Made by a program: the position numbers and the translations under genes | Shown: positions 1-64,000 of the stretch, piece by piece | Numbering within the stretch: position 1 is the first letter of the stretch | Layout of the letters: the number at the start of each line of letters is the position of its first letter | The notes under the pieces: generated by a model | The model's database searches: none | The model's input: the letters and a program-made list of their open reading frames with translations, nothing else | What the model was told of the DNA's origin: nothing | From: Cryomorphaceae bacterium | GTDB lineage: Bacteria; Bacteroidota; Bacteroidia; Flavobacteriales; UBA7430 | Assembly: GCA_019649675.1 (NCBI GenBank) | Contig: BOWN01000001.1 | Span: 209,979-273,978 of the forward strand | Length of the DNA stretch: 64,000 bases | Direction: 5' to 3'

Positions 1-53
1 AAATATCTTGACATTTTTTATTTCGTATATTTAAAAAATTACAAGAATTTATT

Positions 54-507
54 ATGAACACTCAGATTTTAATAGAATCTCTTAATAACTTAGAAGTTAA
101 TGCTAAACCTAAATGGGTAAAATGTCTGCTTCACAAATGTTAAAGCATTGTAATAAGCATACTAAACTATATTGTGATGAGTCTAAAATAGGTTTGTATC
201 ATTCTTTAAAACTCTAATACTAGGTAAAATTCATCTTTTTTATGTAAAATATTACGTGAGATATGATATCCTAAAATATATGAAAAACTCATATTCTCCA
301 AGTATTTTAAGAACATCAAATACAACTAATATTAACTTTAATGATGAGAAAAAAAAACTAATTAGTCAAATAGTAGATGTATCAAAATTTAATAAAAGTT
401 ATAGATACACACCATTGCACGGATTGATCAAAAATAAAACCTTTAAAAAAAATATTGAAGCACACATAAAATATCACTTATATCAATTTGATGCTTTGAT
501 ATCTTAA
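54..507 (+). CDS. DUF1569 (DinB-like) family protein; frame interrupted at least twice (largest intact piece 256-507)
   Basis: ATG at 54 gives MNTQILIESLNNLEVNAKPKW and a one-base shift continues GKMSASQMLKHCNKHTKLY. 256-507 ends HGLIKNKTFKKNIEAHIKYHLYQFDALIS. WGKMS..QML.HC and H..HHL.QF match my memory of flavobacterial DUF1569 proteins. Confidence 0.5.
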
Positions 508-558
508 TAGAAATACCTTTACAATGACAATAGAAAAATATTAAGTCTCTTTATATTA

Positions 559-660
559 CCTTAACTTTTTATAATTCTTACAAAAGCGGTTAAGTCCAAA
601 ACATAAAATGGAAAACTTATAGTTGAGATTATTTTTAAAAAATAACTTGAGCTTTTTTAT
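559..660 (+). repeat. Intergenic ~100-nt cassette, instance A
   Basis: ccttaacTTTTTatAATTCTTACAAAAGCGGTTAAG...GTTGAGATTATTTTTAAAAAATAACTTGAGCTTTTTTAT aligns along its length with the 7314 and 21506 instances. Confidence 0.5.
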
Positions 661-683
661 TTTGTTTAATATGGTATTAATAC

Positions 684-1185
684 TTAAGAATTCTCACAGT
701 GAATCTTATCAATTGTATAACCATAATGAAGAATTCTCCATTTTTCATTTTCTTTTACAAGAAAAAACAAATTTGTTCCACAATGAGAAAAAACATCGTC
801 TAAATAAAATTCATAAGGCGCCCAGACACTTGCAATATTTCCATCAGTAGTAATAATTGGATCCCAATATTTTTCAAAAAATTTATTTTTTGATGTTTTA
901 AGAAAGTCTAGAGAAGAGCTAGATTTTTTATGATAGGAAGAATCATTTTTTACATAAAACTTTATTTTATCTAATTCTGAATCAAGAATATCTGATACAA
1001 TCTCAGGGTTTTTAGTATTAATTGCTTCTGTAAACTTATCAATTACAGAAATAATTTCTCTTTCAATTTCTAATTGAGTTGATTCTATAATTGAAGACTC
1101 TCGCATTCTCAATTTGCAAATCTGTTTTTGAGTAATTACAACTCATTACTATAATAACAATAAATAATGATATTATATTTTTCAT
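684..1185 (-). CDS. NTF2-like (SnoaL/DUF4440-type) lipoprotein; signal peptide one frame off from domain ORF 684-1112
   Basis: ORF 684-1112 has EREIISVIDKFTEAINTKNPEIVSDIL ... GNIASVWAPYEFYLDDVFSHCGTNLFFLVKENEKWRILHYGYT, a cone-fold pattern. ATG at 1185 encodes the MKNIISLFIVIIVMSC lipobox in another frame. Confidence 0.6.
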
Positions 1186-1290
1186 ATTAGTTATTGATTT
1201 AATTCATGTTTAAATGCGAATCTACTAATCTAAATAAAATTTAGTAAGTATAAAATTAAATTTGAAACTCCTATGATTGCGTATTTTTTC

Positions 1291-1392
1291 ATTCCCAAAA
1301 CTTATTTAGATCTTCCAAATAGGAGTCCAAACGATAACCAACAAGAGTGCCTAATCGGTCATGTTATTTTTAAAACAACTTGAGCTTTTTTT
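1291..1392 (+). repeat. Intergenic cassette, instance B
   Basis: ...GGTCATGTTATTTTTAAAACAACTTGAGCTTTTTTT, 70 nt upstream of the efflux operon. Confidence 0.4.
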
Positions 1393-1462
1393 GAAGTAAA
1401 AAGAAGTAAATTTGCATTCTATTAAAAATAGAGTTTATCTATTTTAAATTTAAAACATTAAA

Positions 1463-1789
1463 ATGCAAGAAAACTTAAGGAAAATAATCAGAGCTTTTAT
1501 AATCATTACTGCTTCATTTGTATTAATTAAAATTATAATGAGTTTTAAGAAAGAGATTAGCATTAATGAATTGACTGAATCTAAAAGACTTATCAGCACT
1601 GAGGTTGTAAAACTTGGAAGTAATAAAATTTCTGTTCCCGTATATGGTAAATTATCTTCTACAATAGAGATAAATATTGTCACAGAGGCAAACGGAATAT
1701 TTTATGGAAATAACTTTAAATCCGGTACAAAAGTATTTAAGGGTGATACATTAGATACATTAAATATGATGAACTTGAAAGTAATTTGA
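1463..1789 (+). CDS. RND efflux periplasmic adaptor (membrane fusion protein), fragment 1 (gene span 1463-2559)
   Basis: N-terminal anchor IIITASFVLIKIIM, then TEANGIFYGNNFKSGTKVFKGDTL. First gene of an adaptor-pump-OMF order. The frame changes near 1789. Confidence 0.7.
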   Translation: MQENLRKIIRAFIIITASFVLIKIIMSFKKEISINELTESKRLISTEVVKLGSNKISVPVYGKLSSTIEINIVTEANGIFYGNNFKSGTKVFKGDTLDTLNMMNLKVI

Positions 1790-2016
1790 ATAGCCAAAAA
1801 AGTAATTTATTAAATCAAGTATCGAAAATAGTTTCTGAAATAAAATTTGATTTTCCACAATCATATGACTTATGGTTCAATTTCATGGATGAAATCAGTT
1901 TTTCAAAACCTCTTCCTCAATTACCTGAAATAAAAATAAAAATTAAAAAACTTTTTATCAGGGAAAAATTTTTTTCAACTCATATTATAGTGCTAAGTCT
2001 ACGGAAGACAGATTAA
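1786..2016 (+). CDS. RND efflux periplasmic adaptor, fragment 2 (coiled-coil hairpin region)
   Basis: Contiguous with 1463-1789 in another frame. Its tail is out of frame before the next piece. Confidence 0.5.
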   Translation: MNSQKSNLLNQVSKIVSEIKFDFPQSYDLWFNFMDEISFSKPLPQLPEIKIKIKKLFIREKFFSTHIIVLSLRKTD

Positions 2017-2099
2017 ACAAACACATAATAATTGCAGAATTCACTGGTTACCTCAGTCAGGTAAGTATTAAAAATGGAACGGCAGTTGTTTTTGGACAA

Positions 2100-2444
2100 A
2101 TGATTGGTAAGCTTCATGATCCCAACGTACTTGAGTTTGAATCAAATACTTCAATCAAAAACACTCTTTTTTTAGAGAAAGGCATGACTGCTTCAATTAA
2201 AAGTGATGAGTTTATTGGTAAGAGAATTGGTAAGGTTTCGAGAATAAATAAAATACTAAATCCTACCTCTCAAAATATGAGCGTTTTCATTGAAACAAGC
2301 GATCAAGGTCTTTATGATGGTATGTATGTTTTCGGAGAAATTATTGTTGGTGAAATAGACAATACATTTTTAATAAAAAGAAATCTTATTGAAGATAATA
2401 ATGTATTCGTAATTATTAACAATAAACTAATGTCTAAAAATTGA
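2100..2444 (+). CDS. RND efflux periplasmic adaptor, fragment 3 (beta-barrel/MP-proximal part)
   Basis: GKLHDPNVLEFESNTS ... MSVFIETSDQGLYDGMYVFGEIIVGEIDNTFLIKRNLI is typical of the adaptor C-terminal half. The last ~35 aa (to stop 2557-2559) lie in yet another frame. Confidence 0.65.
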   Translation: MIGKLHDPNVLEFESNTSIKNTLFLEKGMTASIKSDEFIGKRIGKVSRINKILNPTSQNMSVFIETSDQGLYDGMYVFGEIIVGEIDNTFLIKRNLIEDNNVFVIINNKLMSKN

Positions 2445-2563
2445 AGTAATTCAAATTTTTGAAGAAAATGCTATCATTAGAGGTCTTTCAGATAACGATA
2501 GAGTTTTAAATGAGCCAATTAAAGGAGCATTTAACGGAATGGCAGTAAGATTTAATTGATAAT

Positions 2564-4153
2564 ATGAGAGATTTTATTAAATACTTTGTAAAGTATCCTG
2601 TTTCAGCAAATGTATTAATGATACTCATCATTATTTTTGGTTTTATGGGTCTCTTTAATCTCAGAAAAACATTTTTTCCAGAAAGATCCTCAAAAATAAT
2701 AATAGTAGATGCTGTTTTACCTGGATCCTCTCCTATGGAGTTAGAGCAAATGGTTACTCTTAAGATTGAAGATAACATAGATGGAATTAGTGGTGTCAAG
2801 AGGATAACATCAAAATCACTTGAGAATACAAGTAGTATAATTGTAGAATTAGAAAATAAAGCCAATAACCAAATTGTCCTTCAAGATATAAAAAACGCTA
2901 TTGATAGGATAAATTCATTTCCAGATGAAATGGAATCTCCTACTATTTCTTTAATGGAAGATTTTAATCCCGCAATTTCTTTTGCTATTAGTGGAGAGGT
3001 TACCCTAAGCCAGTTAAAAAAGAATGCTGAAGAAATTGAAGATGATTTAAAAGCAATGGAAGGTATTTCAAAAGTAAGAATTTCTGGTTATCCAGTTGAA
3101 GAAATAGAAATATCTGTTAGGGAGAATGATTTAAAAAAATATAATTTATCATTCCAAGACTTAAACAGAGCAATTATTAGTGAAAATATTGATTTCACAG
3201 GAGGAACTGTTAAAAGTGTAGATGAAAACTTTAAGATTAGAAGTAATAATAAAAAATTTAATCCCGATGAAATTGCTGAGATTGTTGTAAAAAAAATAAA
3301 TACCAGAATCATAAAAATAAAAGATATTGCAAATGTAAGAAGAATATGGCAAGATGTGTCAAACAGAAAATATTATAATAATACCCCTGGTGTTGTCATT
3401 AATGTATTTAATACCAATAATGAAGATATTACCATAGTTTCTAATAAAACAAGATCATATCTTAAAAATTTCAATAAAATAAACTCGAATATTACTGCTG
3501 ATATAATCCAAGATAATTCAATTATAATTGAACAAAGAATTGCACTGCTTACAAAGAATGGAGTAATTGGCTTTATGCTTGTTTTATTAATTCTCACTTT
3601 TTTCTTGCATCCTAGTCTTGCCGGATGGGTTGCAGTTGCAATTCCTATTTCATTTTCAGGGATGTTTATTTTAGCTTCTTTCTATGGCATTACTTTAAAT
3701 GTAATATCATTATTCGGGATGATTATTGTAGTTGGAGTTCTTGTAGATGATGGAATTATTATTGCTGAAAATATTTATCAGAGATATGAAAAAGGAGAAA
3801 ATCGAATAAACGCAGCAATTAATGGAACTTTAGAAGTGTTACCTGCTGTGACTTCCGCAATATTAACCACTATTGTTGCTTTTTCTTTGTTTTTTATGCT
3901 TGATGGAATGCTCGGTGATTTCTTCCCAGAAATGGGATTTGTAGTAATCGGCACTCTAATCTTTTCACTTATTGAAGCAATACTAATACTCCCCACTCAC
4001 ATAGCGCACTCAAATGCATTAAAGGGAATACAGCCAAATACAAAAATTAAAAAGGTAATTGATAAAACTACAGATATTTTAGATAATGTAAAATCAAAAT
4101 ACTACGCTCCAATTCTGAAATTTGCTATTAAAATCCTCTCACAATCATTTTAA
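2564..4153 (+). CDS. RND (AcrB/HAE1-type) inner-membrane efflux pump, fragment 1 of 4 (gene span 2564-5751)
   Basis: MRDFIKYFVKYPVSANVLMILIIIFGFMGLFNL start, porter domain, then TM bundle GMIIVVGVLVDDGIIIAENI. The break at 4153 is an A4 run that needs A5 to continue AIKNPLTIILIF. Confidence 0.9.
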   Translation: MRDFIKYFVKYPVSANVLMILIIIFGFMGLFNLRKTFFPERSSKIIIVDAVLPGSSPMELEQMVTLKIEDNIDGISGVKRITSKSLENTSSIIVELENKANNQIVLQDIKNAIDRINSFPDEMESPTISLMEDFNPAISFAISGEVTLSQLKKNAEEIEDDLKAMEGISKVRISGYPVEEIEISVRENDLKKYNLSFQDLNRAIISENIDFTGGTVKSVDENFKIRSNNKKFNPDEIAEIVVKKINTRIIKIKDIANVRRIWQDVSNRKYYNNTPGVVINVFNTNNEDITIVSNKTRSYLKNFNKINSNITADIIQDNSIIIEQRIALLTKNGVIGFMLVLLILTFFLHPSLAGWVAVAIPISFSGMFILASFYGITLNVISLFGMIIVVGVLVDDGIIIAENIYQRYEKGENRINAAINGTLEVLPAVTSAILTTIVAFSLFFMLDGMLGDFFPEMGFVVIGTLIFSLIEAILILPTHIAHSNALKGIQPNTKIKKVIDKTTDILDNVKSKYYAPILKFAIKILSQSF

Positions 4154-4167
4154 TATTTATATGCTCA

Positions 4168-4359
4168 TTGGTTATTTCATTAAGTGCTATGAGTGCTGGT
4201 TTGATTAAATCAACTGTATTCCCAAATATAGAGGGGGAAAGTATTATTGTTAATTTAAAATTTGAAGCGGGTTCAAGTGAAAAAAAATCAGAAAAGTGGA
4301 TTAACTACATCGAAAATAAAATCTTAGAAAAAAAACAACAAATTAAGTACAGAATTTAA
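4168..4359 (+). CDS. RND efflux pump, fragment 2
   Basis: Continues the pump (TM7 plus the start of the second periplasmic loop): LSAMSAGLIKSTVFPNIEGESIIVNLKFEAGSS. Confidence 0.7.
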   Translation: MVISLSAMSAGLIKSTVFPNIEGESIIVNLKFEAGSSEKKSEKWINYIENKILEKKQQIKYRI

Positions 4360-4429
4360 TGACGGAGTTTCTTTAGTTAGAGCAATTGAAAAGACTATCG
4401 GAAATAACCAATCTACTGACCAATGGTCA

Positions 4430-5359
4430 ATGGAATCAGCCCAAAGCTCTGAAAAAAGTAGTTTAAATATTTTATTAATTCCATCTGAAGAAAGAACTGT
4501 TGGGACTTCAGAAATATCTAACTATTTAAAAGATGCAGTTGGAGAAATTCCGGGGGCTGAATCTTTAACTTTTGATGTTGAAAGCCCTTTTGGAAAACCT
4601 ATCAGCATTGCATTGTTTTCAGAGAATAATGACGAATTATTAAGTGCTATTAAATTACTTAAAGATTACATGGTAAGTCTTCAATTAATGAAGAATATTT
4701 CAAGTAGTGATGAAAAAGGGTTAAAAGAAATTAAATTAAAATTAAAAAACAGAGCTTATCAAATGAATCTATCTACTGCTCAAATATTGAATAAGATAAG
4801 AAACGGATTTTATGGCTTTGAATCACAACGCTTGCAAATAGGTACCAACGAGGTTAAAATTTGGATTAGATACAATGAAAAAGATAGAAATTCAATCTAT
4901 GACCTAGAAAATATGAGAATTAATTTAATGGGTAACAATTATTTAGTTGGAGATCTTGTAGATATTAAAATAGAAAGAGATCTTTTAAGTATTGATCATT
5001 TAAATGGTAAAAGATCTGTTCAAATAGATGCAGATTTATTGAACCCCAAAATTGATAATCCATTATCAATAATAGCAAATATTGAAAAATATATAAATTC
5101 AAATATTAAGACAATTTATCCTTCAATTAAACATTCAGTAGAAGGACAAATCAGATCACAAGCTGAAACTGGAAATTCTCTGAAATTTTCTGGACCAATT
5201 GTATTAATATTAATGCTTACAATCATTTTATTCACTTTTAGAAGTTTACTTCAAACTCTTGCTGTATTTATACTTATTCCTTTTGGATTTATTGGAGTTG
5301 GATGGGGACATTTTATTCATGATTTTCAATTATCAATGTTCTCATATATTTTGGAATGA
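4430..5359 (+). CDS. RND efflux pump, fragment 3
   Basis: Second porter/docking loop followed by TM8-9 (GPIVLILMLTIILFTFRSLLQTLAVFILIPFGFIGVGWGHF). Confidence 0.85.
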   Translation: MESAQSSEKSSLNILLIPSEERTVGTSEISNYLKDAVGEIPGAESLTFDVESPFGKPISIALFSENNDELLSAIKLLKDYMVSLQLMKNISSSDEKGLKEIKLKLKNRAYQMNLSTAQILNKIRNGFYGFESQRLQIGTNEVKIWIRYNEKDRNSIYDLENMRINLMGNNYLVGDLVDIKIERDLLSIDHLNGKRSVQIDADLLNPKIDNPLSIIANIEKYINSNIKTIYPSIKHSVEGQIRSQAETGNSLKFSGPIVLILMLTIILFTFRSLLQTLAVFILIPFGFIGVGWGHFIHDFQLSMFSYILE

Positions 5360-5751
5360 TTGCATTAATAGGAATTTTAGTAAATGATTCTCTTGTTTTT
5401 ATAAGTAAATTCAATAAAAATTTAAAAGAAGGATTAAAATTAGACGACGCAATTCAAGATACTGGCCTGACTAGGTTTAGACCGATTGTTTTAACATCAA
5501 TTACAACTATTGCAGGTCTTGCTCCACTTATTTTTGAAAAAGAATTACAAGCTCAATTTTTAATTCCTATGGCAATTGCAATTGCATATGGATTAATACT
5601 TGCTACACTTTTGACTTTAGTATTTCTTCCAGCCTTTTTAAAGGTAGTCAATAAAATAAGATATATTAAAGAATGGGTATTTACTGGTAAAAAGCTCAAT
5701 AATGAAGAACGAGAACCAGCAATCAAAGAATTAGAATATGAAAAGCTCTAG
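5356..5751 (+). CDS. RND efflux pump, fragment 4 (C-terminal TM10-12)
   Basis: IALIGILVNDSLVFI ... RFRPIVLTSITTIAGLAPLIF ... MAIAIAYGLILATLLTLVFLPAF is the canonical AcrB C-terminal bundle. Confidence 0.9.
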   Translation: MIALIGILVNDSLVFISKFNKNLKEGLKLDDAIQDTGLTRFRPIVLTSITTIAGLAPLIFEKELQAQFLIPMAIAIAYGLILATLLTLVFLPAFLKVVNKIRYIKEWVFTGKKLNNEEREPAIKELEYEKL

Positions 5752-6172
5752 ATTTTTAATAAAATTTATTCTTTTAATAAATATTGGTTTATTACTCAAT
5801 AATTATGGGTTTTCTCAGGAACTCATTAGCTTAGAGAAAGCCCTGTCTATGACATTAAAAGAAAATGTCGATGTCAAAATAAAAACTAATGAATTAGATC
5901 AAATTAGAAACTATGAAAAAGTGGGTGTTTTAGGAGCTTTACCTAGAATAATTTTAAATGGATCAGCTTCAAGTCTAAACGGTAATTCAAGCCTTGAGTT
6001 TGCAACAGACAACTTTCCTTCAATAGAAAACGAAAGAACTGAATCTAAAAGTATAAACGGAAACATAGGAATAAGTTACAATGTTTTTAATGGACTTGGA
6101 TCTATTTATACTTTACCAAAAGTTAAAACAACAAAGAAACCTAAAATCTATAGAACTGTTAATCCAAATTGA
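5738..6172 (+). CDS. TolC-family outer-membrane efflux protein, fragment 1 (gene span 5738 to ~7076)
   Basis: Signal peptide, then LISLEKALSMTLKENVDVKIKTNELDQIRN, the OEP-family opening. It overlaps the pump stop by 14 nt. Confidence 0.8.
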   Translation: MKSSRFLIKFILLINIGLLLNNYGFSQELISLEKALSMTLKENVDVKIKTNELDQIRNYEKVGVLGALPRIILNGSASSLNGNSSLEFATDNFPSIENERTESKSINGNIGISYNVFNGLGSIYTLPKVKTTKKPKIYRTVNPN

Positions 6173-6578
6173 GCAAGTTTTATTAAAAACAGCAAAAGAA
6201 TATTTTGACATTGCTTATTTACAGGAAAATTACAAAATAGTTAAAGAGTTACTAGCTGTATCAAAAGAAAGGTACAACAGAATTAAAGTTCTAAATGAAT
6301 TTGGTAATGCTTCAAATTTAGATTTACTAAATGCTGAAATAGATCTAAATAAAGATAGTATTAATTTAATGAATGTTGAGTTTGAGCTCTTAGATGCAAA
6401 AAACCAATTAAATATAACATTGAATAGAGATTTATTATATGACTTTAAAGTTGAAGATAAAGTAGAAATAAACAGAAATTTGAGCTATTCTGATTTAAAT
6501 CGTGAAACACAAAATAATAATAATAATATTTTACTTGGTCAATATATAATAGACGTTTCTAAAAAGATAAAAAAATAA
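6081..6578 (+). CDS. TolC-family outer-membrane efflux protein, fragment 2
   Basis: From ~6170: LLKTAKEYFDIAYLQENYKIVKELLAVSKERYNRIKVLNEFGNASNLDLLNAEIDLNKD, the OEP repeat helix pattern. Confidence 0.75.
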   Translation: MFLMDLDLFILYQKLKQQRNLKSIELLIQIEQVLLKTAKEYFDIAYLQENYKIVKELLAVSKERYNRIKVLNEFGNASNLDLLNAEIDLNKDSINLMNVEFELLDAKNQLNITLNRDLLYDFKVEDKVEINRNLSYSDLNRETQNNNNNILLGQYIIDVSKKIKK

Positions 6579-6781
6579 ATACTCTATCTATTCTTCCTAA
6601 CATTGATATTTCATCTCAGTATGGGTACAGTAGAATTGAGAGTAACACAAATATAGTATTAGATCAGTCTACTCTAGGGCTAACTAATTTTATCAACTTT
6701 TCATGGGATATTTTTGATGCATTAGCTAAAAATAAAATCACTAAAAACTCAAAGATTCAAATTGAATCAAATAAATTAGAG

Positions 6782-6973
6782 TTGTCTGCGATTAAAAAAG
6801 AAATTGAAAAACAATTCAATGCAACTTATAAGCTTTATCAAAACAATATAAATTTGATTGATATAAGAAAAAGAAATCTATTGACATCAGAAAAGCTTTT
6901 TGCAATATCAAAGGAACAATTTTATCAAGGACAACTCAGCAGTAACGACTTTAGAGAAGCTCAAATCGTTTAA
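6782..6973 (+). CDS. TolC-family outer-membrane efflux protein, fragment 3 (second OEP repeat)
   Basis: EIEKQFNATYKLYQNNINLIDIRKRNLLTSEKLFAISKEQFYQGQLSSNDFREAQI. Further short pieces at 6579-6781 and 6974-7076 are in other frames. Confidence 0.7.
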   Translation: MSAIKKEIEKQFNATYKLYQNNINLIDIRKRNLLTSEKLFAISKEQFYQGQLSSNDFREAQIV

Positions 6974-7084
6974 GTTTATCAAAAACATATTAAATCAAAC
7001 ACTATACAAGGCAAAAATAGCTGAATTAAATCTGTACAGATTATCAGGAAAAATTCTACAAAAGACTAATAATTAGATCTCAAG

Positions 7085-7184
7085 ACCCCAAAAATTCTTA
7101 AGATCATTCCATAAAGGATTCAAACTTGAATAAAACGAAGTCTTACAGGTCAGATTTCTGTTAACAACTTGACGTTTTTATTTG
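7085..7184 (+). repeat. Intergenic cassette, instance C
   Basis: ...AGGTCAGATTTCTGTTAACAACTTGACGTTTTTATTT. Confidence 0.4.
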
Positions 7185-7282
7185 TTAAAGTTTTGTTATT
7201 ATATATAACGTATTAATAATTGGTAAAGTTTTAGCGTTCTATATACGTGAAGTTTTTCATAATCCTGGGGGTTAGTCAGAGA

Positions 7283-7312
7283 AGCCACTCATAATCGAGT
7301 GGCTTTTTATTT
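7283..7312 (+). terminator. Rho-independent terminator after the efflux operon
   Basis: AGCCACTC-ataatc-GAGTGGCT followed by TTTTTATTT. Confidence 0.7.
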
Positions 7313-7313
7313 A

Positions 7314-7410
7314 CTAAACTTTAAAAATCATTACAAAATCGGTTATAACTTAAACTAAATAGGGGAAAATTACAGGGCGAGTTATTTTAAATATAACCTG
7401 ACCTTTTTTA
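7314..7410 (+). repeat. Intergenic cassette, instance D
   Basis: ctaaacTTTAAAAATCATTACAAAATCGGTTATAAC...GCGAGTTATTTTAAATATAACCTGACCTTTTTTAT, followed by the -7 box TATATTTG and ATG 7438. Confidence 0.5.
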
Positions 7411-7660
7411 TTTCTTATATTTGACTATTAAGCTTTTATGTATATGAGAAAGATTTTTTATATTTTAATTTTCACTCAGATCTATTCTATTAACATCTAG
7501 ATTAAGTAGTCAAACTACTTATGCCGATATTGCACCTATTCTTTATGAAAAATGTGCCTCTTGTCATCGTGATGGTGGTGGTGCACCATTTTCAGTTCTA
7601 GATTATGATGAAGTCTATTCATACTTAGGAGCTATTTATCATGAGGTTTCTGAAAACTCT

Positions 7661-8245
7661 ATGCCACCTTGGGCGCCTGACACAAATTATCTTCATTTTA
7701 TAAATGAACGTATTTTATCAGAAAATGAAAAAGAAAGCTTGTTAAATTGGGTACTTGAATTAGGGCCTCTTGGCGACACTACTGAACTTCCTCCATTGCC
7801 AGTATTTCCTCCTACTCGTTTAAATGGAATACCAGATTTAATTCTTAACACCCCTTCTTTTAGTGTAAACGCAGTTTCCCAAGATGTATATAATACGGTT
7901 GTTGTTCCAACAGGGATTTCTTCTGAAAGATATATTAGGGCTATGGAAATAATACCGGAAAATCCTGAGTTGACTCATCACATTGTAATCAATGCCGATG
8001 AATCAGGAGTTGTATCAAATAATTTAAGTGGAAATAGTGGAACTCTTCATGGTGATATTATGGTAGGAGGTTATGCCCCCGGAGTAAATCCAGTTGTATT
8101 TCCAAACTCACAAGAACTTAAAATGGGAATCAAATTACCTGCAAATGCAGATTTGATTCTCCAAGTTCATACACCTTATTACACATCATTAGGTCCTAGT
8201 TATGGAATGGATGTTAACATTCAAATTAGATTATATTTTTCCTGA
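7661..8245 (+). CDS. Secreted PHM/DBH-like (copper type II ascorbate-dependent monooxygenase-like) protein with N-terminal CxxCH motif, fragment (gene span 7438-9248)
   Basis: The frame is open from 7469: TTYADIAPILYEKCASCHRDGGGAPFSVLDY...MPPWAPD, then HHIVINAD and LQVHTPYY His motifs. The signal peptide at 7438 (MYMRKIFYILIF) is in another frame. Confidence 0.5.
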   Translation: MPPWAPDTNYLHFINERILSENEKESLLNWVLELGPLGDTTELPPLPVFPPTRLNGIPDLILNTPSFSVNAVSQDVYNTVVVPTGISSERYIRAMEIIPENPELTHHIVINADESGVVSNNLSGNSGTLHGDIMVGGYAPGVNPVVFPNSQELKMGIKLPANADLILQVHTPYYTSLGPSYGMDVNIQIRLYFS

Positions 8246-8423
8246 GGAAGATAATAATGTAAGAGACGTTTTTTCAGAAGTACCTCTTCAGTATTGGGGA
8301 AATGATTTTTTATCCTTCCAAATGAGATTAAAACAATTTCAACAGAGTCAGATCCTATTGCTGGAGATATATCTATTTTTTCAGCATTACCTCATTCACA
8401 TAAAATATGTACTGAAATTTTAA
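8202..8423 (+). CDS. PHM/DBH-like protein, middle fragment
   Basis: Partly out of frame. The downstream pieces read FSALPHSHKICTEIL / IDNWDFEHQEYYFYKNL / HSDHTYENT, which fits the second PHM-type domain. Confidence 0.35.
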   Translation: MEWMLTFKLDYIFPEEDNNVRDVFSEVPLQYWGNDFLSFQMRLKQFQQSQILLLEIYLFFQHYLIHIKYVLKF

Positions 8424-8717
8424 ACTATGCCTATTTTGAGTCTGACACAATTCGTTTAATGAAAATTGATAATTGGGATTTTGAACATCAAGAGTATTAT
8501 TTCTATAAAAATTTGAAAAAAGTCCCAGTCAATATGTTTTTCACTCTGATCATACATATGAGAATACAGTAGCTAATCACCACAATCCATTTAATCCTCC
8601 TCAGACTATTACTGTAGGCTTATTTTCAAATGATGAAATGCTTTTTGATGGTTTTCAGTATATGATATATGAACCAGGAGATGAGTTTATTAATATAGAT
8701 AGTATTCTAATCAATGA

Positions 8718-9248
8718 CCCACTTTAAATTTTATATATCCTAATTCTCAAACTTTAAACCTTTTCTTCGGATGGAATCTTATTTCATCTTACATTAATCC
8801 TAACAAATCAATTACAGAACTTTTTGAGAATATATCTAATAACATAATTATAGTTAAGAATGGTATAGGTCAAGCCTATCTTCCAGAATGGAATTTTAAT
8901 GGTATTGGAGACTTTAATTTTTTAGAAGGTTATTTAGTAAAAGTTAATAGTGATGTTTCACTTGACATAATTGGTGATTTTGTTATCCCGGAAAATTCTC
9001 CTTTAAATTTAGATTCAGGATGGTCAATTATCTCTTATTTGAGATTAGACGATGTTTCAGCTGATTTAATCTTTCAAGATTTGTTGACCAATAATAATTT
9101 AATAATAGCTAAAAATAATCTTGGATCAGCTTATCTCCCAGAATTTAATTTTAATGGAATAGGTAATCTTATTCCAGGACAAGGATATCAAATCAAGCTA
9201 AATGAACCGGCTGAACTAGTTTATTTTTCAATATTTGATTCTTACTAA
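8718..9248 (+). CDS. PHM/DBH-like protein, C-terminal part carrying two copies of the GW..IG/AYLP.W.FNGIG domain (ORF-track piece 9039-9248)
   Basis: The frame is open from 8718. Copy 1 (8769-8950): GWNLISSY...IIIVKNGIGQAYLPEWNFNGIGDFNFLEGYLVKV. Copy 2 (9018-9201): GWSIISYL...LIIAKNNLGSAYLPEFNFNGIGNLIPGQGYQIKL. Confidence 0.7.
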   Translation, partial: PTLNFIYPNSQTLNLFFGWNLISSYINPNKSITELFENISNNIIIVKNGIGQAYLPEWNFNGIGDFNFLEGYLVKVNSDVSLDIIGDFVIPENSPLNLDSGWSIISYLRLDDVSADLIFQDLLTNNNLIIAKNNLGSAYLPEFNFNGIGNLIPGQGYQIKLNEPAELVYFSIFDSY

Positions 9249-9346
9249 TATAATTTTCATTCACTAATATTCTTTGAATCTTACCAAAAGTGCAAAAGAA
9301 CATTCTAAATACAATCCTATTAATCGAATATTTTTAATTTTGTAAT

Positions 9347-9628
9347 ATGAAAAATATATTCTTCATACTCATTATATTATTAACTGTTTCTTGTTCTAAA
9401 GATGAAAGAAACTGCTCATCTTGTCACATTGTGGTTTATCAATTAAACTACCCATATTACCTAACTGAATTAGAAGAATTTTGTGATGAAGAACTCTTAA
9501 TTAATCAAAATAATGGATTTTATATTTCAGATACTATTTTTAACGATTATTATAATAACCCTTTACCTTCACCGATAAGTCCTGGAGATACTCTTTATTA
9601 TCATTGTGGAGACAGTCATTCACATTAA
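9347..9628 (+). CDS. Hypothetical Cys-rich lipoprotein
   Basis: MKNIFFILIILLTVSC lipobox. No family recognised. Confidence 0.5.
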   Translation: MKNIFFILIILLTVSCSKDERNCSSCHIVVYQLNYPYYLTELEEFCDEELLINQNNGFYISDTIFNDYYNNPLPSPISPGDTLYYHCGDSHSH

Positions 9629-9639
9629 TTTATAATACT

Positions 9640-10191
9640 ATGAACAAGATATTTATATTCTTTTTTATCATTTCTACACAAAATTTATTTTCACAGACTC
9701 ATGCAATTGAAGAATTAGTTGTGGATTTATCAGGTAATGCATCAGTCTCTGATTTTAGTAATAACACCTATTATCATGCTTATGATTCTTGTGATGTAAG
9801 TTGGACAATTATAGATGACTCTATTCCCAATGGTTGGTTATTTTCTATCTGTTTTCCTATATGTTATTCACCCGGAATTACATCAGCAAGTCAAGTTTTT
9901 CCAAATAATTCTGAACAATATCTAAATTGCCACATTTATCCAAATAACATTCCTGGATCAGGAGTGATTTATATGGAAATAACGACAAATGGAGTTCAAA
10001 GAGATACTGTTGAGTGGAGAGCAACTGCAATTAATGACTTGACTCTAAATGAATATTCTGAAACAAGCAATAGAAAGATTATCAATATTTATAATCTTGA
10101 AGGAAGAAAACTTTCTAAGGCAATTACAAATCAAGTAATTTTAATTGAATTTGATGACGGATTGATTGAAAAAAGAATAATGCTTAATTGA
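9640..10191 (+). CDS. Hypothetical secreted protein with compact T9SS-type C-terminal domain
   Basis: Start MNKIFIFFFIISTQNLFSQ (ATG 9640 inside ORF 9604-10191). Tail RKIINIYNLEGRKLSKAITNQVILIEFDDGLIEKRIMLN resembles a Por-secretion tail. Confidence 0.6.
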   Translation: MNKIFIFFFIISTQNLFSQTHAIEELVVDLSGNASVSDFSNNTYYHAYDSCDVSWTIIDDSIPNGWLFSICFPICYSPGITSASQVFPNNSEQYLNCHIYPNNIPGSGVIYMEITTNGVQRDTVEWRATAINDLTLNEYSETSNRKIINIYNLEGRKLSKAITNQVILIEFDDGLIEKRIMLN

Positions 10192-10368
10192 TATTTTCGA
10201 AATAACTTTTGAGTTTACTCTTCAAAATCTAATTAATATTAAGACATAATATTCAACATTAATTCTATCAATTCTTTCTAAAAACTCTTCGTTGGAGAAC
10301 TAAAAATTGGAGTCCTTTAGGTAAGTTTATTAGAAATAATTAACCCATTTTATAAAATATAATTAAAA

Positions 10369-10974
10369 ATGACTATGAATTTTTTTTTGTCAAATTTGAC
10401 TGTGCTGTCATTCGTATCAACAATTTTATTTTCTTTTTCTTGCCAAAATGAACTTAATGATTCAAATAACTATGCACATACAAATAAAGTTAACACTTTA
10501 GATTCTTTAGTTCAAAGTGAAGTGAAAATATACTGTACTTCCAAAGATACAGAAGAAAGGTTGTCAGAGAGAGAGTCCACTTATTTTATTAGTGCTAAAC
10601 AACCTCTAGAAACAGAAGTTTCTATTTTCGTAAATACCAAAAAGAAATTTCAAGAGTATATCGGAATAGGTGGAGCTATAACAGATGCTTCTTCGGAAGT
10701 TTTTTCTTCTTTGAACACACGTTTACAAAATGAGTTATTGAAAGCTTATTTTTCTGATGAAGGAATAAATTACAATATAATTAGAACCAGTATTCATAGT
10801 AGCGACTTTGGCTTAGGAAGTTACACTTACATTGAAGAGGGAGATCAAGACCTCAAAACTTTTTCAATTGTAAAAGACAAAGAAAAGCGCATACCTTTTA
10901 TAAAAAGAGTAAAAGGAATGATTGGAGATGATTTTATTTTTATGCTAGCCCATGGAGTCCTCCTGCATTTATGA
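10369..10974 (+). CDS. Glycoside hydrolase family 30 (glucosylceramidase-like), fragment 1 of 3 (gene span 10369-11862)
   Basis: Signal peptide, then YIGIGGAITDASSEVFSSL ... IIRTSIHSSDFG, the GH30 N-terminal pattern. Confidence 0.75.
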   Translation: MTMNFFLSNLTVLSFVSTILFSFSCQNELNDSNNYAHTNKVNTLDSLVQSEVKIYCTSKDTEERLSERESTYFISAKQPLETEVSIFVNTKKKFQEYIGIGGAITDASSEVFSSLNTRLQNELLKAYFSDEGINYNIIRTSIHSSDFGLGSYTYIEEGDQDLKTFSIVKDKEKRIPFIKRVKGMIGDDFIFMLAHGVLLHL

Positions 10975-11198
10975 AAACTAACAATAATATGTTATTTGGT
11001 GGAAAGTTAAAGCCCGAGTATTACCAATCATGGGCAAATTATTTTGTGAAGTTTATAAAATCATATGAAAATGAGGGCATACCTGTCTGGGGAATAACTA
11101 TACAAAATGAACCAATGGCAACACAACGCTGGGAGTCATGTATTTATTCGGCTGAAGAAGAACGCGATTTTCTTAAATTTTTCTGGGACCTACCTTAA
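10971..11198 (+). CDS. GH30 glycosidase, fragment 2 (acid/base region)
   Basis: WGITIQNEPMATQRWESCIYSAEEERDFLK contains the GH30 NEP acid/base motif. Confidence 0.8.
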   Translation: MKTNNNMLFGGKLKPEYYQSWANYFVKFIKSYENEGIPVWGITIQNEPMATQRWESCIYSAEEERDFLKFFWDLP

Positions 11199-11862
11199 AA
11201 GAAATGGATTACACAAAAATATTGTAGTATGGGATCATAATAGAGATTTGATCAGTCATAGAGCAAATACAATATTTAATGACTCAATAGCAATGTCATA
11301 TGCTTGGGGAATAGGATTTCACTGGTATGAAACATGGACGGGAGGAGCTCCAAAATATGACAATCTTAAAAATATTAATGCAACATTTCCTTCTAAGAAA
11401 ATTCTATTTACGGAAGGTTGTCAAGAAAAATTTGATCCAAACCAATACCAAAGATGGTCAAACGCAGAAAGGTATGGAAATGCTATGATTAATGATTTTA
11501 ATAGCGGAACTGTAGGTTGGACAGATTGGAATATTCTACTAAATGAAAAGGGGCCCAACCATGTTGGTAATTTTTGTTTTGCTCCAATTCATGCTGATTT
11601 AGAATCAAATCGTTTAATATACACTCCATCGTATTATTATATTGGACATTTTTCAAAATTTATAAAACCCGGTGCTCGAAGAATTAGTACAACTACTAGT
11701 ATTAGTAAAATTGAAAGTACTTCGTTCCAAAATCCTGATGGCGGATTTGTTACTATTGTAATGAATCGAACTGATGAGCCAATTAAGTTTAATTTAATAG
11801 TTAACGAATTAGAAGTGAAGTATTTAATAGAGCCACATTCAATGCAGACTTTAACCTATTAA
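11107..11862 (+). CDS. GH30 glycosidase, fragment 3 (nucleophile region and C-terminal beta domain)
   Basis: VVWDHNRD, ILFTEGCQE (nucleophile Glu context), WTDWNILLNEKGPNHVGNFCFAPIHAD. Confidence 0.8.
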   Translation: MNQWQHNAGSHVFIRLKKNAIFLNFSGTYLKRNGLHKNIVVWDHNRDLISHRANTIFNDSIAMSYAWGIGFHWYETWTGGAPKYDNLKNINATFPSKKILFTEGCQEKFDPNQYQRWSNAERYGNAMINDFNSGTVGWTDWNILLNEKGPNHVGNFCFAPIHADLESNRLIYTPSYYYIGHFSKFIKPGARRISTTTSISKIESTSFQNPDGGFVTIVMNRTDEPIKFNLIVNELEVKYLIEPHSMQTLTY

Positions 11863-12005
11863 ATTAATCATATTATTTATTGTAATTATTTTCTTTAAAG
11901 ACTTAGTTGATTATTCTCATATTTTTAAAATTATTCTCTTAAGTGGTTTGTATGAGAACCTTCAAGGGGAGCCATTTTTGGTCAGGTTATCTCTAAAACT
12001 AAAAA

Positions 12006-12284
12006 TTAAGGAAGAGAGTAAGGGCTTGGTATTTGATTTATATCAATCATTAAATACCACATTGAAAGACAAGCCAAAATAAAGACTCCGATAAATATAT
12101 CTTTCAACTTATCATCAAGATTATATTTTTCATTGACACCACTCTTATATAGTCGAAATAAATATATAGGTGTTAATAGAAATAGGGAGATAGTGACACT
12201 CCATGTAATCAAAAAATTTGCATATGGCCAATGCATTATCTTAAACGTTACGCCTAACATCACTGTACCAAAAAGAAACAACAA
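12006..12284 (-). CDS. Integral membrane protein with GldL-N-like FK..H...A helix repeats, C-terminal fragment
   Basis: GVTFKIMHWPYANFLI motif plus further TM helices. Contiguous with 12260-12472 in another frame. Confidence 0.35.
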   Translation of the reverse strand: MLFLFGTVMLGVTFKIMHWPYANFLITWSVTISLFLLTPIYLFRLYKSGVNEKYNLDDKLKDIFIGVFILACLSMWYLMIDINQIPSPYSLP

Positions 12285-12472
12285 ATAGAATTAAATATTT
12301 TCCCTTTATTTAGAAGGTTATATATAATTGCAGGAATGAAAACGATAGAAAACGATAGATTACCAGCTAAAAATAATGCTAATGCTCCTTTTAAGTGAAA
12401 AGCTTTAAAGATGCACCCAATAAAAATAATAATTGCTGAAATAATTCCAATTTTGGAGTGTGTTTTGGTCAT
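12260..12472 (-). CDS. Integral membrane protein with FK..H...A repeats, N-terminal fragment
   Basis: IGCIFKAFHLKGALALFLAG motif. Two TM helices. Confidence 0.35.
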   Translation of the reverse strand: MTKTHSKIGIISAIIIFIGCIFKAFHLKGALALFLAGNLSFSIVFIPAIIYNLLNKGKIFNSICCFFLVQ

Positions 12473-12700
12473 TGCTGCAGAAATTTAGTATTTGATAGAA
12501 AATAAATTACACATGATTTTTTATCAACATTAAGTCTATTTTCATCTCATAAAATTCTTCAAATTTTCCAAAATAGATTAATACGAGAACCAACAAGGGT
12601 AGCCTTATAATAAAACTTAAATTTGAGGTTATTTGTACTGTTTTTGTGATTCCACAACCTAAATTATAAATTAATTTAAAAATAATATTATATAAATAAA

Positions 12701-13841
12701 TTACAAAGAAAATAAACGCTTAATAAGTGCTTTTAGAAATATTTTTTTGGGAAATGAAGTTGTTATTTTAAAATCTTCTATAAAGTTAGATGAATCATCT
12801 AAAAATCTAAATATTGTCTTTATATCAACCTTATTAAACAACTGTGAAAACAATTCAGAACCAAGATGGTTTTTGTTGCTAACACATCTAAAAATAACAT
12901 ATCATAAAAATAAAATCTTGATTTTTCTCAAACTTTGAAAGATCAGAATTCCTTTTTATGTAAGAGATTAAATCTCGTGTTTTTACTACAATTATTAAAG
13001 GTGTAGCCCGTACTTGCTTTAGTCCATCCACCATTTGTTCCAATATTAAGAATATTTGAATCATTATGAGTAGAAAAAGGATAAGATGTCATTGGTATTG
13101 AACCTTGCTCTTTTCTAAGTATCTCGTAATTCGTAATACCTTTCCGATAAAGATAAGCCTCAATAGCAGACTCATAGCTTGAATAAGCTAATAATTTTTT
13201 GAAAAGAGTGTATACTCAACTAAAGCTTCATTATTATTAAAGGGTAATATATACATGAATCTAGTATTGCCTTCTTGAGGAATATCAAAATCCATGAAAG
13301 TTGCAGCAGAGGAGTCAAAAGAACACGAATCACTTTTAATAAACCAACCTACAAAATGTTGTTTAAGAACAGGATATTTATTTTGTTTAGTATAATTTTC
13401 AGAATTAGGAATGCTATTAAATACTTTAGAAGCCTTAAACTTTGATCTATGAGTATGAACTTCAACGTATTTATTATTCGAAACTAGCTTAACAATTTCT
13501 TGCTTGAGAAACTTAATATTTGACTTTGAACGAATCACAGACCAAACTTCATGGTAGAAATCTTTGCTGTGAATCATTTTATATCGATATGAATCTAAAG
13601 GTATTTTTAATTTAGATATTGAATTTGCAAAAATAACAGAATTCCAAGATTTGGAAACTAAGTTATCCCATTCTCCTTTACCATCTTCCCAGAAAGACCA
13701 TGTTTTATCATCAGCAATCCGTTCGATCGGATCTAAAATTAAAATTGATTTTTGATCAAAAAATGAATCATTTGCTAATCTGTATGCAAGCATTAAACCT
13801 GCAGCACCAGCACCAGTTATTATATAATCGTAGTACTTCAT
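12701..13841 (-). CDS. crtY: Lycopene beta-cyclase CrtY, frame broken twice (intact N-terminal piece 13188-13841)
   Basis: MKYYDYIITGAGAAGLMLAYRL FAD fold and DKTWSFWE. Downstream frames read GSIPMTSYPF...IGTNGGWTKASTGYTF and FYDMLFLDVL...FRFLDD, ending ALIKRLFSL-stop at 12701. Confidence 0.85.
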
Positions 13842-14463
13842 TTATTTGAATAAAAAAACAGTGAAAAATACAAATAAGCAGGTAATTATATGACATGATA
13901 TTTTTGCATTAGTATCAATCTTATAAGATTGATACCATAAATGGGCTAAACTTGAAACAATAAACCAAGCAAAGTAGTTCTGTATTGGAACTATTCCATC
14001 TTTAAATACCCAAAAGTCAAATCTTGGAGCTGAGATTTCATTATTACATCCAAGATTGTCATTAAAAGTGCGCCAATCAAAATCCTTGTAACTTTATTTG
14101 GAGTTATTAATTTAGCAACATCTGCACTGACTATTGTGAGTAAGCACCAATTAAGACATATAACTAATGGAACTCCAAGTATTTTTAATCCTAAGTTTTC
14201 ACCATAGGTATAAGAACCATAAATCAAATCGAAATTAACACCTAATACTTCAGTAATAAAGCCTAACATGGTTGGTATAGAGATTGCCTTGAGAACTTCT
14301 ACGGACTTTTCTTTTGAGCATAATAATATTAAAAGAAAATTAAGAGAAAGATACAAAGGTGTAAGAGCTAAAAACTTGCACTAGCAGAAGACATAATGCC
14401 CAGAATTCCTGATATAGTAGACAACCAAACTAATCCTATATAAAGTTTTATTTTGGTATTCAT
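13842..14463 (-). CDS. Carotenoid biosynthesis membrane protein (DUF422/Caroten_synth-like), frameshifted (largest piece 13991-14356)
   Basis: Polytopic membrane protein between crtI and crtY. Its stop TAA abuts the crtY ATG (TAAATG). MNTKIKLYIGLVWLSTISG start at 14463 and tail DFWVFKDGIVPIQNYFAWFIVSSLAHLW. Confidence 0.5.
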
Positions 14464-14478
14464 GATTTTGAGCTTTTA

Positions 14479-14667
<189 letters not shown>

Positions 14668-14737
14668 TCAATATCTCTGGGATCTAAAACAGATTCAAAA
14701 TTAATAAGCTGATTCAAATCAACCTTAAGTACTCTAC

Positions 14738-15451
14738 TTAGTTTTTTATAATATTAATTCTTGTTTGTATGATAATAGCATCCCAATCTTGACCATTATT
14801 TGTTGGAGCATTGACCATAGTAAACCAATTTTCGCATCCCTCAGGTGCATCTGTACTCTCTTCTTTTGAACTTATATTTATATAAACAGTAGGATCATCA
14901 CAAATTAATTGATCTTGGAAAATAAGCTTAAATTCGTTCTTATAATCTGCTGAGAAAAAAATGTTATGCAAATCCAAATCCGGAAAAGTTTTTGTTATTC
15001 CCCAATAAAAAATAAGTGCTGAGCTACTTCTTTCTTGTGAAAGGATTCTTTTCGGAGCCTTTTCTTTTGGTAATAATTTTGTGTATGTTGGAACAATATC
15101 AGCATTAGAAATAACTATATCTGATGGAATAAAACTTTTTCCAGTCTTAATACCAACAACTTTAGTTCTTTTAGTAATAATTTCATCAACCTTAGTGTTA
15201 AAGTGAAACTGAATCCCAATATCTTTAGCTAACTTTTCAAGACTCTTTGTAATTTGATGCATTCCGCCTTCTGGAAAATAAGTTCCAAATGATTGCTCTA
15301 GACTAGGAATCATAGACATAATTCCAGGAGTACGATATGGCGAGGAACCGTTATAAGTTGCAAATCTATTATAAAACTGAATTAATCTAGGGTCTTTAAA
15401 AATAGTTGAATTATAATCAGATAAGTTTTTGTTGATATCAAGTTTAGTCAA
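14738..15451 (-). CDS. crtI: Phytoene desaturase CrtI, central fragment (gene span 14476-15938)
   Basis: FATYNGSSPYRTPGIMSMIPSLEQSFGTYFPEGGMHQITKSL is the CrtI signature. The C-terminal piece 14476-14740 reads [21 protein letters not shown]. Confidence 0.9.
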   Translation of the reverse strand: MTKLDINKNLSDYNSTIFKDPRLIQFYNRFATYNGSSPYRTPGIMSMIPSLEQSFGTYFPEGGMHQITKSLEKLAKDIGIQFHFNTKVDEIITKRTKVVGIKTGKSFIPSDIVISNADIVPTYTKLLPKEKAPKRILSQERSSSALIFYWGITKTFPDLDLHNIFFSADYKNEFKLIFQDQLICDDPTVYINISSKEESTDAPEGCENWFTMVNAPTNNGQDWDAIIIQTRINIIKN

Positions 15452-15465
15452 GTTTAATAAAGCCT

Positions 15466-15780
15466 TTAAAAGTATCTTTTGAGAGATAAGTCGATATCTT
15501 GTGAAGAGAATTTTCCAAAAATAATGAAGATGTTAGGTTGTATTTTTTTGACAATTGTAAAGATAATCGAGAATAGTTTTTCTTCTACATCGAAAGTATT
15601 GGATGCACTTTTAGCAAATTCACATATATCAGCAGGTGCAGAGAATTTAGTACCATCTTCATAAAAATAATTACATATAACTGACTTTCGTTTATAAGTA
15701 AAATAATTTTCAATAGGCTTATTAGCAATTTCGAATATATCTTCAATAAGATTAGGCATGGTAAATAATGAAGGGCCCAT
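15466..15780 (-). CDS. crtI: Phytoene desaturase CrtI, N-proximal fragment
   Basis: MGPSLFTMPNLIEDIFE. Upstream piece 15780-15938 in another frame: [41 protein letters not shown] (dinucleotide fold). Confidence 0.85.
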   Translation of the reverse strand: MGPSLFTMPNLIEDIFEIANKPIENYFTYKRKSVICNYFYEDGTKFSAPADICEFAKSASNTFDVEEKLFSIIFTIVKKIQPNIFIIFGKFSSQDIDLSLKRYF

Positions 15781-15815
15781 GTCGAATCTGTAACCATTTG
15801 ATTTGAATGCTGTTA

Positions 15816-15992
<177 letters not shown>

Positions 15993-16225
15993 TTAGTGAA
16001 ATGATAGATATAGAGTGTATTAGGCAAAATATTACTCCAAGACCAATTTTAAATTATTATTTCGGTTAAATTTTAGTTATGATCTTTCTATATGGGAATG
16101 AAATGAGAATCTACAAGGAAGTCATTCATATTAAAGTATTTAAAAAAATATCTTTTTTATTTATTATTTTTATTACTAAAATTTAACCCTGTAACTTATT
16201 GTTAATTATTTTAAATTGAAACTAA

Positions 16226-16450
16226 ATGAATCAACAAAGTTTGTATATATATTTCTCACAATGGTCCGTATCATTTGAGCAGGAAATCGAAGTCTCTGTT
16301 TTAAGATTGTGGGAGATTATTTCAATGCCTGGTCATCTTGAAAAGTTTCATCCCTACTGCAAAAAAAATGAGGCTATCAAATGGCCAGGTTTAAAATCTC
16401 AAGATATTCTGACTTATCTAAATGGAAAACATACAAGCGTGAGATTTTAG
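16226..16450 (+). CDS. SRPBCC (START/cyclase-dehydrase-like) protein, fragment 1 (gene span 16226-16742)
   Basis: VSFEQEIEVSVLRLWEIISMPGHLEKFHPYCKKNEAIKWPG. Divergent from the crt operon. Confidence 0.4.
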   Translation: MNQQSLYIYFSQWSVSFEQEIEVSVLRLWEIISMPGHLEKFHPYCKKNEAIKWPGLKSQDILTYLNGKHTSVRF

Positions 16451-16641
16451 AGTGGAATACTAATGAGTCATTTAGTCTATTAATTGGAGAGATTGATGGA
16501 CCTAAATCATTTGTGAAATGGGAATTTATAGATAATAAAAAGAATACTAAAGTTAAGATTACTATATATCCACACCTTCTCATCAGTTGGCCTATTTTTT
16601 GTCCTATATACCTTATAAATGGTATATTTCACCCAAGTTAA
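16381..16641 (+). CDS. SRPBCC protein, fragment 2
   Basis: TYKREILEWNTNESFSLLIGEIDGPKSFVKWEFIDNKKNTKVKITIYP. A third frame carries the tail to the stop at 16742. Confidence 0.4.
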   Translation: MARFKISRYSDLSKWKTYKREILEWNTNESFSLLIGEIDGPKSFVKWEFIDNKKNTKVKITIYPHLLISWPIFCPIYLINGIFHPS

Positions 16642-16919
16642 AAAGCTATTTAAAGGCAGTCTTGAGCGGTCTAAAGTTATATGCTGAAAAAGCCCAGGTA
16701 TCAAAAGAAGATATGCAGACTAGCCACCCATGGTTTTCTTAAATTACATCATTCTTTTAATAGATTCTATTATTTAGATTTTATTTCACATATGTTCTGT
16801 TATTTATTAAGTCTTTCCATAAATGGTTTAAAAGAGAATTTACAATACATTTTTATAGTCAGTCTATTTTAAAAAAACTTGATTTTATATTTTTTATATT
16901 TAATCCAATTATTCTTGTT

Positions 16920-17606
16920 ATGAAAAAACTACTGCTTAAAATACTTTTTTTTTACATATTCATTTTATCATCCTGTTACCCCTCATACGTAGTTAGTTCA
17001 GGTGATGTGTTAGATAAAGGTAAAGCCTCATTAAATATTGGTGTTTTTGCACCGTTTATTAATCCTGGGGTTAATGTACGTTATGGTATTGGAAATAAAA
17101 ATGAACTTCACTTACAATCTTCATTATTATCTCATGAATTAGGATTTAGACACTCAATTGATAATAATTATTTTTCCACAAAATCTAGTTTAGGTTTAAC
17201 GATAGGTAGAGGTTTCTTTTCATATGGCACCGGCGAATTTGTCGATGAACCATCTTTATGGGACCCATCTGATACAACTTCTCAAGAAATAACAAATGAT
17301 GCTTATTTAACATTACTTCGAGCACCATTTATTTTTAGTTGGAGTGAAAAAGAAAATAAAGTGATTATGTTTGGTCATATTGCTCCAACACTTGCGACAA
17401 AAAATAATGAATTCGGACTTGGTATGTCGTTAAGTGTAGGAGCTAATGTCAAAATCAAAAATAATTTTGGTTTCTGTATTTCTCCATTTATACATTATCC
17501 ACTAGGGGGCTTTAATGAGGGAGATTTTTTAGGATATAAAGTTGATAACCCTTTTTTTTTATATAATTTCGGAATAATGTTCGGACTCCAGTTAGGACAG
17601 TTTTGA
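16920..17606 (+). CDS. Hypothetical lipoprotein, possibly outer-membrane beta-barrel
   Basis: MKKLLLKILFFYIFILSSC lipobox. Gly/aromatic-rich alternating pattern with a C-terminal F. Confidence 0.45.
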   Translation: MKKLLLKILFFYIFILSSCYPSYVVSSGDVLDKGKASLNIGVFAPFINPGVNVRYGIGNKNELHLQSSLLSHELGFRHSIDNNYFSTKSSLGLTIGRGFFSYGTGEFVDEPSLWDPSDTTSQEITNDAYLTLLRAPFIFSWSEKENKVIMFGHIAPTLATKNNEFGLGMSLSVGANVKIKNNFGFCISPFIHYPLGGFNEGDFLGYKVDNPFFLYNFGIMFGLQLGQF

Positions 17607-17731
17607 AATTAGTTCAAAGTAAAATCTAAAAGGTGTGTCTTAAAGATTCGTTTAGTTTTAAAACACAAACTAAGTTTCCTTATTCAAATTTATCATAGAT
17701 GATAAATTTTCATATTCAACATGTTAGCTGC

Positions 17732-18175
17732 TTATGGTAACTTCCATCCTTCAATATTGTAGGTGGAATAACTAGAGGAATAACTTGGTGGTGGAGGTGA
17801 AACAATATTAAAAAAAGTTGAATCAGTAATTATCCATCCAGTATTACCGCCATAATACTCAGAGTAAACATAACCACTGTCATTTAGATTATAAATAATG
17901 GGTGCACAGTTTCCACAGTACTTAAAAATAAGCTCATCTATATTTTCTCCTGATTGAATACTTCCAGTGCTATCGTTATAATCTGTGAAATATGTCACGT
18001 TTGTTATTCATTCTGAATTAAGTAAAGAATCATATACATAGTAACCTGAATATGAAATGCCATAACCCTTAAAATTCCAATTACCATTGTAAATGCTGGA
18101 AATGTAGTTGGCTTTTTCTTCTTCACATCCCAAGAAAAATATAAATGGAATAAATAGAAATAATAATTTTTTCAT
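17732..18175 (-). CDS. Hypothetical lipoprotein, frameshifted (intact piece 17732-17998)
   Basis: ATG 18175 gives MKKLLFLFIPFIFFLGC and the frame changes near 18000. No family recognised. Confidence 0.4.
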
Positions 18176-18240
18176 ACTCCAAATATAATGTTCTTGAATT
18201 TAGAAAAGTGAAAGCCAATTATCTCGAGTGAATTTGCTGT

Positions 18241-18335
18241 CTTTTAAAAATACTTAAATCACTTAACTTTGAGAAATAGACTAAAAAAGGAGGTTTAAAG
18301 GTCAGATTATTTTAAAAAGAACTTGACCTTTTTTA
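18241..18335 (+). repeat. Intergenic cassette, instance E
   Basis: ...AAAGGTCAGATTATTTTAAAAAGAACTTGACCTTTTTTAT, followed by TATATTTG and ATG 18367. Confidence 0.5.
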
Positions 18336-18366
18336 TATTTGATTATTAATTTTTTAAAAATTCAAA

Positions 18367-19410
18367 ATGAAAAAGCTGCTTAGTATCATAATTCTATTTC
18401 CGTTGATTGGATTATCACAAGAATTAATTACCAATAATATTTTTTATGATGGTCACAATAGAGAATACACTATTTATATTCCTCAAACTTATTCATCCTT
18501 AAATCCTGAACCAATTTTATTTGCCTTTCATGGAGGAAGTGGATATTCAGATGATTTTATGAACTATGAAGCAGATTTGAGACCAATTGCAGACACCGCA
18601 GGATTTATATTAGTTTATCCTCAGGCACTTGAAGATCCAAATGACGAGAATTCTACAAATTGGCTTCATAAAGACCCTACGGATCATAAAGATATATTTT
18701 TTATTGAAACTCTTATTGATACAATTGCATCTAACTATAATGTAGATCTTAGTAGAGTATATGCATGTGGTTATTCTTTGGGGGGAATGTTTGCTTATGA
18801 GTTAGCGTGTCAATTAAATAATAAAATCACCTCAATTGTAGCAGTTGCTGGAGCAGCATTTTATGGAGCATTCGCATATTGTGAGTTAACTCACCCAACA
18901 CCTGTTTTGAGTATATCAGGCACAAATGACGGGGAACATCCTTACAATGACACAAATGGTTGGTATTTCCCAGTCGCAGAAATAAATAATTATTGGGCAA
19001 CTTCTAACAATACTGATCTTTCACCTCTAGTTGAAGAACTTCCCAATATAGATACAAGTGATGGAAGTTCGGTTGAAAGATATTCATGGATAAACGGTGA
19101 TGGGTGTGTTTCAGTTGAAGAATTAAAAATAATTAATGGCGGACATGACTGGCCTTCTCCCCTTTCACCATGGTCTAATCAAGATATTAATGCAAATAGT
19201 GAAATCTGGAATTTTGTTTCAAAATACAACATGGATGGTCTAATTGGTTGTGATGATTTATCTGTAAAAGTTAAAGATATTTCCGATGAAAGAGAGCTGG
19301 TGAAAATCATAAATGTTGTTGGTCAAGAAGTTAATTCAACTACGAATAAAGGTGAAATTTTATTCTACATCTACAGAGACGGAACTGTTCAAAAGAAAAT
19401 AAATTTTTAG
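18367..19410 (+). CDS. Secreted PHB-depolymerase-family esterase (LpqC/COG3509-like) with compact T9SS C-terminal domain
   Basis: NREYTIYIPQTY..PILFAFHGGSG, nucleophile elbow GYSLGG, tail LVKIINVVGQEVNSTTNKGEILFYIYRDGTVQKKINF. Confidence 0.8.
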   Translation: MKKLLSIIILFPLIGLSQELITNNIFYDGHNREYTIYIPQTYSSLNPEPILFAFHGGSGYSDDFMNYEADLRPIADTAGFILVYPQALEDPNDENSTNWLHKDPTDHKDIFFIETLIDTIASNYNVDLSRVYACGYSLGGMFAYELACQLNNKITSIVAVAGAAFYGAFAYCELTHPTPVLSISGTNDGEHPYNDTNGWYFPVAEINNYWATSNNTDLSPLVEELPNIDTSDGSSVERYSWINGDGCVSVEELKIINGGHDWPSPLSPWSNQDINANSEIWNFVSKYNMDGLIGCDDLSVKVKDISDERELVKIINVVGQEVNSTTNKGEILFYIYRDGTVQKKINF

Positions 19411-19640
19411 AATAAAAGCATTTAATCTGATTTGCATATCAAACTCTATACTTTTTAAATAATTACAAAAGTATTTCGAATAAGCAACTTAAAGTGGAGA
19501 CTTAAGGGTTTATTCAATTTTATACTCATTTAGTTTAACATTATTATAATTCAATTAACTCTTTACCTAATTAACTTTATCGCATTGCAAAAGAATTAGC
19601 AATTAGATAAATTAACTCTTCTATAGATTTCTATTATTCT

Positions 19641-19733
19641 CTAAACCTTTTTAAATATCTCGATAAGCGACTGAATGAGGACTAATAAGTAGAGCCGTTT
19701 AGGTTTAGTTGTTTAAAAAAACTTGACTTTTAT
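19641..19733 (+). repeat. Intergenic cassette, instance G (a 5' half-copy lies at 19446-19520)
   Basis: ctctaaaccTTTTTAAATATCTCGATAAGCGAC...GTTGTTTAAAAAAACTTGACTTTTATTA. Confidence 0.45.
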
Positions 19734-19769
19734 TAATTCTTGTATATTTAAGTTAATAAAATTAATACG

Positions 19770-21494
19770 ATGAATAAACTAGTTTGCTTCTTTCTATTTA
19801 TTTCAACATTTACTATTGCCCAGAACAATATCAAAATTGATGGTTTTTTTGATGATTGGACATCAATTGAAAATACTTATTTTGATTCTGAGTTTGACTC
19901 AGAATCTACTGAGCTCATTAACTTCAGTGTTTCAAATAATCATGAATATTTATTTGTTAAAATAAAATTAGGGAACGAAATTGACCTCACAGAACCTTAT
20001 CTAAACCCAGCAAAATTATTTATTTATATTGATGCAGATTACGACAATACTACAGGCTATAATACTAATTATATAGGCTCTGAATATGGCATTAACTTCT
20101 TTGATAAATTCATATTTGATGATAGCAACGAAAATTTTGTTGACACGCTTTCTTTTTATGATCTAAATATAATTCCGTTGCCTACAATTACTTCTGATGA
20201 GTTTGAGATTGCAATAAATCGATCGCTATTTTCTGATACGATTGCTATTTCTATAAAAGAGTCAATTGGTAGCGATGAAATGCCAGATGGTGGGGAAATT
20301 TTTACATACGCTTTTGATAATTCAATTTCTCCAAATATTCAGACTATTAATTTTTCAAAAAATGAGCCTAATCACTTACGACTTATGACTTATAATGTAC
20401 TTTCAGATGGTCTAAAAAATAATACTCGAATTGATGAACATAGAAGAATTTTTACAAGTAGTAATGCAGATATAATTACATTTCAAGAGTGTGGAAACAC
20501 TGATTATAATGATGTACTTGAGTTTTTAGAAAGTAGCTCTGAATATTATCCATACATATATCCTGATTTAAATTCAGGAAATTTAACAGTATCTAAATTT
20601 CCTTCAATTCAATCTTGGCAAGTTGCAAATAAGATTGATGCAGAATTAATTGATTTACCTGATAGTATTTATTCTACAGACATTTTAGTTCTAAATGGCC
20701 ATCCACCTTGTTGTGGAAATAATCAAGGTAGGCAGGAGCATTTTGACGCTTTAATTCAATTTATAAACGATGCTAAAACAGAAGGTGGGGTTATAGATTT
20801 ACCAATTAATACTCCAATTTCTTTTTCCGGAGATATGAACTTGGTTGGATATTCAGAACAATATTATACCATTTTAAATGGAACAATAATAGATACTGTA
20901 ACCTTTGGCAATGGAGGGCTACCTGATTGGGACGGTAGTCCTTTTAAAGACCAAGTATCTTACTTCAACGAAAAAAACATAGCTTACACCTGGGATAAGA
21001 GTAATCCCTCAGCCGGTGATTTTCCTCCAGGGAGATTGGACTTCATCTTCTATAGCAATAGTGTAATAACCTGTGATAAATCTTTTGTTATTTCTACAGA
21101 ACATATGAGTCCTGATTTACTAGTAAGCAATAATTTATTATGGAATGATACTAAAAATGCTTCAGATCATTTTCCCGTGATTGCAGACTTTATTATTGAA
21201 TTTTCTGATGAGTATATTCAAAATCATGGTGGCAATCATCAAATAGAGTGTTTCAATTATAATTTAAATTTAAATCAAGGATGGAGTTTAATTGGCTTTG
21301 GATGTGAAAATAATGCTCAAGCAGATATAGTGTTTCTCCCAATCCTAGACCATCTTGTTATTGCTAAAGATGTAAATGGAAATGCATATCTACCTTCCTG
21401 GAATTATAACGGTTTGGGAAACTTAGAACGTGGATTTGCATACCAGGTTAAACTAGCTGAAGAGTTAGAAAACTATAATATATGTAATCACTGA
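19770..21494 (+). CDS. Secreted endonuclease/exonuclease/phosphatase (EEP) family protein ending in one GW..IG/AYLP.W.FNGIG domain
   Basis: LRLMTYNVL, ITFQECG, SGDMNLVG and SDHFPVIADF EEP motifs. C-terminus 21279-21455: GWSLIGFG...LVIAKDVNGNAYLPSWNYNGLGNLERGFAYQVKL. Confidence 0.85.
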   Translation: MNKLVCFFLFISTFTIAQNNIKIDGFFDDWTSIENTYFDSEFDSESTELINFSVSNNHEYLFVKIKLGNEIDLTEPYLNPAKLFIYIDADYDNTTGYNTNYIGSEYGINFFDKFIFDDSNENFVDTLSFYDLNIIPLPTITSDEFEIAINRSLFSDTIAISIKESIGSDEMPDGGEIFTYAFDNSISPNIQTINFSKNEPNHLRLMTYNVLSDGLKNNTRIDEHRRIFTSSNADIITFQECGNTDYNDVLEFLESSSEYYPYIYPDLNSGNLTVSKFPSIQSWQVANKIDAELIDLPDSIYSTDILVLNGHPPCCGNNQGRQEHFDALIQFINDAKTEGGVIDLPINTPISFSGDMNLVGYSEQYYTILNGTIIDTVTFGNGGLPDWDGSPFKDQVSYFNEKNIAYTWDKSNPSAGDFPPGRLDFIFYSNSVITCDKSFVISTEHMSPDLLVSNNLLWNDTKNASDHFPVIADFIIEFSDEYIQNHGGNHQIECFNYNLNLNQGWSLIGFGCENNAQADIVFLPILDHLVIAKDVNGNAYLPSWNYNGLGNLERGFAYQVKLAEELENYNICNH

Positions 21495-21505
21495 AATCAT
21501 ACTCC

Positions 21506-21606
21506 CTAAACTTTTTAAGATGATTCAAAATCGTTATGAACGCGAATCAACAATGAGAATAAAAAGGGGCAAATTATTTTTAAAAATAACTTGCCCCTTT
21601 TTATTC
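21506..21606 (+). repeat. Intergenic cassette, instance H (includes the 21561 terminator)
   Basis: ctaaacTTTTTAAGATGATTCAAAATCGTTATGAAC...GGGGCAAATTATTTTTAAAAATAACTTGCCCCTTTTTAT. Confidence 0.5.
21561..21602. terminator. Bidirectional terminator hairpin between convergent genes
   Basis: AAAAAGGGGCAA-attatttttaaaaataac-TTGCCCCTTTTT, flanked by an A-run and a T-run. Confidence 0.8.
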
Positions 21607-21618
21607 TTTAGAAGTTCC

Positions 21619-22776
21619 TTAATTTAAAGCTTCTGCTTTTTCTTTTGATACATTGAAAAACTCCTCTGCACCAGTTTTTAAATTCCTACTTAATTCATAT
21701 GCAGTCAAAAACATTTCTTTTGCTTTTAAAGTATCTCCAGAGGCTAAAAGAATATCTCCCATAGAGTCATAAACATTTGGTTCATCAGGATGAATAGTCA
21801 TATTAATATTAATATGATTTTTGGCAGCTTCAAAATTTCCTTTCTCTAACATTAAATATCCCATCATGTTATTTAAAACAATATTTTCTGGAAGTCTTCT
21901 TAATCCAATATTGATATTTTCAATTCTTTCATCTAAATCCTCCAAAAAGTATGCATACCAGCCTCTTAATAGTGGATCATTAGCTGCGTATATTAATGCA
22001 GTTTCATATTTTTCTAGAACTTCTTCTCTCGATGAAGATGGTGATAAGGTCTTTATATAATATTTTTCTGCAAGAGAGGCATTTTTCAATTTTGGTTCAA
22101 TTTCTTTAATAAGCTCATTTAATTCACTACTCTTTCCTTTCATATATAAATAGTGCATTTTACCAACGTGGGCTACTGCTAAATTTGGATCTATTTTAAC
22201 TAAACTATCCGAATAAGCAAGAGCATCATTGTTTCTTAAGTTTGCCATAGCGAATCTCATTTCATTGTATAAATCAAGTGCACCTTCAACTTTTGTTGAT
22301 GGCCATACAAATGAGTTTGCAGACCTATTAATATCCCAATTCATCCAAGAATGTCGTTTGAATACTAATTTTCCATTTTCTTTTGCAATTACAGAATGAA
22401 ATCCAGCTCTCGAAGTTTTAACTCCTGAAACAAACCAGCTAGCATTACCGTATACACTCGCTATATTTCCGATTATTTCAATATCTGTTATTTCGGTTTT
22501 AATAGAGTCCTCATAAAACCATTCAGATTTTATTTTAGATACATCATTAACCCAATCAGGCCTTCCAATCCATCCATTTGATAAATTAAATAATATAATG
22601 GAATCTGAAATATTTTCATCCATTGCCTTGACAGCGCCAACTGAATCAGTTTGAACTTCAAAATGTTCAATTACAAATTTTTCAATATTATTTTTATCTA
22701 ATCTGTTTGAACACCCAACTAAAAAAATTCCGATAGCGATTAATATTATTTTTTTCATTTTTTTCATTTTTTTCAT
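21619..22776 (-). CDS. Lipoprotein with NTF2-like N-terminal domain and TPR repeats
   Basis: MKKMKKMKKIILIAIGIFLVGC lipobox and an IGNIASVYGNASWF cone-like part. The C-terminal half has repeated A..Y/L..G TPR-like helices (GNFEAAKNHININ..., GDTLKAKEMFLTAYEL). Confidence 0.65.
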   Translation of the reverse strand: MKKMKKMKKIILIAIGIFLVGCSNRLDKNNIEKFVIEHFEVQTDSVGAVKAMDENISDSIILFNLSNGWIGRPDWVNDVSKIKSEWFYEDSIKTEITDIEIIGNIASVYGNASWFVSGVKTSRAGFHSVIAKENGKLVFKRHSWMNWDINRSANSFVWPSTKVEGALDLYNEMRFAMANLRNNDALAYSDSLVKIDPNLAVAHVGKMHYLYMKGKSSELNELIKEIEPKLKNASLAEKYYIKTLSPSSSREEVLEKYETALIYAANDPLLRGWYAYFLEDLDERIENINIGLRRLPENIVLNNMMGYLMLEKGNFEAAKNHININMTIHPDEPNVYDSMGDILLASGDTLKAKEMFLTAYELSRNLKTGAEEFFNVSKEKAEALN

Positions 22777-22896
22777 TTTAAATTATGACCAAACCTAACT
22801 AAATTAATTTTAAATTGTTATTCATTATAAAATAAATATGACTATGTGTCCAAAAGCGCTTTAAACTGTAACCAAATATATTGTATGTATACTACT

Positions 22897-25800
22897 CTAA
22901 TAGTTTAGTATATCTTCATATAACATTTTTACTTGATATCCTTCACCTGGTTGCATCTCTCCTATACCATTAAACTCCCACTCAGGTAGAAAAGCAGACC
23001 CTAAATAATCTTTAACGATTAATATGTTTCCTGAATTTATAATTTCTGAGAATACTTCTAATGTGTTTAATGGCTCTTCTCTTAAGTAACCAATCATGTT
23101 CCATCCTTGAGAAAGTATAATAGGATGATCCTCTGGAAAAGCGTAAGCTCCAAAAATCTCTAGAGACAATTCATCATTTGTTTTTATCTGATAACCCTGA
23201 CCAACTTGAAAGTCTCCTATGCCATTAAACTCCCAATCTATTAGATATGCAGCACCAACATAGTCTTTTACGATGATCACATTTTCAGTTATCGGCGAAA
23301 TTACTGTAGCCACATTCATATCATTTGTAATCATATAGCTAGAAAACAAAGACCAGCCAAATGGAAAATTGAGAATCTGTGACAATGGGCTACTTTGAAT
23401 TGAATTATCATTAGTATTATTTGGGCTACCACCTAAATTAATACAATCCCAATTTTCTGGTAACTCGTTGTTTAACTCTGGTGAAATTAATTCTAAAGTA
23501 TATCCCGTTTCATCTGCGCAGCTAGGCCATGGTGCTGTAGATTGGTAGAATACAGAATCTTGTAATGTCCCATTTTGATCATAAAGTCTAATAGCATCAG
23601 ACCCCCCAAAACCAAATCCTAATTCACCTAAGTATGGAATGTTAGGTGAAATAGACACAAAATCATTTATACTTTTGACAATCACAAGATAATCTTCTCC
23701 TTCAATTTGCGTTCCTTCAGGAATGCTAAAAATATGAGTGTCATCTTCATCTTTTATTATCCAATTAGAAATATTAATTGAAGATGTATTTGGATTATAA
23801 AGTTCAATCCAATCATCAGTATCAAGTGTGTCAATAGATCTGTAGTTTATTTCATTAATTACAATAGGAATGTTTGTTTCTGTGGAGACAAAATTTGGAA
23901 TGACTTCAAATTCTCCAGAAAGTAGTACTTCAATAGTTTCACTATTTCCAGCTATGTCTCCACTCCAATGAGAAAATTCGAAACCAAACTCCGCAATTGC
24001 TGTAAGTTTAACTGGTACAGTTTCGAAATAATCTCCAGTCCAGAACTCTTCTTTAATCTTTAAATTTTCGTTGACTTCTACGAATCCTTTATTGGTATCA
24101 TCGTTTGAAATGATCAGAGGATGATAATTAGGAAGATTAAATTCTTCTTTAATATGCTCTTTAGCAATCGGGTGTCTATAAGCTGCAAAACTTTTCATAT
24201 TATCAACATAATATTCAATATGTGAGTTGATGTCTGTTATTTCATAACCAACTGAAGGATCATCTTTCCAACGAGAATAATGTGCTTCTACTTCTGGCTC
24301 AATAGTTGAATAAATTTGATCAATATGGTTGATTACATTATTAGGTAAAAATCTAGTATTTAATTCATCTGCATAACGATTGATGAATTGATTTCTAAAA
24401 CTAATATTTGTGATTAGTTTTCTAAATAATAAAGTCGACCAAGGTGGGTTTGGCCATCCAGGTCCATCCGGGTTTAGAGCAAAACTAAGCGTATTTTCAT
24501 AAAAGTTAGAGATGTTCCAGTATGGACCAAAGCCAAAATCAGTATCATACATGATCCATCGCCATTTTGTCTCAGGATGTTTCCAGAATTTAATATTGTT
24601 TCCCGGCCAGTCAGTATTATTTATGAATATGTTAGTTGCTTGATAAAGTATGTAATTTGTTAAATCAATTTGGTCTTTAATGTATTCAAAATTAGAATCA
24701 TCAGATAAATCGGTATTTTCAATATAATCGATTAGCTGATGATATTCATCATTGCTTCCTTGAATAATTTCTGCATTATTAGTTAGAAGCGAAATACTTC
24801 CGGCATCAATATTGTGTTTAGATGCTAACATGTGCTCATTAATCTTTTCACGCATATTATACATACCCCAATATGAACCATTAATATAGGCTGCAACGGG
24901 ATTGTAATCTTGGAAATCCAATTCAGAATCTCTCATTAAGCTAGTGAGCATTATATCCTTCATACTTGATCTTAACCAATCTTGACCAGAATTTCTAATC
25001 GTAAGTGCCTCAAAGTCATTATAATTTACGTTATCAAAAAAGGAGTGTTCAAATTTTGAATCTCCATATTGCCCTCTTGCAAAAAATGAAAGCGAACGTT
25101 GACCATTTTGACCTCTACTCCAACCACCAAAAATCTTAACTCCTGCATTAAATTCAACAAAATCATCATTATCATTTTCATAAAATGAAAAGTGAATTGG
25201 ACGTTCCCAATCTTCCCAAAAATTTGCTCCGAAGTAAGGTATTGAAGCATCATAAGTCCCTTCTGGACCAAATACGTAAATACCAGAATTATTGTCAAAA
25301 AAATCGATAGGATCAACACTCATTAACAATACATCTAAATCATGATTAGAATTAAAAATATAGGACTCTGTCGAAACTGGTGAAGGAAGATAATTATCCG
25401 AGAATATTTGAGCTCTAACACTCATATTATCAGATATTTCAAATGGATATATATAAATCTGAGAAAATGAATCTGGAGCACTTCCATCTGTTGTGAAACG
25501 AATAATTTGAGATGAATCATTACCTGAAAGAGAAAGATAGAATGGAGAATCTTTTAACCCGCCACTTTCTGAAAAAACAACTTCATTTTGAATACTTCCT
25601 ATAAACTCTTCCGAGTAATTTTCTAGACCGGGTGTGGGTTGTATATAATTAACAATATTTCCAGTTGAGTTTGACACTCCAATTGACACATCAGGTGCTA
25701 ATCCTTCAATTAATAATTGGTCAATAATGTTACCTGAATTATCAGAAAGAGTTATGGTTTCGGAATCAGATGAAATTTTAAAATTTGTATGAAAATTATT

Positions 25801-26655
25801 ATTATCATTTAAATTTAGAACTTCAGGAGGTTCGATTCCGATATTATTTGTTGATGAAAAAATTGCAGACAAAAATGGAATAATTGTAAAGTCTGATGAC
25901 CATGAACTCACATTGTGAGCTTGAATAGCTAGTACATTGTCTCCTTCAACTAGAATTGAGCTAAAATCAGATATAGTAAAGCGATCAGGCACACCTCCAT
26001 AGTACATTTGAGCTTCGTGATCTTGGATTGTAAAGGCATTAAAGGGCGGTGGTACACCATTGATATTAGCACGTGCTATTTCTATTCCATTGATGTAAGC
26101 CACAAAAGCATCATCGTAGTCAATATCGAGAATTAAAGAAATTATTTCACCAACATTACTGATGTTAAAATTTTTCCGCAGATACAAAGACAAGGTTCCA
26201 TTGGGTATGAGGGTAGCATCATCTCCATCTGCATAACCAAAACCAGAAGGACCATCATCCCAAGATGAATCATTAAAATTAATATCAGTCCAGTTTGAGT
26301 TTGGTTCTGAGCTAGGAATAAAATATTTAAAAGTATCACCTTGACTCACTAAAGTTCTTGATGAAGTAATTTGACTTCGGTCTTTGTCTGAAGCCCATAA
26401 CATTAAATAATCATTAGCTGAAATTGTTACATTTGGAAAATGCCATTTAGATAAATCGTTTATTTCATCAGAAATAGTCCAATTTTCAAGATTCACATCT
26501 TGGGAGCCATAATTATAAAGTTCTATCCAATCTGGCGTATCCCCATCTTCGTCAATATAGATTGAATTGGATGAAACTACTTCATTAATTATAACACTTT
26601 GAGCATTTATAATTGTTAAGCTAAACAAGGATAGGTACAGAGTTAAATATTTCAT
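22897..26655 (-). CDS. CotH-family protein with two lamin-tail domains, a CHB_HEX_C-like domain and two terminal GW..IG/AYLP.W.FNGIG domains
   Basis: LTD: VIINEVVSSNS...DWIELYN and IVINEINYRS...DDWIELYNP. FTTDGSAPDS. Central CotH-like region (MREKINEHMLA...). GW copies at 23180-23358 and 22930-23106. Confidence 0.75.
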   Translation of the reverse strand: MKYLTLYLSLFSLTIINAQSVIINEVVSSNSIYIDEDGDTPDWIELYNYGSQDVNLENWTISDEINDLSKWHFPNVTISANDYLMLWASDKDRSQITSSRTLVSQGDTFKYFIPSSEPNSNWTDINFNDSSWDDGPSGFGYADGDDATLIPNGTLSLYLRKNFNISNVGEIISLILDIDYDDAFVAYINGIEIARANINGVPPPFNAFTIQDHEAQMYYGGVPDRFTISDFSSILVEGDNVLAIQAHNVSSWSSDFTIIPFLSAIFSSTNNIGIEPPEVLNLNDNNNFHTNFKISSDSETITLSDNSGNIIDQLLIEGLAPDVSIGVSNSTGNIVNYIQPTPGLENYSEEFIGSIQNEVVFSESGGLKDSPFYLSLSGNDSSQIIRFTTDGSAPDSFSQIYIYPFEISDNMSVRAQIFSDNYLPSPVSTESYIFNSNHDLDVLLMSVDPIDFFDNNSGIYVFGPEGTYDASIPYFGANFWEDWERPIHFSFYENDNDDFVEFNAGVKIFGGWSRGQNGQRSLSFFARGQYGDSKFEHSFFDNVNYNDFEALTIRNSGQDWLRSSMKDIMLTSLMRDSELDFQDYNPVAAYINGSYWGMYNMREKINEHMLASKHNIDAGSISLLTNNAEIIQGSNDEYHQLIDYIENTDLSDDSNFEYIKDQIDLTNYILYQATNIFINNTDWPGNNIKFWKHPETKWRWIMYDTDFGFGPYWNISNFYENTLSFALNPDGPGWPNPPWSTLLFRKLITNISFRNQFINRYADELNTRFLPNNVINHIDQIYSTIEPEVEAHYSRWKDDPSVGYEITDINSHIEYYVDNMKSFAAYRHPIAKEHIKEEFNLPNYHPLIISNDDTNKGFVEVNENLKIKEEFWTGDYFETVPVKLTAIAEFGFEFSHWSGDIAGNSETIEVLLSGEFEVIPNFVSTETNIPIVINEINYRSIDTLDTDDWIELYNPNTSSINISNWIIKDEDDTHIFSIPEGTQIEGEDYLVIVKSINDFVSISPNIPYLGELGFGFGGSDAIRLYDQNGTLQDSVFYQSTAPWPSCADETGYTLELISPELNNELPENWDCINLGGSPNNTNDNSIQSSPLSQILNFPFGWSLFSSYMITNDMNVATVISPITENVIIVKDYVGAAYLIDWEFNGIGDFQVGQGYQIKTNDELSLEIFGAYAFPEDHPIILSQGWNMIGYLREEPLNTLEVFSEIINSGNILIVKDYLGSAFLPEWEFNGIGEMQPGEGYQVKMLYEDILNY

Positions 26656-26783
26656 AATTGATAGCTAAGTTATGCTATAAGATTCATGCGTGTTGTTTCA
26701 AATATAATTATGATTGAAGGTCAATTATTCTTGAGCAACAAAAATGATTGGTATAAATAAAGGTATGCAAAAAAGTTTTTTCA

Positions 26784-27566
26784 TTATTCGCAAATGTTAT
26801 AATTACTTATTTCTTCTGAAACTTTTATTAAGTAACCATAACCTCTTTCTAGATCTCCAATACCATTAAAATTCCAATCTGGTAAATATGCATTACCTTG
26901 TCCGTCTTTAGCAATAATAATTTTGTCTTGGATTGCGGCAAAAACATTTATTGCGTTTGTGTTTTCTGAACAATAAAACCCAATCATATTCCAACCCTGA
27001 GATAATAAAATTGAAATACTAGAACATGGATTATTTGAAATATAATTACACTCACCATTTGTAAAATCATTGATACTATTACATGCTGCATCTCCAGAAT
27101 TTGAATATGTAACACCATCACATCCACAAACAGGATCCCAAACAGCAAGTGACATACATCCTAATATAAGATTTGCATCACATTGATCTAAATTATTTTC
27201 AAAATAACATGAACCATCGTCTTGATTTGCATTAGAATTATAATTTGATGCACTTTCATCTGTACAACCTAAAAAAACTGACACCATTTCTCCATCACAA
27301 TAACTATTATCAATAGTTATTTGTCCGCCTAAACAATCATTAGAACCACCAGAAACCCATCCGCCCCATGAATATTGCCAAATACAACCATCAATATTTT
27401 CGCATGATACTTGTTCATTAAAAGAAGAACAATTATATGTGGTGATTTGCTCAATCCATTCTCCTTCGCAATAAGTATTGGATTGCGAATACATATAACA
27501 TGGAAATAATAATACAACCATATATAATTTATAAAAAGACTTTTTCATAATATAAAGGTTTATCAA
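26784..27566 (-). CDS. Secreted Cys-rich protein with Kazal-like motif, one GCTD..NYN..DDGSC repeat and terminal GW..IG domain
   Basis: Likely start MKKSFYKLYMVVLLFPCYMYSQ (27548). WDPVCGCDGVTYSNSGDAAC is Kazal-like. GCTDESASNYNSNANQDDGSC. GWNMIGFY...IIIAKDGQGNAYLPDWNFNGIGDLERGYGYLIKV (26820-26996). Confidence 0.7.
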   Translation of the reverse strand: MINLYIMKKSFYKLYMVVLLFPCYMYSQSNTYCEGEWIEQITTYNCSSFNEQVSCENIDGCIWQYSWGGWVSGGSNDCLGGQITIDNSYCDGEMVSVFLGCTDESASNYNSNANQDDGSCYFENNLDQCDANLILGCMSLAVWDPVCGCDGVTYSNSGDAACNSINDFTNGECNYISNNPCSSISILLSQGWNMIGFYCSENTNAINVFAAIQDKIIIAKDGQGNAYLPDWNFNGIGDLERGYGYLIKVSEEISNYNICE

Positions 27567-27661
27567 TCAAATATATGAAATATATAGGTGGAGTTATTTT
27601 TTATAAATTACCAGACCTTCTCTTGAAAATCGTTTAAAAGGATAGGAAAAATTTTAGGTAA

Positions 27662-27689
27662 TAAAAAAGCCTCTCAAGATGAGTGGCTT
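27662..27689 (-). terminator. Rho-independent terminator (minus strand)
   Basis: The minus strand reads AAGCCACTC-atctt-GAGAGGCTT followed by TTTTTTAT. Its stem is nearly the same as the 7283 terminator. Confidence 0.65.
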
Positions 27690-27713
27690 GAAAACTTTAA
27701 GTAATTTTTTACT

Positions 27714-27914
27714 CTAATCACCAAATGAAAAAGTAACAGGATTTAGCATATTAATTTGATAACCATGACCTGGTAATAGATCTCCCAAATTATTGTAGTT
27801 GTATTCTGGCCAATAAATCAGACCATCATTATCTTTAACAATCCAGATGTCATCTTCAATTAGTTCAAATTTCTCCTGAGATGAGGATGAAAAAATTAAA
27901 TTATACCCAATCAT
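27714..27914 (-). CDS. Small secreted protein, C-terminal fragment = GW..IG/AYLP.W.FNGIG domain (gene span 27714-28161)
   Basis: (EGWN)MIGYNLIF...IWIVKDNDGLIYWPEYNYNNLGDLLPGHGYQINM. Confidence 0.7.
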   Translation of the reverse strand: MIGYNLIFSSSSQEKFELIEDDIWIVKDNDGLIYWPEYNYNNLGDLLPGHGYQINMLNPVTFSFGD

Positions 27915-27933
27915 ATTCCAACCTTCTTGTAAT

Positions 27934-28161
27934 TCAAGAACTATGCAACTCAGAGGATCCTATAACCATATTGTTCTGATTTAAAGCAACTATATATGCG
28001 TCTGTATCTGAAATAGGTAATGATTGAACAAATGAGGGTTGTAAAAGAACTGTCATATTAATTCCAGTATTTCCAACATAAGGTTCTGGCAGGTCACATA
28101 CTTGAGCTGAGAGACAAAAACTTAAAAAAAGTGTCGTTAAAAAAAGAATTTGCTTTTTCAT
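27934..28161 (-). CDS. Small secreted protein, N-terminal fragment = signal peptide plus first half of the GNTG.NMT module found in the giant protein
   Basis: MKKQILFLTTLFLSFCLSAQ, then VCDLPEPYVGNTGINMTVLLQPSFVQSLPISDTDAYIVALNQNNMVIGSSEL. Compare the giant protein: CIFPLEFTGNTGVNMTVFLTSSVIDNLPISSEDPYLVALNSSGLILGSASL. Confidence 0.7.
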   Translation of the reverse strand: MKKQILFLTTLFLSFCLSAQVCDLPEPYVGNTGINMTVLLQPSFVQSLPISDTDAYIVALNQNNMVIGSSELHSS

Positions 28162-28228
28162 ATCACAGGGGGGGGAGTTAAATGTATACTTAAATATATC
28201 AAAATTATATTATTTACTTAATAATAAA

Positions 28229-28273
28229 GCCATTAAGGTCAAATTATTGTTACAATAAATTGACCTTAATGGC
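28229..28273 (-). terminator. Long hairpin terminator downstream of the giant gene
   Basis: GCCATTAAGGTCAAATTATTGT / ACAATAAATTGACCTTAATGGC: 22-nt arms with one mismatch and a T-rich tail on the minus strand. Confidence 0.7.
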
Positions 28274-28323
28274 TACATTTTTTTGGTTGACGTAGACCGC
28301 TTCTGGAAATTTAGATAAGAGAC

Positions 28324-31089
28324 TTAAGGAATAAATCTCTTATCTATCTTCCCATTATCGTATATGTAAAAAAGAATTATACCTCTATTGTGTACTTTTT
28401 GTTCTCGACCAAAAATATCAACCATTTTGATTAATTTGTAATCTTCATCACTTATTTCATTAATACCAATACCATCATCATAGTCACAAGCATCACCTTC
28501 TCCATCTTGATCAATATCAATTTGATCAAAATTACTGATATCTATACAGTTATCTAATTCATCACAAACACCGTCACTGTCTATATCTGAGATACAATTA
28601 CCATCACAGTCATAATAATCTTCAGCATACTCACATGTTCCATCATCTGTTGCTAAAGAATCATAGTTACAAGCGATATCATCAGTACATCCTACAACCT
28701 CTAATTCATCACATACACCGTCACTGTCTATATCTGAGATACAATTACCATCACAGTCATAATAATCTTCAGCATACTCACATATTCCATCATCTGTTGC
28801 TAAAGAATCATAGTTACAAGCGATATCATCAGTACATCCTACAACCTCTAATTCATCACATACACCGTCACTGTCTATATCTGAGATACAATTACCATCA
28901 CAGTCATAGTAATCTTCAGCATACTCACATATACCATCATCTGTTGCTAAAGAATCATAGTTACAAGCGATATCATCAGTACATCCTACAACCTCTAATT
29001 CATCACATACACCGTCACTGTCTATATCTGAGATACAATTACCATCACAGTCATAATAATCTTCAGCATACTCACATGTTCCATCATCTGTTGCTAAAGA
29101 ATCATAGTTACAAGCGATATCATCAGTACATCCTACAACCTCTAATTCATCACATACACCATCTCCATCAGTATCATTTAGGCAATCTCCATTACAGTCA
29201 TAATTTGTTTCTGCATAAGTACATGAGCTATCATCATCTGTTGCTAAAGAATCATAGTTACAAGCGGTATCATTAGTACATCCTACAATCTCTAATTCAT
29301 CACATACACCGTCACTATCTATATCTGAGATACAGTTACCATCACAGTCATAGTAATCTTCAGCGTATTCACATGTACCGTCATCTGTATTTACATCTGA
29401 GGAGTAATTACATGCTATCGAATCCATACAACCATTAATGACTAGAACATCACAAGAACCATCATTTACATTAAAGAGTTCGTTGTACTCTATATAAGCA
29501 GGATTTGTACATCCATACCATATACAAGTTCCATTATTAACGTTTGCTAAAGAATCATAATTATCAGCACCTGATTCAGTACAACCATCAATTATTGGAA
29601 TACAAGAATCATTGTCAGTATTTGCTTCAGAATTATAATTTAATGCAGTTGGATTAGTACAACCATAAATAAATGGCTCACAGGTGCCATCATCAGTATT
29701 TGCTAATTGATCATAATTATAAGAACCTTCATCTGTACAACCTAAAATATATGGAATACAAGAACCATCATCTATATTAGCAAGCGAATCATAATTTAAT
29801 GCCCATGAGTAGGTACAGCCTTGAATAATTGGTACACAAGAGCCATCATCAGTATTTGCTAAATAGTTAAAGTTTAAAGACAAACTATCAATACAACCTT
29901 GAATTACCGGCTCACACGAATCATCATCTGTGTTGGCGAGTTCTGAATAATTAAAGGCTGTTGAATCTGTACAACCTTCAACTACTGCCTCACACGAATC
30001 ATCATCTATATTTGCTAGTGAATTATAATTGTATGAATTAACATCTGTACAACCAAAAACAGACGGAATACATGATCCATCATCAGTATTTACAAGTTCT
30101 TCATAATTTAATGCTGAAGGATCTGTACAACCTTCAACAATAGATTCACAAGCCCCATCATCACTATTTGCTAATGGATTAAAATTAAATGCTGTTGAAT
30201 CTGTACAACCAAAAATGGTATAAATACAGCTTCCATTATCTGAAGTTGCTTCAGAATTATAATTATCTGCATTTTCATCTGTACAACCTTCTATTAAATA
30301 GATACAAGAACCATTATCAATTGTAGCTTCTGAATTATAATTTACTGCTTGATCATCTGTACATCCATATGTAGCATTTAGTTGTGAACATGAACCATCA
30401 TCTACATTTGCATCAATAGAATATTCAGCATAATCAAAGTTTGTACAACCATAAACTATAAGGTTTGAACATGAACCATCATCAAGATTTGGAATACTCT
30501 CTAAAGCAGTGATACTATTGGACATTGGATCATAATCCCAATACTCTAAGTATGCTTCATCAGAACAACCCTCTACAATCAATGTTAAACATGAACCATC
30601 ATCTGTATTTGCTTCAACATTATATTCAAGATAATTTACATCTGTACAACCTAATTCTACTAATGTGATGCATTGTGTTTCATCAGAAGAATTCGCATTA
30701 ATATCATATTCTAAATAATTATCATTCATACAACCTTCGACTATTTGTGTAATACACATTTCGTTATTAGGCGTATTTGCTTGTTCGTCATATTCTAGAT
30801 AATTTATATCAAGACATCCCTCAATTATCAGAGTTAAACAAGATGAATCATCAGTATTTGCTTCTTGATTATACTCTAAATAGAGAGGATCTGTACAACC
30901 TTCAAATACTTCGTTAATACACATTTCACTATCAGATGTGTTTGCTTGTTCATCATATTCTAAATAATTAATATCTAAACAACCTTCAATTACCAATATT
31001 AAACAAGATGAATCATCAGTATTTGCAAGTGCATTATATTCTAAATAGAGTGGATCTGTACAACCTTCAAGTACTTCTGTAACACACAT
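28324..31089 (-). CDS. Giant Cys-repeat surface protein, fragment 7 of 7 (C-terminus with T9SS-type tail; gene span 28324-39892)
   Basis: About 17 GCTD..A.NY....AN.DDGSC repeats, six 49-aa units with DSDGVCDELE (TSP3-like), tail KLIKMVDIFGREQKVHNRGIILFYIYDNGKIDKRFIP. Confidence 0.85.
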   Translation of the reverse strand: MCVTEVLEGCTDPLYLEYNALANTDDSSCLILVIEGCLDINYLEYDEQANTSDSEMCINEVFEGCTDPLYLEYNQEANTDDSSCLTLIIEGCLDINYLEYDEQANTPNNEMCITQIVEGCMNDNYLEYDINANSSDETQCITLVELGCTDVNYLEYNVEANTDDGSCLTLIVEGCSDEAYLEYWDYDPMSNSITALESIPNLDDGSCSNLIVYGCTNFDYAEYSIDANVDDGSCSQLNATYGCTDDQAVNYNSEATIDNGSCIYLIEGCTDENADNYNSEATSDNGSCIYTIFGCTDSTAFNFNPLANSDDGACESIVEGCTDPSALNYEELVNTDDGSCIPSVFGCTDVNSYNYNSLANIDDDSCEAVVEGCTDSTAFNYSELANTDDDSCEPVIQGCIDSLSLNFNYLANTDDGSCVPIIQGCTYSWALNYDSLANIDDGSCIPYILGCTDEGSYNYDQLANTDDGTCEPFIYGCTNPTALNYNSEANTDNDSCIPIIDGCTESGADNYDSLANVNNGTCIWYGCTNPAYIEYNELFNVNDGSCDVLVINGCMDSIACNYSSDVNTDDGTCEYAEDYYDCDGNCISDIDSDGVCDELEIVGCTNDTACNYDSLATDDDSSCTYAETNYDCNGDCLNDTDGDGVCDELEVVGCTDDIACNYDSLATDDGTCEYAEDYYDCDGNCISDIDSDGVCDELEVVGCTDDIACNYDSLATDDGICEYAEDYYDCDGNCISDIDSDGVCDELEVVGCTDDIACNYDSLATDDGICEYAEDYYDCDGNCISDIDSDGVCDELEVVGCTDDIACNYDSLATDDGTCEYAEDYYDCDGNCISDIDSDGVCDELDNCIDISNFDQIDIDQDGEGDACDYDDGIGINEISDEDYKLIKMVDIFGREQKVHNRGIILFYIYDNGKIDKRFIP
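28545..29440 (-). repeat. Tandem 147-bp (49-aa) near-identical coding repeats, about 6 units
   Basis: The anchor ccgtcactgt recurs at 28571, 28718, 28865 and 29012 (period 147), with diverged units at 29159 and 29309. Each unit encodes YDCDGNCISDIDSDGVCDELEVVGCTDDIACNYDSLATDDG.CEYAED. Confidence 0.9.
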
Positions 31090-31262
31090 TGAAGCATCAG
31101 ATGTATTTGCAAGTGGATTGTATTCTAAATAATTTAAATCAGTACAACCTAAAACAACTTCTGTCTCACACGAACCATCGTCAGTGTTAGCAATAGGATT
31201 GTACTCAATATATGTTAGATCTGTACAACCATAAACAATAATAGTTTGACAAGCGGATTCAT

Positions 31263-31499
31263 TTAATGTATTAGCTTGGGGATTATATTCAAGATAATTT
31301 GCATCTGTACACCCGAAATCAATTCAGTTATACACATTGAAGAGTTAAATATGTTAGCATTTTCGTCAAACTCTAAATAATTAGAATCCATACAACCAGA
31401 AATTGCAATAGTTAAACATGAACCATCATCTGTATTTGCTTCAAAATCGTATTCTAAATATTCCGGATTAGTACATCCTTCAACTATATTAGTAAACAT
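31263..31499 (-). CDS. Giant Cys-repeat surface protein, fragment 6
   Basis: EGCTNPEYLEYDFEANTDDGSC and SGCMDSNYLEFDENAN repeats. Frame changes on both sides. Confidence 0.75.
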   Translation of the reverse strand: MFTNIVEGCTNPEYLEYDFEANTDDGSCLTIAISGCMDSNYLEFDENANIFNSSMCITELISGVQMQIILNIIPKLIH

Positions 31500-31894
31500 T
31501 GAGTTTGATCATTTGTATTTGCAGTAACCGAGTATTCAAGATAACTTGAGTCTGTACATCCGTATACAATTAATGTAATACAAGAATCCTGATCTTCTTG
31601 ATTTGCTAACGGATTGAAATCAACATATGAATTATCCATACAGCCAGCCAAGATTTCGTTTACACATTGAGAAGAATCAGATACGTTTGCAGTTTCATCA
31701 TACTCTAAATAATTTGAATCTGTACAACCTGTAATCGCAAGAGTTAAGCACAACGTTTCATCGGACGTATTCGCACTTACATCATATTCCAGATAATCTG
31801 AATCAGTACAACCTAATTCTATTTCATTTACACATGAGCTAGGATCAGTATCTGTATTAGCTTCTTGACTATACTCTATATAGTTTTGGTCCAT
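31484..31894 (-). CDS. Giant Cys-repeat surface protein, fragment 5
   Basis: Four repeats of GC(T/M)D..Y.E(Y/F)...AN......C. Confidence 0.75.
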   Translation of the reverse strand: MDQNYIEYSQEANTDTDPSSCVNEIELGCTDSDYLEYDVSANTSDETLCLTLAITGCTDSNYLEYDETANVSDSSQCVNEILAGCMDNSYVDFNPLANQEDQDSCITLIVYGCTDSSYLEYSVTANTNDQTQCLLI

Positions 31895-32088
31895 ACAGCC
31901 ATATGATATTGCTTCACAAGACCCATCATCTATATTTGCATCTGCATTATAATTAATAGCATTTAAATCAGTACAGCCTTCAACAATTAGAGTAACACAA
32001 GACTCATCGTCTATATTAGCATCAGCGTTATACTCAAGATATAGAGTATCAGTACACCCTGTAACTACTTCAACACAAGAGCCATCAT

Positions 32089-35000
32089 CTACAAAGCTTC
32101 TGAATCGAAGTTAAATGCAAGAGGGTCGGTACATCCTTCACTAAATTCACAAACAGCAGGGTTTGAAGTTACAATTGCTGCTACAGCTGGATTATATAAT
32201 GAATTATTTGGATCAGCCACAGGGAAATAGTTATTCGCCAAAGTATCTATACAAACTTCATTTGAAGATCTTGATCCAAAATCATATGAACATGGATCAG
32301 AATTATCCTCAGCACTAACCTGATTGACAGTTGCTAGTGGATTATAGTTATCAATAAATGGGAAATCAAACATACACCCATAAATAACTTCAATACACTC
32401 ACCTTCTATGTTTGCATTTTCATTGTAGTTAGCTGCAGACTCATCCATACACCCTTGAATAGTTGCTATACAAGAACTTGGATCAGTATCAGTATTTGCC
32501 TCAGGATTATAATTGAATGCCAATGGATTAGAACAACCAATAATCTCTGACTCACAGTCACCAGAATCAGTATTTGCTAATGGATTATAATTTACTGCCA
32601 TTTCATCTGTACAGCCATAAATATATGCTATACATGAGTTGTCATTAGAGTTAGCTTCAGAATTGTAATTAAATGCTAATGGATTGGTACATCCTGGAAT
32701 CTCAGGAGTACAAGAACCATCATCTGTATTTGCATTTATATTATAATTTAGTGCAATTTCATCTGTACAACCATATATAATAGCAATACAATTACCATTA
32801 TTTACATTGGCTGTAGCATTATAATTAAACGCAAATGGATTAGTACATCCATATACAACATCAATACATGAACCATCATCTGTATTTGCATAAGAGTTAT
32901 AATTTAATGCAGAAGAATCTGTACAACCAAATACTTTAGCAATACAGCTTCCATCATTTACATTAGCTTCAGGGTCATAATTTAATGCAATAGGGTTAGA
33001 ACATCCATATACAATTCCAATACAAGAACCATCATCTGTATTAGCTTGAGCAAAATAATTCAAGGCCATTTCATCTGTACATCCATATACATATGAAATA
33101 CAAGAATTGTCATTTGTGTTAGCTAAAGAGCTGTAGTTTAGTGCATATGGATTTGTACATCCATATACAATATCAATACAAGAGCCATCATCTGTATTTG
33201 CTTGAGCAAAATAATTCAAGGCCATTTCATCTGTACATCCATAAATAACAGAAATACAAGAACCATCGCTAACAGTAGCATTAATATCATAGTTTAATGC
33301 AAGAGGATTTAAACATCCATATACAATGTCAATACAAGAACCATCATCATTATTAGCAAATGAATTAAAGTTCAATGCAGATTCATCTGTACAACCAAAG
33401 ACAACAGCAATACAAGAACCATCACTAACAGTAGCATTAATATCATAATTAAATGCAAGTGGATTAGTACAACCATAAATAAGTTCTACACAAGAGCCAT
33501 TATCAGTGTTTGCAAATGAATTATAGTTTATTGCAGAATTACTTGTACAACCAAAGACAATTGCTTCACAAGATCCATCATTAATATTTGCTTCTGAGTT
33601 AAAGTTAAAAGCAACTGGATTTGTACATCCATAAATAGCTTGAACACAGACTCCGTTGTCTGTATTTGCATTAGGATTATAATTATATGCTGAAGGATCT
33701 GTACAGCCATAAATAACAGCTTCACAAGATCCATCGTTGGTATTAGCATCTGCATTAAAGTTAAATGCAACAGGATTAGTACAACCATATACAGCTATCA
33801 CACATACTCCATTGTCAGTGTTAGCATTTGGATTGTAATTTGTTGCTCCTGGGTCAGTACAACCATAAACTATTGGCTCACATGACCCATCATTTACATT
33901 TGCTATTTCATTATAATTAAATGCAATTGGATTTGTACATCCATATATTGTTTCAATACACGAACCATTATCTGTATTAGCATTAGGATTATAATTAAAT
34001 GCTGAAGGGTCTGTACAGCCAAAAACTTGCTGTTGACATGAACCATCATTGACATTAGCATTAGAATTGTAATTAAATGCAGTTGGGTTTGTACAGCCAA
34101 ATATTTGCTCAATACATGAGCCATTATCTGTATTTGCATTAATATTATAATTGAATGCAATAGGGTCTGTACATCCTTCTATGACTGCAACACATGAACC
34201 ATCATTTGTATTTGCATTTTCATCATAATTAAAAGCACTAGCCTCATTACACCCCTCAATTACAGGCACACAACCACCATTATCTATATTTGCATTTGGG
34301 TTATAGTTAAAAGCTGATATGTCAATACACCCATAAACAATTGCTTCACAGGATCCATCATTTGTGTTAGCATTTTCATCATAGTTAATTGCATTTTCAT
34401 CGGTACAACCATAAGTGAAAGCTTCACATGATCCATCGTCAGTGTTTGCATTAGCATTAAAATTAAATGAAGTAGGATCAATACAACCCAAAATAATGGT
34501 AACACAAGAACCATCGTTCATATTTGCAACTTCATCATAATTAAAAGCACTAGGTTCGGTACATCCCTCTATTACAGGGACACAACTACCATTATCCAAA
34601 TTAGCATTTGGATCAAAATTAAACGATGAAGCATCTGTACAGCCTGATACTATCAGGTTAAAACAAGTACCATTATCAATATTTGCAGCTTCATCAAACT
34701 CAATAAATAAATCATTTGTACAACCATATACAACAGGTGTGGTACATGAGCTATCATCTATATTGGCATTAGGATTATACTCTAAGTAAGTTGGATTAGT
34801 ACAACCATAGTAAGCAAATGTAATGCAACTTCCATTATCAATATTTGCCTCCTCATTATACTCAACATAAGTAGCATCTGTACATCCATAAACTATTAAT
34901 TCTTGACAAGAGCCATCATTAACATTTGCTTCAAAATCAAATTCAATAAACAAATCACTTGTACAACCATAAACTGCAATATTTAAACAAGTTCCATTAT

Positions 35001-37779
35001 CAATATTTGCCTCCTCATTATATTCAATATATTCAGGAAGTGTACAACCATAAACTATTAATTCTTGACAAGAGCCATCATCAACATTTGCTTGAAAATC
35101 AAATTCAAAATAATTATAATCTGTACAGCCAAATACAGCTATAAATAAACAACTTCCATTATCAATATTTGCCTCCTCATTATACTCAACATAAGCAGCA
35201 TCTGTACATCCGTAAACTATTAATTCTTGACAAGAGCCATCATCAACATTAGCCTCAAAATCAAACTCAATATAATTATAATCTGTACAACCATATATAG
35301 CTATATTTTCACAACTTCCATCATCAATATTTGCAAACATGTTAAACTCGGCATAATTAGAATCCATACAACCATATATCGCTATGTTTTCACAACTTCC
35401 ATCATCTACATTTGCATTCTCATCATACTCAACAAACCAAACAGTGGTACATCCATAAACAATAACTGTTAAACAAGAACCGTCATCTACGTTGGCTAAG
35501 GGATTGAACTCTATATAACCATTATCAGTACAGCCGTCTACTTGGTCTTCACAAGTTCCATCATCCATGGTTGCCTCATTATCGTAATTAAATGCACTCT
35601 CATCCATACAGCCAAAATTTGGAGCACAATTAAAATTATAAGTAACGCTTAATGCTGGGAGCACTCCATTAGTTATATATTGGTTTACTCCAGCAAATGA
35701 AATCTCTAAATCATATAATGAATCACCATCAACAAGCTGAAAATATAATTCTTCTCCAGCTAAGGCTCCGTCTATTTCTGGAGTTTGAGTATCATCACCA
35801 AATATAGCAACGTATTGTTGTCCATCTATCAAATCATCTTGTGCTAAAGAAGAACTTCCAATTACTATCCCTGAATTTGTAGTAGCAACCACATATGGTG
35901 AATCGGAAGTCATAGGTAGAGAACTAACGACACCTGATGTTAAAAATACAGTCATATTAACACCTGTATTTCCTGTAAATTCTAATGGGAAAACACATCC
36001 AGTATCATCATAAATACATGATCCATCATCTGTTGTTGCATCTGGATTATAGTTAATTGCAGACATATCAATACAACCAATTATCAAATAATCACAAGAA
36101 CCATTATCAAAATTAGCATCCGGATTATAATTAATTGCAGATGGATCTGTACAGCCAATTATCTCAAAATAACATGATCCATCATCAATATTTGCTGCAG
36201 GGTTATAGTTAATTGCAGAAGAATTAGTACAGCCAGATATTGAAAATGGACTACATACTTCAGTAAAACTCCCTGATGAAATAATTTCAATTGCATTCGG
36301 GTTGAATATTATATCAGCAGATTCTAAACTAAGAATTGTTCCACTTGACAACTGATAACCAATTTTTATAGTATCACCAGTTTGAAAACCATCTATTTCT
36401 GTAGTTGTTAAATCGTCTGCCCAAACAGCAATTGAAAATTGATTACCTGTCCATTCAGATGAACCATAACAAATTGGTGCTTGATCATCTTCATCAGTGT
36501 TTGCAAAAACTCCAATCATTTGTCCAATTTGAATATCAGCTGATGCTACAAAATCAGAATTAAATAACAAAGTCATATTAGATCCAGTATTTGTATAAGT
36601 GAAATCTAATATTGGACATTCGCCATATTGCTCAAAATCACATGATCCATCATCAATATTTGCTGCAGGGTTATAGTTAATTGCATACATATCCATACAA
36701 CCGAATATATCATCTATTATATCTTCTTGTGAACAAACAAAACTATAGGATGCTGCTAATGCAGGAAGAGTCCCATTTACAACAAAACTATTCATGCCGG
36801 CAAAAGATAAATCTACATCATATAAGGAATTGCCATCAACAAACTGAAAATACAATTCATCTCCTGATACAGCTCCATCTAATTCTGGCGTAGATGTATC
36901 GTCTCCCCAAACAGCAAGTGATTGTTGACCACCAACTAAATCATCTAAAGATAGAGAGGCACTTCCAAGAATTAATCCAGAAGAATTTAATGCAACTAAA
37001 TAAGGATCTTCTGAAGATATTGGAAGATTATCAATAACACTTGAGGTTAAAAATACTGTCATGTTTACTCCTGTATTTCCTGTAAATTCTAATGGGAAAA
37101 TACACGCAGAATGATCATAATCACATGACCCGTTATCAATTGTTGCATCTGGATTATGGTTTAAAGCCATTGGATCAGTACAACCAAATATCTCATAATC
37201 ACATGATCCATTATCAACATTAGCATCTGCATTATAGTTAATTGCAGATGGATCAGTACAACCAAATATCTCATAATCACATGACCCATTATCAACATTA
37301 GCATCTACATTATAGTTAATTGCAGATGGATCAGTACAACCAAATATCTCATAATCACATGATCCATCATCAATATTTGCTGCAGGGTTATAGTTAATTG
37401 CATACATATCCATACAACCGAATATATCATCTATTATATCTTCTTGTGAACAAACAAAACTATAGGATGCTGCTAATGCAGGAAGAGTCCCATTTACAAC
37501 AAAACTATTCATGCCGGCAAAAGATAAATCTACATCATATAAGGAATTGCCATCAACAAACTGAAAATACATTTCAGCTCCAGATACAGCTCCGTCTAAT
37601 TCTGGTGTAGAAGTATCATCTCCCCAAACAGCAAGTGATTGTTGACCACCAACTAAATCATCTAAAGATAGAGAGGCACTTCCAAGAATTAATCCAGAAG
37701 AATTTAATGCAACTAAATAAGGATCTTCTGAAGATATTGGAAGATTATCAATAACACTTGAGGTTAAAAATACTGTCAT
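32089..37779 (-). CDS. Giant Cys-repeat surface protein, fragment 4 (1896 aa)
   Basis: Contains modules A2, A3, C and B2 (GNTG(V/S)NMT...), then an estimated 35 consecutive 32-33 aa repeats, e.g. YGCTNPVAFNFNADANTNDGSCEAVI. Confidence 0.85.
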   Translation of the reverse strand: MTVFLTSSVIDNLPISSEDPYLVALNSSGLILGSASLSLDDLVGGQQSLAVWGDDTSTPELDGAVSGAEMYFQFVDGNSLYDVDLSFAGMNSFVVNGTLPALAASYSFVCSQEDIIDDIFGCMDMYAINYNPAANIDDGSCDYEIFGCTDPSAINYNVDANVDNGSCDYEIFGCTDPSAINYNADANVDNGSCDYEIFGCTDPMALNHNPDATIDNGSCDYDHSACIFPLEFTGNTGVNMTVFLTSSVIDNLPISSEDPYLVALNSSGLILGSASLSLDDLVGGQQSLAVWGDDTSTPELDGAVSGDELYFQFVDGNSLYDVDLSFAGMNSFVVNGTLPALAASYSFVCSQEDIIDDIFGCMDMYAINYNPAANIDDGSCDFEQYGECPILDFTYTNTGSNMTLLFNSDFVASADIQIGQMIGVFANTDEDDQAPICYGSSEWTGNQFSIAVWADDLTTTEIDGFQTGDTIKIGYQLSSGTILSLESADIIFNPNAIEIISSGSFTEVCSPFSISGCTNSSAINYNPAANIDDGSCYFEIIGCTDPSAINYNPDANFDNGSCDYLIIGCIDMSAINYNPDATTDDGSCIYDDTGCVFPLEFTGNTGVNMTVFLTSGVVSSLPMTSDSPYVVATTNSGIVIGSSSLAQDDLIDGQQYVAIFGDDTQTPEIDGALAGEELYFQLVDGDSLYDLEISFAGVNQYITNGVLPALSVTYNFNCAPNFGCMDESAFNYDNEATMDDGTCEDQVDGCTDNGYIEFNPLANVDDGSCLTVIVYGCTTVWFVEYDENANVDDGSCENIAIYGCMDSNYAEFNMFANIDDGSCENIAIYGCTDYNYIEFDFEANVDDGSCQELIVYGCTDAAYVEYNEEANIDNGSCLFIAVFGCTDYNYFEFDFQANVDDGSCQELIVYGCTLPEYIEYNEEANIDNGTCLNIAVYGCTSDLFIEFDFEANVNDGSCQELIVYGCTDATYVEYNEEANIDNGSCITFAYYGCTNPTYLEYNPNANIDDSSCTTPVVYGCTNDLFIEFDEAANIDNGTCFNLIVSGCTDASSFNFDPNANLDNGSCVPVIEGCTEPSAFNYDEVANMNDGSCVTIILGCIDPTSFNFNANANTDDGSCEAFTYGCTDENAINYDENANTNDGSCEAIVYGCIDISAFNYNPNANIDNGGCVPVIEGCNEASAFNYDENANTNDGSCVAVIEGCTDPIAFNYNINANTDNGSCIEQIFGCTNPTAFNYNSNANVNDGSCQQQVFGCTDPSAFNYNPNANTDNGSCIETIYGCTNPIAFNYNEIANVNDGSCEPIVYGCTDPGATNYNPNANTDNGVCVIAVYGCTNPVAFNFNADANTNDGSCEAVIYGCTDPSAYNYNPNANTDNGVCVQAIYGCTNPVAFNFNSEANINDGSCEAIVFGCTSNSAINYNSFANTDNGSCVELIYGCTNPLAFNYDINATVSDGSCIAVVFGCTDESALNFNSFANNDDGSCIDIVYGCLNPLALNYDINATVSDGSCISVIYGCTDEMALNYFAQANTDDGSCIDIVYGCTNPYALNYSSLANTNDNSCISYVYGCTDEMALNYFAQANTDDGSCIGIVYGCSNPIALNYDPEANVNDGSCIAKVFGCTDSSALNYNSYANTDDGSCIDVVYGCTNPFAFNYNATANVNNGNCIAIIYGCTDEIALNYNINANTDDGSCTPEIPGCTNPLAFNYNSEANSNDNSCIAYIYGCTDEMAVNYNPLANTDSGDCESEIIGCSNPLAFNYNPEANTDTDPSSCIATIQGCMDESAANYNENANIEGECIEVIYGCMFDFPFIDNYNPLATVNQVSAEDNSDPCSYDFGSRSSNEVCIDTLANNYFPVADPNNSLYNPAVAAIVTSNPAVCEFSEGCTDPLAFNFDSEAL
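35305..36070 (-). repeat. Segmental duplicate B2 (paralogue of 38476-39240)
   Basis: See B1. Here aacaaaccaaacag is in frame, whereas B1 has aacaaaaccaaacag. Confidence 0.75.
36640..37110 (-). repeat. Near-identical ~470-bp intragenic duplicate, copy A3
   Basis: See copy A1. Identical plus-strand shadow ORFs at 36681, 37398 and 39385 mark the three copies. Confidence 0.85.
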
Positions 37780-37827
37780 GTTTACTCCTGTATTTCCTGT
37801 AAATTCTAATGGGAAAATACACGCAGA
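37357..37827 (-). repeat. Near-identical ~470-bp intragenic duplicate, copy A2
   Basis: See copy A1. It differs from A1/A3 in a short patch (GAEMYFQF versus GDELYFQF). Confidence 0.85.
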
Positions 37828-37883
37828 ATGATCATAATCACATGACCCGTTATCAATTGTTGCATCTAAGTTATAATTTAAAG

Positions 37884-38633
37884 CTAAAGGATCTGTACAA
37901 CCAAATATCTCATAATCACAAGAACCATTATCAACATTAGCATCTGGATTATATAATTAATTGCAGATGGATCTGTACAGCCAATTATTTCATAATCACA
38001 AGAACCATTATCAACATTAGCATCTGCATTATAATTAATTGCAGATGGATCAGTACAACCAAATATCTCAAAATCACATGATCCGTCATCAACATTTGCT
38101 GCAGGGTTATAGTTAATTGCATAAATATAAACACAACCATATACTGCAATATTTAAACAAGTTCCATTGTCAATGTTTGCCTCCTCATTAAACTCTACAT
38201 AAGCAGCATCTGTACATCCATAAACTATTAATTCTTCACATGATCCATCATCAACATTTGCTTGAGAATCAAATTCAAAATAATTGTAATCTGTACAGCC
38301 AAATACAGCTATATGTAAACAACTTCCATTATCAATATTTGCCTCCTCATTATACTCAACATATGCAGCATCTGTACATCCATATATCACCACGTTTTCA
38401 CAACTACCATCATCTAAATTTGCATTCTCGTCAAACTCTGCATAATTAGAATCCATACAACCATATACCGCTATATTTTCACAACTGCCATCATCAATAT
38501 TTGCAAACATGTTAAACTCGGCATAATTAGAATCCATACAACCATATATCGCTATGTTTTCACAACTACCATCATCTACATTTGCATTCTCATCATACTC
38601 AACAAAACCAAACAGTGGTACATCCATAAACAA
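37884..38633 (-). CDS. Giant Cys-repeat surface protein, fragment 3
   Basis: Eight repeats (YGCMDSNYAEFNMFANIDDGSCENIA...). About 97% identical by eye to 35.0-35.5 kb. Confidence 0.8.
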   Translation of the reverse strand: MFMDVPLFGFVEYDENANVDDGSCENIAIYGCMDSNYAEFNMFANIDDGSCENIAVYGCMDSNYAEFDENANLDDGSCENVVIYGCTDAAYVEYNEEANIDNGSCLHIAVFGCTDYNYFEFDSQANVDDGSCEELIVYGCTDAAYVEFNEEANIDNGTCLNIAVYGCVYIYAINYNPAANVDDGSCDFEIFGCTDPSAINYNADANVDNGSCDYEIIGCTDPSAINYIIQMLMLIMVLVIMRYLVVQIL

Positions 38634-39240
38634 TAACTGTTAGACAAGAACCATCATCTACGTTGGCTAAGGAATTGAACTCTAGAAAACTATTATCAGT
38701 ACACCCATCTACTTGATCTTCACAAGTTCCATCATCCATAGTTGCCTCATCATCATAATTAAATGCATTCTCATCCATACAGCCGAAATTTACTGCACAA
38801 TTAAAATTATATGTAGCGCTTAATGCTGGGAGGACTCCATTAGTTATATATTGGTTTGCTCCAGCAAATGAAATATCTAAATCATATAGGGAATCACCAT
38901 CAACAAGCTGAAAATATAATTCTTCTCCTGCTAAGGCTCCATCTATTTCTAGAGTTTCAGTATCATCTCCAAATATCGCAAGATACTGTTGTCCATCTAT
39001 TAAATCTTCTTGTGCTAATGAAGAACTTCCAACTACTAATCCTAAATTTGTAGTAGCAACTATGTAAGGTGCATCAGAAGTTATAGGAAGAATACCAACA
39101 ACACCTGATGTTAAAAATATAGTCATATTAACACCTGTATTTCCAGAAAATTCTGATGGGAAAACACATCCAGTAACATCATAAACACATGATCCATCAT
39201 CGATTGTTGCATCAGGATTATAGTTTATTGCGGACATATC
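38476..39240 (-). repeat. Segmental duplicate B1 (paralogue of 35305-36070)
   Basis: By eye, module B is about 90% identical and the flanking Cys repeats about 97% identical. Offset is about 3170 bp. Confidence 0.75.
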
Positions 39241-39417
39241 AGTACAACCAAATATCTCATAATCACATGAACCCATTATCAACATTAGCATCTGCATTAT
39301 AGTTAATTGCAGATGGATCAGTACAACCAAATATCTCATAATCACATGATCCATCATCAATATTTGCTGCAGGGTTATAGTTAATTGCATACATATCCAT
39401 ACAACCGAATATATCAT
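38599..39417 (-). CDS. Giant Cys-repeat surface protein, fragment 2 (module B1)
   Basis: CVFPSEFSGNTGVNMTIFLTSGVVGILPITSDAPYIVATT...ELYFQLVDGDSLYDLDISFAG. Its first ~50 aa are an out-of-frame read. Confidence 0.8.
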   Translation of the reverse strand: MIYSVVWICMQLTITLQQILMMDHVIMRYLVVLIHLQLTIMQMLMLIMGSCDYEIFGCTDMSAINYNPDATIDDGSCVYDVTGCVFPSEFSGNTGVNMTIFLTSGVVGILPITSDAPYIVATTNLGLVVGSSSLAQEDLIDGQQYLAIFGDDTETLEIDGALAGEELYFQLVDGDSLYDLDISFAGANQYITNGVLPALSATYNFNCAVNFGCMDENAFNYDDEATMDDGTCEDQVDGCTDNSFLEFNSLANVDDGSCLTVIVYGCTTVWFC

Positions 39418-39892
39418 CTATTATATCTTCTTGTGAACAAACAAAACTATAGGATGCTGCTAATGCAGGAAGAGTCCCATTTACAACAAAACTATTCATG
39501 CCGGCAAAAGATAAATCTACATCATATAAGGAATTGCCATCAACAAACTGAAAATACAATTCATCTCCTGATACAGCTCCATCTAATTCTGGTGTAGATG
39601 TATCGTCTCCCCAAACAGCAAGTGATTGTTGACCACCAACTAAATCATCTAAAGATAGAGAGGCACTTCCAAGAATTAATCCAGAAGAATTTAATGCAAC
39701 TAAATAAGGATCTTCTGAAGATATTGGAAGATTATCAATAACACTTGAGGTTAAAAATACTGTCATGTTTACTCCTGTATTTCCTGTAAATTCTAATGGG
39801 AAAATACAAGAATCATCTTGAGCATTAGTGGGGATAATAAACGTATTGAAAAATAGAAATAATCCAATAAATTTTTGTGTAAAGTTTTTCAT
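39263..39892 (-). CDS. Giant Cys-repeat surface protein, fragment 1 (N-terminus: signal peptide and module A1)
   Basis: MKNFTQKFIGLFLFFNTFIIPTNAQ, then CIFPLEFTGNTGVNMTVFL...GDELYFQFVDGNSLYDVDLSFAG, then the first Cys repeats. Confidence 0.85.
   Translation of the reverse strand: MKNFTQKFIGLFLFFNTFIIPTNAQDDSCIFPLEFTGNTGVNMTVFLTSSVIDNLPISSEDPYLVALNSSGLILGSASLSLDDLVGGQQSLAVWGDDTSTPELDGAVSGDELYFQFVDGNSLYDVDLSFAGMNSFVVNGTLPALAASYSFVCSQEDIIDDIFGCMDMYAINYNPAANIDDGSCDYEIFGCTDPSAINYNADANVDNGFM
39344..39814 (-). repeat. Near-identical ~470-bp intragenic duplicate, copy A1
   Basis: Same sequence as 37357-37827 and 36640-37110. The anchor tgtcatgtttactcc sits at 39761, 37774 and 37057 (offsets 1987 and 717). 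Confidence 0.85.
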
Positions 39893-39904
39893 TTTGAAAG
39901 GGGG

Positions 39905-40030
39905 TTATTTTTAAACAGTTCAAATATAAAAAAAATGCTGACTAAACATAAAAATAATTTGACCTGTGAGGCTCCCCTTATGAGCTATATGTCCTAATCA
40001 CGATTGAATTGATATAAAGACATGATTATT
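39905..40030 (-). repeat. Intergenic cassette, minus-strand instance upstream of the giant gene
   Basis: The minus strand reads AATCGTGATTAGGAC...CAGGTCAAATTATTTTTATGTTTAGTCAGCATTTTTTTTATATTTG, then ATG 39892. Confidence 0.4.
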
Positions 40031-40039
40031 CTTAAAACT

Positions 40040-41058
40040 TTATTTTAAAATGACTTCAATTAAAATTTCTTGACTGTCACGTTTAATTAAGCAATTTATT
40101 CTACTACCGGAATCATATTGACAAATTTTTTCTTGAAGAGCATTAACAGAATCAACTTCAACATTATCAATAGATAAAATGACATCTAAATCTTTAATTC
40201 CTGATTGTAATGCAGCACCACCATCAACAACTTTTGTTATCAAAACTCCTCGATTACTGTCTAAGTCATATGATTGTGAAATAAAATTTGTGATATTTTG
40301 AACTTGAACACCTAAAAATGCTCTTTTGACATATCCAAATTCCTTTAAATCCTTAACAACACTTTCTACTAAATTACTTGGTATAGAAAATCCATAACCA
40401 GTATAACTGCCTGTGTATGATTTTATAGCTGTATTTAATCCTACTAATTCACCATTAAGATTAACTAGAGCTCCGCCAGAATTTCCGGGATTTATTACAG
40501 CGTCAGTTTGAATAAAAGATTCTATAGCATTTGGATTATGTAAGATATTTATATTTCGACCCTTAGCGCTAATTATACCTGCTGTAACTGTTGAAGTCAA
40601 ATTATAAGGGGTTACCAACTGCCAACACACCCACTCTCCAACCCTTGATAAGTCTGAGTTACAAAACTTTATTGGCCTTAAATCTGAAGTATTAATTTTT
40701 AACAGTGCAATATCTGTATTTGGATCTGCAGCAATAAATTCAGCTTTGTAGGAATCTTTATTATTTAGGGTTACTTCAATTTCTGTTGCAGATTCAACGA
40801 CGTGGTAATTAGTTACAATAAAACCATCTTTAGAAATTAATTACGCCTGATCCTGAAGATTTAGTTTCGCTAGGTGTATTAAAATACAAATTCCCAAAAA
40901 ATGGGTCATAATATTTAAAGTATTGATCTTCTATTTCTTTAGAGTTTAATGTGAACTACAGATTCTAAACTATTTTGAGTCGCCAATACAAAATCTGGAA
41001 ATTGAGCATAGATAAAGTTAATTTTTAGAAGAAAAACAGTTAATATAAATAATCTCAT
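40040..41058 (-). CDS. HtrA/DegP-family serine protease with one PDZ domain, frameshifted (intact piece 40040-40630)
   Basis: TAGIISAKGR, TDAVINPGNSGGALVNLNGELVGLNTAI (catalytic Ser), PDZ GVLITKVVDGGAALQSGIKDLDVILSIDN. ATG 41058 gives signal peptide MRLFILTVFLLKINFIYAQ. Confidence 0.85.
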
Positions 41059-41160
41059 ATTTTTTTATTTTTAAAGTTACAACCTTGTAATTTAAATTTC
41101 AATCAATTAACATTTTTTAGCATTTCTTTGATCAAAATTATTTTTTTTAATTTTTTTTTC

Positions 41161-41197
41161 TACATTTGCCTAGTTATAATTATTTAAAGTTATACAA
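41161..41197 (+). promoter_or_regulatory. Candidate promoter (-7 box TACATTTG) overlapped by palindromic operator TTGCCTAG-N16-TTATACAA upstream of proteorhodopsin
   Basis: TAnnTTTG at 41161-41168, half-sites at 41166-41173 and 41190-41197. The 17-mer aaagttatacaaaagt is identical to 55666-55682. Confidence 0.55.
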
Positions 41198-41231
41198 AAG
41201 TAATTATTTAATTAATCTAAACCCTTAAATT

Positions 41232-41953
41232 ATGTTACTAGCAAAAATTGCAGACATCGGGAGTAATCCTGTAGCATTTACCTTCTTTATTGGATGTATG
41301 GCTATGTTTGCCTCTTCGGTTTTCTTCTTTGTTGAAAGAGGTTCCGTAGACAAAAATGGAAACTATCATTAACAGTTTCTGCTTTAATTACAGGTATCGC
41401 AGCAGTTCATTACCTTTACATGAGAGATTATTTCATGGCTACTGGTGATAATCCAACTGCGTATCGTTATATTGATTGGATCTTGACAGTTCCTTTAATG
41501 TGTGTTGAATTTTATCTTTTAACTAGACTTGCAGGTGCAACCAAAACACTACTTTGGAAGCTTATTATTGCATCTACATGGATGTTAGTTGCTGGATATA
41601 TTGGCGAAGCATTTAGTGATGGTAGTACATCTCACTCAGTAACTTGGGGAGTATTATCTACTGTTGGTTACTTGTATGTATTATATACAGCATGGTTTGG
41701 AGAAGTTGCTCAATTAGCAGCTAACAGTAAATCTGAAGTTATTCAGAAAGGTGTAAAGGCTTTAGCTTGGTTTGTTCTTGTTGGCTGGGCTATTTACCCT
41801 ATAGGTTACATGTGTATGGATGGTGGTTGGTTAAACAACGCATTCGGTTGGACTTCTCAAAATGTTGATTTATTTTATAATATCGCAGATGCAATCAACA
41901 AAATTGGTTTTGGTCTAGTTGTATACAACATTGCTGTAACTGAATCAAAGTAA
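41232..41953 (+). CDS. Proteorhodopsin (green-type, Met at tuning position 105), one frameshift near 41355 (intact piece 41420-41953)
   Basis: FFFVERGSVDK(K)WKLSLTVSALITGIAAVHYLYMR; RYIDWILTVPLMCVEFYLL (D97, T101, M105, E108 in GPR numbering); Schiff-base Lys in YNIADAINKIGFG. The break is an A5 run where A6 restores DKKWK. Confidence 0.95.
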
Positions 41954-41976
41954 TTATATAATAGTTAAGTTAATTC

Positions 41977-42009
41977 AAAAAGCAGGGTTTCAATACCCTG
42001 CTTTTTTTT
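41977..42009 (+). terminator. Rho-independent terminator between proteorhodopsin and blh
   Basis: AGCAGGGT-ttcaat-ACCCTGCT followed by T8. It ends 5 nt before the blh ATG. Confidence 0.8.
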
Positions 42010-42014
42010 AAACC

Positions 42015-42920
42015 ATGACAATATTTTTATACATATTTATTGTATTCGCTTTTATAATTTCTAATTTATTTCAATTGTTCAGCTCAATTTCAATTGAGAA
42101 TCAAATTATTATTTCCACATTCTTTATTATGTTGGTTGGGATACCTCACGGTTCGCTTGACCACTTATTGCTTCCATCTAAAGATTTTAAATCAAAATTA
42201 AGATTTTATACATTTTATTTGGGCTTGATTATAGCTAATTTATTAGTTTGGACTTTTAGTCATATTTCAGGATTAATATTATTTTTTATAATTTCTTCTT
42301 ACCATTTTGGGGAGTCTCAATTATTTAAATTCAACATCAAAAATAAAATAATCACCCACTTTATTTACTTGTGTTGGGGTGCCAGTGTCATATTCTCATT
42401 TTTGTTCTATAACATTGATGAATTAGAACTTTTATCTAATTCTTATGAAGATACGAGGAATCTTATTTCAAATATTAATTTAAATTTATTTTCATATCTG
42501 TTTTTGTTAAGTAACGTAATTACTTTAATTATGTTCACTTTCTTCATCTACAATAAAAAAGTAAAAGCTAACAAAGTTATTTCAGAAATCTTTTTCTTGT
42601 TTGTTATTCATCTTTCTTCTTTCTTATTTCCTCTTTTAATCTGCTTTACTTTATTTTTTATCATTCTACATTCTTTACCATCTCTTGTAAATCAGTATAA
42701 TCATTTTAAGAAACATAACATTGAATTTACACTTAAAGATTTTATTTACTTAATGGCTCCATATTCATTAGTAAGTATTTTATTTTTAATACTTATTTCT
42801 TTTTGTTCCTACGCAAATGTTATCAATTATTCAGTTCCACTAATTTCAATTATATTAATTTCTGTAATTACTCTTCCCCATAGTTTTATTATTTCAAAAT
42901 TTAATGAGTCTTTAACATAG
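42015..42920 (+). CDS. blh: Brp/Blh-family beta-carotene 15,15'-dioxygenase (retinal synthesis)
   Basis: Polytopic membrane protein with VGIPHGSLDH, SSYHFGESQ, ILHSLPS and TLPHSF His motifs. Immediately downstream of the rhodopsin gene. Confidence 0.85.
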   Translation: MTIFLYIFIVFAFIISNLFQLFSSISIENQIIISTFFIMLVGIPHGSLDHLLLPSKDFKSKLRFYTFYLGLIIANLLVWTFSHISGLILFFIISSYHFGESQLFKFNIKNKIITHFIYLCWGASVIFSFLFYNIDELELLSNSYEDTRNLISNINLNLFSYLFLLSNVITLIMFTFFIYNKKVKANKVISEIFFLFVIHLSSFLFPLLICFTLFFIILHSLPSLVNQYNHFKKHNIEFTLKDFIYLMAPYSLVSILFLILISFCSYANVINYSVPLISIILISVITLPHSFIISKFNESLT

Positions 42921-42953
42921 AAATTTTTGTATAAATAAATATAATCTGTAATT

Positions 42954-44058
42954 ATGCTAGAATTATTTGATAAGAAATTATTTCCATCCAAATATTCAGA
43001 TATACTAAATCGCATAAAGTCATTTAAACCAATTAAATATGGTGCAAGTCGGAATTATGTAAATGGCTCTGTGTCTTATTTATCTGCTTATATTTCCAGA
43101 GGTGTTATTTCAACAAAATTTATTCTTAAAACATTATTAGATAAAAATTATAATCCGGCGGATATTGAAAAATTTATTCAAGAACTTGCATGGAGAGATT
43201 ACTGGCAACAAATTTGGATTTCAAAGGGAAAACTCATCAATTCTGATTTAAAGAACAGTCAATTTCCTGTTTCTAATAGTTCTACACCAAAAGCAATAAT
43301 TGATGCTAATACCGGAATATCAGCTATAGATAAGTCAATTATAGGTCTTTATGAAACTGGTTATATGCACAATCATTTAAGAATGTATGTTGCATCTATA
43401 GTGTGTAATATTGCTCAAAGTCATTGGATAAATCCTGCGCGTTGGATGTATTATTATTTATTAGATGCTGATTGGGCTAGTAATTCGCTAAGTTGGCAGT
43501 GGGTTGCTGGATCAAATTCAAACAAAAAATATTTTGCTAATCAAGAGAATATTAATAAATACTGTTTTACTAATCAAAAAGGCACTTTTTTAGATGTAGA
43601 TTATCCAGAATTTCAAAAATTCGAAATTCCAGAAGTTCTAAAGCATTTATATTTCTTCAATTTAAAAACTCCTTTACCAAATTCTGATGATATTACTATT
43701 GAAAATTCACTTCCAACCTTATTGTATAACTTTTATAATATAGATCCAATATGGAAGAAAAATTTAAAAGCTAATAGAATTCTTCTTTTAGAACCATCTC
43801 ACTTCGAAACATATCCTGTCTGTAAAAGACTATTGATTTTATTATAGACTAGCAAAGGAAAATATTCCATCGATTCAAGTTTATGTTGGAGAATTTAAAG
43901 ATCTTATAAATAATTATTTTGTTAAAGAAGTATATTATAAAGAACATCCAACAAATAGACATTATCAGGGAGTAGAGGAATCAAGAGATTGGATGTTTGA
44001 GGTAAATGGGTATTATCCATCCTTTTTTCATTCTGGAAAAAATGTAAAAAGCAACTAA
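42954..44058 (+). CDS. Photolyase/cryptochrome-related protein that begins directly with the FAD-binding domain; one frameshift near 43840 (intact piece 42954-43847)
   Basis: YGASRNYVNGSVSYLSAYISRGVIS, ELAWRDYW, TGYMHNHLRMYVAS, LLDADWASNSLSWQWVAGS. There is no N-terminal alpha/beta domain. A ~130-aa C-terminal extension reads RILLLEPSHF...IQVYVGEFKDL...VYYKEHP. Confidence 0.75.
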
Positions 44059-44115
44059 ACTATTGAAGAATTTAATCAATAAATTGAATGTAATTTTCAG
44101 TTTTACAACAAAAAT

Positions 44116-44400
44116 TTGAAAATGAAAGAAATAAATGAGATAGATATGGATAGAATTATTGAGATGGCTTGGGAAGACAGAACTCCTTTTGAAGCTATAG
44201 AACTTCAATTCAAAATATCCGAAAAGGACATTATTAAACTAATGCGTACAAAACTTAAAAAATCAAGTTTCAAACTATGGCGTAAAAGAGTTCATAGCAG
44301 AATTAGTCATAAACACCTACACAAAAGAAATCCTGATATTACCAGGTTTAAGTGTACACGACAACGAATTATATCTAATAATAAAATTAGTAAAAGATAA
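44116..44400 (+). CDS. DUF2805 / TIGR03643-family small protein (photolyase-associated)
   Basis: RIIEMAWEDRTPFEAIELQFKISEKDIIKLMRTKLKKSSFKLWRKRV matches the family signature as I recall it. Confidence 0.75.
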   Translation: MKMKEINEIDMDRIIEMAWEDRTPFEAIELQFKISEKDIIKLMRTKLKKSSFKLWRKRVHSRISHKHLHKRNPDITRFKCTRQRIISNNKISKR

Positions 44401-44476
44401 GCAAAGTAAAGTAAATTAAATTGATATTGTAATCAAGTTAATTTATGGTATTAATTTTTGAGTGAGTCTATAATAA

Positions 44477-45721
44477 ATGAACCAAATAAATTTAGTTTTA
44501 CCTAACCAATTGTTTAAGAATTCCCCGCTATTTAACAATAATTTTCCTTGTTATTTAGTTGAAGAATATTTGTTTTTCAAACAATACCCTTTTCACAAGC
44601 AAAAAATTGCTTTTCATAGATCAACCATGAAAAAGTATGCTGATTTTTTAATTAAAGAAATGAATATTGATGTTCATTATATAGAGTCAATTGATTCATT
44701 ATCTGATATTAGATTTCTTCTTCCTAAACTAAAAAAAAATGGAGTTAAACACATTAACTACATAGATCCAGTTGATAGTTGGATTCAAAAAAGATTAAAT
44801 CATGTTTGTAATGATCAAAAGATTAGCTACAAAAAGTTTGCATCTCCTTTGTTTATAAATACTGAGTCTGACTTAAAAGATTTTTTCAGACGAGATAAAA
44901 AAAAATATCATCAAACTACATTTTATAAAGAACAAAGAAAAAAGTATTCAATATTAATAAATGCTGATGGAAAACCTACAGGAGGAAAATGGACATTTGA
45001 TATCGAAAACAGAAAGAAATATCCTCTAAAAAAAGTTCCACCCCAAGTCAAATTTCCAGATTCAGATGATTATTACGAAGAAGCTAAATTGTATGTAAAT
45101 AAATACTTTTCAGATCATTATGGCACACTTTCTAAAAATCCATTATACCCTACATGCTTTGAATCAACTAAGGATTGGTTACATCAGTTTTTTGAACATC
45201 GTTTTTTTGAATTTGGAGATTATGAAGATGCTATTTTAAAGGATAACTCTATATTGAATCACAGTGTATTGACACCCATGCTAAATGTAGGTCTAATTCA
45301 GCCTAAAGAAATAATTGATGAGTGTTTAAATTATGTGAAAATCAACAATATTCCAATCAATTCATCTGAAGGATTTATTCGTCAGATTTTAGGATGGAGA
45401 GAATTCATTCGAGGAATTTATATAATTAAAGGAGGTGAAGAGCGAACTAAAAACTATTGGAAATTCGATAAGAAAATTCCGCAATCATTTTATAACGGAT
45501 CAACCGGAATAGATCCGGTAGATTGTACCATAAAAAAAATTCTTAAAACAGGATATTGTAATCATATAGAAAGGCTCATGATCTTGGGTAATTTCATGCT
45601 TTTATGTGAGTTTGATCCCAACGAAGTATATAGATGGTTTATGGAGCTCTTCATTGATTCTTATGATTGGGTAATGGTTCCTAATGTATATGGTATGAGT
45701 CAGTTTCTGATGGTGGGTTAA
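44477..45721 (+). CDS. COG3046-type photolyase-related protein (PhrB/CryB, (6-4)-photolyase-like lineage), fragment 1 (gene span 44477-45960)
   Basis: INLVLPNQLF, GGKWTFDIENRKK, LTPMLNVGLI, IRQILGWREFIRGIY, CNHIERLMILGNF, DSYDWVMVPNVYGMSQF. One missing base restores (A)DGGLMASKPY. Confidence 0.85.
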   Translation: MNQINLVLPNQLFKNSPLFNNNFPCYLVEEYLFFKQYPFHKQKIAFHRSTMKKYADFLIKEMNIDVHYIESIDSLSDIRFLLPKLKKNGVKHINYIDPVDSWIQKRLNHVCNDQKISYKKFASPLFINTESDLKDFFRRDKKKYHQTTFYKEQRKKYSILINADGKPTGGKWTFDIENRKKYPLKKVPPQVKFPDSDDYYEEAKLYVNKYFSDHYGTLSKNPLYPTCFESTKDWLHQFFEHRFFEFGDYEDAILKDNSILNHSVLTPMLNVGLIQPKEIIDECLNYVKINNIPINSSEGFIRQILGWREFIRGIYIIKGGEERTKNYWKFDKKIPQSFYNGSTGIDPVDCTIKKILKTGYCNHIERLMILGNFMLLCEFDPNEVYRWFMELFIDSYDWVMVPNVYGMSQFLMVG

Positions 45722-45960
45722 TGGCATCAAAACCATACATCAGCTCCAGTAATTATATAATAAAAATGAGTAATTACGGAAAGGGAGATTGGCAGTCCAA
45801 ATGGGATGGGCTGTTTTGGCGATTTATGAACATACATCGTGACTTTTTTTTATCAAATCCTAGATTGGGAATGTTGATTCGTATTTTTGATAAAATGCCA
45901 TCAAATAAGAAGCAAAAACACATTGAAGAGGCAGAGGCTTTTCTTGATCAATTAAAATAA
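45721..45960 (+). CDS. COG3046-type photolyase-related protein, fragment 2 (C-terminus)
   Basis: MASKPYISSSNYIIKMSNYGKGDWQSKWDGLFWRFM continues the family's C-terminal block. Confidence 0.85.
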   Translation: MASKPYISSSNYIIKMSNYGKGDWQSKWDGLFWRFMNIHRDFFLSNPRLGMLIRIFDKMPSNKKQKHIEEAEAFLDQLK

Positions 45961-46039
45961 ACCACCAAATCATTTTCTCTAGTTAACTTATTTTTTTTTA
46001 ATAAAATTATCATTTGTTAAGAATATAGACAACAAAAAA

Positions 46040-46069
46040 AGGTCAAGCTACTTTATTATAACTTGACCT
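46040..46069 (-). terminator. Hairpin with T7 tail on the minus strand (A7 on plus)
   Basis: AGGTCAAG-N14-CTTGACCT, and the minus strand continues TTTTTTTG. It lies about 520 nt beyond the stop of the MerR/B12 regulator gene. Confidence 0.5.
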
Positions 46070-46586
46070 ATAAGGTTCCCCCGAACCATGAAAAAAAGTT
46101 TGTTGACTTATTACTTAACAAAATCTAACCTACTATAGGAAAGTTTTGTTTCCAAAATGCAATTGAACAAATGACTTTTTAAAGTCTTATTCTGATTTTA
46201 TCAGTAAAAAAGTCATCCCTGGTGATATAATTTTATTGAGTCAATAATCTGGTTAGCTATCACTTTTTTTACACATAACTTTAATATTTATCAAAAATAC
46301 CCATTTTGTATAATATATACAATTAAAAAGTTATACGAAATATTTACACTATTTTATCTTTATACATCAATTTTTGAGCTACCTAATTTGTGATTAGATT
46401 ATCTCTTACTTAAAATAGACATATATAACATGACATGTTATCCACAATCAAAATTGTATAGTTAAATGATAATTATTTTAATGAATTTGAGGTTTTGGAT
46501 AGTTTTTTTTTACTGAAAAATGAACAAGGTTGTAAACACCTGCAAAATATAATTTTTGTATTCTGTCTTAAGAAAATTAATGAAAA

Positions 46587-47480
46587 CTAACTAGATGAAT
46601 CGAGCAGCTTAATAAAAGAGTCTAAGTCATGGATTAGAGTTATACTAGGTTCTTTTTGTTTAGGGAATTTTATGCTTTTATTTGGAGTGACAACAAAAAT
46701 TTTTCCTTGAGGGAATATTTTACTAAGTTTTTGAAGGTGTTGTTCTGACATTTGCATTGAATAATTTGCAAGAAGGAAAAGTAGAATATTATCAATTTTA
46801 TGTTTTTCAGCTACACCAGTTAGAGAGTCAATTGGAAGATTATCACCTAAATATAGGACATTGAATTCTTTTAGAGATAGAATATATTTTGCAAAAAGAA
46901 GTCCAATTTCATGGAATTCATTTTCAGGAAGAAATAATAACCATTTTTCCTTGTCAGTGTTACTGACTGCTGTTCTATCAATTAAGGTATATAATTTTTG
47001 TTTGATTAATTCAGACAGAAAATGTTCTTGTGAGGGTGACATTTTATTTGTTAGCCATAGAAGTCCAACCCTTTTAAGTAATGGTAGAATTATTACCTTA
47101 TAAAAGACAATAAAATCAAATTCATTGAGAGCTTTGATAAATAGTCTATTAAATTTGTATTCATCAAAATTTATTGCTGATATTATAAAATTGTTCAGGT
47201 AGTAACTAACTTTAACATCTTTGTTATCCGATAATCCAATTCGTTCAACAGCTTGTTGAACGTCATCATCAGTCATTTTGCTAACCTTGGATATTTTGTG
47301 TCCATTTTCAAGTAATAACTTTGTATTAATTCCTCTTACTAGTAGGCTATCAGAGTAAACTCTAATATTAGTCTCTGTGCGACTTGGGACTAAATACGAG
47401 TACCTATTTTCCCATGTTCTTAGATTTAATTTTGGGATATTAGTTATTTTTGAAAATTGATCAATATTATAGCTTGTCAT
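46587..47480 (-). CDS. MerR-family HTH regulator fused to a B12-binding domain (CarH/LitR-like candidate light-responsive regulator)
   Basis: N-terminal YNIDQFSKITNIPKLNLRTWENRYSYLVPSRTETNIRVYS (MerR HTH). C-terminal LFLPENEFHEIGLLFAKYIL...VLYLGDNLP (.xHxxG cobalamin-binding loop). Confidence 0.8.
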   Translation of the reverse strand: MTSYNIDQFSKITNIPKLNLRTWENRYSYLVPSRTETNIRVYSDSLLVRGINTKLLLENGHKISKVSKMTDDDVQQAVERIGLSDNKDVKVSYYLNNFIISAINFDEYKFNRLFIKALNEFDFIVFYKVIILPLLKRVGLLWLTNKMSPSQEHFLSELIKQKLYTLIDRTAVSNTDKEKWLLFLPENEFHEIGLLFAKYILSLKEFNVLYLGDNLPIDSLTGVAEKHKIDNILLFLLANYSMQMSEQHLQKLSKIFPQGKIFVVTPNKSIKFPKQKEPSITLIHDLDSFIKLLDSSS

Positions 47481-47497
47481 ATAAAGTTGGGGGATTA

Positions 47498-47965
47498 TTA
47501 ATTAGAGTTAAATATTTGATCCATTTTGATTCTTCTATATTCAAATATAGATTCAAGTTGTTTTTTTATAAATAAAGTGTTTGCAATTCTTCCTATTAAG
47601 CCGAATGGAGGTTTATATGTAACGATATCAGTCATTTTAACTTTATTATCGCCCTCTGATTCAAATAAATGTTGATGATGCCAAAGTGAATATGGTCCAA
47701 TTCGTTGCTCATCAATAAAATATTTGTTTTCTAATACATGTGTTATTTCTGTAACCCAATTAAGTTTTATGTTTAAAATGGGAGCCACATTATATGAAAT
47801 AATCATTCCCGGATATATCTTATTTTTAATTTTAGAAGTGATATTAAATAACATATAATCTGGGGTGATTTTTTTTAAATTCTTGGGAGAGGATGCAAAT
47901 TCCCAAATAGATTTTAAATCTGTATTAAGATATTGAACTGAAGAAAATTGATAATGGCTTTTCAT
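47498..47965 (-). CDS. SRPBCC-family protein (COG4276-like)
   Basis: LKSIWEFASSPKNLKKITP ... FIDEQRIGPYSLWHHQHLFE ... TDIVTYKPPFG. Confidence 0.7.
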   Translation of the reverse strand: MKSHYQFSSVQYLNTDLKSIWEFASSPKNLKKITPDYMLFNITSKIKNKIYPGMIISYNVAPILNIKLNWVTEITHVLENKYFIDEQRIGPYSLWHHQHLFESEGDNKVKMTDIVTYKPPFGLIGRIANTLFIKKQLESIFEYRRIKMDQIFNSN

Positions 47966-47992
47966 ACTTATTTTAAGATCTCAATTTATTTG

Positions 47993-48685
47993 CTAAAGTA
48001 ATCTAGATTTTCCCCCATCAACTTTTATAATTTGACCGGTCATCCATGATGACTCAGTCAATATATATTGAGCAAGACTTGCAATATCATCAGGTTGGCC
48101 GATTCTCGGAATAGGATGAGTAGAAGCAATTCGCTCAACTTTATCTTTGGTATTGAGTAAATGCTCACTTAGTCGTGATTCAATAATTGAAGGAGCAATT
48201 ATATTAAATAGAATTTTAGGCGCATATTCTCTGGCTAGTGAAGTGAATAATCCTTCTAGCGCAGCTTTCGATGTTGCTGTTGAAGCATGAAAATTAAATC
48301 CACTTTGAGCACATACTGATGAAAAGCCTATAACAGATGATAAATTAGACTTCTTAAGGGGTTTCAATAGTAACTGCAGCGATTTAATGAAACCGACAAC
48401 ATTTACTTGAAATTCAAGTTCAAAATCATCTTGCTTAAGGCCTCTAAATGGTTTTAAATTAATTGTGCCAGGACAATAAACAAAACCATCGAGTTTTTCT
48501 GGTAACTCAAAATCAAAAGTATTGGAGTTTTGAATATCATAGAAACCAGTTACTAAATTTGGATGACTTATCATAATATTATTTTTACAATATGTTGCAA
48601 AAACTCGATGGCCACTATTTAAAAGTTTATTAGTTAAATCGAGCCCTATTCCACTGGAAGCTCCCAAAATCAGTACTTCTTTCAT
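47993..48685 (-). CDS. Short-chain dehydrogenase/reductase family protein with Thr at the catalytic-Tyr position
   Basis: ILGASSGIGLDL (TGxxxGxG-like), FSSVCAQSG, then TATSKAAL where classical SDRs have Y...K. Confidence 0.8.
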   Translation of the reverse strand: MKEVLILGASSGIGLDLTNKLLNSGHRVFATYCKNNIMISHPNLVTGFYDIQNSNTFDFELPEKLDGFVYCPGTINLKPFRGLKQDDFELEFQVNVVGFIKSLQLLLKPLKKSNLSSVIGFSSVCAQSGFNFHASTATSKAALEGLFTSLAREYAPKILFNIIAPSIIESRLSEHLLNTKDKVERIASTHPIPRIGQPDDIASLAQYILTESSWMTGQIIKVDGGKSRLL

Positions 48686-48722
48686 ATGAATAACTTTTTT
48701 AAGTAATTTCTATACAAAGTTA
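48686..48722 (-). promoter_or_regulatory. Candidate promoter (-7 box TAACTTTG) overlapped by TTGTATAG-N16-TTATTCAT, abutting the ATG of the SDR-SRPBCC-MerR/B12 operon
   Basis: The minus strand reads TAACTTTGTATAGaaattacttaaaaaagTTATTCAT-ATG. Left half 8/8 and right half 6/8 versus TTATACAA. Confidence 0.45.
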
Positions 48723-48767
48723 GTTTAAAATATTTAATAAAACGAATTAATTATTTGATTATCAGTC

Positions 48768-49298
48768 TTAATTGATAGCAACTTCAATAATTTGCAATTT
48801 AAAATCTGGCTCTTTATTTGAAACTATCATAAATGTTAGTTCAGTAATTAATTTTTTGTCAAAATTTTCTAAGGAAAGAGGGGTGCCTCTAAAAACAGGT
48901 TTAAATTCAGACAAATTCAATGTAATCTGTTGTTCTGAACCGTTAGTTTTGAAATCTTGAGCATAAGAATAATAATTAGAAAGGTTATCTTTAATACGAA
49001 TTTGATAAGTGTTCCCATCACCGATAACTTTCAAATTAATTTTTTCAAAACTATTTAATTGAATTCTTTCACGAGTTCTAATTGAAGCAAATCCTCCATT
49101 AAATTTTGATGATAATTTTCCAAAAAAAATTAATCTATTATTTTGGATTTTAAAGTCACCAATAGAAACTCCACCCATAACATTATCATTAACAATTTCC
49201 CATTGTTTTTGAGAAGCTTCTATTGTAATGGATTCATTTTGACCATTTATTTCATAATTATTCAAAAACACAATGAAAATAAAAAGTAAATTCTTCAT
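48768..49298 (-). CDS. CIA30 (complex I intermediate-associated protein 30)-domain secreted protein
   Basis: WEIVNDNVMGGVSIGDF ... GKLSSKFNGGFASIRT. Likely start MKNLLFIFIVF at 49298, overlapping the upstream stop (ATGA). The ORF track extends to 49340. Confidence 0.75.
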   Translation of the reverse strand: MKNLLFIFIVFLNNYEINGQNESITIEASQKQWEIVNDNVMGGVSIGDFKIQNNRLIFFGKLSSKFNGGFASIRTRERIQLNSFEKINLKVIGDGNTYQIRIKDNLSNYYSYAQDFKTNGSEQQITLNLSEFKPVFRGTPLSLENFDKKLITELTFMIVSNKEPDFKLQIIEVAIN

Positions 49299-50065
49299 AA
49301 TGAAGCGAATAAAATAAAGGAGATAATCGAAAATATACAATAACCAGCATGTAGTTTAATCGTGTCCCAATTCGCTGTTACAAGAGATCTATTATTATAA
49401 TTTTTAAATATATGAACTGTGATTTTACTCCCATAAACTAAAACAAATAAAAGAGGTAAAAATAAAATTGGATTTAGAGTAATAGCTGAATAAAAGGTAA
49501 TCAACGCTATTATAATTAAATTGAATAAATATATGTATCGGCTATTTTTTTTACCAAAAGTTACCACTAAATGATTTTTACCAGTTTTTAAATCTCCCTC
49601 ATAGTCAGGAAATTCATTTATGAGTAAAATATTTGTTGTAAGTAGTCCAATCGGCAAGCTTAATAAGAGTAAATCATTGAAGTAACTTGATACAAAAAAA
49701 TTACCATTAAAAATTGCAAAACTAGTACCTAAAACCATAAGTGGTCCAAATACAGTAAATATTGAAATTTCACCTAACCCGTTTCTTGCAACTAATCTAA
49801 TTGGTGGTGCTGTGTAAAAGTATCCTAAAAATAATGCTGATATTGTAATTATAACTATTGGAATAATATTATCAATATAAGCATTAAATAAAGTAATTGT
49901 TCCGAATAAAACTGCAGTAATAATTAGTAAAATAGCTGATGATTTAGTTTTAGCAATGGAAATTAAACCAAGTTCTATTGCCCTACTCCCTCCAGATACC
50001 TGTTGAAAATAATTATAGTTTCCTGAGTCAGTACCATCAATATTATCGAAATAATCATTGAACAT
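49295..50065 (-). CDS. UbiA-superfamily (MenA-like) prenyltransferase domain, C-terminal fragment of a PAS-UbiA fusion (gene span 49295-50586)
   Basis: NMFNDYFDNIDGTD and INEFPDYEGDLKTGKNHLVV Asp-rich motifs and about 8 TM helices. The frame is open upstream to ~50160. Confidence 0.8.
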   Translation of the reverse strand: MFNDYFDNIDGTDSGNYNYFQQVSGGSRAIELGLISIAKTKSSAILLIITAVLFGTITLFNAYIDNIIPIVIITISALFLGYFYTAPPIRLVARNGLGEISIFTVFGPLMVLGTSFAIFNGNFFVSSYFNDLLLLSLPIGLLTTNILLINEFPDYEGDLKTGKNHLVVTFGKKNSRYIYLFNLIIIALITFYSAITLNPILFLPLLFVLVYGSKITVHIFKNYNNRSLVTANWDTIKLHAGYCIFSIISFILFASL

Positions 50066-50163
50066 ATTTGTCGATAAGTGAGCAAATAAAACACCGACAA
50101 TACAAAGGAAAAAATTTATTAAAGAAAATGAATTTGCACTAATTGAGTAAAAATAAGAAGCGA

Positions 50164-50646
50164 CTAAAAAAAAATTGGCAATATCGAGGCTGATGTAAAC
50201 GGCATTCTAGTAATTGCAAGAAGTTTAATTAGCTTGGTAGTCATTGAAATAGGTACTTCAACACTTTCATCGATTACTTCAGTTACGCCACAATATCCGT
50301 TTTGCACTTTATTTTTATCTTTAGAATAGGTTGGCGTAATACTAATTTTAGCATTAATTTTTTTTCCTTCCTTGTTTATAAAAATAGTTTTTCCTGAGTA
50401 TTCTCCTTTTTTTGATGCAATATCTAGCCATGAGGCTACATTTTGAAGAACTATTTCACCTGGCGAGAATAGTGACACTCTTTGTTTTCCAATTAATTCG
50501 TGTTTTTGATATCCAAATATCTTTTCAGCACCGGTATTCATAGTAAGAATGATACCTTCCATATCACAAGTTATAATACTTTTCATTTTTGTATAGTTTT
50601 TATTACGAATAATTATACAAATATAAGCATTATAGATGTCTAGCAC
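50164..50646 (-). CDS. PAS domain plus first UbiA helix, N-terminal fragment of the PAS-UbiA fusion (likely start 50586)
   Basis: MKSIITCDMEGIILTMNTGAEKIFGYQKHELIGKQRVSLFSPGE...INAKISITP (PAS fold) runs without a stop into LLAITRMPFTSASILPIF. The break is an A9/T9 run at 50166-50174. Confidence 0.75.
   Translation of the reverse strand: MLDIYNAYICIIIRNKNYTKMKSIITCDMEGIILTMNTGAEKIFGYQKHELIGKQRVSLFSPGEIVLQNVASWLDIASKKGEYSGKTIFINKEGKKINAKISITPTYSKDKNKVQNGYCGVTEVIDESVEVPISMTTKLIKLLAITRMPFTSASILPIFF
50589..50625 (-). promoter_or_regulatory. Candidate promoter (-7 box TATATTTG) overlapped by TTGTATAA-N16-CTATACAA, 2 nt from the PAS-UbiA ATG
   Basis: The plus strand reads TTGTATAG (50589-50596), N16, TTATACAA (50613-50620), the same spacing as at 55646. 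Confidence 0.55.
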
Positions 50647-50797
50647 AAATATTATCGTAAAACCTATTTTGAGTGGTGAAATTAAAATTTTGAGATTTTA
50701 GAAAACAAAAAATCTATGATGAAAAAATATTGATCAAATATTCAAGAAATAAAGTAATTTTAAAGAAACATCAGAAATATAAATAGAATTGCTGTAA

Positions 50798-51083
50798 TTA
50801 TTTGTCACATGATGAAATCTTATCAATTAATTTAGCTAATTGGTAGTCTTTTTTAGTGATATTGTTTTGTAAGTCGTGGGTACATAAAGATAACTTGACC
50901 TTGATTATAACAATTATAAATTTCTGGATGGTGATTCACTTCATTACAAATTTTTTGAATTTCATTTAGAAATGAAATCGCCTCATTAAAATCACTAAAC
51001 TCAAAAGACTTAACTAATTTTCCATTGTCCTCTATCCACATTTTAAAATAATTTTCTGTAAAGTTCTGAAATAATTTTAACAA
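50798..51083 (-). CDS. Pterin-4a-carbinolamine dehydratase (PCD/DCoH), frameshifted near the C-terminus (intact piece 50853-51083)
   Basis: FEFSDFNEAISFLNEIQKICNEVNHHPEIYNCYN. The shifted frame gives LSLCTHDLQNNITKKDYQLAKLID. Confidence 0.8.
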
Positions 51084-51300
51084 TAAATAAGTGCATTTAA
51101 TGCGTACGAATTCAATTCCAGTGTGTATTTTCTTTTTAGTTTATTATATTATTTCTAAACACTATGAAACTGAATCATAAAATTTAATTAAATAAATTAA
51201 TTAAAGTTTGAAAGTTATTTTTGTATTTTACTAAAATATCACGTTTATATTTAAATCACTTACACTAAGATCTGACAATCAAAAAAGATATTTATAATTA

Positions 51301-52071
51301 ATGTCCAAATTACCTAAAGAACACAGATTTATTGACTTTTCAGATTATGGAAGACCGCTAGCTAGACTGATTGCAAATTCATTAAAGAATACCTCATTCA
51401 CACCTATCCACGTGACAATTAGTTTTATAATTTCCGGATTATTTGGTGTTTTTTTCATTTTAAAAGGATACTATTGGTATGCTGCATTTTTTTTAATTTT
51501 AAAATCTATATTGGATGCTGCAGACGGGGAATTAGCTAGGATAAAAAAACAACCTTCTTACACAGGTCGCTATTTTGATTCTATATCAGATATTATATTA
51601 AATGCTTTAATATTTATCTCTATATGGCTAGTTGTAAATACTAATGTTTGGATATTAGTATTTTCTTTTTTTGGATTGCAATTACAAGGAACACTTTACA
51701 ATTATTATTATACGATTTTAAGAAATAAACTAAATGGGGATAAAACAAGTCGAATTTTTGAAGATAAAGCTCCTATCGCTCTTGAAGGTGAAAAACAAAA
51801 TAATGTAAACACCTGTTTTTTTATTTATAAGTTCTTGTATGGCACTTTCGATAAAATTATTTACAAACTTGATAAAAATGCCCAGATAGACTGTAAAATT
51901 CCTAATTGGTTAATGACTTGTATATCAACATTTGGTTTGGGTTTTCAATTACTATTTATTTCAGCTATACTGGTAATTGGATTTATAGATTTTATACTCT
52001 ATTTTTTTTTAATTTATACTGTTTTTTGTCTTTATTTTTATAGGGATACGCAGAGGTTTTTTATTAGGTAA
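51301..52071 (+). CDS. CDP-alcohol phosphatidyltransferase family protein
   Basis: DAADGELARIKKQPSYTGRYFDSISDIILNA fits D-G-x2-A-R-x8-G-x3-D-x3-D. Multi-TM protein. Confidence 0.8.
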   Translation: MSKLPKEHRFIDFSDYGRPLARLIANSLKNTSFTPIHVTISFIISGLFGVFFILKGYYWYAAFFLILKSILDAADGELARIKKQPSYTGRYFDSISDIILNALIFISIWLVVNTNVWILVFSFFGLQLQGTLYNYYYTILRNKLNGDKTSRIFEDKAPIALEGEKQNNVNTCFFIYKFLYGTFDKIIYKLDKNAQIDCKIPNWLMTCISTFGLGFQLLFISAILVIGFIDFILYFFLIYTVFCLYFYRDTQRFFIR

Positions 52072-52326
52072 ATTCAAAATTATTTTGAAGTTTAAATAAG
52101 TATTAACAGGTTCTTCGGACTTGTATCTATATATATCTATGGAATAAAAAAACTTAATGTTTGACCAATTTTTATAACTATAAAGCGTTAAAAAAATAAT
52201 TTTCCATCAAAATTATTCTATTGTACAATAAATAAATTCAGTTATTATCTAAACTGTTTATTTACCGGATCAGATGTCATTGATGAAAACTTTAGTTAAT
52301 TAGAAAAGTATATCACAAAACGAATT

Positions 52327-53013
52327 TTATTCTGTAAAACTTGTAGAGAGTTTAATATAGTCAAGAAATTCTTGTTTTGTATTCTTATTTTTAAAAACAC
52401 CACCATATTCTGAGGTTACAGTAGAACTAGTCACATCTTTAATACCTCGCTGATTAACACATAAATGTTTTGCGTCAATAACACAAGCTACGTCATCTGT
52501 TTTGAGCACATCTTGGAGTTCTCTAACAATTTGAAGAGTTAATCTTTCTTGTACCTGTGGTCGATTAGCATAATATTGAACTATTCGATTCATTTTAGAT
52601 AAACCAATGACATTTCCATTAGATATATATCCAATATGTGCTTTACCGACAATTGGTAGCAAATGATGCTCACAAGTTGAGAAGAGAGTAATGTTTTTTT
52701 CAACTAATATTTCTCCATATTTGTACTTATTTTCAAATATTGAAGCATGGGGTTTATTTTTAGGATTCAATCCGCTAAATATTTCATTCACGTACATCTT
52801 GGCTACTCTTTTAGGAGTTCCTTTTAAGCTATCATCAGTCAAATCCATTCCCAAGGCAAATAAAATATTTGCCACGTTTTCCTCAATAATCTTTAATTTA
52901 TCTCCATCAGACATTTTAAAAGCATCTTTTCGTAATGGAGTTTCAGTAGACGAAGATAGATGATTATCACCTATTATATCCTCAATAGTTTTTACTTCTT
53001 TTTGCGATAACAT
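52327..53013 (-). CDS. folE: GTP cyclohydrolase I
   Basis: LFSTCEHHLLPIVGKAHIGY, MNRIVQYYANRPQVQERLT, HLCVNQRG. Confidence 0.95.
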   Translation of the reverse strand: MLSQKEVKTIEDIIGDNHLSSSTETPLRKDAFKMSDGDKLKIIEENVANILFALGMDLTDDSLKGTPKRVAKMYVNEIFSGLNPKNKPHASIFENKYKYGEILVEKNITLFSTCEHHLLPIVGKAHIGYISNGNVIGLSKMNRIVQYYANRPQVQERLTLQIVRELQDVLKTDDVACVIDAKHLCVNQRGIKDVTSSTVTSEYGGVFKNKNTKQEFLDYIKLSTSFTE

Positions 53014-53152
53014 TAGTATAATTTTTATTTTGGTTGCGTGTAAAATAATTTTAATTATCTCAGTTGAGATAACTTTTTATTTAGTGATAAACTAAAAATT
53101 CTATTTCTAACTTTTTGAAAGGTTATATTACTCAAATTTATAAGTTTAAATC

Positions 53153-53569
53153 TTACCCATAATATTCTACAAAATTATTTTCAGTTTCATGAAGTCTAAC
53201 AGAATGTAATTGCTTACCAAGCTTCTTAATATCATCATAAAGTTCATTGTAAATACCTATTACAATATTCTCAGCGCTAGTGATAACGTTCTTAAGAAAA
53301 TCAACTTCTAGGTTTAAGTTTTTATGATCCATTTTATCTGTTATTTTTGATTTTATTAAGTCACTTAAAACTTTCATATCAATGACATATCCGGTCTCAA
53401 CATCAACTGTTCCTTTGACAGTTACAAAGACCTCATAATTATGACCATGCCAATTTTTATTTGAACATTTTCCAAAAATAGACTCATTTTTATTATCATT
53501 CCATGAAGGATTAAATAGCCTATGTGCTGCGTTAAAACGCTCTCTTCTTATGACAAAAACTTCTTTCAT
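53153..53569 (-). CDS. 6-pyruvoyl-tetrahydropterin synthase / QueD-family protein
   Basis: FNAAHRL ... GKCSNKNWHGHNYEVFVTVKG ... LDHKNLN. Confidence 0.85.
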   Translation of the reverse strand: MKEVFVIRRERFNAAHRLFNPSWNDNKNESIFGKCSNKNWHGHNYEVFVTVKGTVDVETGYVIDMKVLSDLIKSKITDKMDHKNLNLEVDFLKNVITSAENIVIGIYNELYDDIKKLGKQLHSVRLHETENNFVEYYG

Positions 53570-53585
53570 CTGAATATCTTAAAAC

Positions 53586-53644
53586 AAATTGAATCATCAG
53601 TATATCAATTCCAAATATGAATCAATTTACTGATGATTCAATTT
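53586..53644 (-). terminator. 17-bp perfect-stem hairpin between the FAS1 gene and the PTPS gene
   Basis: AAATTGAATCATCAGTA (53586-53602) pairs with TACTGATGATTCAATTT (53628-53644). The minus strand continues GTTTTAAG. Confidence 0.6.
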
Positions 53645-53652
53645 TATTATTA

Positions 53653-54987
53653 TTAATTTTCAACACAATATCTTTTAACTACTTTGCCTGATGAGTAAAC
53701 ATCAAAAATAATTTGATGAAAAAGTACATTTGTTATCTTTCTTCCCATAATATCTATCGAATATAAGTAGTCATCTTGTGATGGTAATATATTTACATCA
53801 TAAATATTTAAATCACTAGGAACAAGAACTGCATCAATAACATGAACAACACCATTATCTGTTTCAATATCAGCAATACTTACATTAGCATTGTCTATTT
53901 GTACCATACCATCCATTATACTCACTGTTAGTTCAGTACCTGCCAAAGTTGGAACCATCATTCCATTGGATAAATCAGTAGAAAGTACATTACCTGCGTG
54001 AACATGATGAGTAAGTATAGTTGTTAAATCTCCTGTTGGGTCTTCTAATAACTGAGCAATTAATCCTTCAGGTAATAATGCAAATGCAGCATCTGTTGGA
54101 GCAAAAACAGTAAATGGTCCATCACCGCTCAATGTTTCAACTAATCCAGCTGCTACAACTGCTGCTTCTAATGTTGTGTGATTCTCTGAATTCACTACCA
54201 CATCTACAACTGTTGTTGGTTCTTCCTCTTCGGGTACAAGAACTGCATCAATAACATGAACAACACCATTATCTGTTTCAATATCAGCAATACTTACATT
54301 AGCATTGTCTATTTGTACCATACCATCCATTATACTCACTGTTAGTTCAGTACCTGCCAAAGTTGGAACCATCATTCCATTGGATAAATCAGTAGAAAGT
54401 ACATTACCTGCGTGTACATGATGAGTAAGTATAGTTGTTAAATCTCCTGTTGGGTCTTCTAATAACTGAGCAATTAATCCTTCAGGTAATAATGCAAATG
54501 CAGCATCTGTTGGAGCAAAAACAGTAAATGGTCCATCACCGCTCAATGTTTCAACTAATCCAGCTGCTACAACTGCTGCTTCTAATGTTGTGTGATTCTC
54601 TGAATTCACTACCACATCTACAACTGTTGTTGATTGACTAGGTTGTACAGTAATAGAACTAACCATTCCCAAAGCAGCATGGTTTCCAATTGAACAGTCG
54701 TAAGTAAATGAACCAGAGGTATTGAAAGTTATACATCCCAAATTACCACCAGAATTTGGAGACAAATATTGGTCAACTAAGTCTTGTGGATTCCCATAAC
54801 CTGCAAAATTTACATCATGATAACCATCTTCATTGAACCAACATACTTCATCTCCAACATAAATCGTTTCATTTACAGTTGAGAAGTAATAATTCCCGGC
54901 AATAACATTATGGGTTGTTTGGGCAATTGTAGAAAATGGGATAATCAAGATTATGGCAAACAAGTTTTTTGTAAATAAATTTTTCAT
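53653..54987 (-). CDS. Secreted cupredoxin-like domain + 2x fasciclin (FAS1) protein with compact T9SS-type tail
   Basis: YDCSIGNHAALGM (C-x4-H-x4-M), two FAS1 units (GPFTVFAPTDAAFALLP...VIDAVLVP), tail LYSIDIMGRKITNVLFHQIIFDVYSSGKVVKRY. Confidence 0.8.
   Translation of the reverse strand: MKNLFTKNLFAIILIIPFSTIAQTTHNVIAGNYYFSTVNETIYVGDEVCWFNEDGYHDVNFAGYGNPQDLVDQYLSPNSGGNLGCITFNTSGSFTYDCSIGNHAALGMVSSITVQPSQSTTVVDVVVNSENHTTLEAAVVAAGLVETLSGDGPFTVFAPTDAAFALLPEGLIAQLLEDPTGDLTTILTHHVHAGNVLSTDLSNGMMVPTLAGTELTVSIMDGMVQIDNANVSIADIETDNGVVHVIDAVLVPEEEEPTTVVDVVVNSENHTTLEAAVVAAGLVETLSGDGPFTVFAPTDAAFALLPEGLIAQLLEDPTGDLTTILTHHVHAGNVLSTDLSNGMMVPTLAGTELTVSIMDGMVQIDNANVSIADIETDNGVVHVIDAVLVPSDLNIYDVNILPSQDDYLYSIDIMGRKITNVLFHQIIFDVYSSGKVVKRYCVEN
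53815..54645 (-). repeat. Tandem 414-bp (138-aa) near-identical duplication encoding the two FAS1 domains
   Basis: acaagaactgcatcaataacatgaacaacacc occurs at 53822 and 54236 (period 414). I noticed only one or two differences (gcgtgaacatg versus gcgtgtacatg). Confidence 0.9.
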
Positions 54988-55011
54988 AGTTAAAATATTT
55001 GAAATTTAGAT

Positions 55012-55626
55012 TTAGTAATTAATATTGACTGAAATAGTGAAATCATCATAAATCATTTTATCACCAAGGTTTTTAAAAAATGATCCTGAACTATATTTTA
55101 TGTCAAACTTGGTTCTATCAATATTTATTTCAGCAGTTGCTACATTATTATTAAGTTCTGTTTCGAATTCTATTGTTTCAGTAACATCTTTAATAGTTAG
55201 ATTGGCAACAACGTTGTACTTGTTGTTATTTAATTTGGTACAATCAGTGATCTTCAGAGTTGATAATGGATAGTCCTTAACATTAAAAAAATCATCAGAG
55301 TTCAAATGCTCTTCAAGTTTATTTTTGTAAGGACCACTTAAATCTGTGCAATTTATTGTTAACATGTCAATGATAACTTCACCGCCAGTAAGTTCATCAT
55401 TATCAAACGTAAGATTTGCAGCTTTTATGTTGATTACTCCCTCGTGAAATCCAGTAACCTTTTCACCTTTCCATTTAACAGTACTACTTTCAGTATTTAC
55501 TAATACAACTTCATCATTAGCTAAATAAGTAGTTTTATTAAAACTGTTAAATGTAAAGTCTAGTGCCAATGAACTTAATGAAATCATAAGAATGGTTGAC
55601 AATAAATAGTAATTAATTTTTTTCAT
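55012..55626 (-). CDS. YceI-like (polyisoprenoid-binding) periplasmic protein
   Basis: ESSTVKWKGEKVTGFHEGVINIKAANLTFDNDELTGGEVIIDMLTINC ... LTIKDVT. Confidence 0.8.
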   Translation of the reverse strand: MKKINYYLLSTILMISLSSLALDFTFNSFNKTTYLANDEVVLVNTESSTVKWKGEKVTGFHEGVINIKAANLTFDNDELTGGEVIIDMLTINCTDLSGPYKNKLEEHLNSDDFFNVKDYPLSTLKITDCTKLNNNKYNVVANLTIKDVTETIEFETELNNNVATAEINIDRTKFDIKYSSGSFFKNLGDKMIYDDFTISVNINY

Positions 55627-55640
55627 AACAAATAAGTTTT

Positions 55641-55677
55641 TAATTTTGTATAGATTTTAAAAGGCAAAGTTATACAA
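55641..55677 (+). promoter_or_regulatory. Candidate promoter (-7 box TAATTTTG) overlapped by TTGTATAG-N16-TTATACAA in the yceI/azurin divergent region
   Basis: Half-sites at 55646-55653 and 55670-55677. An extra TTATACAA lies at 55693-55700. Confidence 0.55.
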
Positions 55678-55726
55678 AAGTTTTTTAAATAGTTATACAA
55701 ATTTTTAATTTTTAAACGAAAAAAAA

Positions 55727-56221
55727 ATGAAATCACTGATTATCAAATTATTATTAGTTACTTCCACGTTATTCATAAGCTGTGGTTCAAATGAAACCAA
55801 GACAGAAAAACCTGTAAATAATATTAATCCAGAAACCGAAAAGGTATTGGAAGAATTTACAATTGAAGCACTTGGAAATACAATGATGGATATGCAATAT
55901 AGTTTAAAAAATATTTCTGTAAATGCAGGATCCTGGGTTAAAATTAATTTAATTAATAAAGGAGAGGATCCTGCGATGATTCACAATATTTTAATTGTCA
56001 ATTACAACAAAAGATCAGAAGTTGCAAAAGCTGCAATAGAAGCGGGGCCAGAGTTAGATTACATTCCAAAAAGTAAAGATGTTATTGCTGGATCAAAGCA
56101 AGCTAACCCAGGAGAAACGGTTACTCTAGAGTTTAAAGCACCTTCAAAAGGTAATTATGAATTTTTCTGTAGCTATCCTGGGCATTCAAGTAAAATGAGA
56201 GGATATTTCTTTGTTAAATAG
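55727..56221 (+). CDS. Azurin-family blue copper lipoprotein
   Basis: LFISCGS lipobox, MIHNILIV, FFCSYPGHSSKMRGYFFVK (Cys-His-Met copper ligands). Confidence 0.85.
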   Translation: MKSLIIKLLLVTSTLFISCGSNETKTEKPVNNINPETEKVLEEFTIEALGNTMMDMQYSLKNISVNAGSWVKINLINKGEDPAMIHNILIVNYNKRSEVAKAAIEAGPELDYIPKSKDVIAGSKQANPGETVTLEFKAPSKGNYEFFCSYPGHSSKMRGYFFVK

Positions 56222-56260
56222 TATATACATGTTAATTGAAATATTGACAAATAGTTGATG

Positions 56261-56286
56261 AAAGTCACATTATGTGACTTTTTTAT
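56261..56286 (+). terminator. Rho-independent terminator after the azurin gene
   Basis: AAGTCACA-tta-TGTGACTT followed by TTTTTATT. Confidence 0.75.
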
Positions 56287-56303
56287 TCTCTAATTTAATT
56301 TAT

Positions 56304-56483
56304 ATGATTGAACATCAATTCACATGTCCTTATTGTTTTGAATCTGAATTAAAACTTATCGACTTTTCTGTAAAATCTCAAAATTTTATAGAAGATTGTG
56401 AAGTATGCTGTAATCCAATTGAATTCAATATAGAACTTCAAAATGGATTTATCACAGCATTTGAAGCTATGAAATTGGATTAA
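56304..56483 (+). CDS. CPXCG-motif cysteine-rich small protein
   Basis: MIEHQFTCPYCFES...DCEVCCNPIEF. The ORF track starts at 56274, but ATG 56304 is more likely. Confidence 0.65.
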   Translation: MIEHQFTCPYCFESELKLIDFSVKSQNFIEDCEVCCNPIEFNIELQNGFITAFEAMKLD

Positions 56484-56505
56484 ATAGTTTTTATTAATAA
56501 ATTTT

Positions 56506-56985
56506 ATGAAAAGACCATGGAATATTGTTAATCCAGCGATTTACAGCTTGGTAACTTATGATGAAAAAGATAATTTAAACATGAATATATGCAGTTATGT
56601 TTCCGCTGTTAGTTTGAAACCAAAGATATATTCAATAGCTGTCGACTATTCTACAAAAACTTACGAAAATTTAAAACTAAATTCATTCGTAGTGCTGCAG
56701 TTGCTAAGTAAATCTCATCTTAAAATTATTCGTAAGTTAGGTAAAACAAGCGGTTATTTTTTTAACAAAGAGAATTATTTAAGATCTATAGAAATGTTAG
56801 AAAGTTGGAAAAAAAAAACAGTCTTAAAAGATACTTGCGCTTTACTTGAATTAAAGAAAATGAATGAAATAAACATAGAAGGAGATCATGCTATGTTCAC
56901 ATTTAGTGTTTCTAAATATAAAACATTATCGGAAGGTGGGATTCTAACTTTTAAAGATTTGATTGATAACAAAATTATTTTATAA
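56506..56985 (+). CDS. Flavin reductase-like domain protein
   Basis: NMNICSYVSAVSLKPKIYSIAVDYSTKTYENL...GKTSG...ALLELK...GDHAMFTFSV fits the FMN-binding split-barrel pattern. Confidence 0.6.
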   Translation: MKRPWNIVNPAIYSLVTYDEKDNLNMNICSYVSAVSLKPKIYSIAVDYSTKTYENLKLNSFVVLQLLSKSHLKIIRKLGKTSGYFFNKENYLRSIEMLESWKKKTVLKDTCALLELKKMNEINIEGDHAMFTFSVSKYKTLSEGGILTFKDLIDNKIIL

Positions 56986-57597
56986 ATGCACTTTTCAAAA
57001 CAAGATATTTTAAACACATCACGAATTAAAAGATTAAATTTAATTAACTCTATAACTGGAATTAAACCCGCCAATTTAATTGGTACAGTTTCAAAAGATG
57101 GCCATACTAATTTAGCAATTTTTAGCTCAGTAATTCATTTAGGAAGTAACCCAGCTTTAATCGGATTCATGACAAGACCTGATAAAAAAGTAAGAAGAGA
57201 TACACTTAATAATATTCTTGAAACAAATTATTACACAATCAATCACGTACATCAAAATTTTATTGAACAGTCTCATAAAACATCTGGAAAGTATAAGAAA
57301 GAAGTATCTGAATTTGATATGTGTAATCTTACTGAAGATTATTTATTTGACTTCCCTGCCCCCTTTCTTAAAGAAAGTAAAATTAAAATGGGGTTAAAAC
57401 TTGAAAACATTATAGATATCACAGATAATCAAACAAAATTAATTTTAGGATTAATAGAGCATATATATATTGATGATGTTGCTTTAGAGGATAACGGAGA
57501 TATTAATCTTCAAATTATAAATGATGTAGGAATTGGTGGTTTAAATAACTATTACAAGCTTGAAAAAATTGCACACTATCCTTATTTTAAAATTTAA
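56986..57597 (+). CDS. Flavin reductase family protein (COG1853-like)
   Basis: NSITGIKPANLIGTVSKDGHTNLAIFSSVIHLGSNPALIGFMTRP...RRDTLNNILETNYYTINHV. Its start abuts the previous stop. Confidence 0.65.
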   Translation: MHFSKQDILNTSRIKRLNLINSITGIKPANLIGTVSKDGHTNLAIFSSVIHLGSNPALIGFMTRPDKKVRRDTLNNILETNYYTINHVHQNFIEQSHKTSGKYKKEVSEFDMCNLTEDYLFDFPAPFLKESKIKMGLKLENIIDITDNQTKLILGLIEHIYIDDVALEDNGDINLQIINDVGIGGLNNYYKLEKIAHYPYFKI

Positions 57598-57650
57598 ATT
57601 GTGGATTTAATTACTAAAAATATAAACCACTTTGGTATTAATTTTATGAA

Positions 57651-58952
57651 TTGATGCAACTCAATAATCAAAAATTAAAAAATAACGAACACATTAGTGA
57701 GTCTAAAGAAAAAATTAAAATACACATAATTGGAGCAGGTATTAGTGGTCTAATTGCTGCAAAAGTCCTTGAAGAAAGTGGTTATTCTCCAATATTAATT
57801 GAGTCCAGTAGTAATGTAGGTGGAAGAATTAAAACCATTATTAAGGAAGGTTATCAATTAGATAAAGGATTTCAGGTACTTCTTACAGAATACCCAAAAG
57901 CTAAAAAACATCTTGATTACAGAGCATTGAGATTACAAAAACTTGTTTCTGGAGCATGTATTTTCATAAATAATAAACAATATATAATAGGTAATCCGAT
58001 TAGAAATATTTCTTTACTAATTCCAACTTTATTCTCTGATATTGGAAATATTTCTGACAAACTCAAAATATTAAAATTGTACCTATATCTGAGATTTAAA
58101 AGCATAGAAAAAATATTTTCATCAAAAGAATTAAAAACCATTGATTACCTTGAAAAGTGGGGTTTTTCAAAAAAAATAATTGAAAATTTCTTCGAACCTT
58201 TTTTTGCAGGAATTTTTTTGGAAACAGAATTATCAACCTCAAGTAGAATGTTTGAATTTGTTTTTAAAATGTTTGCTCAAGGTGACGTGGCTATTCCAGA
58301 GTCAGGAATTCAAGAGATTCCTTATCAAATTGCAAAGAAATTAACTAGGACAAATTTTATGTTTAATACTCAAGTCGATAAGATATTAGAGGGTGAAATA
58401 ATTCTTAAAGATAAAAGTAAAATTAAAAGCGATTATACTATAATAGCTACCGAAGCTAAAAATTTACTCGAAGGCCGTAATTTGAGTTCTGTTAAATGGA
58501 AAAGCTGCGTGAACTTTTATTTTGAAATTAAACAAAAATCTCTAGGAAATGGTTTAATTGGTCTTTTACCAGGTAAAAATACTGTTATTAATAATATATT
58601 TTTTGTTTCTGGAATTAAATCAAAAATTACTGGAGCAAAACAATTACTATCTGTTACAGTAATTGATTCTAAATCACTTTCGAATGGTGAGCTTATTGAC
58701 AGAGTTAAATATGAGCTCAAAAAATATTGTAGAATTAATGTCATTAGACTAATTAGTCAATTTAATGTTACAAAATCCCTCCCTGATTTACATGATATAT
58801 CAAACACTAAAACACCATCTGAATTCCAAATTTCTGACACTATATTTTTAGCTGGAGATCATGAATTAAATCCGTCTTTGAATGCAGCAATAACATCTGG
58901 TGAAATGTCTGCTTTACAACTAATTAAGGTTGATAAATTGAATAATCCATAA
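57651..58952 (+). CDS. NAD(P)/FAD-dependent oxidoreductase (amine-oxidase/desaturase-like fold)
   Basis: IHIIGAGISGLIAAKVLEESGYSPILIESSSNVGGRIKT dinucleotide fold. ATG at 57654 is an alternative to TTG 57651. Confidence 0.75.
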   Translation: MMQLNNQKLKNNEHISESKEKIKIHIIGAGISGLIAAKVLEESGYSPILIESSSNVGGRIKTIIKEGYQLDKGFQVLLTEYPKAKKHLDYRALRLQKLVSGACIFINNKQYIIGNPIRNISLLIPTLFSDIGNISDKLKILKLYLYLRFKSIEKIFSSKELKTIDYLEKWGFSKKIIENFFEPFFAGIFLETELSTSSRMFEFVFKMFAQGDVAIPESGIQEIPYQIAKKLTRTNFMFNTQVDKILEGEIILKDKSKIKSDYTIIATEAKNLLEGRNLSSVKWKSCVNFYFEIKQKSLGNGLIGLLPGKNTVINNIFFVSGIKSKITGAKQLLSVTVIDSKSLSNGELIDRVKYELKKYCRINVIRLISQFNVTKSLPDLHDISNTKTPSEFQISDTIFLAGDHELNPSLNAAITSGEMSALQLIKVDKLNNP

Positions 58953-58959
58953 TAAATAT

Positions 58960-59742
58960 TTGAGACTATATCGTATGATTTTTAGCAGGAAAGAAGTATT
59001 TGATAACAAAATTCCAGACTATATACTTGGTATTTATTATTTCATCGATGAAAATAACCATATTTTATATATAGGAAAGAGTAAAAATATAAAAAAACGC
59101 ATTCAACAACACATCAAAAATGGTCGAAAAAGACTCATTAATAAATTTTCAAAATTAAAGTTGAAAATATTTAGAACTGAATTAGAAGCTTTACTCTATG
59201 AGTCTCAAGAAATTAAAGAATATTTACCAGTGTTTAACAGAAGGCTCCGCAAAATAAAATCTTCAGTTGGGATATTTAACAAAAAAAATAAATTTGGACA
59301 TAGCTACTTTTACATAAAAAAAAGTGCTGAAGACTCAATCATAGATTTTAGAACAAAAAAACATGCACTTAAGTTTATAGATAAAATGAGTAAGAAATTT
59401 AATTTATGTCCAAAATTAAATGGATTGGATAACTCTAGTAAATTTTGTTTTCAATTTCATTTGAAGTCTTGTCAAGGAGCATGCAATAATCTTGAAAAAC
59501 CACTTTCTTACAATAGTAGATTTCAAGAAAGTTTATCTGAAATTTATTGTTTACCGAAAAATTGTGAGTTAGTTTTTCATGATAATAAATTTTCCACTTT
59601 TGTTAACATCAAAAATAGTATCATCACATCTTTTGGTGTCAAAAATCATTCTTTTTTTAAAATTAATCATCCGTCACATGATGAATTGAAAATTATTAAT
59701 TCATATCAGAAAATTTTAGTCCCAGAAACTATTTTAGTTTAA
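58960..59742 (+). CDS. GIY-YIG nuclease domain protein
   Basis: LGIYYFIDENNHILYIGKSKNIKKRIQQH ... EALLYESQEIKEYLPVFNRR. Alternative ATG at 58975. Confidence 0.75.
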   Translation: MRLYRMIFSRKEVFDNKIPDYILGIYYFIDENNHILYIGKSKNIKKRIQQHIKNGRKRLINKFSKLKLKIFRTELEALLYESQEIKEYLPVFNRRLRKIKSSVGIFNKKNKFGHSYFYIKKSAEDSIIDFRTKKHALKFIDKMSKKFNLCPKLNGLDNSSKFCFQFHLKSCQGACNNLEKPLSYNSRFQESLSEIYCLPKNCELVFHDNKFSTFVNIKNSIITSFGVKNHSFFKINHPSHDELKIINSYQKILVPETILV

Positions 59743-59839
59743 TGATAATAAAGTCCTATTCAGGAAATTTTCATTTTCAATGCATATTAAGTTAAAAAAG
59801 AATTTTTGTAAATAATTATTAAGTCTTATCTGTTAAAAA

Positions 59840-61294
59840 TTGAATAAAGATAGTATCAATATTGTTTGGTTGAAAAGAGATATTCGCTCACAAGATCATG
59901 AACCACTTTTTAATGCGGAGAATTCAAATCTTAAATATTACATTATTTACATATTTGAACCTTCAATGATAGCGTATCCTGATACTAGTCTCAGACATTT
60001 AATCTTTGTTTACCACTCTATTTTAGCTTTAAATAGAATTTTGGCAAAATTTAATCGAAAAGTAGAAATTTTTTATGGTGAGTCTCTTGAAGTACTTTCA
60101 TTTTTCAAAAAGTCTTTTAAAGTAAAATCTATTATTAGCTATCAAGAAAGCGGCACTGAATTTTCATGGGATAGAGATAAAAAAATACAACAGTTTTGTA
60201 AATCAAATAAAATTGATTGGCATCAATATCAAAGGGATGGAATCATCAGAGGCATTAAAAGTCGTAACAATTGGCGAAAATATTGGAATATGAAAATGAA
60301 TGAGCCGCTAATTCATAATTGCTATTCAACATGTAAAAATGAAGAACTTCAGCATTCTTTTTTAATTCCATCAAGCCTAGAAAACAAATTACAACTATAT
60401 CCAAAAAACATACAACCTGCCGGTGAAAAAAACGCTTGGAAATATTTACAATCATTCTCAGCCAAAAGAGGTGCTAATTATCATAAATTTATATCAAAAC
60501 CCCAACAAAGTAGAATTTCTTGTAGCAGAATATCACCATACTTATCTTGGGGAAATTTGAGTGTTAAGCAAGTTTATCAGTTCATTAACTTACACGCTAA
60601 TAGAACAATTTACGACAGAGCATTTTCAGCTATGCTCATGAGACTTAACTGGCATTGCCATTTTATTCAAAAGTTTGAGGTTGATTGTAATTATGAAAAA
60701 TTTTGCATTAATAAAGGTTTTGAGCTTTTAAAGCGAAATAAAAATTTTAGATTTATTAAGGCATGGAAAACTGGTAATACTGGTTATCCTCTAATTGATG
60801 CCTCAATGCGTGCACTAAAAGAAACAGGCTGGATCAATTTTCGAATGCGCGCAATGCTTGTTTCGTTTTTAACTTATAATTTAGATCAAGATTGGCGTGA
60901 TGGAGTATATCATATGGCTAAACTATTTTTAGATTATGAGCCAGGTATTCATTTTACTCAATTCCAAATGCAAGCAGGAACAACAGGTATAAATACGATT
61001 CGTTTATATAATCCAGTAAAAAACTCCAAAGAACATGATCCTCAGGGAAAGTTTATTAAAAAATGGATACCTGAACTAAGTAAAATACCACCTAAACTCA
61101 TTCATGAGCCATGGGAAATGACCGCAATGGAACAGTCATTTTATGGAGTTTTGATTGGTAAAACGTATCCTTACCCTATAGTCAATTTAAAAATAAGTTC
61201 TAAAAATGCCCTAGATAAAATTTGGAAACATAAAAAACACCCCCTAGTAAAAAAAGAAGTCAATAAAATTCTTCAAAAACACGTAAACAAATAA
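59840..61294 (+). CDS. Cryptochrome/photolyase family flavoprotein (full length; subclass not assigned)
   Basis: [103 protein letters not shown] start. Confidence 0.85.
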
Positions 61295-61296
61295 AG

Positions 61297-61434
61297 ATGA
61301 AAAAAAAACATCTTCCTGAAAAAATATGCCCTGTTTGTAAACGATCTTTTTTATGGAGGAAAAAATGGGAGAAAAATTGGCTAGAAGTCAAATACTGTAG
61401 TCAAAGATGTAGAATTAATAAGAATAAAATATAA
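61297..61434 (+). CDS. DUF2256 zinc-ribbon small protein (not in the ORF track, 45 aa)
   Basis: [45 protein letters not shown], starting 3 nt after the photolyase-family stop. C..C...WRKKW...VKYCS..C is the DUF2256 pattern as I recall it. Confidence 0.7.
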
Positions 61435-61585
61435 ATATTTCTTTCACACATTTCATTAAATTGAATTAAGGACAACAAATCTCAGTTATTTCCCGATCAA
61501 TTTTAAGAAGATTAAAAAACTGTGCAATATTTTTTTTTAATTTGATAAAACTTCATTGTTGTATCTTTGTGATTAACTCGCTATT

Positions 61586-62296
61586 ATGAAAAAAAAATAT
61601 CTTTTAAAGTATTCATTAGAATTTTTAATAATTGTACTGGGTATTACGGTTTCTTTTTGGATAAATCAAGCTGCGAGTTCTTCTGAATTTCAAAAACAAA
61701 AGTTGAAAATTATTAATAACCTTCAAATTGAAATTGATCAGATTTATAATTATTGCTTGGAAAGAAAAAATGTATGTAAAAAAGACATCGATGTTATAAA
61801 ATTATTTATTGGGAGCAATCATTTTGATTCAAATCTAAATCAATTAAAAGATTTTAATATCAGTAAAAGTAGAATAGAATTTGTCCTAACTTCAAATAGA
61901 TCTTTTGATCCGCCATCAAGCAGATATAGATCAATAATAAATTCAGGAGATATTAAGTACTTGGACTCAGATAACATTAAAGAGTATTTAAGTAGAGTTT
62001 ATGACACTTACTTTTCGTACGTAAGAACAAATCTTGAATACGAAAAACAATTAAAGCAAACATTAACTCCTTATTTACTTCAAACTTACCCAGAAATTAT
62101 TCTCGAGAGAGAAAACAATACCATTTCAGTTATTGATTATTATAAAATGCTTTTCGAAATTACCTCTAATGATAAAACGATCGAAGCTAACTTAATTTTA
62201 CTAAACTCCTATCTTCAGAATAAGATTAATTATCTGGAATTATACATAATGATGGTTGAAGAACTTGAAATGGAAATTCAGTCTATTTTAAATTAA
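61586..62296 (+). CDS. Hypothetical membrane-anchored protein
   Basis: One N-terminal TM helix (LEFLIIVLGITVSFWI), then a helical region. No family recognised. Confidence 0.5.
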   Translation: MKKKYLLKYSLEFLIIVLGITVSFWINQAASSSEFQKQKLKIINNLQIEIDQIYNYCLERKNVCKKDIDVIKLFIGSNHFDSNLNQLKDFNISKSRIEFVLTSNRSFDPPSSRYRSIINSGDIKYLDSDNIKEYLSRVYDTYFSYVRTNLEYEKQLKQTLTPYLLQTYPEIILERENNTISVIDYYKMLFEITSNDKTIEANLILLNSYLQNKINYLELYIMMVEELEMEIQSILN

Positions 62297-62302
62297 AACT
62301 TA

Positions 62303-62857
62303 TCACATTCCCATATAGTCATCGATAACGATATCTCCTTCGGATTTATTTAATTGTGATATCATTGATTGCATATCAAAAAAATCTTGCTCTTTTGCAA
62401 TCTTACCATCCTTCATTTCAACCAAAGTTGTTCCAGAAAGGTCAAGTTTATTCCCTGTAGCTGGAATACCAAAAAACACTCCGGTATGAACACCTTTAAA
62501 ATTCCAATGCTTAACAATTTTATCCCCTTGACCAAAGGCATCAATAATAGTGAATTCGATATTTGAAAAGCCATTTAAATAATTCATATAAAAATTTTTA
62601 ACAGCTTCTATTCCTACAAGATTTCCTTCGTTTGTAACAACTTTAACATCTGTCTGAAAATTATCTTTATTAACGACTGTAGTGTCTCCACTTAAAAAAC
62701 TGTTCCATATATTTTCATACTTTTCTAAGTCTTTTTCAAACTGGATTTTAGCATCTAAAAGATTTCTATCGCCAGAATTAGAACTGTTACAGCTAATAAT
62801 GGAAAATAATATTAATGAGATAATTAAAATTGATTGGTAAATTCCTGTGATTTTCAT
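62303..62857 (-). CDS. SnoaL-like ester-cyclase family lipoprotein
   Basis: LILFSIISC lipobox. FYMNYLNGFSNIEFTIIDAFGQGDKIVKHWNFKGVHTGVFFGIPATGNKLDLSGTTLVEMKDGKI. Confidence 0.7.
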   Translation of the reverse strand: MKITGIYQSILIISLILFSIISCNSSNSGDRNLLDAKIQFEKDLEKYENIWNSFLSGDTTVVNKDNFQTDVKVVTNEGNLVGIEAVKNFYMNYLNGFSNIEFTIIDAFGQGDKIVKHWNFKGVHTGVFFGIPATGNKLDLSGTTLVEMKDGKIAKEQDFFDMQSMISQLNKSEGDIVIDDYMGM

Positions 62858-63006
62858 GATGAGATTTATAAATATTTATTGGGTAAAACTACAAAAAAAT
62901 ATATGCCAAGTCGTTGATATAAATAATTAATGATAAAGAATCACCCGGTAACTTACTTACAAAGCACTCTTGGAATGGTTAAATCAAGTTTAAAAAAATA
63001 AATATT

Positions 63007-63438
63007 TTAATCTCTAATTAAATCAATAGGTATTTTGCTTTTCTTGAATGATCCATTACCAAAAGCAACTATTTCATTTTTTGAGTTATACATTTTAGCT
63101 TCTGCATTAAACTCTTTTTCAGATACTGAAAGTAATTTTCCTTTAGATTTTATCCAGCCATTTGGAACAGGCATTTTAAAAGTAATATTAAAACTAGCTG
63201 TCAATAACATATAATCTTCAACTACAGATTGAGCAGCAAAAAATGCTGCATCATCTAAGATTTTGAAATATACAGAACCGTGTATTGCGTTTAATGCGTG
63301 AAAATAATCTTCATTAATTGGCATTTTAATCTCAGAGTAATTTTTTGAAATAATAATTTCTGTATTACTATAGATTACTTTATTAATATTAGCATTTAAA
63401 TAAATCTTCTCTAATTTTTTAAAGTGTGCATTTGTCAT
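63007..63438 (-). CDS. PaaI-type hotdog-fold thioesterase
   Basis: ALNAIHGSVYFKILDDAAFFAAQS ... FNITFKMPV ... AKMYNSKNEIVAFGNGSF. Confidence 0.7.
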   Translation of the reverse strand: MTNAHFKKLEKIYLNANINKVIYSNTEIIISKNYSEIKMPINEDYFHALNAIHGSVYFKILDDAAFFAAQSVVEDYMLLTASFNITFKMPVPNGWIKSKGKLLSVSEKEFNAEAKMYNSKNEIVAFGNGSFKKSKIPIDLIRD

Positions 63439-63585
63439 AAATCAAAAATAAAACATGTAGTTATTTTATATGTAACATGTCGCCTAATTAACCATGTTTT
63501 CTTGAAACTAGAAATTTATCCTCACATCTAATTTTCAAAATCTCTTAAATAAATTATTGGAAGTGATCTGTTAATACTTTTAATA

Positions 63586-63786
63586 TCAACAGCAACTACA
63601 TCTAACCTTTGCTTTGGATGTTTTTATTTTACATGAATACATTGGATACTTATCAATAAAAATGCTCACAAGAACTGAATCTGGTAAATTATCATTTGTA
63701 CCAAACTTATTTCGTATTGCAACTGCAAATTCTTCTTCAGTAAACATTTTATCTTCAAGACCTAAGGGATTTTTATCTTCTGACAT
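63586..63786 (-). CDS. Hypothetical small protein
   Basis: 66-aa ORF with no recognisable family. The CSCC tail may reflect another frame error. Confidence 0.3.
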   Translation of the reverse strand: MSEDKNPLGLEDKMFTEEEFAVAIRNKFGTNDNLPDSVLVSIFIDKYPMYSCKIKTSKAKVRCSCC

Positions 63787-63909
63787 TTTTATATATTTAA
63801 ATTTAAGACAAATTTAAATTTTAAAATAAATCTAAACTCGTTTACACATTATTTATAATTCATTAATTGTTAAATTGACCCAATGCTCTGAAATTTTCTG
63901 TAAATTAAT

Positions 63910-64000
63910 ATGCCCTACATACTTAAAAACAAAAACTTCGAAATTCTTATTGATCTTCCAAATGAAAACTACAACTTTTCAAGATTTGATTGGACAGGAA
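63910..64000 (+). CDS. Hypothetical protein, 5' partial at window edge
   Basis: ATG 63910: MPYILKNKNFEILIDLPNENYNFSRFDWTG, running off the window. Confidence 0.4.
   Translation, partial: MPYILKNKNFEILIDLPNENYNFSRFDWTG

What the first reader, a model, noticed from the sequence alone, without database searches (positions are those of the whole stretch)
19770..28161. Unrecognised ~60-65 aa C-terminal domain shared by five neighbouring secreted proteins (seven copies)
Five proteins with unrelated catalytic or functional parts all terminate in the same module. Its consensus, read off the translations, is GW(N/S)(M/L)IG-x(15-25)-(I/V)(I/V)(K/A)(D/N)xxGxAYLPxWx(F/Y)NGIGx(L/F)xxGxGYQ(I/V)K.

**Copies**
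- EEP phosphoesterase: 21279-21455.
- CotH/LTD protein: 23180-23358 and 22930-23106, in tandem.
- Kazal-like protein: 26820-26996.
- Small protein: 27740-27923.
- PHM-like protein further left: 8769-8950 and 9018-9201.

**Why it stands out**
- All five have Sec signal peptides, but none has the compact T9SS tail seen on four other secreted proteins in this window.
- Four of the five genes are contiguous and directly abut the giant repeat protein.
- The domain is always C-terminal, is sometimes doubled, and sits on diverse enzymes next to a huge scaffold-like protein. That arrangement is the logic of dockerin/cohesin-type or cell-surface-anchoring modules. A new class of secretion or sorting tail is the alternative.
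- I cannot match it to type A (TIGR04183-like) or type B (CHU_C-like) T9SS CTD patterns, or to any other named family, from memory.
Basis: partly seen in the sequence, partly recalled or inferred. Interest (0 to 1): 0.85.

Follow-up and report, generated by a model that had tools for sequence, protein, structure and literature searches.

The report
New docking-like domain on flavobacterial secreted proteins
The repeated tail is a real, very abundant and so far unannotated ~75-residue protein module of uncultured marine Flavobacteriales and their phages; it is not a secretion signal, and it most likely helps assemble or dock surface proteins with a second unannotated module found on the neighbouring giant protein.

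Summary
All seven copies are real (HMM E 1e-31 to 1e-37 each) and no others occur in the window. The module is about 75 aa. It has no Pfam, NCBIfam or PDB sequence match. Its AlphaFold model is very confident (pLDDT 96) and alpha/beta, with no structural match in the PDB. It is unrelated to T9SS CTD profiles.

The family is large: 8,866 clusters at 50% identity, almost all from uncultured marine Flavobacteriales. "Always C-terminal" holds only in this window. In about a third of relatives a tandem pair is followed by an ~110-aa "NMT" beta-sandwich plus a T9SS tail. That NMT module is homologous to the six GNTGxNMT modules of the giant protein. Some copies sit directly after the signal peptide.

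Three unannotated modules (GCTD Cys repeat, NMT, GW) form a lineage-specific toolkit. GW and NMT are fused in many proteins. They are adjacent separate genes in some genomes, where the NMT gene is a stand-alone 243-aa NMT-CTD. They also alternate as separate genes in a conserved phage tail module.

A new sorting tail is rejected. GW-NMT docking is the best reading but is indirect and untested. The "small protein" is a frame-broken remnant and the PHM-like gene is also frame-broken.

The parts
19770..21494 (+). Intact gene: signal peptide, Exo_endo_phos (EEP) phosphoesterase, single C-terminal GW domain
   Evidence: ORF. PF03372 E 7.9e-12.
21258..21488 (+). GW domain, single 'Cys-type' copy (GFGC ... 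NYNIC at the C-terminus)
   Evidence: HMM i-E 8.9e-34. Alignment.
22897..26655 (-). Intact gene: signal peptide, LTD, CHB_HEX_C, CotH, LTD, GW-GW tandem at the C-terminus
   Evidence: ORF. CotH 1.4e-46 and LTD 2.2e-33.
23149..23379 (-). GW domain, first copy of the tandem (GWSLFSSYM type)
   Evidence: HMM i-E 2.4e-33.
22900..23127 (-). GW domain, second copy of the tandem (GWNMIGYLR type). The protein ends right after the last strand (..ILNY)
   Evidence: HMM i-E 2.7e-31. Terminal-tail classes.
26784..27566 (-). Intact gene: signal peptide, Cys-rich region with one GCTD repeat and a weak Kazal match, single C-terminal GW domain
   Evidence: ORF. Kazal_2 E 0.0022, below cut-off. GCTD plus GW hits.
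26787..27017 (-). GW domain, single Cys-type copy. This is the sequence that was modelled
   Evidence: HMM i-E 9e-37. AF2 pLDDT 96.3, pTM 0.83.
27717..27941 (-). GW domain of the 'small protein'. It is out of frame with the upstream signal-peptide ORF, so it is a gene remnant
   Evidence: HMM i-E 1.3e-34. Frames. The same break occurs in independent contig L081.
27934..28161 (-). 75-aa ORF: signal peptide plus the N-terminal half of an NMT module (VGNTGINMTVLL...)
   Evidence: Partial NMT HMM hit, E 9e-4, HMM positions 7-49. Also.
8745..8975 (+). GW domain, first tandem copy, at the end of the frame-disrupted PHM-like/haem-motif gene
   Evidence: HMM i-E 4.1e-34. Frame breaks.
8997..9245 (+). 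GW domain, second tandem copy. It is followed by the short ..FSIFDSY tail
   Evidence: HMM i-E 3e-33.
28324..39892 (-). Giant secreted protein, broken into several frames in this assembly: signal peptide, 6 NMT modules, about 106 GCTD Cys repeats, Asp-rich repeats, compact T9SS-like tail
   Evidence: Translations. Module scan.
39464..39793 (-). NMT module 1 of the giant protein. The other five are at 38815-39153, 37477-37806, 36760-37089, 36271-36597 and 35641-35982
   Evidence: An HMM built only from cassette proteins of other organisms hits all six at i-E 2e-8 to 2e-12. Coordinates.
28339..28455 (-). Compact (~40-45 aa) T9SS-like tail of the giant protein
   Evidence: Compact-tail HMM hit. 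It aligns to the central and last strands of full type A CTDs. It is not detected by PF18962 or TIGR04183.

Best explanation
**Shown**
- The repeat is an autonomous, previously unannotated ~75-residue alpha/beta module. Its signature is GW-x-I-G ... I-I-V-K-D-x-x-G-x-A-Y-L-P-E-W-N-F-N-G-I-G-x-L-x-P-G-x-G-Y-Q-I-K. I call it the GW domain here.
- It is carried by Sec-exported proteins (extracytoplasmic location is inferred from the signal peptides).
- It comes in three forms: a first tandem copy, a second tandem copy, and a single copy with a conserved Cys pair, probably a disulfide (inferred).
- It is one of three lineage-specific modules (GCTD Cys repeat, NMT beta-sandwich, GW). In uncultured marine Flavobacteriales these build stereotyped C-terminal cassettes: X-GCTD(n)-[NMT]-GW-GW-[NMT-T9SS tail].
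- It is not itself a secretion signal.

**Inferred**
- The GW unit (a tandem, or a single copy that may pair up) is a protein-protein assembly or docking module. Its partner is the NMT beta-sandwich.
- In cassette proteins the two pack in cis.
- In proteins that end in GW and lack a T9SS tail, such as the EEP, CotH and Kazal-like proteins here, the free GW unit would bind NMT modules that have no GW of their own. Candidates are the six NMT modules on the adjacent T9SS-tailed giant protein, or the stand-alone 243-aa NMT-CTD protein of related genomes. Diverse enzymes would then be displayed on T9SS-anchored scaffolds.
- Phages of these bacteria use the same pair in their tail apparatus.
For: **The domain is real and new**
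- Seven copies at E 1e-31 to 1e-37.
- No Pfam, NCBIfam or PDB sequence match.
- AF2 pLDDT 96.3, pTM 0.83. Best Foldseek PDB hit is E 0.74 with TM below 0.47.
- 8,866 representative clusters at E<=1e-3 and 5,548 at E<=1e-10.
- 80 loci, nearly all from uncultured marine Flavobacteriales MAGs and SAGs, with 8-9 loci per genome.

**It is not a sorting tail**
- hhalign probability against T9SS CTD profiles is 0.2%.
- It is internal in about one third of relatives and directly follows the signal peptide in some.
- The tails after it carry PF18962 or TIGR04183.

**The GW-NMT link**
1. NMT directly precedes and/or follows the GW pair in more than half of the top 150 representatives and in many loci.
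2. The cassette NMT is homologous to the giant protein's modules.
3. The cassette model has continuous pLDDT >=88 across NMT1-GW1-GW2. pTM of 0.61 for 500 residues implies a rigid body of about 300 residues. This is my inference; no PAE was available.
4. A highly conserved stand-alone SP-NMT-CTD gene has a single-GW gene as immediate neighbour in 4 of 5 distinct genomic contexts.
5. Eight IMG/VR contigs share a tail module with separate adjacent genes [GW-GW][NMT-like][GW-GW in three of them]. In every contig tested a PHROG tail-fibre hit lies just downstream. A BFVD viral protein matches the GW fold at TM 0.67.
6. In this window six NMT modules without GW sit next to GW proteins without NMT.
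7. Both GW-terminal and T9SS-tailed classes have SPI-type signal peptides. The conserved Cys pair of the single-copy form fits an oxidising compartment.
Against: - No binding was tested. The tools allowed no complex prediction and gave no PAE.
- Fusion and neighbourhood evidence also fits modules that are merely co-inherited building blocks.
- The most common genomic context of the stand-alone NMT-CTD gene has no GW gene within 6 kb.
- Most GW loci have no NMT-only protein (NMT without GW) nearby.
- The giant-protein adjacency is absent from L001, the fetched genome locus most similar to the Kazal-like copy.
- The phage 'NMT-like' match covers only the GDD..T..KDG..GE half of the module, at E about 1e-5.
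- NMT shows no cohesin-like fold match.
- How T9SS-tail-less GW proteins would cross the outer membrane is unexplained.
Confidence: 0.45

Rival explanations
1. The GW domain binds a non-protein ligand of the cell envelope or of particles, such as a surface glycan, LPS or capsule. It would hold secreted enzymes on the cell surface without a covalent bond. Phages would carry it in their tails to adsorb to the same ligand. This is the logic of cell-wall-binding modules shared by Gram-positive surface proteins and phage endolysins.
For: - It occurs in a conserved phage tail module next to tail-fibre genes.
- It works at either end of a protein.
- One strongly conserved aromatic/polar stretch (AYLPEWNFNGIG..PG.GYQ.K) is kept across thousands of paralogues. 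That fits a single common ligand.
- It is carried by many enzyme classes, not only CAZymes.
Against: - No similarity to any CBM, lectin, SH3-like or Listeria GW family.
- It does not explain why NMT flanks the GW pair so regularly, or why phages place an NMT-like gene between GW genes.
- No ligand can be inferred with these tools.
Confidence: 0.25
2. GW is only a structural spacer or (pseudo)dimerisation element of multidomain secreted proteins, comparable to PKD, FN3 or Big domains. The tandem would form a pseudo-dimer and single copies would homodimerise. It would have no specific heterologous partner.
For: - Distinct first-copy and second-copy subtypes with a conserved PE..P linker, and very high pLDDT across the GW1-GW2 junction.
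- Stereotyped position between repeats and the T9SS tail.
- One protein has ten copies arranged as five pairs.
- The giant-protein adjacency is not conserved.
Against: - Sequence conservation is higher than usual for spacers: 35-55% identity between paralogues on unrelated proteins, with an invariant motif.
- It is retained as the only accessory module on many small enzymes.
- It is selectively present in phage tail modules together with an NMT-like gene.
- It is linked to stand-alone NMT-CTD genes.
Confidence: 0.2
3. GW is a new class of C-terminal secretion or sorting signal, for example a third type of T9SS CTD.
For: In this window all seven copies are C-terminal, on Sec-signal proteins that lack a recognisable T9SS tail.
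Against: - In about one third of relatives it lies upstream of a bona fide type A CTD.
- In others it is directly behind the signal peptide or internal.
- It is often doubled.
- Its fold and profile are unrelated to CTDs.
- It occurs in phage structural proteins.
Confidence: 0.03
4. GW is merely a divergent member of a known family: a T9SS CTD, a CBM, an NHL blade, a dockerin or the Listeria GW/SH3 module.
For: - A weak PDB sequence match to NHL-type propeller blades (E 0.019).
- The Gly-Trp start and tandem C-terminal placement resemble Listeria GW modules (from my own knowledge of that family).
Against: - No Pfam or NCBIfam hit at E<=1 for any of 27 members beyond noise.
- Foldseek PDB best hit is E 0.74.
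- The NHL hits are sums of sub-threshold stretches, each with E above 10.
Confidence: 0.04

Closest known systems
Cohesin-dockerin system of cellulosomes
   Same: A small module on diverse enzymes, single or duplicated and usually C-terminal. A second module is repeated on a large surface-anchored scaffold. Some proteins carry both modules. The scaffold has its own anchoring signal.
   Different: There is no sequence or fold relationship. GW is alpha/beta and has no Dockerin_1 hit. NMT has no cohesin hit and looks transthyretin- or pilin-like at best. GW can be internal or N-terminal. Binding is not demonstrated. The host is a Gram-negative Bacteroidota with a T9SS, so an outer-membrane crossing step would also be needed.
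T9SS type A C-terminal sorting domain (TIGR04183 / PF18962)
   Same: A ~75-aa domain at the C-terminus of diverse Sec-exported Bacteroidota proteins. It occurs in the same proteins and genomes.
   Different: Profiles are unrelated (hhalign 0.2%). The fold is alpha/beta rather than a beta-sandwich. GW is frequently upstream of a genuine CTD, doubled or N-terminal.
Non-covalent cell-surface binding modules shared by hosts and phages (Listeria GW/SH3b modules, choline-binding repeats, SLH)
   Same: Tandem modules of ~70-80 aa at protein termini that retain unrelated enzymes at the surface. They are shared between bacterial surface proteins and the proteins of their phages.
   Different: There is no homology: no PF13457 or other hit, and no SH3-like fold match. 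The ligand is unknown. The regular pairing with the NMT module has no counterpart in those systems.
Pre-CTD accessory domains of T9SS cargo (Ig-like, PKD, FN3 stalks)
   Same: They sit between the functional domain and the CTD in many cargo proteins and are reused across unrelated enzymes.
   Different: The sequence motif is far more conserved. The fold has no PDB match. GW also occurs as the terminal domain on CTD-less proteins and in phage tail modules.

Membership tests
T9SS type A CTD (TIGR04183 / PF18962 Por_Secre_tail) | Match to the curated profile | tested here: not met
   No hit at E<=1 for the window copies or for 27 family members. hhalign of the GW profile against a CTD profile gives probability 0.2%. 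As a positive control, the same libraries detect the CTD in P0142, P0177 and P0376.
T9SS type A CTD (TIGR04183 / PF18962 Por_Secre_tail) | Ig-like beta-sandwich fold | tested here: not met
   The AF2 model (pLDDT 96.3) has two helices and seven short strands. No CTD structure appears among the 50 Foldseek PDB matches printed (94 at E<=10); the best is E 0.74.
T9SS type A CTD (TIGR04183 / PF18962 Por_Secre_tail) | Obligatory position at the extreme C-terminus, one copy | tested here: not met
   35 of 103 related ORFs and 55 of 150 representatives continue with NMT plus a T9SS tail. Tandems are the rule. Some copies follow the signal peptide directly.
T9SS type A CTD (TIGR04183 / PF18962 Por_Secre_tail) | T9SS-dependent export and removal by the PorU sortase | not testable with these tools
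   Needs secretome work in a cultivated relative.
T9SS type B CTD (TIGR04131 / PF13585 CHU_C) | Match to the curated profile | tested here: not met
   No hit in Pfam or NCBIfam scans.
Dockerin (PF00404) / cohesin (PF00963) pair | Dockerin: duplicated Ca-binding F-hand segment matching Dockerin_1 | tested here: not met
   No Dockerin_1 hit for any GW copy. Dockerin_1 is detectable in this set-up: P0121 has one at 3348-3400.
Dockerin (PF00404) / cohesin (PF00963) pair | Cohesin: nine-strand jelly-roll module on the scaffold | tested here: not met
   The giant-protein NMT module has no Pfam hit. Foldseek of the cassette model returns pilin and transthyretin-like sandwiches, with no cohesin among the 50 matches printed. 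The query was multidomain, so sensitivity was limited.
Dockerin (PF00404) / cohesin (PF00963) pair | Specific high-affinity binding between the enzyme-borne and scaffold-borne modules | not testable with these tools
   Only indirect evidence is available: cis fusions, adjacent split genes, phage synteny and the pTM of the cassette model.
Listeria-type GW module (PF13457, SH3-like) | Profile match and SH3-like barrel | tested here: not met
   No Pfam hit. No SH3-like structures among the Foldseek matches.
Carbohydrate-binding modules (any Pfam CBM family) | Profile or fold match to a CBM family | tested here: not met
   No CBM hit in Pfam. The only CBM among the Foldseek matches is CBM_E1, at E 3.0 and TM 0.29.
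NHL repeat / beta-propeller blade | Significant repeat match and propeller fold | tested here: not met
   PDB profile hits to Pizza and PknD reach E 0.019-0.11 only by summing stretches whose individual E-values exceed 10. The model is not a propeller blade.

The most novel reading that the evidence does not exclude
GW and NMT form a heterotypic docking pair that is functionally analogous to dockerin-cohesin but evolutionarily unrelated to it. The pair would let Sec-exported enzymes without a T9SS tail bind T9SS-tailed carriers and scaffolds: the giant protein here, or the ubiquitous 243-aa NMT-CTD protein elsewhere. Binding could occur in the periplasm, so the enzymes ride through the T9SS as folded passengers and end up displayed on the cell surface. 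Phages of these abundant marine Flavobacteriales would have captured the same pair for their tail apparatus, either to build it or to latch onto host surface scaffolds.
Probability: 0.2. Interest if true: 0.9.

Novelty: new variant of a known kind. Interest (0 to 1): 0.62.

Why it matters
Thousands of secreted proteins of abundant, uncultured surface-ocean Flavobacteriales carry this module. They include nucleases or phosphatases, CotH kinases, peptidases, GH16 enzymes, cupredoxins and thioredoxins. All are currently labelled 'hypothetical' over this region.

Defining the GW, NMT and GCTD modules would improve annotation of marine metagenomes. It would also delimit the real catalytic parts of these exoenzymes.

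If the docking reading is right, it would reveal a cellulosome-like display principle coupled to the type IX secretion system. It would also reveal a route by which proteins without a T9SS signal reach the surface. The same modules in phage tail gene clusters give a handle on host recognition for phages of a group with no cultured hosts.

Tried and rejected
1. **Known-family assignment.** Pfam, NCBIfam and PDB sequence profiles, Foldseek against PDB, and hhalign against T9SS CTD and NMT profiles found nothing significant. The NHL-like PDB hit is a sum of sub-threshold stretches.
2. **Extra copies.** I looked for more copies in the window, including inside the giant protein. There are none.
3. 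**New sorting tail.** Rejected on domain position across relatives.
4. **Lipoprotein anchoring of GW-terminal proteins.** Their signal peptides are SPI-type (..AQ cleavage), with no lipobox pattern.
5. **Conserved linkage to a giant protein.** Not found in the L001 locus or in most loci.
6. **Typing the giant protein's NMT modules.** I asked whether they match the subtype that precedes GW or the subtype that precedes the CTD. Scores are similar (39-65 versus 40-47 bits), so this is uninformative.
7. **The ~275-aa CTD proteins upstream of GW-GW peptidase-like genes as hidden NMT carriers.** No NMT signal.
8. **Intact homologues of the PHM-like gene.** None among the fetched loci and representatives, so pseudogene versus assembly error stays open.
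9. **Literature.** Searches for the motifs and for the MAG lineages returned nothing relevant.
10. **PHROGs on the phage GW and NMT-like proteins themselves.** No family. Only the downstream tail-fibre genes are recognised.

**Caveats on the numbers**
- The first homologue search returned only short fragments.
- The top 150 representatives are biased towards tandems.
- The genome scan used one peptide pattern.
- The proportions quoted are therefore indicative only.

Full report
**1. Observation**

An HMM built from the seven copies and run on all six frames of the window finds exactly seven domains:
- 21258-21488 (+)
- 23149-23379 (-)
- 22900-23127 (-)
- 26787-27017 (-)
- 27717-27941 (-)
- 8745-8975 (+)
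- 8997-9245 (+)

Each scores i-E 1e-31 to 1e-37. The next best segment has E 0.78. The module is about 75 residues. Its invariant positions are G8, W9, I35, K37, G41, N51, G54 and Y62.

The carrier proteins are as stated: Exo_endo_phos (7.9e-12), CotH (1.4e-46) with two LTD domains, and a weak sub-threshold Kazal match. The PHM-like part has no significant family.

Four corrections are needed.
- The 'small protein' is two ORFs in different frames. One is a 75-aa ORF with the signal peptide and the first half of an NMT module. The GW part is in another frame. The identical break is present in an independent metagenome contig that is 98.7% identical (L081). It is a real remnant.
- The PHM-like gene is split over several frames.
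- The giant gene is also split over several frames.
- A TPR gene lies between the EEP and CotH genes.

**2. What the domain is not**

- No Pfam or NCBIfam family matches the copies or any of 27 family members.
- The PDB sequence profile search gives only sub-threshold NHL-like stretches.
- AlphaFold2 with a 27-sequence alignment gives pLDDT 96.3 and pTM 0.83. The fold is compact and alpha/beta: two strands, two short helices, then five short strands.
- Foldseek finds no PDB relative. The best hit has E 0.74 and all TM-scores are below 0.47.
- Profile-profile comparison with T9SS tails taken from the same protein set gives probability 0.2%.

It is therefore not a divergent type A or type B CTD, a CBM, a dockerin or a Listeria-type GW module.

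**3. How common it is and where**

- A full HMMER scan of 1.84 billion representative proteins finds 8,866 clusters at E<=1e-3 and 5,548 at E<=1e-10.
- All named hits are 'hypothetical protein' from marine metagenomes or Bacteroidota MAGs.
- In GTDB representative genomes the 80 loci kept come almost entirely from uncultured marine Flavobacteriales MAGs and SAGs (UBA6772, MED-G21, 'Cryomorphaceae' and others). Single genomes contribute 8-9 loci each.
- The one 'Pseudobdellovibrionaceae' contig (L041) is 88.8% identical in DNA to the window's CotH gene. It is probably mis-binned.

**4. Architecture across relatives**

This is the key result. In 103 related ORFs with a stop codon, the distance from the last GW domain to the stop falls into classes:

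| Distance to stop | ORFs |
|---|---|
| 0-12 aa | 61 |
| about 181 aa | 22 |
| about 222 aa | 13 |
| other | 7 |

The top 150 representatives show the same classes.

The tails consist of an ~110-aa module with the signature (T/D)-x-N-M-T ... VWGDD..T..KDG, followed by a tail. That tail is either a full Por_Secre_tail (PF18962/TIGR04183) or a compact ~45-aa tail. The compact tail aligns to the central and last strands of the full CTD.

An HMM built only from these foreign cassettes hits all six GNTGxNMT modules of the window's giant protein (i-E 2e-8 to 2e-12). It also hits the truncated module of the small ORF.

Scanning with four home-made HMMs shows stereotyped architectures. The commonest are:
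- X-GCTD(n)-GW-GW
- X-GCTD(n)-NMT-GW-GW-NMT-CTD
- X-GCTD(n)-GW-GW-NMT-CTD
- X-GCTD-GW (single, Cys-type)

Other observations on architecture:
- Some single copies sit directly after the signal peptide (L019, L020) or are followed by other domains.
- N-terminal partners include LTD, Kazal, AhpC/thioredoxin, GH16, trypsin, cupredoxin, arylsulfotransferase, YHYH, DUF285 and PKD.
- Both GW-terminal and T9SS-tailed proteins have SPI-type signal peptides.

These facts exclude a sorting-signal role. They show that GW, NMT and the GCTD repeat are a lineage-specific module toolkit. The window's giant protein contains 6 NMT modules, about 106 GCTD repeats and a compact tail. The Kazal-like protein also contains one GCTD repeat.

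**5. Evidence bearing on mechanism**

(a) Cis coupling. NMT immediately precedes and/or follows the GW pair in more than half of the top representatives.

(b) Cassette model. The model of a natural NMT-GW-GW-NMT-CTD protein (P0149, 70-sequence alignment) has mean pLDDT 86.4 and pTM 0.61. pLDDT stays at or above 88 from residue 30 to 320, which spans NMT1, GW1 and GW2. It dips only in the GW2-NMT2 linker and just before the tail. For 500 residues, a pTM of 0.61 needs a rigid body of about 300 residues. I infer that NMT1 packs on the GW pair. No PAE was available to confirm this.

(c) Split genes. A stand-alone signal peptide-NMT-type A CTD protein of 243 aa is highly conserved (74-99% identity over more than 120 clusters). 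In four of five distinct genomic contexts a gene with a single GW domain is its immediate neighbour (L004, L015, L086/087, L088-090). In two of these contexts (L086/087 and L088-090) the GW gene starts 25 bp downstream. In the commonest context, beside carotenoid genes, none lies within 6 kb.

(d) Phages. Ten IMG/VR contigs encode GW domains. Eight share a syntenic block:

[~1,100 aa] [~200 aa] [GW-GW ~250 aa] [NMT-like ~260 aa] [GW-GW ~320 aa in three of them] [~130 aa] [large protein]

- The large downstream protein has PHROG tail-fibre hits in L098, L101, L103, L104 and L105.
- The NMT-like proteins match the GDD..T..KDG..GE half of the module at E about 1e-5 in all five tested.
- BFVD contains a viral protein that matches the GW model at TM 0.67 and probability 1.0.

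(e) Termination points. Terminal tandem proteins stop either right after the last strand (..LQY) or at ..LSNxxSY. The second point is exactly where cassette proteins continue with R/K and the NMT module. GW-terminal and cassette forms therefore look like truncation or fusion variants of each other.

(f) Fold of NMT. Foldseek on the cassette model returns only generic pilin- or transthyretin-like sandwiches and no cohesin.

**6. Interpretation**

Shown:
- a new, abundant module carried by Sec-exported (hence presumably extracytoplasmic) proteins;
- not a secretion signal;
- evolutionarily and positionally coupled to the NMT module;
- shared with phage tail modules.

Inferred (confidence about 0.45):
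- GW is a protein-protein assembly or docking module whose partner is NMT.
- GW units without NMT on T9SS-tail-less enzymes (EEP, CotH and Kazal-like here) would bind NMT modules without GW on T9SS-tailed scaffolds.

Rivals:
- a surface-ligand-binding retention module also used by phages (0.25);
- a plain structural or dimerisation spacer (0.2);
- a sorting tail or a divergent known family (0.03-0.04 each).

Against the specific 'giant scaffold' picture:
- In L001, the fetched genome locus with the closest match to the Kazal-like copy (88% aa), the Kazal-like GW gene sits between IS copies with no giant protein nearby.
- Most loci lack NMT-only neighbours, meaning proteins with NMT but no GW.
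- How T9SS-tail-less GW proteins would cross the outer membrane remains open. Hitch-hiking on NMT-CTD carriers is a speculative but testable answer.

**7. Comparison and novelty**

In logic the system resembles cohesin-dockerin display and host/phage-shared surface-binding modules. In membership it fails every tested defining feature of those families and of T9SS CTDs (see the membership table).

I rate it a new variant of a known kind: a modular docking or accessory domain of secreted proteins. It is built from domain families that no curated library holds, and the GW fold has no PDB match.

Interest is moderate to high. The annotation value is clear. The mechanistic claim is attractive but indirect.

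Noticed in passing
window 19273-19401 (+), 28339-28455 (-), about 10051-10188 (+): Three proteins in the window end in a compact ~40-45-aa tail (..LVKIINVVGQEV..ILFYIYRDGTVQKK..). PF18962 and TIGR04183 do not detect it. In otherwise homologous cassettes it occupies exactly the position of a full type A CTD, and it aligns to that CTD's central and last strands. It may be a shortened T9SS signal missed by current models.
   Followed up: partly
window 27714-28161 (-); L081: The small gene is a frame-broken fusion of half an NMT module with a GW domain. An independent metagenome contig carries the identical break, so it is a genuine remnant rather than a sequencing error.
   Followed up: yes
window about 7400-9245, 10369-11862, 13188-15780, 28324-39892: Several genes are split over two or more frames: the PHM-like gene, a pair of ORFs that look like one hydrolase, the carotenoid genes and the giant gene. 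The carotenoid genes are intact at 380, 207 and 491 aa in L082. The cause could be assembly frameshifts in AT-rich or repetitive DNA, or real gene decay. This was not resolved.
   Followed up: partly
window 28324-39892 (-) and 27200-27300 (-): A ~30-aa Cys repeat, GCTDxxAxNYNxxANxDDGSC, occurs about 106 times in the giant protein and once in the Kazal-like protein. It has no Pfam match. In relatives it nearly always precedes the GW or NMT modules.
   Followed up: partly
L098-L105 (IMG/VR contigs), e.g. L104 4401-7005: A conserved phage tail gene block has separate GW-GW, NMT-like and (in three contigs) second GW-GW genes. It lies between a ~1,100-aa protein and a downstream large protein that has tail-fibre matches in the five contigs where I tested it. 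These are presumably phages of the same uncultured Flavobacteriales.
   Followed up: partly
P0376 family; L082-L097: A 243-aa protein consisting only of signal peptide, NMT module and type A CTD is extremely conserved and abundant in marine metagenomes. It often lies beside the carotenoid gene cluster. The window has the carotenoid genes but an unrelated 228-aa ORF (16920-17606) on that side.
   Followed up: partly
relatives: GW-terminal tandem proteins frequently end at ..LSNxxSY. In cassette proteins the same motif continues with R/K, a low-confidence linker and the NMT module. This could mark an evolutionary break point or a processing site.
   Followed up: no
L041 (PASJ01000006.1): A contig binned as Pseudobdellovibrionaceae is 88.8% identical in DNA to the window's CotH-GW gene. 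It is probably a mis-binned flavobacterial contig.
   Followed up: no
P0121 (3,424 aa, representative library): One protein carries ten GW domains as five pairs. It also has PKD domains, a Laminin_G_3 domain and a genuine Dockerin_1 domain at its C-terminus.
   Followed up: no
L001 62-7422: In L001, the genome locus with the closest match to the Kazal-like GW copy, the Kazal-like GW gene is flanked by four copies of the same transposase-like ORF. This suggests that these secreted-protein genes are mobile or rearranged.
   Followed up: no

Follow-up and report, generated by a model that had tools for sequence, protein, structure and literature searches.

Light-dependent regulators of the CarH/LitR family

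The described systems closest to the locus studied here are CarH and the class I LitR proteins of Thermus thermophilus, Myxococcus xanthus and Bacillus megaterium, which are adenosylcobalamin photoreceptor repressors. The units of CarH operators follow the pattern nnnnTnnACAn and overlap promoter elements, all characterised B12-type CarH operators are tandem direct repeats, and the combination of the motifs Wx9EH and ExHxxG is used to separate CarH from the B12-independent CarA (PMC9304148). LitR proteins of classes II-V function without B12, and the LitR of Pseudomonas recognises TGTACA-N12-TGTACA, with phrB, folE and cryB under its control (PMC9758184). Characterised CarH/LitR proteins are repressors (PMC9304148, PMC9758184). 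Furthermore, light induces proteorhodopsin, crtBI, a MerR regulator, photolyases and cryptochromes in Dokdonia sp. MED134 (bioRxiv 10.1101/2023.12.25.573297), which is experimental evidence for the joint light induction of such genes in a cultured flavobacterium. The gene functions of this light regulon are the same as those of the units that are predicted here to have one operator, whereas the literature found on it describes neither a cis-element nor a regulator mechanism.

In the window, which is the whole analysed stretch of 64,000 nucleotides from a Cryomorphaceae bacterium, a marine flavobacterium, the 32-base palindrome TTGTATA-N18-TATACAA is located at the promoters of five transcription units, including that of proteorhodopsin. 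The putative regulator encoded in the same island shares with CarH and class I LitR the three-part architecture, an RxWExRY-type recognition helix and the predicted fold. Moreover, the recognition core TnnACA is found within both half-sites, the operator would overlap the core promoter as judged from the position of TAnnTTTG in the sequence alone, its total of 32 bp is near that of three 11-bp units, one copy stands before the regulator's own unit (predicted autoregulation), and crtI is a neighbour in some relatives. In contrast to CarH, the regulator is only about 21% identical to TtCarH (the T. thermophilus protein) and is devoid of SxT/V and GG, the operator consists of two inverted halves around an unconserved 10-bp centre instead of three to four tandem 11-bp direct repeats, the promoters are of the Bacteroidetes -33/-7 type, and the predicted regulon centres on proteorhodopsin/blh, pterin synthesis and cupredoxins, not on carotenoid genes alone.

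The class II LitR proteins of Pseudomonas (PplR1, PmlR2), with the operator T(G/A)TACA-N12-TGTA(C/T)A, are similar in having two TGTAYA-type hexamers at a fixed spacer, a regulon with folE, photolyase and cryptochrome-like genes, and repressor sites over -35 or between start site and ATG. However, their hexamers are 12 instead of 18 nt apart, and the self-palindromic TGTACA differs from the oriented, inverted TGTATA/TATACA of the window. In addition, these proteins have no Rossmann B12 domain and need a LOV antirepressor, whereas the window protein has the full CarH-like domain set. Within the known CarH/LitR family, the palindrome would be a new variant of operator.

The palindrome is specific and confined to the light island

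With up to two mismatches and spacers of 10-23 nt, the only matches in the whole window were the four sites already reported in the preliminary description and the N17 site at 46306. All four read as described there, with a 16-nt spacer, 50589 and 55646 being exact and 41166 and 48686 carrying two mismatches (Table 1). With up to three mismatches 13 matches were observed versus 3.8 expected, a number reached by none of 100 shuffles. A weight matrix was trained on distant relatives alone and then run on the window, where the next best position after these four sites (Table 1) had 8.7 bits and nothing outside the island exceeded 10 bits; the maxima of shuffled windows averaged 8.5 bits, with their 95th percentile at 13.9 bits. 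Because of the mismatch counts relative to the shuffles, the spacer scan and the gap in matrix scores, a chance origin is excluded. Two minor claims did not stand: the weak site at 51216 is missing from the top 25 matrix scores of the window and is unsupported, and the stretch identical at 41186 and 55666, which was given as a 17-mer, is really the 16-mer aaagttatacaaaagt.

TAnnT lies directly 5' of the left half at each of the four sites, so that TAnnTTTG overlaps the half-site. Of the 128 TAnnTTTG copies in the window only four continue with TATA, and all four belong to the palindromes. At every window site, and also at many of those in relatives, TAnnTTTG overlaps or adjoins the palindrome. 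The sharing of TTG between left half and -7 box, which had been proposed as a constant feature, holds for the window sites and only within this lineage; distant relatives differ.

Table 1. Features of the light island, with positions in the window; operators, promoters and units are predictions.
Feature	Position	Strand	Description
Proteorhodopsin promoter -7 box	41161-41168	+	TACATTTG; proteorhodopsin ATG at 41232
Proteorhodopsin operator	41166..41197	+	TTGCCTAG-N16-TTATACAA, 2 mismatches, degenerate left half, 20.4 bits
Putative light unit 1	41232..45960	+	proteorhodopsin, blh, FAD_binding_7 cryptochrome/photolyase, DUF2805 (TIGR03643), DPRP cryptochrome (Pfam)
Intrinsic terminator closing the small operator-controlled unit	46040..46069	-	12-bp stem, then T-run
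Fifth operator	46306..46338	-	TCGTATAA-N17-TTATACAA on minus strand; 5' of small ~270-nt minus-strand unit
CarH-like regulator gene	46587..47480	-	last gene of SDR-SRPBCC-regulator operon; MerR wHTH, four-helix bundle, Rossmann domain
SDR-SRPBCC-regulator operon operator (predicted autoregulatory site)	48686..48717	-	TTGTATAG-N16-TTATTCAT, 2 mismatches, 22.4 bits
PAS-UbiA/CIA30 unit operator	50589..50620	-	exact palindrome, 31.0 bits
yceI/azurin divergent-region operator	55646..55677	.	exact palindrome, 32.3 bits
Extra third half-site	55693..55700	+	TTATACAA, 15 nt past the 55646..55677 operator

Predicted operators and their transcription units

The left half of the proteorhodopsin site is weakened (TTGCCTA), and therefore repression of proteorhodopsin may be leaky. 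The matrix scan gave no further operator within light unit 1, the synteny of which is intact in relatives. The site at 46306, previously classified as weak, is most probably a real fifth operator: its N17 spacer has one extra T within a T-run compared with close relatives, and perfect N16 copies of 31-34 bits are present at the orthologous place in four of them (L123, L124, L125 and L127). The terminator of the small unit behind it is kept in L124, L125 and L127, whereas a further overlapping palindrome that had been proposed at 46306-46322 is unconserved in relatives.

At the predicted autoregulatory site the right half TTATTCAT abuts the start codon of the SDR gene, with the -7 box TAACTTTG reaching 48722; the site is kept in L124, L125 and L127, including its degenerate right half. 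The PAS-UbiA ATG at 50586 is only 2 nt from the palindrome, with the -7 box TATATTTG reaching 50625. This operator was found in L123 and L124 and is missing in L125-L127, where PAS-UbiA directly follows folE; a separate operator for PAS-UbiA is limited to the clade with inserted genes between folE and PAS-UbiA. The predicted operator at 55646 would serve azurin, Zn-ribbon and flavin reductase genes on the plus strand and probably also the minus-strand genes yceI, fasciclin-cupredoxin, PTPS and folE; orthologues of its targets PTPS, fasciclin-cupredoxin and azurin have sites in distant relatives. The third half-site next to it was not seen at the sites of distant relatives, and its conservation in close relatives is uninformative because the entire spacer region is conserved there.

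Conservation in relatives and linkage to the regulator gene

The distant set comprised 39 Flavobacteriales loci (682 kb in total) that encode a regulator 41-52% identical to that of the window. In these loci 47 exact palindromes were counted versus 0 for 15 permuted half-sites, and the N18 core spacing gave 108 matches versus approximately 15 at other spacings. Of the 38 testable loci, 35 have a site immediately upstream of the regulator gene, at a distance of at most 320 nt. For L001 and L002 it lies before a same-strand SDR gene about 2 kb upstream of the regulator gene, and in L023 the site upstream of the regulator gene has 13.6 bits, just under the score cut-off. Recurring targets in distant relatives are SDR, SRPBCC, PTPS, fasciclin-cupredoxin, azurin and crtI-like amine oxidase genes. 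Apart from it, the island has no conserved regulator gene.

Among metagenomic loci, 36 of 61 related proteorhodopsin upstream regions contain the palindrome at the matching position with 0-2 mismatches. When aligned, these regions form a phylogenetic footprint, with conserved half-sites, a conserved -7 box and a freely varying spacer. Among distant relatives, the -7 box may overlap the right half-site or sit 5-15 nt downstream of the site, and often the palindrome is not joined to a -7 box at all. Such variable placement would be compatible with occlusion of the promoter. Beyond this order, a Kapabacteria homologue shares the recognition helix, and its gene is preceded by the same half-site in the form of 11-bp tandem repeats.

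The regulator is a distant relative of CarH

The N-terminus of the regulator is a MerR-type winged-helix domain (Pfam MerR_1, 4.6e-10), whose recognition helix LRTWENRY shows no variation among 16 homologues and aligns with LRQWERRY of TtCarH. The four-helix bundle motif Wx9EH is intact (W142-LTNKMSPSQ-E152H153; Pfam B12-binding_2, 8e-10), and the axial-ligand motif ExHxxG is present in the Rossmann domain (E188-F-H190-EI-G193), both being invariant in the 16 homologues, down to 46% identity. At the SxT/V position of the B12 motif this clade has LLA and distant homologues have S-V/I-S, and the GG part is absent from all homologues aligned. The Pfam B12-binding match has 20.3 bits and is below the threshold of 32.1, and the best NCBIfam match is NF052513 (CarH) with 70 bits, far under the equivalog cut-off of 400. 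By these matches the regulator is classified as a distant CarH relative and not as an equivalog.

Among solved structures, TtCarH 5C8D matches the regulator best. For its AF2 model (pLDDT 89.4, pTM 0.85), the top 50 Foldseek PDB matches are all TtCarH, with 5C8D/5C8E first and a full-length E value of 4e-15. The cobalamin-binding domain of the model superimposes on that of TtCarH with a TM of ~0.78. The overall fold, as modelled, is that of TtCarH.

Proposed mechanism and alternative explanations

It is likely that the CarH-like MerR/B12 regulator of the island uses the palindrome as its operator, by which five units would be repressed in the dark and released in the light. An operator for this regulator, with autoregulation, had been suggested in the preliminary description, and every computational test that was run favours it. 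In the dark, a cofactor-loaded oligomer would set one winged-helix domain on each of the TnnACA half-sites, the two domains being oppositely oriented. If the halves are read as 11-bp CarH-type units, their centres are 21 bp apart, which would place them two helical turns from each other on the same DNA face. The site would, in this genome, cover the -7 box and the first ~25 bases downstream of the putative transcription start, so that RNA polymerase would be excluded. Light would photolyse the presumed cofactor and release the repressor, and five units would be switched on together, i.e., proteorhodopsin-blh-cryptochromes, the small unit at 46.3 kb, SDR-SRPBCC-regulator, PAS-UbiA-CIA30, and the divergent yceI-fasciclin-PTPS-folE/azurin-flavin reductase genes. 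Induction of SDR-SRPBCC-regulator would then be autoregulation of the regulator.

The idea that the motif is a generic extended Bacteroidetes -7 element or a chance likeness of AT-rich promoters, to which the TTG common to left half and TAnnTTTG at all window sites could point, is practically without probability: the matrix scan without any site above 10 bits outside the island, the TAnnTTTG count and the permuted controls all contradict and have already refuted it, and in relatives the palindrome is often apart from any -7 box. There is a rather slim chance that the palindrome is a real cis-element of another, unlinked transcription factor and the CarH-like gene merely a member of its regulon. 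The inverted geometry, unlike that of characterised B12-type CarH operators (PMC9304148), would fit such a factor, whereas the site that precedes the transcription unit of the regulator in nearly all of the 38 testable loci, the lack of another regulator gene conserved in the island, TnnACA in the half-site together with the CarH-like recognition helix, and the half-site of the Kapabacteria homologue all argue for the regulator itself. The MerR-family N-terminal domain might also suggest that the regulator is an activator of the MerR type, acting by promoter remodelling, instead of a repressor, which we regard as very improbable. Classical MerR activators use a dyad whose position is fixed within an overlong -35/-10 spacer of 19-20 bp, whereas here the 32-bp site, depending on the gene, overlaps the -7 box by either half, sits upstream of it or reaches the start codon. 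Moreover, repression is the mode of action of the characterised family members (PMC9304148, PMC9758184).

It is unlikely, though conceivable, that the CarH-like protein binds the palindrome and that light is sensed without B12 via a partner photoreceptor or antirepressor. Such partners are known for class II LitR, which works with short LOV proteins, and for CarA, which works with CarS. The absence of SxT/V and GG, the sub-threshold Pfam B12-binding match and the B12 independence of LitR classes II-V (PMC9758184) are in line with this possibility, as are the two cryptochrome/photolyase-like proteins, candidate partners, and the PAS protein encoded in the regulon. Against it stand the invariance of Wx9EH and ExHxxG in the 16 homologues, i.e., the combination that marks CarH versus CarA (PMC9304148), the superposition of the modelled cobalamin-binding domain on that of TtCarH, and the PAS domain, in whose translation no LOV signature was seen by eye.

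Light-dependent repression by the CarH-like regulator would provide a testable mechanism for the light induction of proteorhodopsin. Chances are about even that abundant marine Flavobacteriales in this way gate proteorhodopsin phototrophy, retinal and pterin synthesis and cupredoxins by a B12-dependent photoreceptor on a so far undescribed inverted two-turn operator. If this is true, the CarH tetramer, or another oligomeric form, would be capable of recognising inverted repeats in addition to direct ones, and proteorhodopsin expression in the surface ocean would depend on light as well as on the supply of B12, a scarce, traded vitamin.

Probable operator sites in the window

The palindrome TTGTATA-N18-TATACAA, which can also be read as longer half-sites around an N16 spacer and has a total length of 32 bp, is found in front of several transcription units of the light island (see table). 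The preliminary description had claimed four sites with N16 spacing, each with a left half that shares its TTG with a Bacteroidetes-type TAnnTTTG -7 box, and direct reading of the sequence bears out both points: since TAnnT stands directly 5' of the left half, the -7 box and the half-site have the TTG in common. When the whole 64 kb were searched with spacers of 10-23 nt, only these four sites and the N17 site at 46306 were obtained at ≤2 mismatches, and at ≤3 mismatches the pattern gives 13 matches versus 3.8 expected, a number to which none of the shuffles gets. A weight matrix built from the sites of distant relatives only scores the four sites with 32.3, 31.0, 22.4, and 20.4 bits. The runner-up position reaches 8.7 bits, and the maxima of shuffled windows average 8.5 bits, with a 95th percentile of 13.9 bits.

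Probable operator sites in the window and tandem operator pairs in distant relatives
Feature	Position	Strand	Sequence	Remarks
Proteorhodopsin (PR) operator	41166-41197	+	TTGCCTAG-N16-TTATACAA	PR ATG 35 nt further
SDR operator	48686-48717	minus	TTGTATAG-N16-TTATTCAT	Reaches into SDR ATG
PAS-UbiA operator	50589-50620	minus	Exact palindrome	2 nt from ATG at 50586
yceI/azurin operator	55646-55677		Exact palindrome	Between divergent yceI and azurin genes
Fifth operator	46306	minus		N17 in window
Tandem pair, L001	8056/8089
Tandem pair, L016	9827/9872
Tandem pair, L023	14975/15017
Tandem pair, L028	478/519
Tandem pair, L031	9087/9128
Tandem pair, L034	9883/9948

The sequence at 51216-51252 in front of the CDP-alcohol phosphatidyltransferase gene, formerly listed as a weaker site, lies outside the top 25 matrix scores and was dropped, and TTGTATAG at 46454 is no site either (3.9 bits by matrix). 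A minus-strand TAnnTTTG (TACTTTTG) at 41195-41202 overlaps the right half of the PR operator, which suggests a possible divergent promoter facing the 600-bp gap towards 40630.

Conservation in distant relatives

Homologs of the regulator, a CarH-like MerR/B12 protein, are present by the thousands in marine metagenomes. A scan with one genome per species covered 39 Flavobacteriales loci (682 kb) with regulators 41-52% identical to that of the window. TTGTATA-N18-TATACAA occurs there 47 times exactly and 73 times at ≤1 mismatch, versus no exact occurrence and 0-2 at ≤1 mismatch for 15 half-site permutations in the same 682 kb. The N18 spacing has 108 matches in these loci versus ~15 for other spacings, and an apparent N20 peak is due to the same sites being read two bases earlier. 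At 35 of the 38 testable loci, the 320 nt preceding the regulator gene contain a site with 15 bits or more. L001 and L002 have sites before an SDR gene ~2 kb upstream of the regulator on the same strand, a layout that recalls the SDR-SRPBCC-regulator operon of the window, and L023 has a one-mismatch site with 13.6 bits. The remaining sites precede orthologs of island genes, namely SDR, SRPBCC, PTPS, cupredoxin-fasciclin, and azurin. Seven loci have a site between the regulator and a divergently oriented NAD_binding_8/Amino_oxidase gene (~440-495 aa) of the phytoene-desaturase type, and such a gene divergent from the regulator is the classic CarH context. In many distant relatives, moreover, two full operators follow each other at a distance of 33-65 bp, in intergenic regions that flank the regulator or lie elsewhere, and this tandem arrangement hints at cooperative or two-promoter control.

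A palindrome that includes part of a -7 box could be a generic extended -7 box, or could have arisen by chance. TAnnTTTG occurs 128 times in the window, but is continued with TATA only at the operator sites, and therefore the motif is not a general promoter extension. This census, the matrix scan and the permuted half-site controls together rule out both explanations. The cis-element is virtually certain to be genuine, specific and conserved over deep distances, and the sequence comparisons make it very probable that the CarH-like regulator uses it as its operator.

Close relatives and the fifth operator

In five close relatives (L123-L127) the regulators are 85-96% identical, gene order is kept, and strong sites are present at the yceI/azurin, SDR and PR positions. 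In four of them (L123, L124, L125, L127) the place of window position 46306 is taken by a perfect N16 site, and hence the window site, previously rated as weak, is a real operator; its N17 spacing is due to one extra T within a T-run. The overlapping palindrome TTGTATAATATATACAA also noted at 46306 is incidental, since its inner copy is not conserved in L125 and L127. The fifth operator is followed by a unit of ~270 nt ended by an intrinsic terminator (46069-46040, minus). In this small unit (window 46040-46340, minus), L125 (11086-11253) and L127 (11291-11458) encode a conserved 55-aa protein, MGRKRKLT.NEIIESINNTAPKIIFYTDKISIRLKNI.SI.FWKDKFP..., which has no Pfam or NCBIfam match. The window and L124 do not keep its frame open, owing to an in-frame TAA and to shifts. 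The block CATGGTTCGGGGGAACC before the terminator is kept in the window, L124, L125, and L127, and the gap at 45.9-46.65 kb gave no Rfam match to a known RNA family at E up to 1.

The window, L123 and L124 are the only ones of these loci with an operator for PAS-UbiA itself, and there two inserted genes part PAS-UbiA from folE, whereas in L125-L127 it directly follows folE and has no own operator. That an operator was gained where the operon had been split speaks for selection on co-regulation.

Proteorhodopsin upstream regions

Among 80 metagenomic loci with PR 76-99% identical to that of the window, 61 distinct upstream regions were compared. The palindrome is present at ≤2 mismatches and at the same distance from the PR gene in 36 of these 61 (seven of the 36 exact), for a chance rate that we estimate at ~0.01 per region. 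In an alignment of the closest of these regions the -7 box and the left and right halves are conserved, and the 16-nt spacer and the sequence further upstream vary freely, which is, at the level of the alignment, a textbook footprint. The window has a weakened version of the relatives' site, with TTGCCTA as left half.

Island genes

The earlier gene calls were confirmed by Pfam for most genes, but the supposed SRPBCC ORF (47498-47965) has no Pfam or NCBIfam match. Pfam identifies proteorhodopsin, blh, two cryptochrome/photolyase-family proteins, DUF2805, the regulator (MerR_1 and B12-binding_2, with a weak B12-binding match), SDR, CIA30, a PAS domain fused to UbiA, CDP-alcohol phosphatidyltransferase, pterin-4a dehydratase, GTP cyclohydrolase I, PTPS, a cupredoxin-fasciclin protein, YceI, an azurin-like cupredoxin, and flavin reductases. 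The predicted light regulon includes the fusion of PAS with a UbiA-family prenyltransferase and the CIA30-domain protein following it (50164-50586/49295-50065, minus). The cupredoxin-fasciclin protein (53653-54987, minus) contains a ~130-aa segment (TTVVDVVVNSENHTT...VIDAVLVP) in two copies with the same amino-acid sequence; among relatives the number of fasciclin domains differs and protein lengths range from 301 to 845 aa.

Frameshifts are present in the window in PR (41352-41356), PAS-UbiA (50065-50164), DPRP (45721), and FAD_binding_7 (42954-43847), genes that are intact in relatives (240, 429, 494, and 373 aa, respectively). They look like homopolymer sequencing error and not gene decay, with the base-by-base check covering PR only, where the window gene is one A short in a 6-A run compared to L124.

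Regulator and proposed mechanism

In an alignment of 16 homologs, LRTWENRY of the recognition helix, Wx9EH and ExHxxG are invariant. The nearest solved structures by sequence are Thermus thermophilus CarH entries, and the top 50 PDB matches of the confident AlphaFold model (pLDDT 89) are all TtCarH. CarH is distinguished from CarA by an intact Wx9EH and a His-containing B12 motif (PMC9304148), by which the putative regulator classifies as CarH, and it may bind the cofactor. Its NCBIfam CarH score of 70 versus a cut-off of 400 and the absence of the distal B12 motifs SxT/V and GG from its clade count against full CarH membership.

In the window and the close relatives, the left half and the -7 box overlap, so that the operator would cover roughly -7 to +25. 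Among distant relatives, the -7 box can overlap the right half (TATACATTTG) or follow the site at a distance of 5-15 nt, and in other cases the site abuts the ATG. None of these positions matches the fixed in-spacer placement of MerR activators; all fit occlusion of RNA polymerase. In the dark the regulator would repress the units, and light would relieve this repression via adenosylcobalamin, which we predict, with moderate confidence, as the most likely mechanism.

Operator geometry compared to known systems

The operators of characterized B12-type CarH proteins consist of three or four 11-bp direct repeats in tandem, nnnnTnnACAn, and overlap the -35 region (PMC9304148). In Pseudomonas, class II LitR recognizes T(G/A)TACA-N12-TGTA(C/T)A, with phrB, folE, and cryB under its control (PMC9758184). 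The flavobacterial half-site TATACA is a TnnACA element, too, but the pair is inverted. Framed as 11-bp CarH units (positions 1-11 and 22-32), the halves would have centers 21 bp apart, corresponding to two helical turns on one DNA face around a non-conserved 10-bp center, and the 32 bp would come close to three 11-bp units. No conserved inner 11-bp repeats were found in the spacer, the logo having only weak T-run/A-run symmetry. A Kapabacteria MAG (L040) encodes a CarH-like protein, 31% identical, with the same recognition helix, and upstream of its gene TTGTATAGTTATTGTATAG presents the flavobacterial half-site as 11-bp tandem repeats, which is the direct-repeat layout of classic CarH operators. 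These tandem copies tie the half-site to this DNA-binding domain, with an arrangement that changed between lineages. At L040 9870-9965, TTGTATAG is present in two tandem copies with 11-bp period, with further TGTATA copies.

Meaning for proteorhodopsin light induction

The light-induced genes of Dokdonia MED134 include PR, crtBI, a MerR regulator, photolyases and cryptochromes (bioRxiv 10.1101/2023.12.25.573297), and for Chryseobacterium the mechanism of light regulation was called unknown in 2020. The literature searched, with subscription papers accessible in part, yielded no description of this palindrome, of a flavobacterial CarH/LitR operator or of a PR-CarH link, and named no regulator or DNA element responsible for PR light induction. 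The conserved operator sequence, the candidate repressor and the defined regulon supply a handle on PR light induction in flavobacteria, a question that with these in hand becomes directly testable. The CarH/LitR family would thereby gain a new operator geometry, promoters of the Bacteroidetes type, and target genes for phototrophy in addition to those for photoprotection. Moreover, this suggests a possible link of B12 availability with photoheterotrophy in the ocean.

Follow-up and report, generated by a model that had tools for sequence, protein, structure and literature searches.

The 20-kb block at positions 41232-61434 of the window (the whole stretch of 64,000 nucleotides that was analysed) is a genuine and conserved group of genes for light harvesting, DNA photorepair and pterin functions from an uncultured marine flavobacterium, and it probably represents the local form of a light regulon under the control of the class I CarH/LitR coenzyme-B12 photoreceptor encoded within it (46587-47480, minus strand). 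The block is read as a co-regulated light regulon because cis-element, regulator and comparative evidence concur, and because this agrees with the Pseudomonas LitR repertoire and with the light induction measured in Dokdonia MED134. The first-pass annotation had proposed a coordinated light or UV gene set with a shared promoter motif; these three lines of evidence strongly support the coordination, while the light induction is a prediction and some of the genes have no operator.

Gene identities were assigned by Pfam matches above curated cut-offs, which confirmed essentially all the genes previously listed for this interval, including three of the photolyase family (with FAD_binding_7 only, DPRP plus FAD_binding_7, and DNA_photolyase plus FAD_binding_7). 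To them can be added a CDP-alcohol phosphatidyltransferase (51301-52071), a CPXCG zinc-ribbon protein (56304-56483, plus strand) and a decayed small ORF. As judged from sequence comparison, the clustering of these genes exceeds chance, since their order is identical in near relatives (those with regulators 96% and 85% identical) and the same families reappear around the regulator in distant genomes. In the distant genomes the families surround carH in shuffled order; the pterin-4a-carbinolamine dehydratase (PCD) and CDP-alcohol transferase genes are absent at the corresponding position in the 85% relative. The term “island” does not hold in the mobile-element sense: the G+C content of the block equals that of its flanks, a tRNA search of the block found none, and no integrase-like domain was found among the ORFs scanned.

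The cis-element is a 32-bp palindrome, TTGTATA-N18-TATACAA (extended form approximately TTGTATAAnTTTT...AAAAnTTATACAA), present at five block promoters, namely those of proteorhodopsin (PR), the small-ORF remnant, the SDR-SRPBCC-carH operon, the PAS-UbiA-CIA30 unit and the divergent YceI/azurin operons. The window holds two exact matches against 0.08 expected. A position weight matrix built solely from loci with regulators no more than 64% identical finds four sites in the window (31.1, 30.8, 23.8 and 19.7 bits), all at block promoters, the next best score being 7.3 bits and the maximum over 200 shuffles 18.0. In relatives, 896 kb of sequence contain 89 sites with at most one mismatch, where a composition estimate predicts about 2.4, and at least one operator occurs in 37 of the 39 marine Flavobacteriales loci around carH and in none of three loci from outside this order. 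In relatives, the distance between operator and start codon is 0-70 nt and often 1-3 nt, the genes concerned belonging to recurring families (PTPS-FolE-crtI, SDR-MMPL, cupredoxin-fasciclin, small ORF-carH, crtI and PR, as well as the string SRPBCC-flavin reductases-DUF2256-DPRP). Because most of these loci were retrieved via the regulator, its joint occurrence with the operator is to some extent built into the sample, the exceptions being one contig (L178) and a metagenome scan with the core pattern. In that scan, 14 of the 19 matches with the most operator-like spacers (among 120 arbitrary matches) flank regulon families, including PR, DPRP, carH/crtI and divergent PTPS/SDR. As for L178, it belongs to the metagenome-assembled genome GCA_002696275.1, in which carH adjoins crtI on another contig (L035); on L178 itself, unlinked to carH, two tandem operators precede PAS-UbiA-PCD-SDR-MMPL-GIY-YIG-photolyase-DPRP.

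Which protein reads this site? Its half-site TATACA conforms to TnnACA, the core of the experimentally footprinted CarH operators (PMC9304148), and the two TnnACA cores stand inverted, 25 bp apart from centre to centre. The link between regulator and site consists of their co-occurrence and this 6-nt resemblance, and the inverted architecture is unlike all footprinted CarH operators. The palindrome might then be a true shared site that a different transcription factor or an alternative sigma factor reads, and/or respond to a signal other than light (singlet oxygen or oxidative stress, copper, growth phase), with CarH controlling at most its own operon; many members of the set do resemble oxidative-stress proteins (GSHPx, Fpg, cupredoxins, flavin reductases). 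We nevertheless consider this unlikely: carH is the sole recurring gene with a DNA-binding domain in the loci and is preceded by an operator in most of them, no sigma or anti-sigma gene occurs in any annotated neighbourhood, a palindrome is better suited to a multimeric repressor than to a sigma factor, and the targets are specifically light-related (PR, crt genes, three photolyase types).

The MerR-B12 protein is, by its sequence, a class I CarH/LitR-type regulator, with a MerR wHTH domain, a four-helix bundle carrying Wx9EH and a Rossmann domain carrying ExHxxG. MerR_1 and B12-binding_2 score above cut-off, and the Rossmann B12-binding match scores below it (20.3 vs 32.1 bits). When aligned to TtCarH (5c8d/3whp), the W and EH of Wx9EH and the H of ExHxxG are matched, and neither motif varies among 12 homologues, the most distant of them 46% identical. 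The gene ends an operon (all on the minus strand) that starts with an SDR (47993-48685, adh_short_C2 2.1e-31) and continues with a 155-aa protein (47498-47965) that yields no match in a Pfam search. The earlier designation of this partner as SRPBCC was borne out by its predicted Bet v1/START small-ligand-binding fold (pLDDT 80; Foldseek E ~3e-6) and by the NCBI and JGI names of its homologues. It is the steadiest neighbour of carH, adjoining or near it in most loci, and keeps 61-66% identity in loci whose CarH has dropped to about 46%. An operator (48686-48717, 23.8 bits), with orthologous sites in L008, L010 and L012, abuts the SDR start codon, which implies a probable autoregulation of carH. 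A further one (46306-46338) precedes the decayed small ORF of about 55 aa (~46100-46300, minus strand; 46100-46338 with its operator), with a spacer of 19 nt in the window vs 18 nt in L008; in L010, L013, L014 and many more loci, an operator stands before an undamaged copy of this ORF.

We infer that this regulator binds the 32-bp operator and represses rather than activates, in dependence on AdoB12 and light, which would make the block light-inducible. In the dark, the AdoB12-loaded protein would occupy TTGTATA-N18-TATACAA, which overlaps the promoters of five or more transcription units, and thereby block their transcription; near-UV to green light would break the Co-C bond, dissociating the oligomer and derepressing these units. 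A -7-like TAAnTTT box lying within each half-site may be the promoter element. The predicted output would comprise light harvesting (PR, plus blh through read-through), photorepair and excision (the short photolyase, the CryB-like protein, the third photolyase-family protein with DUF2256, and a Cho-like nuclease), a pterin branch (FolE, PTPS and an SDR), the conserved PAS-UbiA/CIA30 module, periplasmic cupredoxin, YceI and flavin-reductase proteins, plausibly for photo-oxidative protection, and the regulator's own operon. Could the regulator, instead of being a light-released repressor, bind the site and activate in the manner of MerR, or act independently of B12 like CarA? Classical MerR proteins activate from sites within the promoter spacer, myxobacteria have B12-independent CarH paralogues, and the Rossmann score lies under cut-off. 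Yet Wx9EH and ExHxxG are strictly conserved, and B12-independent paralogues would not be expected to retain both; in addition, the operator, 32 bp long, often reaches right up to the start codon, and therefore it covers the likely promoter or leader and not a 19-bp spacer, all of which makes this alternative very improbable.

Light regulons of the CarH/LitR type are well studied (PMC9304148). With the class I proteins (CarH of Thermus thermophilus and Myxococcus xanthus, CarH/LitR of Bacillus megaterium), the regulator of the block shares the MerR-type domain and B12 module, Wx9EH and the His lower ligand and, as predicted from the DNA, the TnnACA operator core, the promoter overlap and its own operon as a target; in many distant relatives of the block, carH likewise stands beside carotenoid genes (crtI, crtB, crtY). 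However, class I operators are three or four tandem direct 11-bp repeats, whereas in the block two inverted halves, 32 bp in all, flank a spacer fixed at 18 nt, and while class I regulators control carotenogenesis, the regulon predicted here would be far broader (PR, three photolyase types, pterin enzymes, PAS-UbiA, cupredoxins), operator binding and photochemistry being predictions in the case of the block. A similar repertoire, light-induced and near a LitR-family gene, is known from the class II LitR proteins PplR and PmlR of Pseudomonas putida and P. mendocina (phrB, cryB, SDR, FAD oxidoreductase, folE, folM; PMC9758184). Those regulators have the four-helix bundle only and need a short LOV protein, whereas the full B12 module is kept in the block; their regulon includes furan fatty-acid genes (ufaM), of which the window has none, and Pseudomonas lacks the PR and blh present here. 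In Dokdonia MED134, a cultured flavobacterium, light induction has been measured for PR, for crtBI with a MerR gene and for photolyase operons, the light-responsive genes including a class I photolyase and a three-gene operon (DASH / photolyase-related / photolyase) (bioRxiv 10.1101/2023.12.25.573297). A photolyase-related gene cluster is described in another study as enriched in PR-bearing marine Flavobacteriia, where it co-occurs with PR across genomes, as in the block (PMC5932025). Neither of these texts, as far as available, names a regulator mechanism or cis-element; in the block, PR and blh form one physical cluster with the photolyase genes, and a putative B12 photoreceptor and its operator can be pointed out. 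Due to these publications on CarH/LitR regulons, Pseudomonas LitR, Dokdonia MED134 and the photolyase cluster, the earlier statement that such a stimulon “has not been dissected” was too strong. The kind of system is already known; new are the inverted layout of the operator, the prediction of PR as a target and a number of conserved modules.

PR (41232-41953, plus strand; Bac_rhodopsin 2.3e-34) is by eye of the D97/T101/E108 type; it carries M at position 105 and has the Schiff-base Lys. Its operator (41166-41197; TTGCCTA-N18-TATACAA, two mismatches, 19.7 bits) ends 34 nt before the ATG; L007, L008 and L009 have a mismatch-free copy at the orthologous position, and on L084, an unrelated metagenome contig, a PR with 78% identity has an operator 39 nt upstream. 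This set of CarH and operator points to a concrete switch for light-induced PR expression. Between PR and blh (42015-42920, plus strand; beta-carotene 15,15'-dioxygenase, which makes retinal; BCD 2.6e-36), a terminator-like hairpin, GCAGGG...CCCTGC followed by T8 (41977-42009, plus strand), can be read from the sequence, although it is not among the terminators listed by a simple scan; blh, the short photolyase, DUF2805 and DPRP genes are all downstream of it and lack an operator of their own.

The photolyase that begins with its FAD domain (42954-44066, plus strand) matches FAD_binding_7 only, lacks the N-terminal alpha/beta antenna domain, and has PDB matches covering the catalytic domain only. 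It belongs to the published SPL/NewPHL class, of which a Bacteroidetes subgroup without Fe-S cysteines has been described (PMC8476157, PMC7736829), and fits the definition of that class, with repair activity as a prediction. DUF2805 (44116-44400, plus strand; 1.1e-32), which in L065 and L066 is part of an operator-preceded YceI-CIA30-DUF2805 unit, is followed by the CryB/PhrB-like protein of FeS-BCP/CryPro (6-4) type (44477-45960, plus strand; DPRP 1.3e-52). The latter matches PhrB/CryB over its full length (PDB 7ykn/4dja/3zxs, E ~1e-70) with a 10-residue gap at the CxxC...C position, the name-giving C-terminal Fe-S cysteines being absent in all four lineages examined; here too, repair activity is predicted. 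The full-length third protein, CPF484 (59840-61294, plus strand), and DUF2256 (61297-61434, plus strand) have no operator of their own.

They close a rightward string (55727-61434, plus strand) of an azurin-like cupredoxin, the CPXCG zinc-ribbon protein, two flavin-reductase-like proteins (Flavin_Reduct), a FAD amine-oxidase-family oxidoreductase (Amino_oxidase) and a Cho/UvrC-N-like GIY-YIG nuclease, in an order identical in L010, L143 and a conspecific short-read contig (L179). The 100-nt divergent region from which this string and the YceI-side operon depart holds a perfect operator (55646-55677, 31.1 bits), kept in L008, L010 and L143, and an additional single half-site (55691-55701). On the minus strand, the YceI side comprises YceI (55012-55626), a cupredoxin-fasciclin protein with a 414-bp internal tandem duplication (53653-54987) and, as distal genes, PTPS (53153-53569) and FolE (52327-53013, GTP_cyclohydroI). 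The YceI and cupredoxin-fasciclin families adjoin operators in many loci, and in L013-type loci PTPS-FolE(-crtI-crtB) begins 1 nt from a single operator, across which SDR is divergent. The other perfect operator (50589-50620, 30.8 bits) stands 2 nt ahead of the ATG of a PAS_9::UbiA fusion with a MenA-like prenyltransferase (49295-50586, minus strand), followed by a CIA30-domain protein with a signal-peptide-like N-terminus (48768-49298, minus strand; 1.9e-35). The fusion is kept in all but one (incomplete) of the 120 homologues listed, of 2949, at 59-99% identity. Neither PCD (50850-51083, minus strand; Pterin_4a) nor the CDP-alcohol transferase has an operator in this window; elsewhere, PCD is operator-preceded (L061) or inside the PAS-UbiA operon (L178).

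In the window sequence, at least five genes appear frameshifted: PR (deletion at ~41350, beside an A-run), the short photolyase (43827, 43849, 44028), DPRP (45706), PAS-UbiA (about 50162 and 50169) and PCD (50900, 51051). All breaking indels are of 1 nt, nearly all within or beside a short homopolymer run. Conspecific short-read contigs (98.3-99.8% identity, several samples), which covered only the PCD and CDP-alcohol transferase indels, are unanimous and differ from the window both at 50900 (PCD) and at 52027/52056 (CDP-alcohol transferase). For the indels of PR, the short photolyase, DPRP and PAS-UbiA the comparison was with L008 alone, a relative with 89% identity that has all four genes intact; PR (240 aa), the short photolyase (373 aa) and PAS-UbiA (one 429-aa protein) are complete throughout L008-L011, and PCD (77-80 aa) in L001 and L008. 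Being 1-nt homopolymer indels without counterpart in the short-read contigs at the checkable sites, they are most likely assembly errors rather than gene decay. A neighbourhood brought together by chance or for housekeeping (folate, quinone, repair) and lacking common control, to which the additional housekeeping role of FolE and PTPS would lend itself, or a decaying pseudogene cluster, as these frameshifts might indicate, is hardly credible and already contradicted, the former by the operator statistics and the recurrence across genomes, the latter by the intactness of every affected gene in relatives, the nature of the indels, the absence from short-read assemblies of those checked there (PCD and the CDP-alcohol transferase), and the fact that a gene outside the block is likewise hit. 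That gene encodes a protease, broken in like manner.

The block at 41232-61434, in a window whose G+C content is about 29% throughout, was confirmed by Pfam nearly gene for gene as the first-pass annotation had listed it. Light harvesting is represented by proteorhodopsin (PR, 41232-41953) and the retinal-forming dioxygenase blh, and the photolyase-family group by a protein with the FAD domain only, DUF2805, a DPRP (COG3046) protein (44477-45960), a full-length protein of 484 aa (CPF484, 59840-61294) and DUF2256. These are accompanied by a regulator operon (a regulator with MerR and B12-binding_2 domains, a 155-aa protein and an SDR), CIA30, a fusion of PAS_9 and UbiA, pterin enzymes (the Pterin_4a protein PCD, GTP cyclohydrolase I and PTPS), proteins of periplasmic type (a cupredoxin-fasciclin protein, YceI and an azurin-like cupredoxin) and, further along the rightward string, a CPXCG zinc-ribbon protein, a pair of flavin-reductase-like proteins, a flavoprotein of the amine-oxidase family and a GIY-YIG nuclease resembling Cho and the UvrC N-terminus. 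PR matches Bac_rhodopsin, and the DTE motif YIDWILTVPLMCVEF and the Schiff-base lysine (NKIGFG) can be read in the intact orthologue; seven-helix family, DTE motif, retinal lysine and adjoining blh together make it a predicted proton-pump-type proteorhodopsin. The 155-aa protein is assigned a Bet v1/START (SRPBCC) domain by fold prediction, and neither it, nor a small ORF, nor a 136-aa operator-adjacent protein gave any Pfam match, even at E up to 1. The PAS domain was rejected as a canonical LOV domain, since by eye its aligned stretch GKQRVSLFSP lacks the LOV cysteine. In NCBIfam, no equivalog cut-off was reached by any photolyase-family (CPF), SDR, oxidase or flavin-reductase protein. An Rfam scan of the whole window gave no match.

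The term "island", which had been applied to this block, is not borne out in the sense of a mobile element, whether judged by composition, borders or synteny: G+C content is 26-31% inside versus 24-33% outside, a whole-window tRNA scan found nothing, no integrase-like domain appeared among the ORFs scanned, and the block is syntenic in relatives, with only its left flank varying. In L008 (a relative of 89% nucleotide identity) and in the related locus L009 an Exo_endo_phos gene abuts PR, from which it is 20 kb away in the window. The gap, at 19770-41000, is a strain-variable surface-protein region; its giant ORFs, of 1252, 921 and 1896 aa, carry CotH, lamin-tail and Fn3-associated domains, and several other ORFs there have no Pfam match.

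In the window, five genes look split: PR, the photolyase with the FAD domain only, DPRP, PAS-UbiA and PCD. The same genes are intact in Illumina-derived contigs of close relatives (240, 373, 494, 429 and 77 aa, respectively), and relative to L008 each frame-breaking difference is an indel of 1 nt, nearly always within or next to a short homopolymer. Furthermore, seven conspecific short-read contigs from different samples (98.3-99.8% identity) share one reading that differs from that of the window, for example at 50900 (PCD) and at 52027 and 52056 (CDP-alcohol transferase). The indels in PR, the photolyase, DPRP and PAS-UbiA lie outside the coverage of these contigs, and for them the evidence is the comparison with L008 and the type of indel. 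Pseudogene decay was rejected because the breaking indels are of 1 nt, lie in or beside homopolymer runs and, where covered, are absent from the conspecific contigs; the breaks most probably stem from the assembly, and the genes were treated as functional. The window is probably an incompletely polished long-read assembly, which makes its other "pseudogenes" equally suspect. A related long-read contig labelled "pilon" (L007) is more fragmented still. Further 1-nt indels against the conspecific contigs lie at 52074 and elsewhere, and an HtrA-like protease outside the block (40040-41060, minus strand) is broken likewise.

The regulator (46587-47480, minus strand) is, by its sequence, a class I LitR/CarH protein, and as such is predicted to form AdoB12-dependent oligomers that bind DNA in the dark and let go of it on illumination. 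Its N-terminus matches MerR_1 above cut-off (4.6e-10), residues 4-47 aligning to residues 12-55 of Thermus thermophilus CarH (TtCarH). The helical cap matches B12-binding_2 (8.1e-10), and in it WLTNKMSPSQEH aligns to the Wx9EH motif of TtCarH (PDB 5c8d, 3whp), with W142, E152 and H153 unchanged across 12 homologues, down to 46% identity. In the Rossmann part, which scores 20.3 bits against Pfam B12-binding, below the cut-off of 32.1, EFHEIG aligns to the ERHEIG of TtCarH (the motif of the His lower ligand) and is also unchanged in homologues down to 46% identity. The MerR domain, the Wx9EH bundle and the His-ligand Rossmann motif of class I are all present; the tandem-repeat operator is not. 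Unlike the class II LitR of Pseudomonas, which is devoid of the Rossmann part (PMC9758184), the regulator has kept it.

What ties the block together is a 32-bp palindrome in its intergenic regions, TTGTATA-N18-TATACAA, of which the window holds two exact copies versus 0.08 expected. A position matrix, with training restricted to loci whose regulator does not exceed 64% identity, found four sites in the 64 kb, the next best sequence reaching at most 7.3 bits and the best of 200 Markov shuffles 18.0. These operators lie at 55646 (31.1 bits), in the divergent region between YceI and azurin; at 50589 (30.8 bits), 2 nt before the ATG of PAS-UbiA; at 48686 (23.8 bits), abutting the ATG of the SDR and hence heading the SDR-SRPBCC-carH operon; and at 41166 (19.7 bits), 34 nt before the ATG of PR, where the two mismatches of the window are replaced by a perfect palindrome in three relatives. 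At 46306 there is a fifth copy, whose spacer is 19 nt in the window and 18 nt in L008; it stands upstream of a decayed remnant of the small ORF. No operator precedes PCD or the CDP-alcohol transferase in the window. Neither the genes running from blh to DPRP nor the pair CPF484-DUF2256 has its own operator, and each group may be co-transcribed with the genes upstream or expressed separately. A weak operator-like sequence (17-nt spacer, two mismatches) is found just before the ATG of Exo_endo_phos (19740-19770). Words like TGTACAACCATAAAC, which give only low-scoring matrix matches, recur in the giant ORFs at 29900-38400 (e.g., 30441, 31221, 34797, 34959, 35040, 35283 and 38291), presumably as part of repeated protein domains.

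The half-site TATACA matches the TnnACA core of CarH operators, and the two cores are inverted and 25 bp apart. CarH operators that have been footprinted consist of tandem direct repeats of 11 bp, nnnnTnnACAn, overlapping the promoter (PMC9304148), whereas here there is an inverted pair with no conserved tandem repeat, which raises a structural question, the characterised operators being tandem direct repeats only. A reading as direct repeats (positions 4-9, 15-20 and 26-31) was rejected, the middle repeat being unconserved in a profile of 80 sites. We infer that the protein reading the palindrome is the regulator. Inside each half-site the same profile contains TAAnTTT, which we take to resemble the Bacteroidota -7 box, and this, together with a distance to the ATG that is often 0-3 nt, suggests from position a promoter inside the operator and leaders of about 15 nt. 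A sigma-70 scan, whose model does not cover Bacteroidota promoters, gave 126 promoter-like sites versus 135 expected. In several relatives two operators form a tandem pair whose starts are separated by 33-64 bp (L178, 7916-7989; L012, 8057-8121; L177, 5387-5482; also L030, L032, L042 and L045), and the YceI/azurin region of the window has an extra half-site (55691-55701) beside its single operator; both arrangements may reflect cooperative binding.

Gene order is kept whole in close relatives (regulator 96% and 85% identical, the latter without PCD and the CDP-alcohol transferase); in distant ones it is shuffled, though the families beside operators stay constant. A scan of a genome collection with the regulator alignment yielded MAGs and SAGs only, namely 39 marine Flavobacteriales/Cryomorphaceae/Crocinitomicaceae genomes (41-52% identity) and three distant ones from outside Flavobacteriales. 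The operator, with at most one mismatch, is present in 37 of the 39 and in none of the three, amounting to 89 sites in 896 kb versus about 2.4 expected from composition. Operator-adjacent arrangements include PTPS-FolE-crtI(-crtB) divergent from SDR-MMPL, cupredoxin-fasciclin divergent from small ORF-carH, crtI divergent from carH, and a run of SRPBCC, two flavin reductases, DUF2256 and DPRP, on to a photolyase. Two further tests are independent of the regulator. Among 120 arbitrary matches from a core-pattern scan of all metagenome contigs, 14 of the 19 most operator-like in spacers and flanks adjoin regulon families, such as PR (39 nt downstream, in contig L084), a YceI-CIA30-DUF2805 unit, DPRP, carH/crtI, PTPS facing SDR, PCD and Fpg. 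In the MAG GCA_002696275.1, carH stands beside crtI on NZRO01000011 (L035), and another contig, NZRO01000024 (L178), carries two tandem operators upstream of PAS-UbiA-PCD-SDR-MMPL-GIY-YIG-photolyase-DPRP (8001-15857), all on the same strand, an arrangement that looks like a trans-acting regulon.

The photolyase-family proteins appear to be of different kinds. The FAD-first protein (373 aa in L008) has FAD_binding_7 at residues 74-223, and its PDB matches are confined to catalytic-domain residues ~200-420 of full-length photolyases, which fits the SPL/NewPHL class, described as consisting of the catalytic FAD domain with no N-terminal alpha/beta domain, 250-400 aa long and with a C-terminal extension, its Bacteroidetes subgroup being devoid of Fe-S cysteines (PMC8476157). 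The DPRP protein is similar to PhrB/CryB over its full length (DPRP domain at 1.3e-52; PDB 4dja, 3zxs and 7ykn at E ~1e-70), having the DPRP-type N-terminal and FAD domains of the FeS-BCP/CryPro family. However, FeS-BCP photolyases hold a [4Fe-4S] cluster, bound by four cysteines, with a C-terminal CxxC...C that is deleted here: a 10-residue gap, with no Cys, stands opposite it in the alignment with 7ykn. No equivalent of this C-terminal trio exists in the DPRP proteins of the relatives L008 (11493-12977), L010 (11611-13095), L013 (13047-14534) and L178 (14379-15857), so that these Cys-less CryB/PhrB-like proteins of marine Flavobacteriales look like an iron-free branch of the FeS-BCP family. 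CPF484 is equally far from Cry-DASH, archaeal CPD and (6-4) photolyases, its best matches, all of similar E-value, and it passes no NCBIfam equivalog cut-off.

All four families of a tetrahydrobiopterin-type set (FolE, PTPS, SDR and PCD) occur. In L013-type loci, from distant relatives, one operator is common to PTPS-FolE and SDR, and in L178 PCD adjoins SDR. FolE and PTPS also have roles in folate and queuosine synthesis, and the SDR scores below every NCBIfam equivalog cut-off; FolE, PTPS and SDR (with PCD in other lineages) resemble a tetrahydrobiopterin-type route.

Taking the characterised CarH as the model, the AdoB12-bound regulator would occupy the operators in the dark and block the promoters, and light would release repression after photolysis of the cofactor. 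The proton pump would then be expressed, together with the retinal-forming dioxygenase by read-through past a hairpin at 41977-42009, as would three kinds of photolyase-family enzymes, the Cho-like nuclease, the pterin enzymes and periplasmic and membrane proteins of unassigned function. This is the most likely scheme, by analogy, with operator binding and light response predicted for this lineage. It is in line with published data: Dokdonia MED134 responds to light by inducing PR, crtBI together with a MerR gene, and photolyase operons (bioRxiv 10.1101/2023.12.25.573297); the Pseudomonas LitR regulon comprises phrB, cryB, an SDR, a FAD oxidoreductase, folE and folM (PMC9758184); and photolyase-related genes are described as clustered and enriched in PR+ Flavobacteriia (PMC5932025). 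The initial idea of a coordinated light stimulon was right in substance and overstated in novelty, CarH/LitR light regulons being of a known kind. The present one is distinctive in its inverted operator, in PR as a predicted target and in a broad conserved set of members of unknown function across abundant uncultured marine Flavobacteriales, and the literature searched contained no prior description of CarH/LitR in Flavobacteria, in Bacteroidetes or with proteorhodopsin.

Light induction of PR has been measured repeatedly in marine Flavobacteriia, and no sensor or DNA site for it was found in the literature searched; the locus offers candidates for both, a CarH-type B12 photoreceptor and a sharply defined 32-bp site that labels the other members of the regulon as well. 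We consider it possible, if doubtful, that in a widespread group of uncultured marine Flavobacteriales one B12 photoreceptor gates, via the unusual palindromic operator, PR phototrophy, carotenoid/retinal supply and photorepair, and that the strictly conserved, operator-controlled PAS-UbiA, SDR-MMPL, SRPBCC and pterin modules make and export a light-induced lipid or pterin photoprotectant. If so, light responses, including PR expression, would depend on the supply of a scarce vitamin acquired from outside. The locus also brings together rhodopsin phototrophy and dependence on vitamin B12, both major topics in ocean microbiology. In addition, the operator offers a practical means of recognising light regulons in genomes from uncultured organisms, flagging PAS-UbiA, SRPBCC, CIA30, cupredoxin-fasciclin, the small ORF and the flavin-reductase pair as likely parts of a photoprotective response.

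Some minor observations concern individual members. A linkage UbiA-SDR-MMPL is repeated in L178 and L177, suggesting that a prenylated compound is made and exported. TonB-dependent receptors (CarboxypepD_reg, Plug and barrel) stand behind operators or inside regulon clusters in other lineages (L123, ~2018; L174, 8364; L013, 15808-18189; L177, 12529-14157); to see in them importers of B12 or of some other cofactor is no more than a guess. The cupredoxin-fasciclin gene contains a 414-bp tandem duplication (53822-54632; 2.0 copies, 99% identical), which may be genuine variation in copy number or an artefact of long-read assembly; in relatives the number of fasciclin units ranges from one to three (301, 444 and 590 aa). 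The small ORF encodes a conserved basic protein of 54-64 aa (MGRKRK...IIFYTDKISIRLKN...FWK.KFP.GK) with no Pfam match, is preceded by an operator and often lies just upstream of carH (window ~46100-46338, minus strand; L010, 11059-11253; L014, 4224-4391; L013, 9844-10008); in the window and L008 it has in-frame stops, the operator being nevertheless kept. Finally, the 626-nt gap between DPRP and carH holds, at 46040-46110 (minus strand), the hairpin GGTTCGGGGGAACC and a second, strong one resembling a terminator (GGTCAAG...CTTGACC, then a T-run), which have no Rfam match and are both kept in L008.
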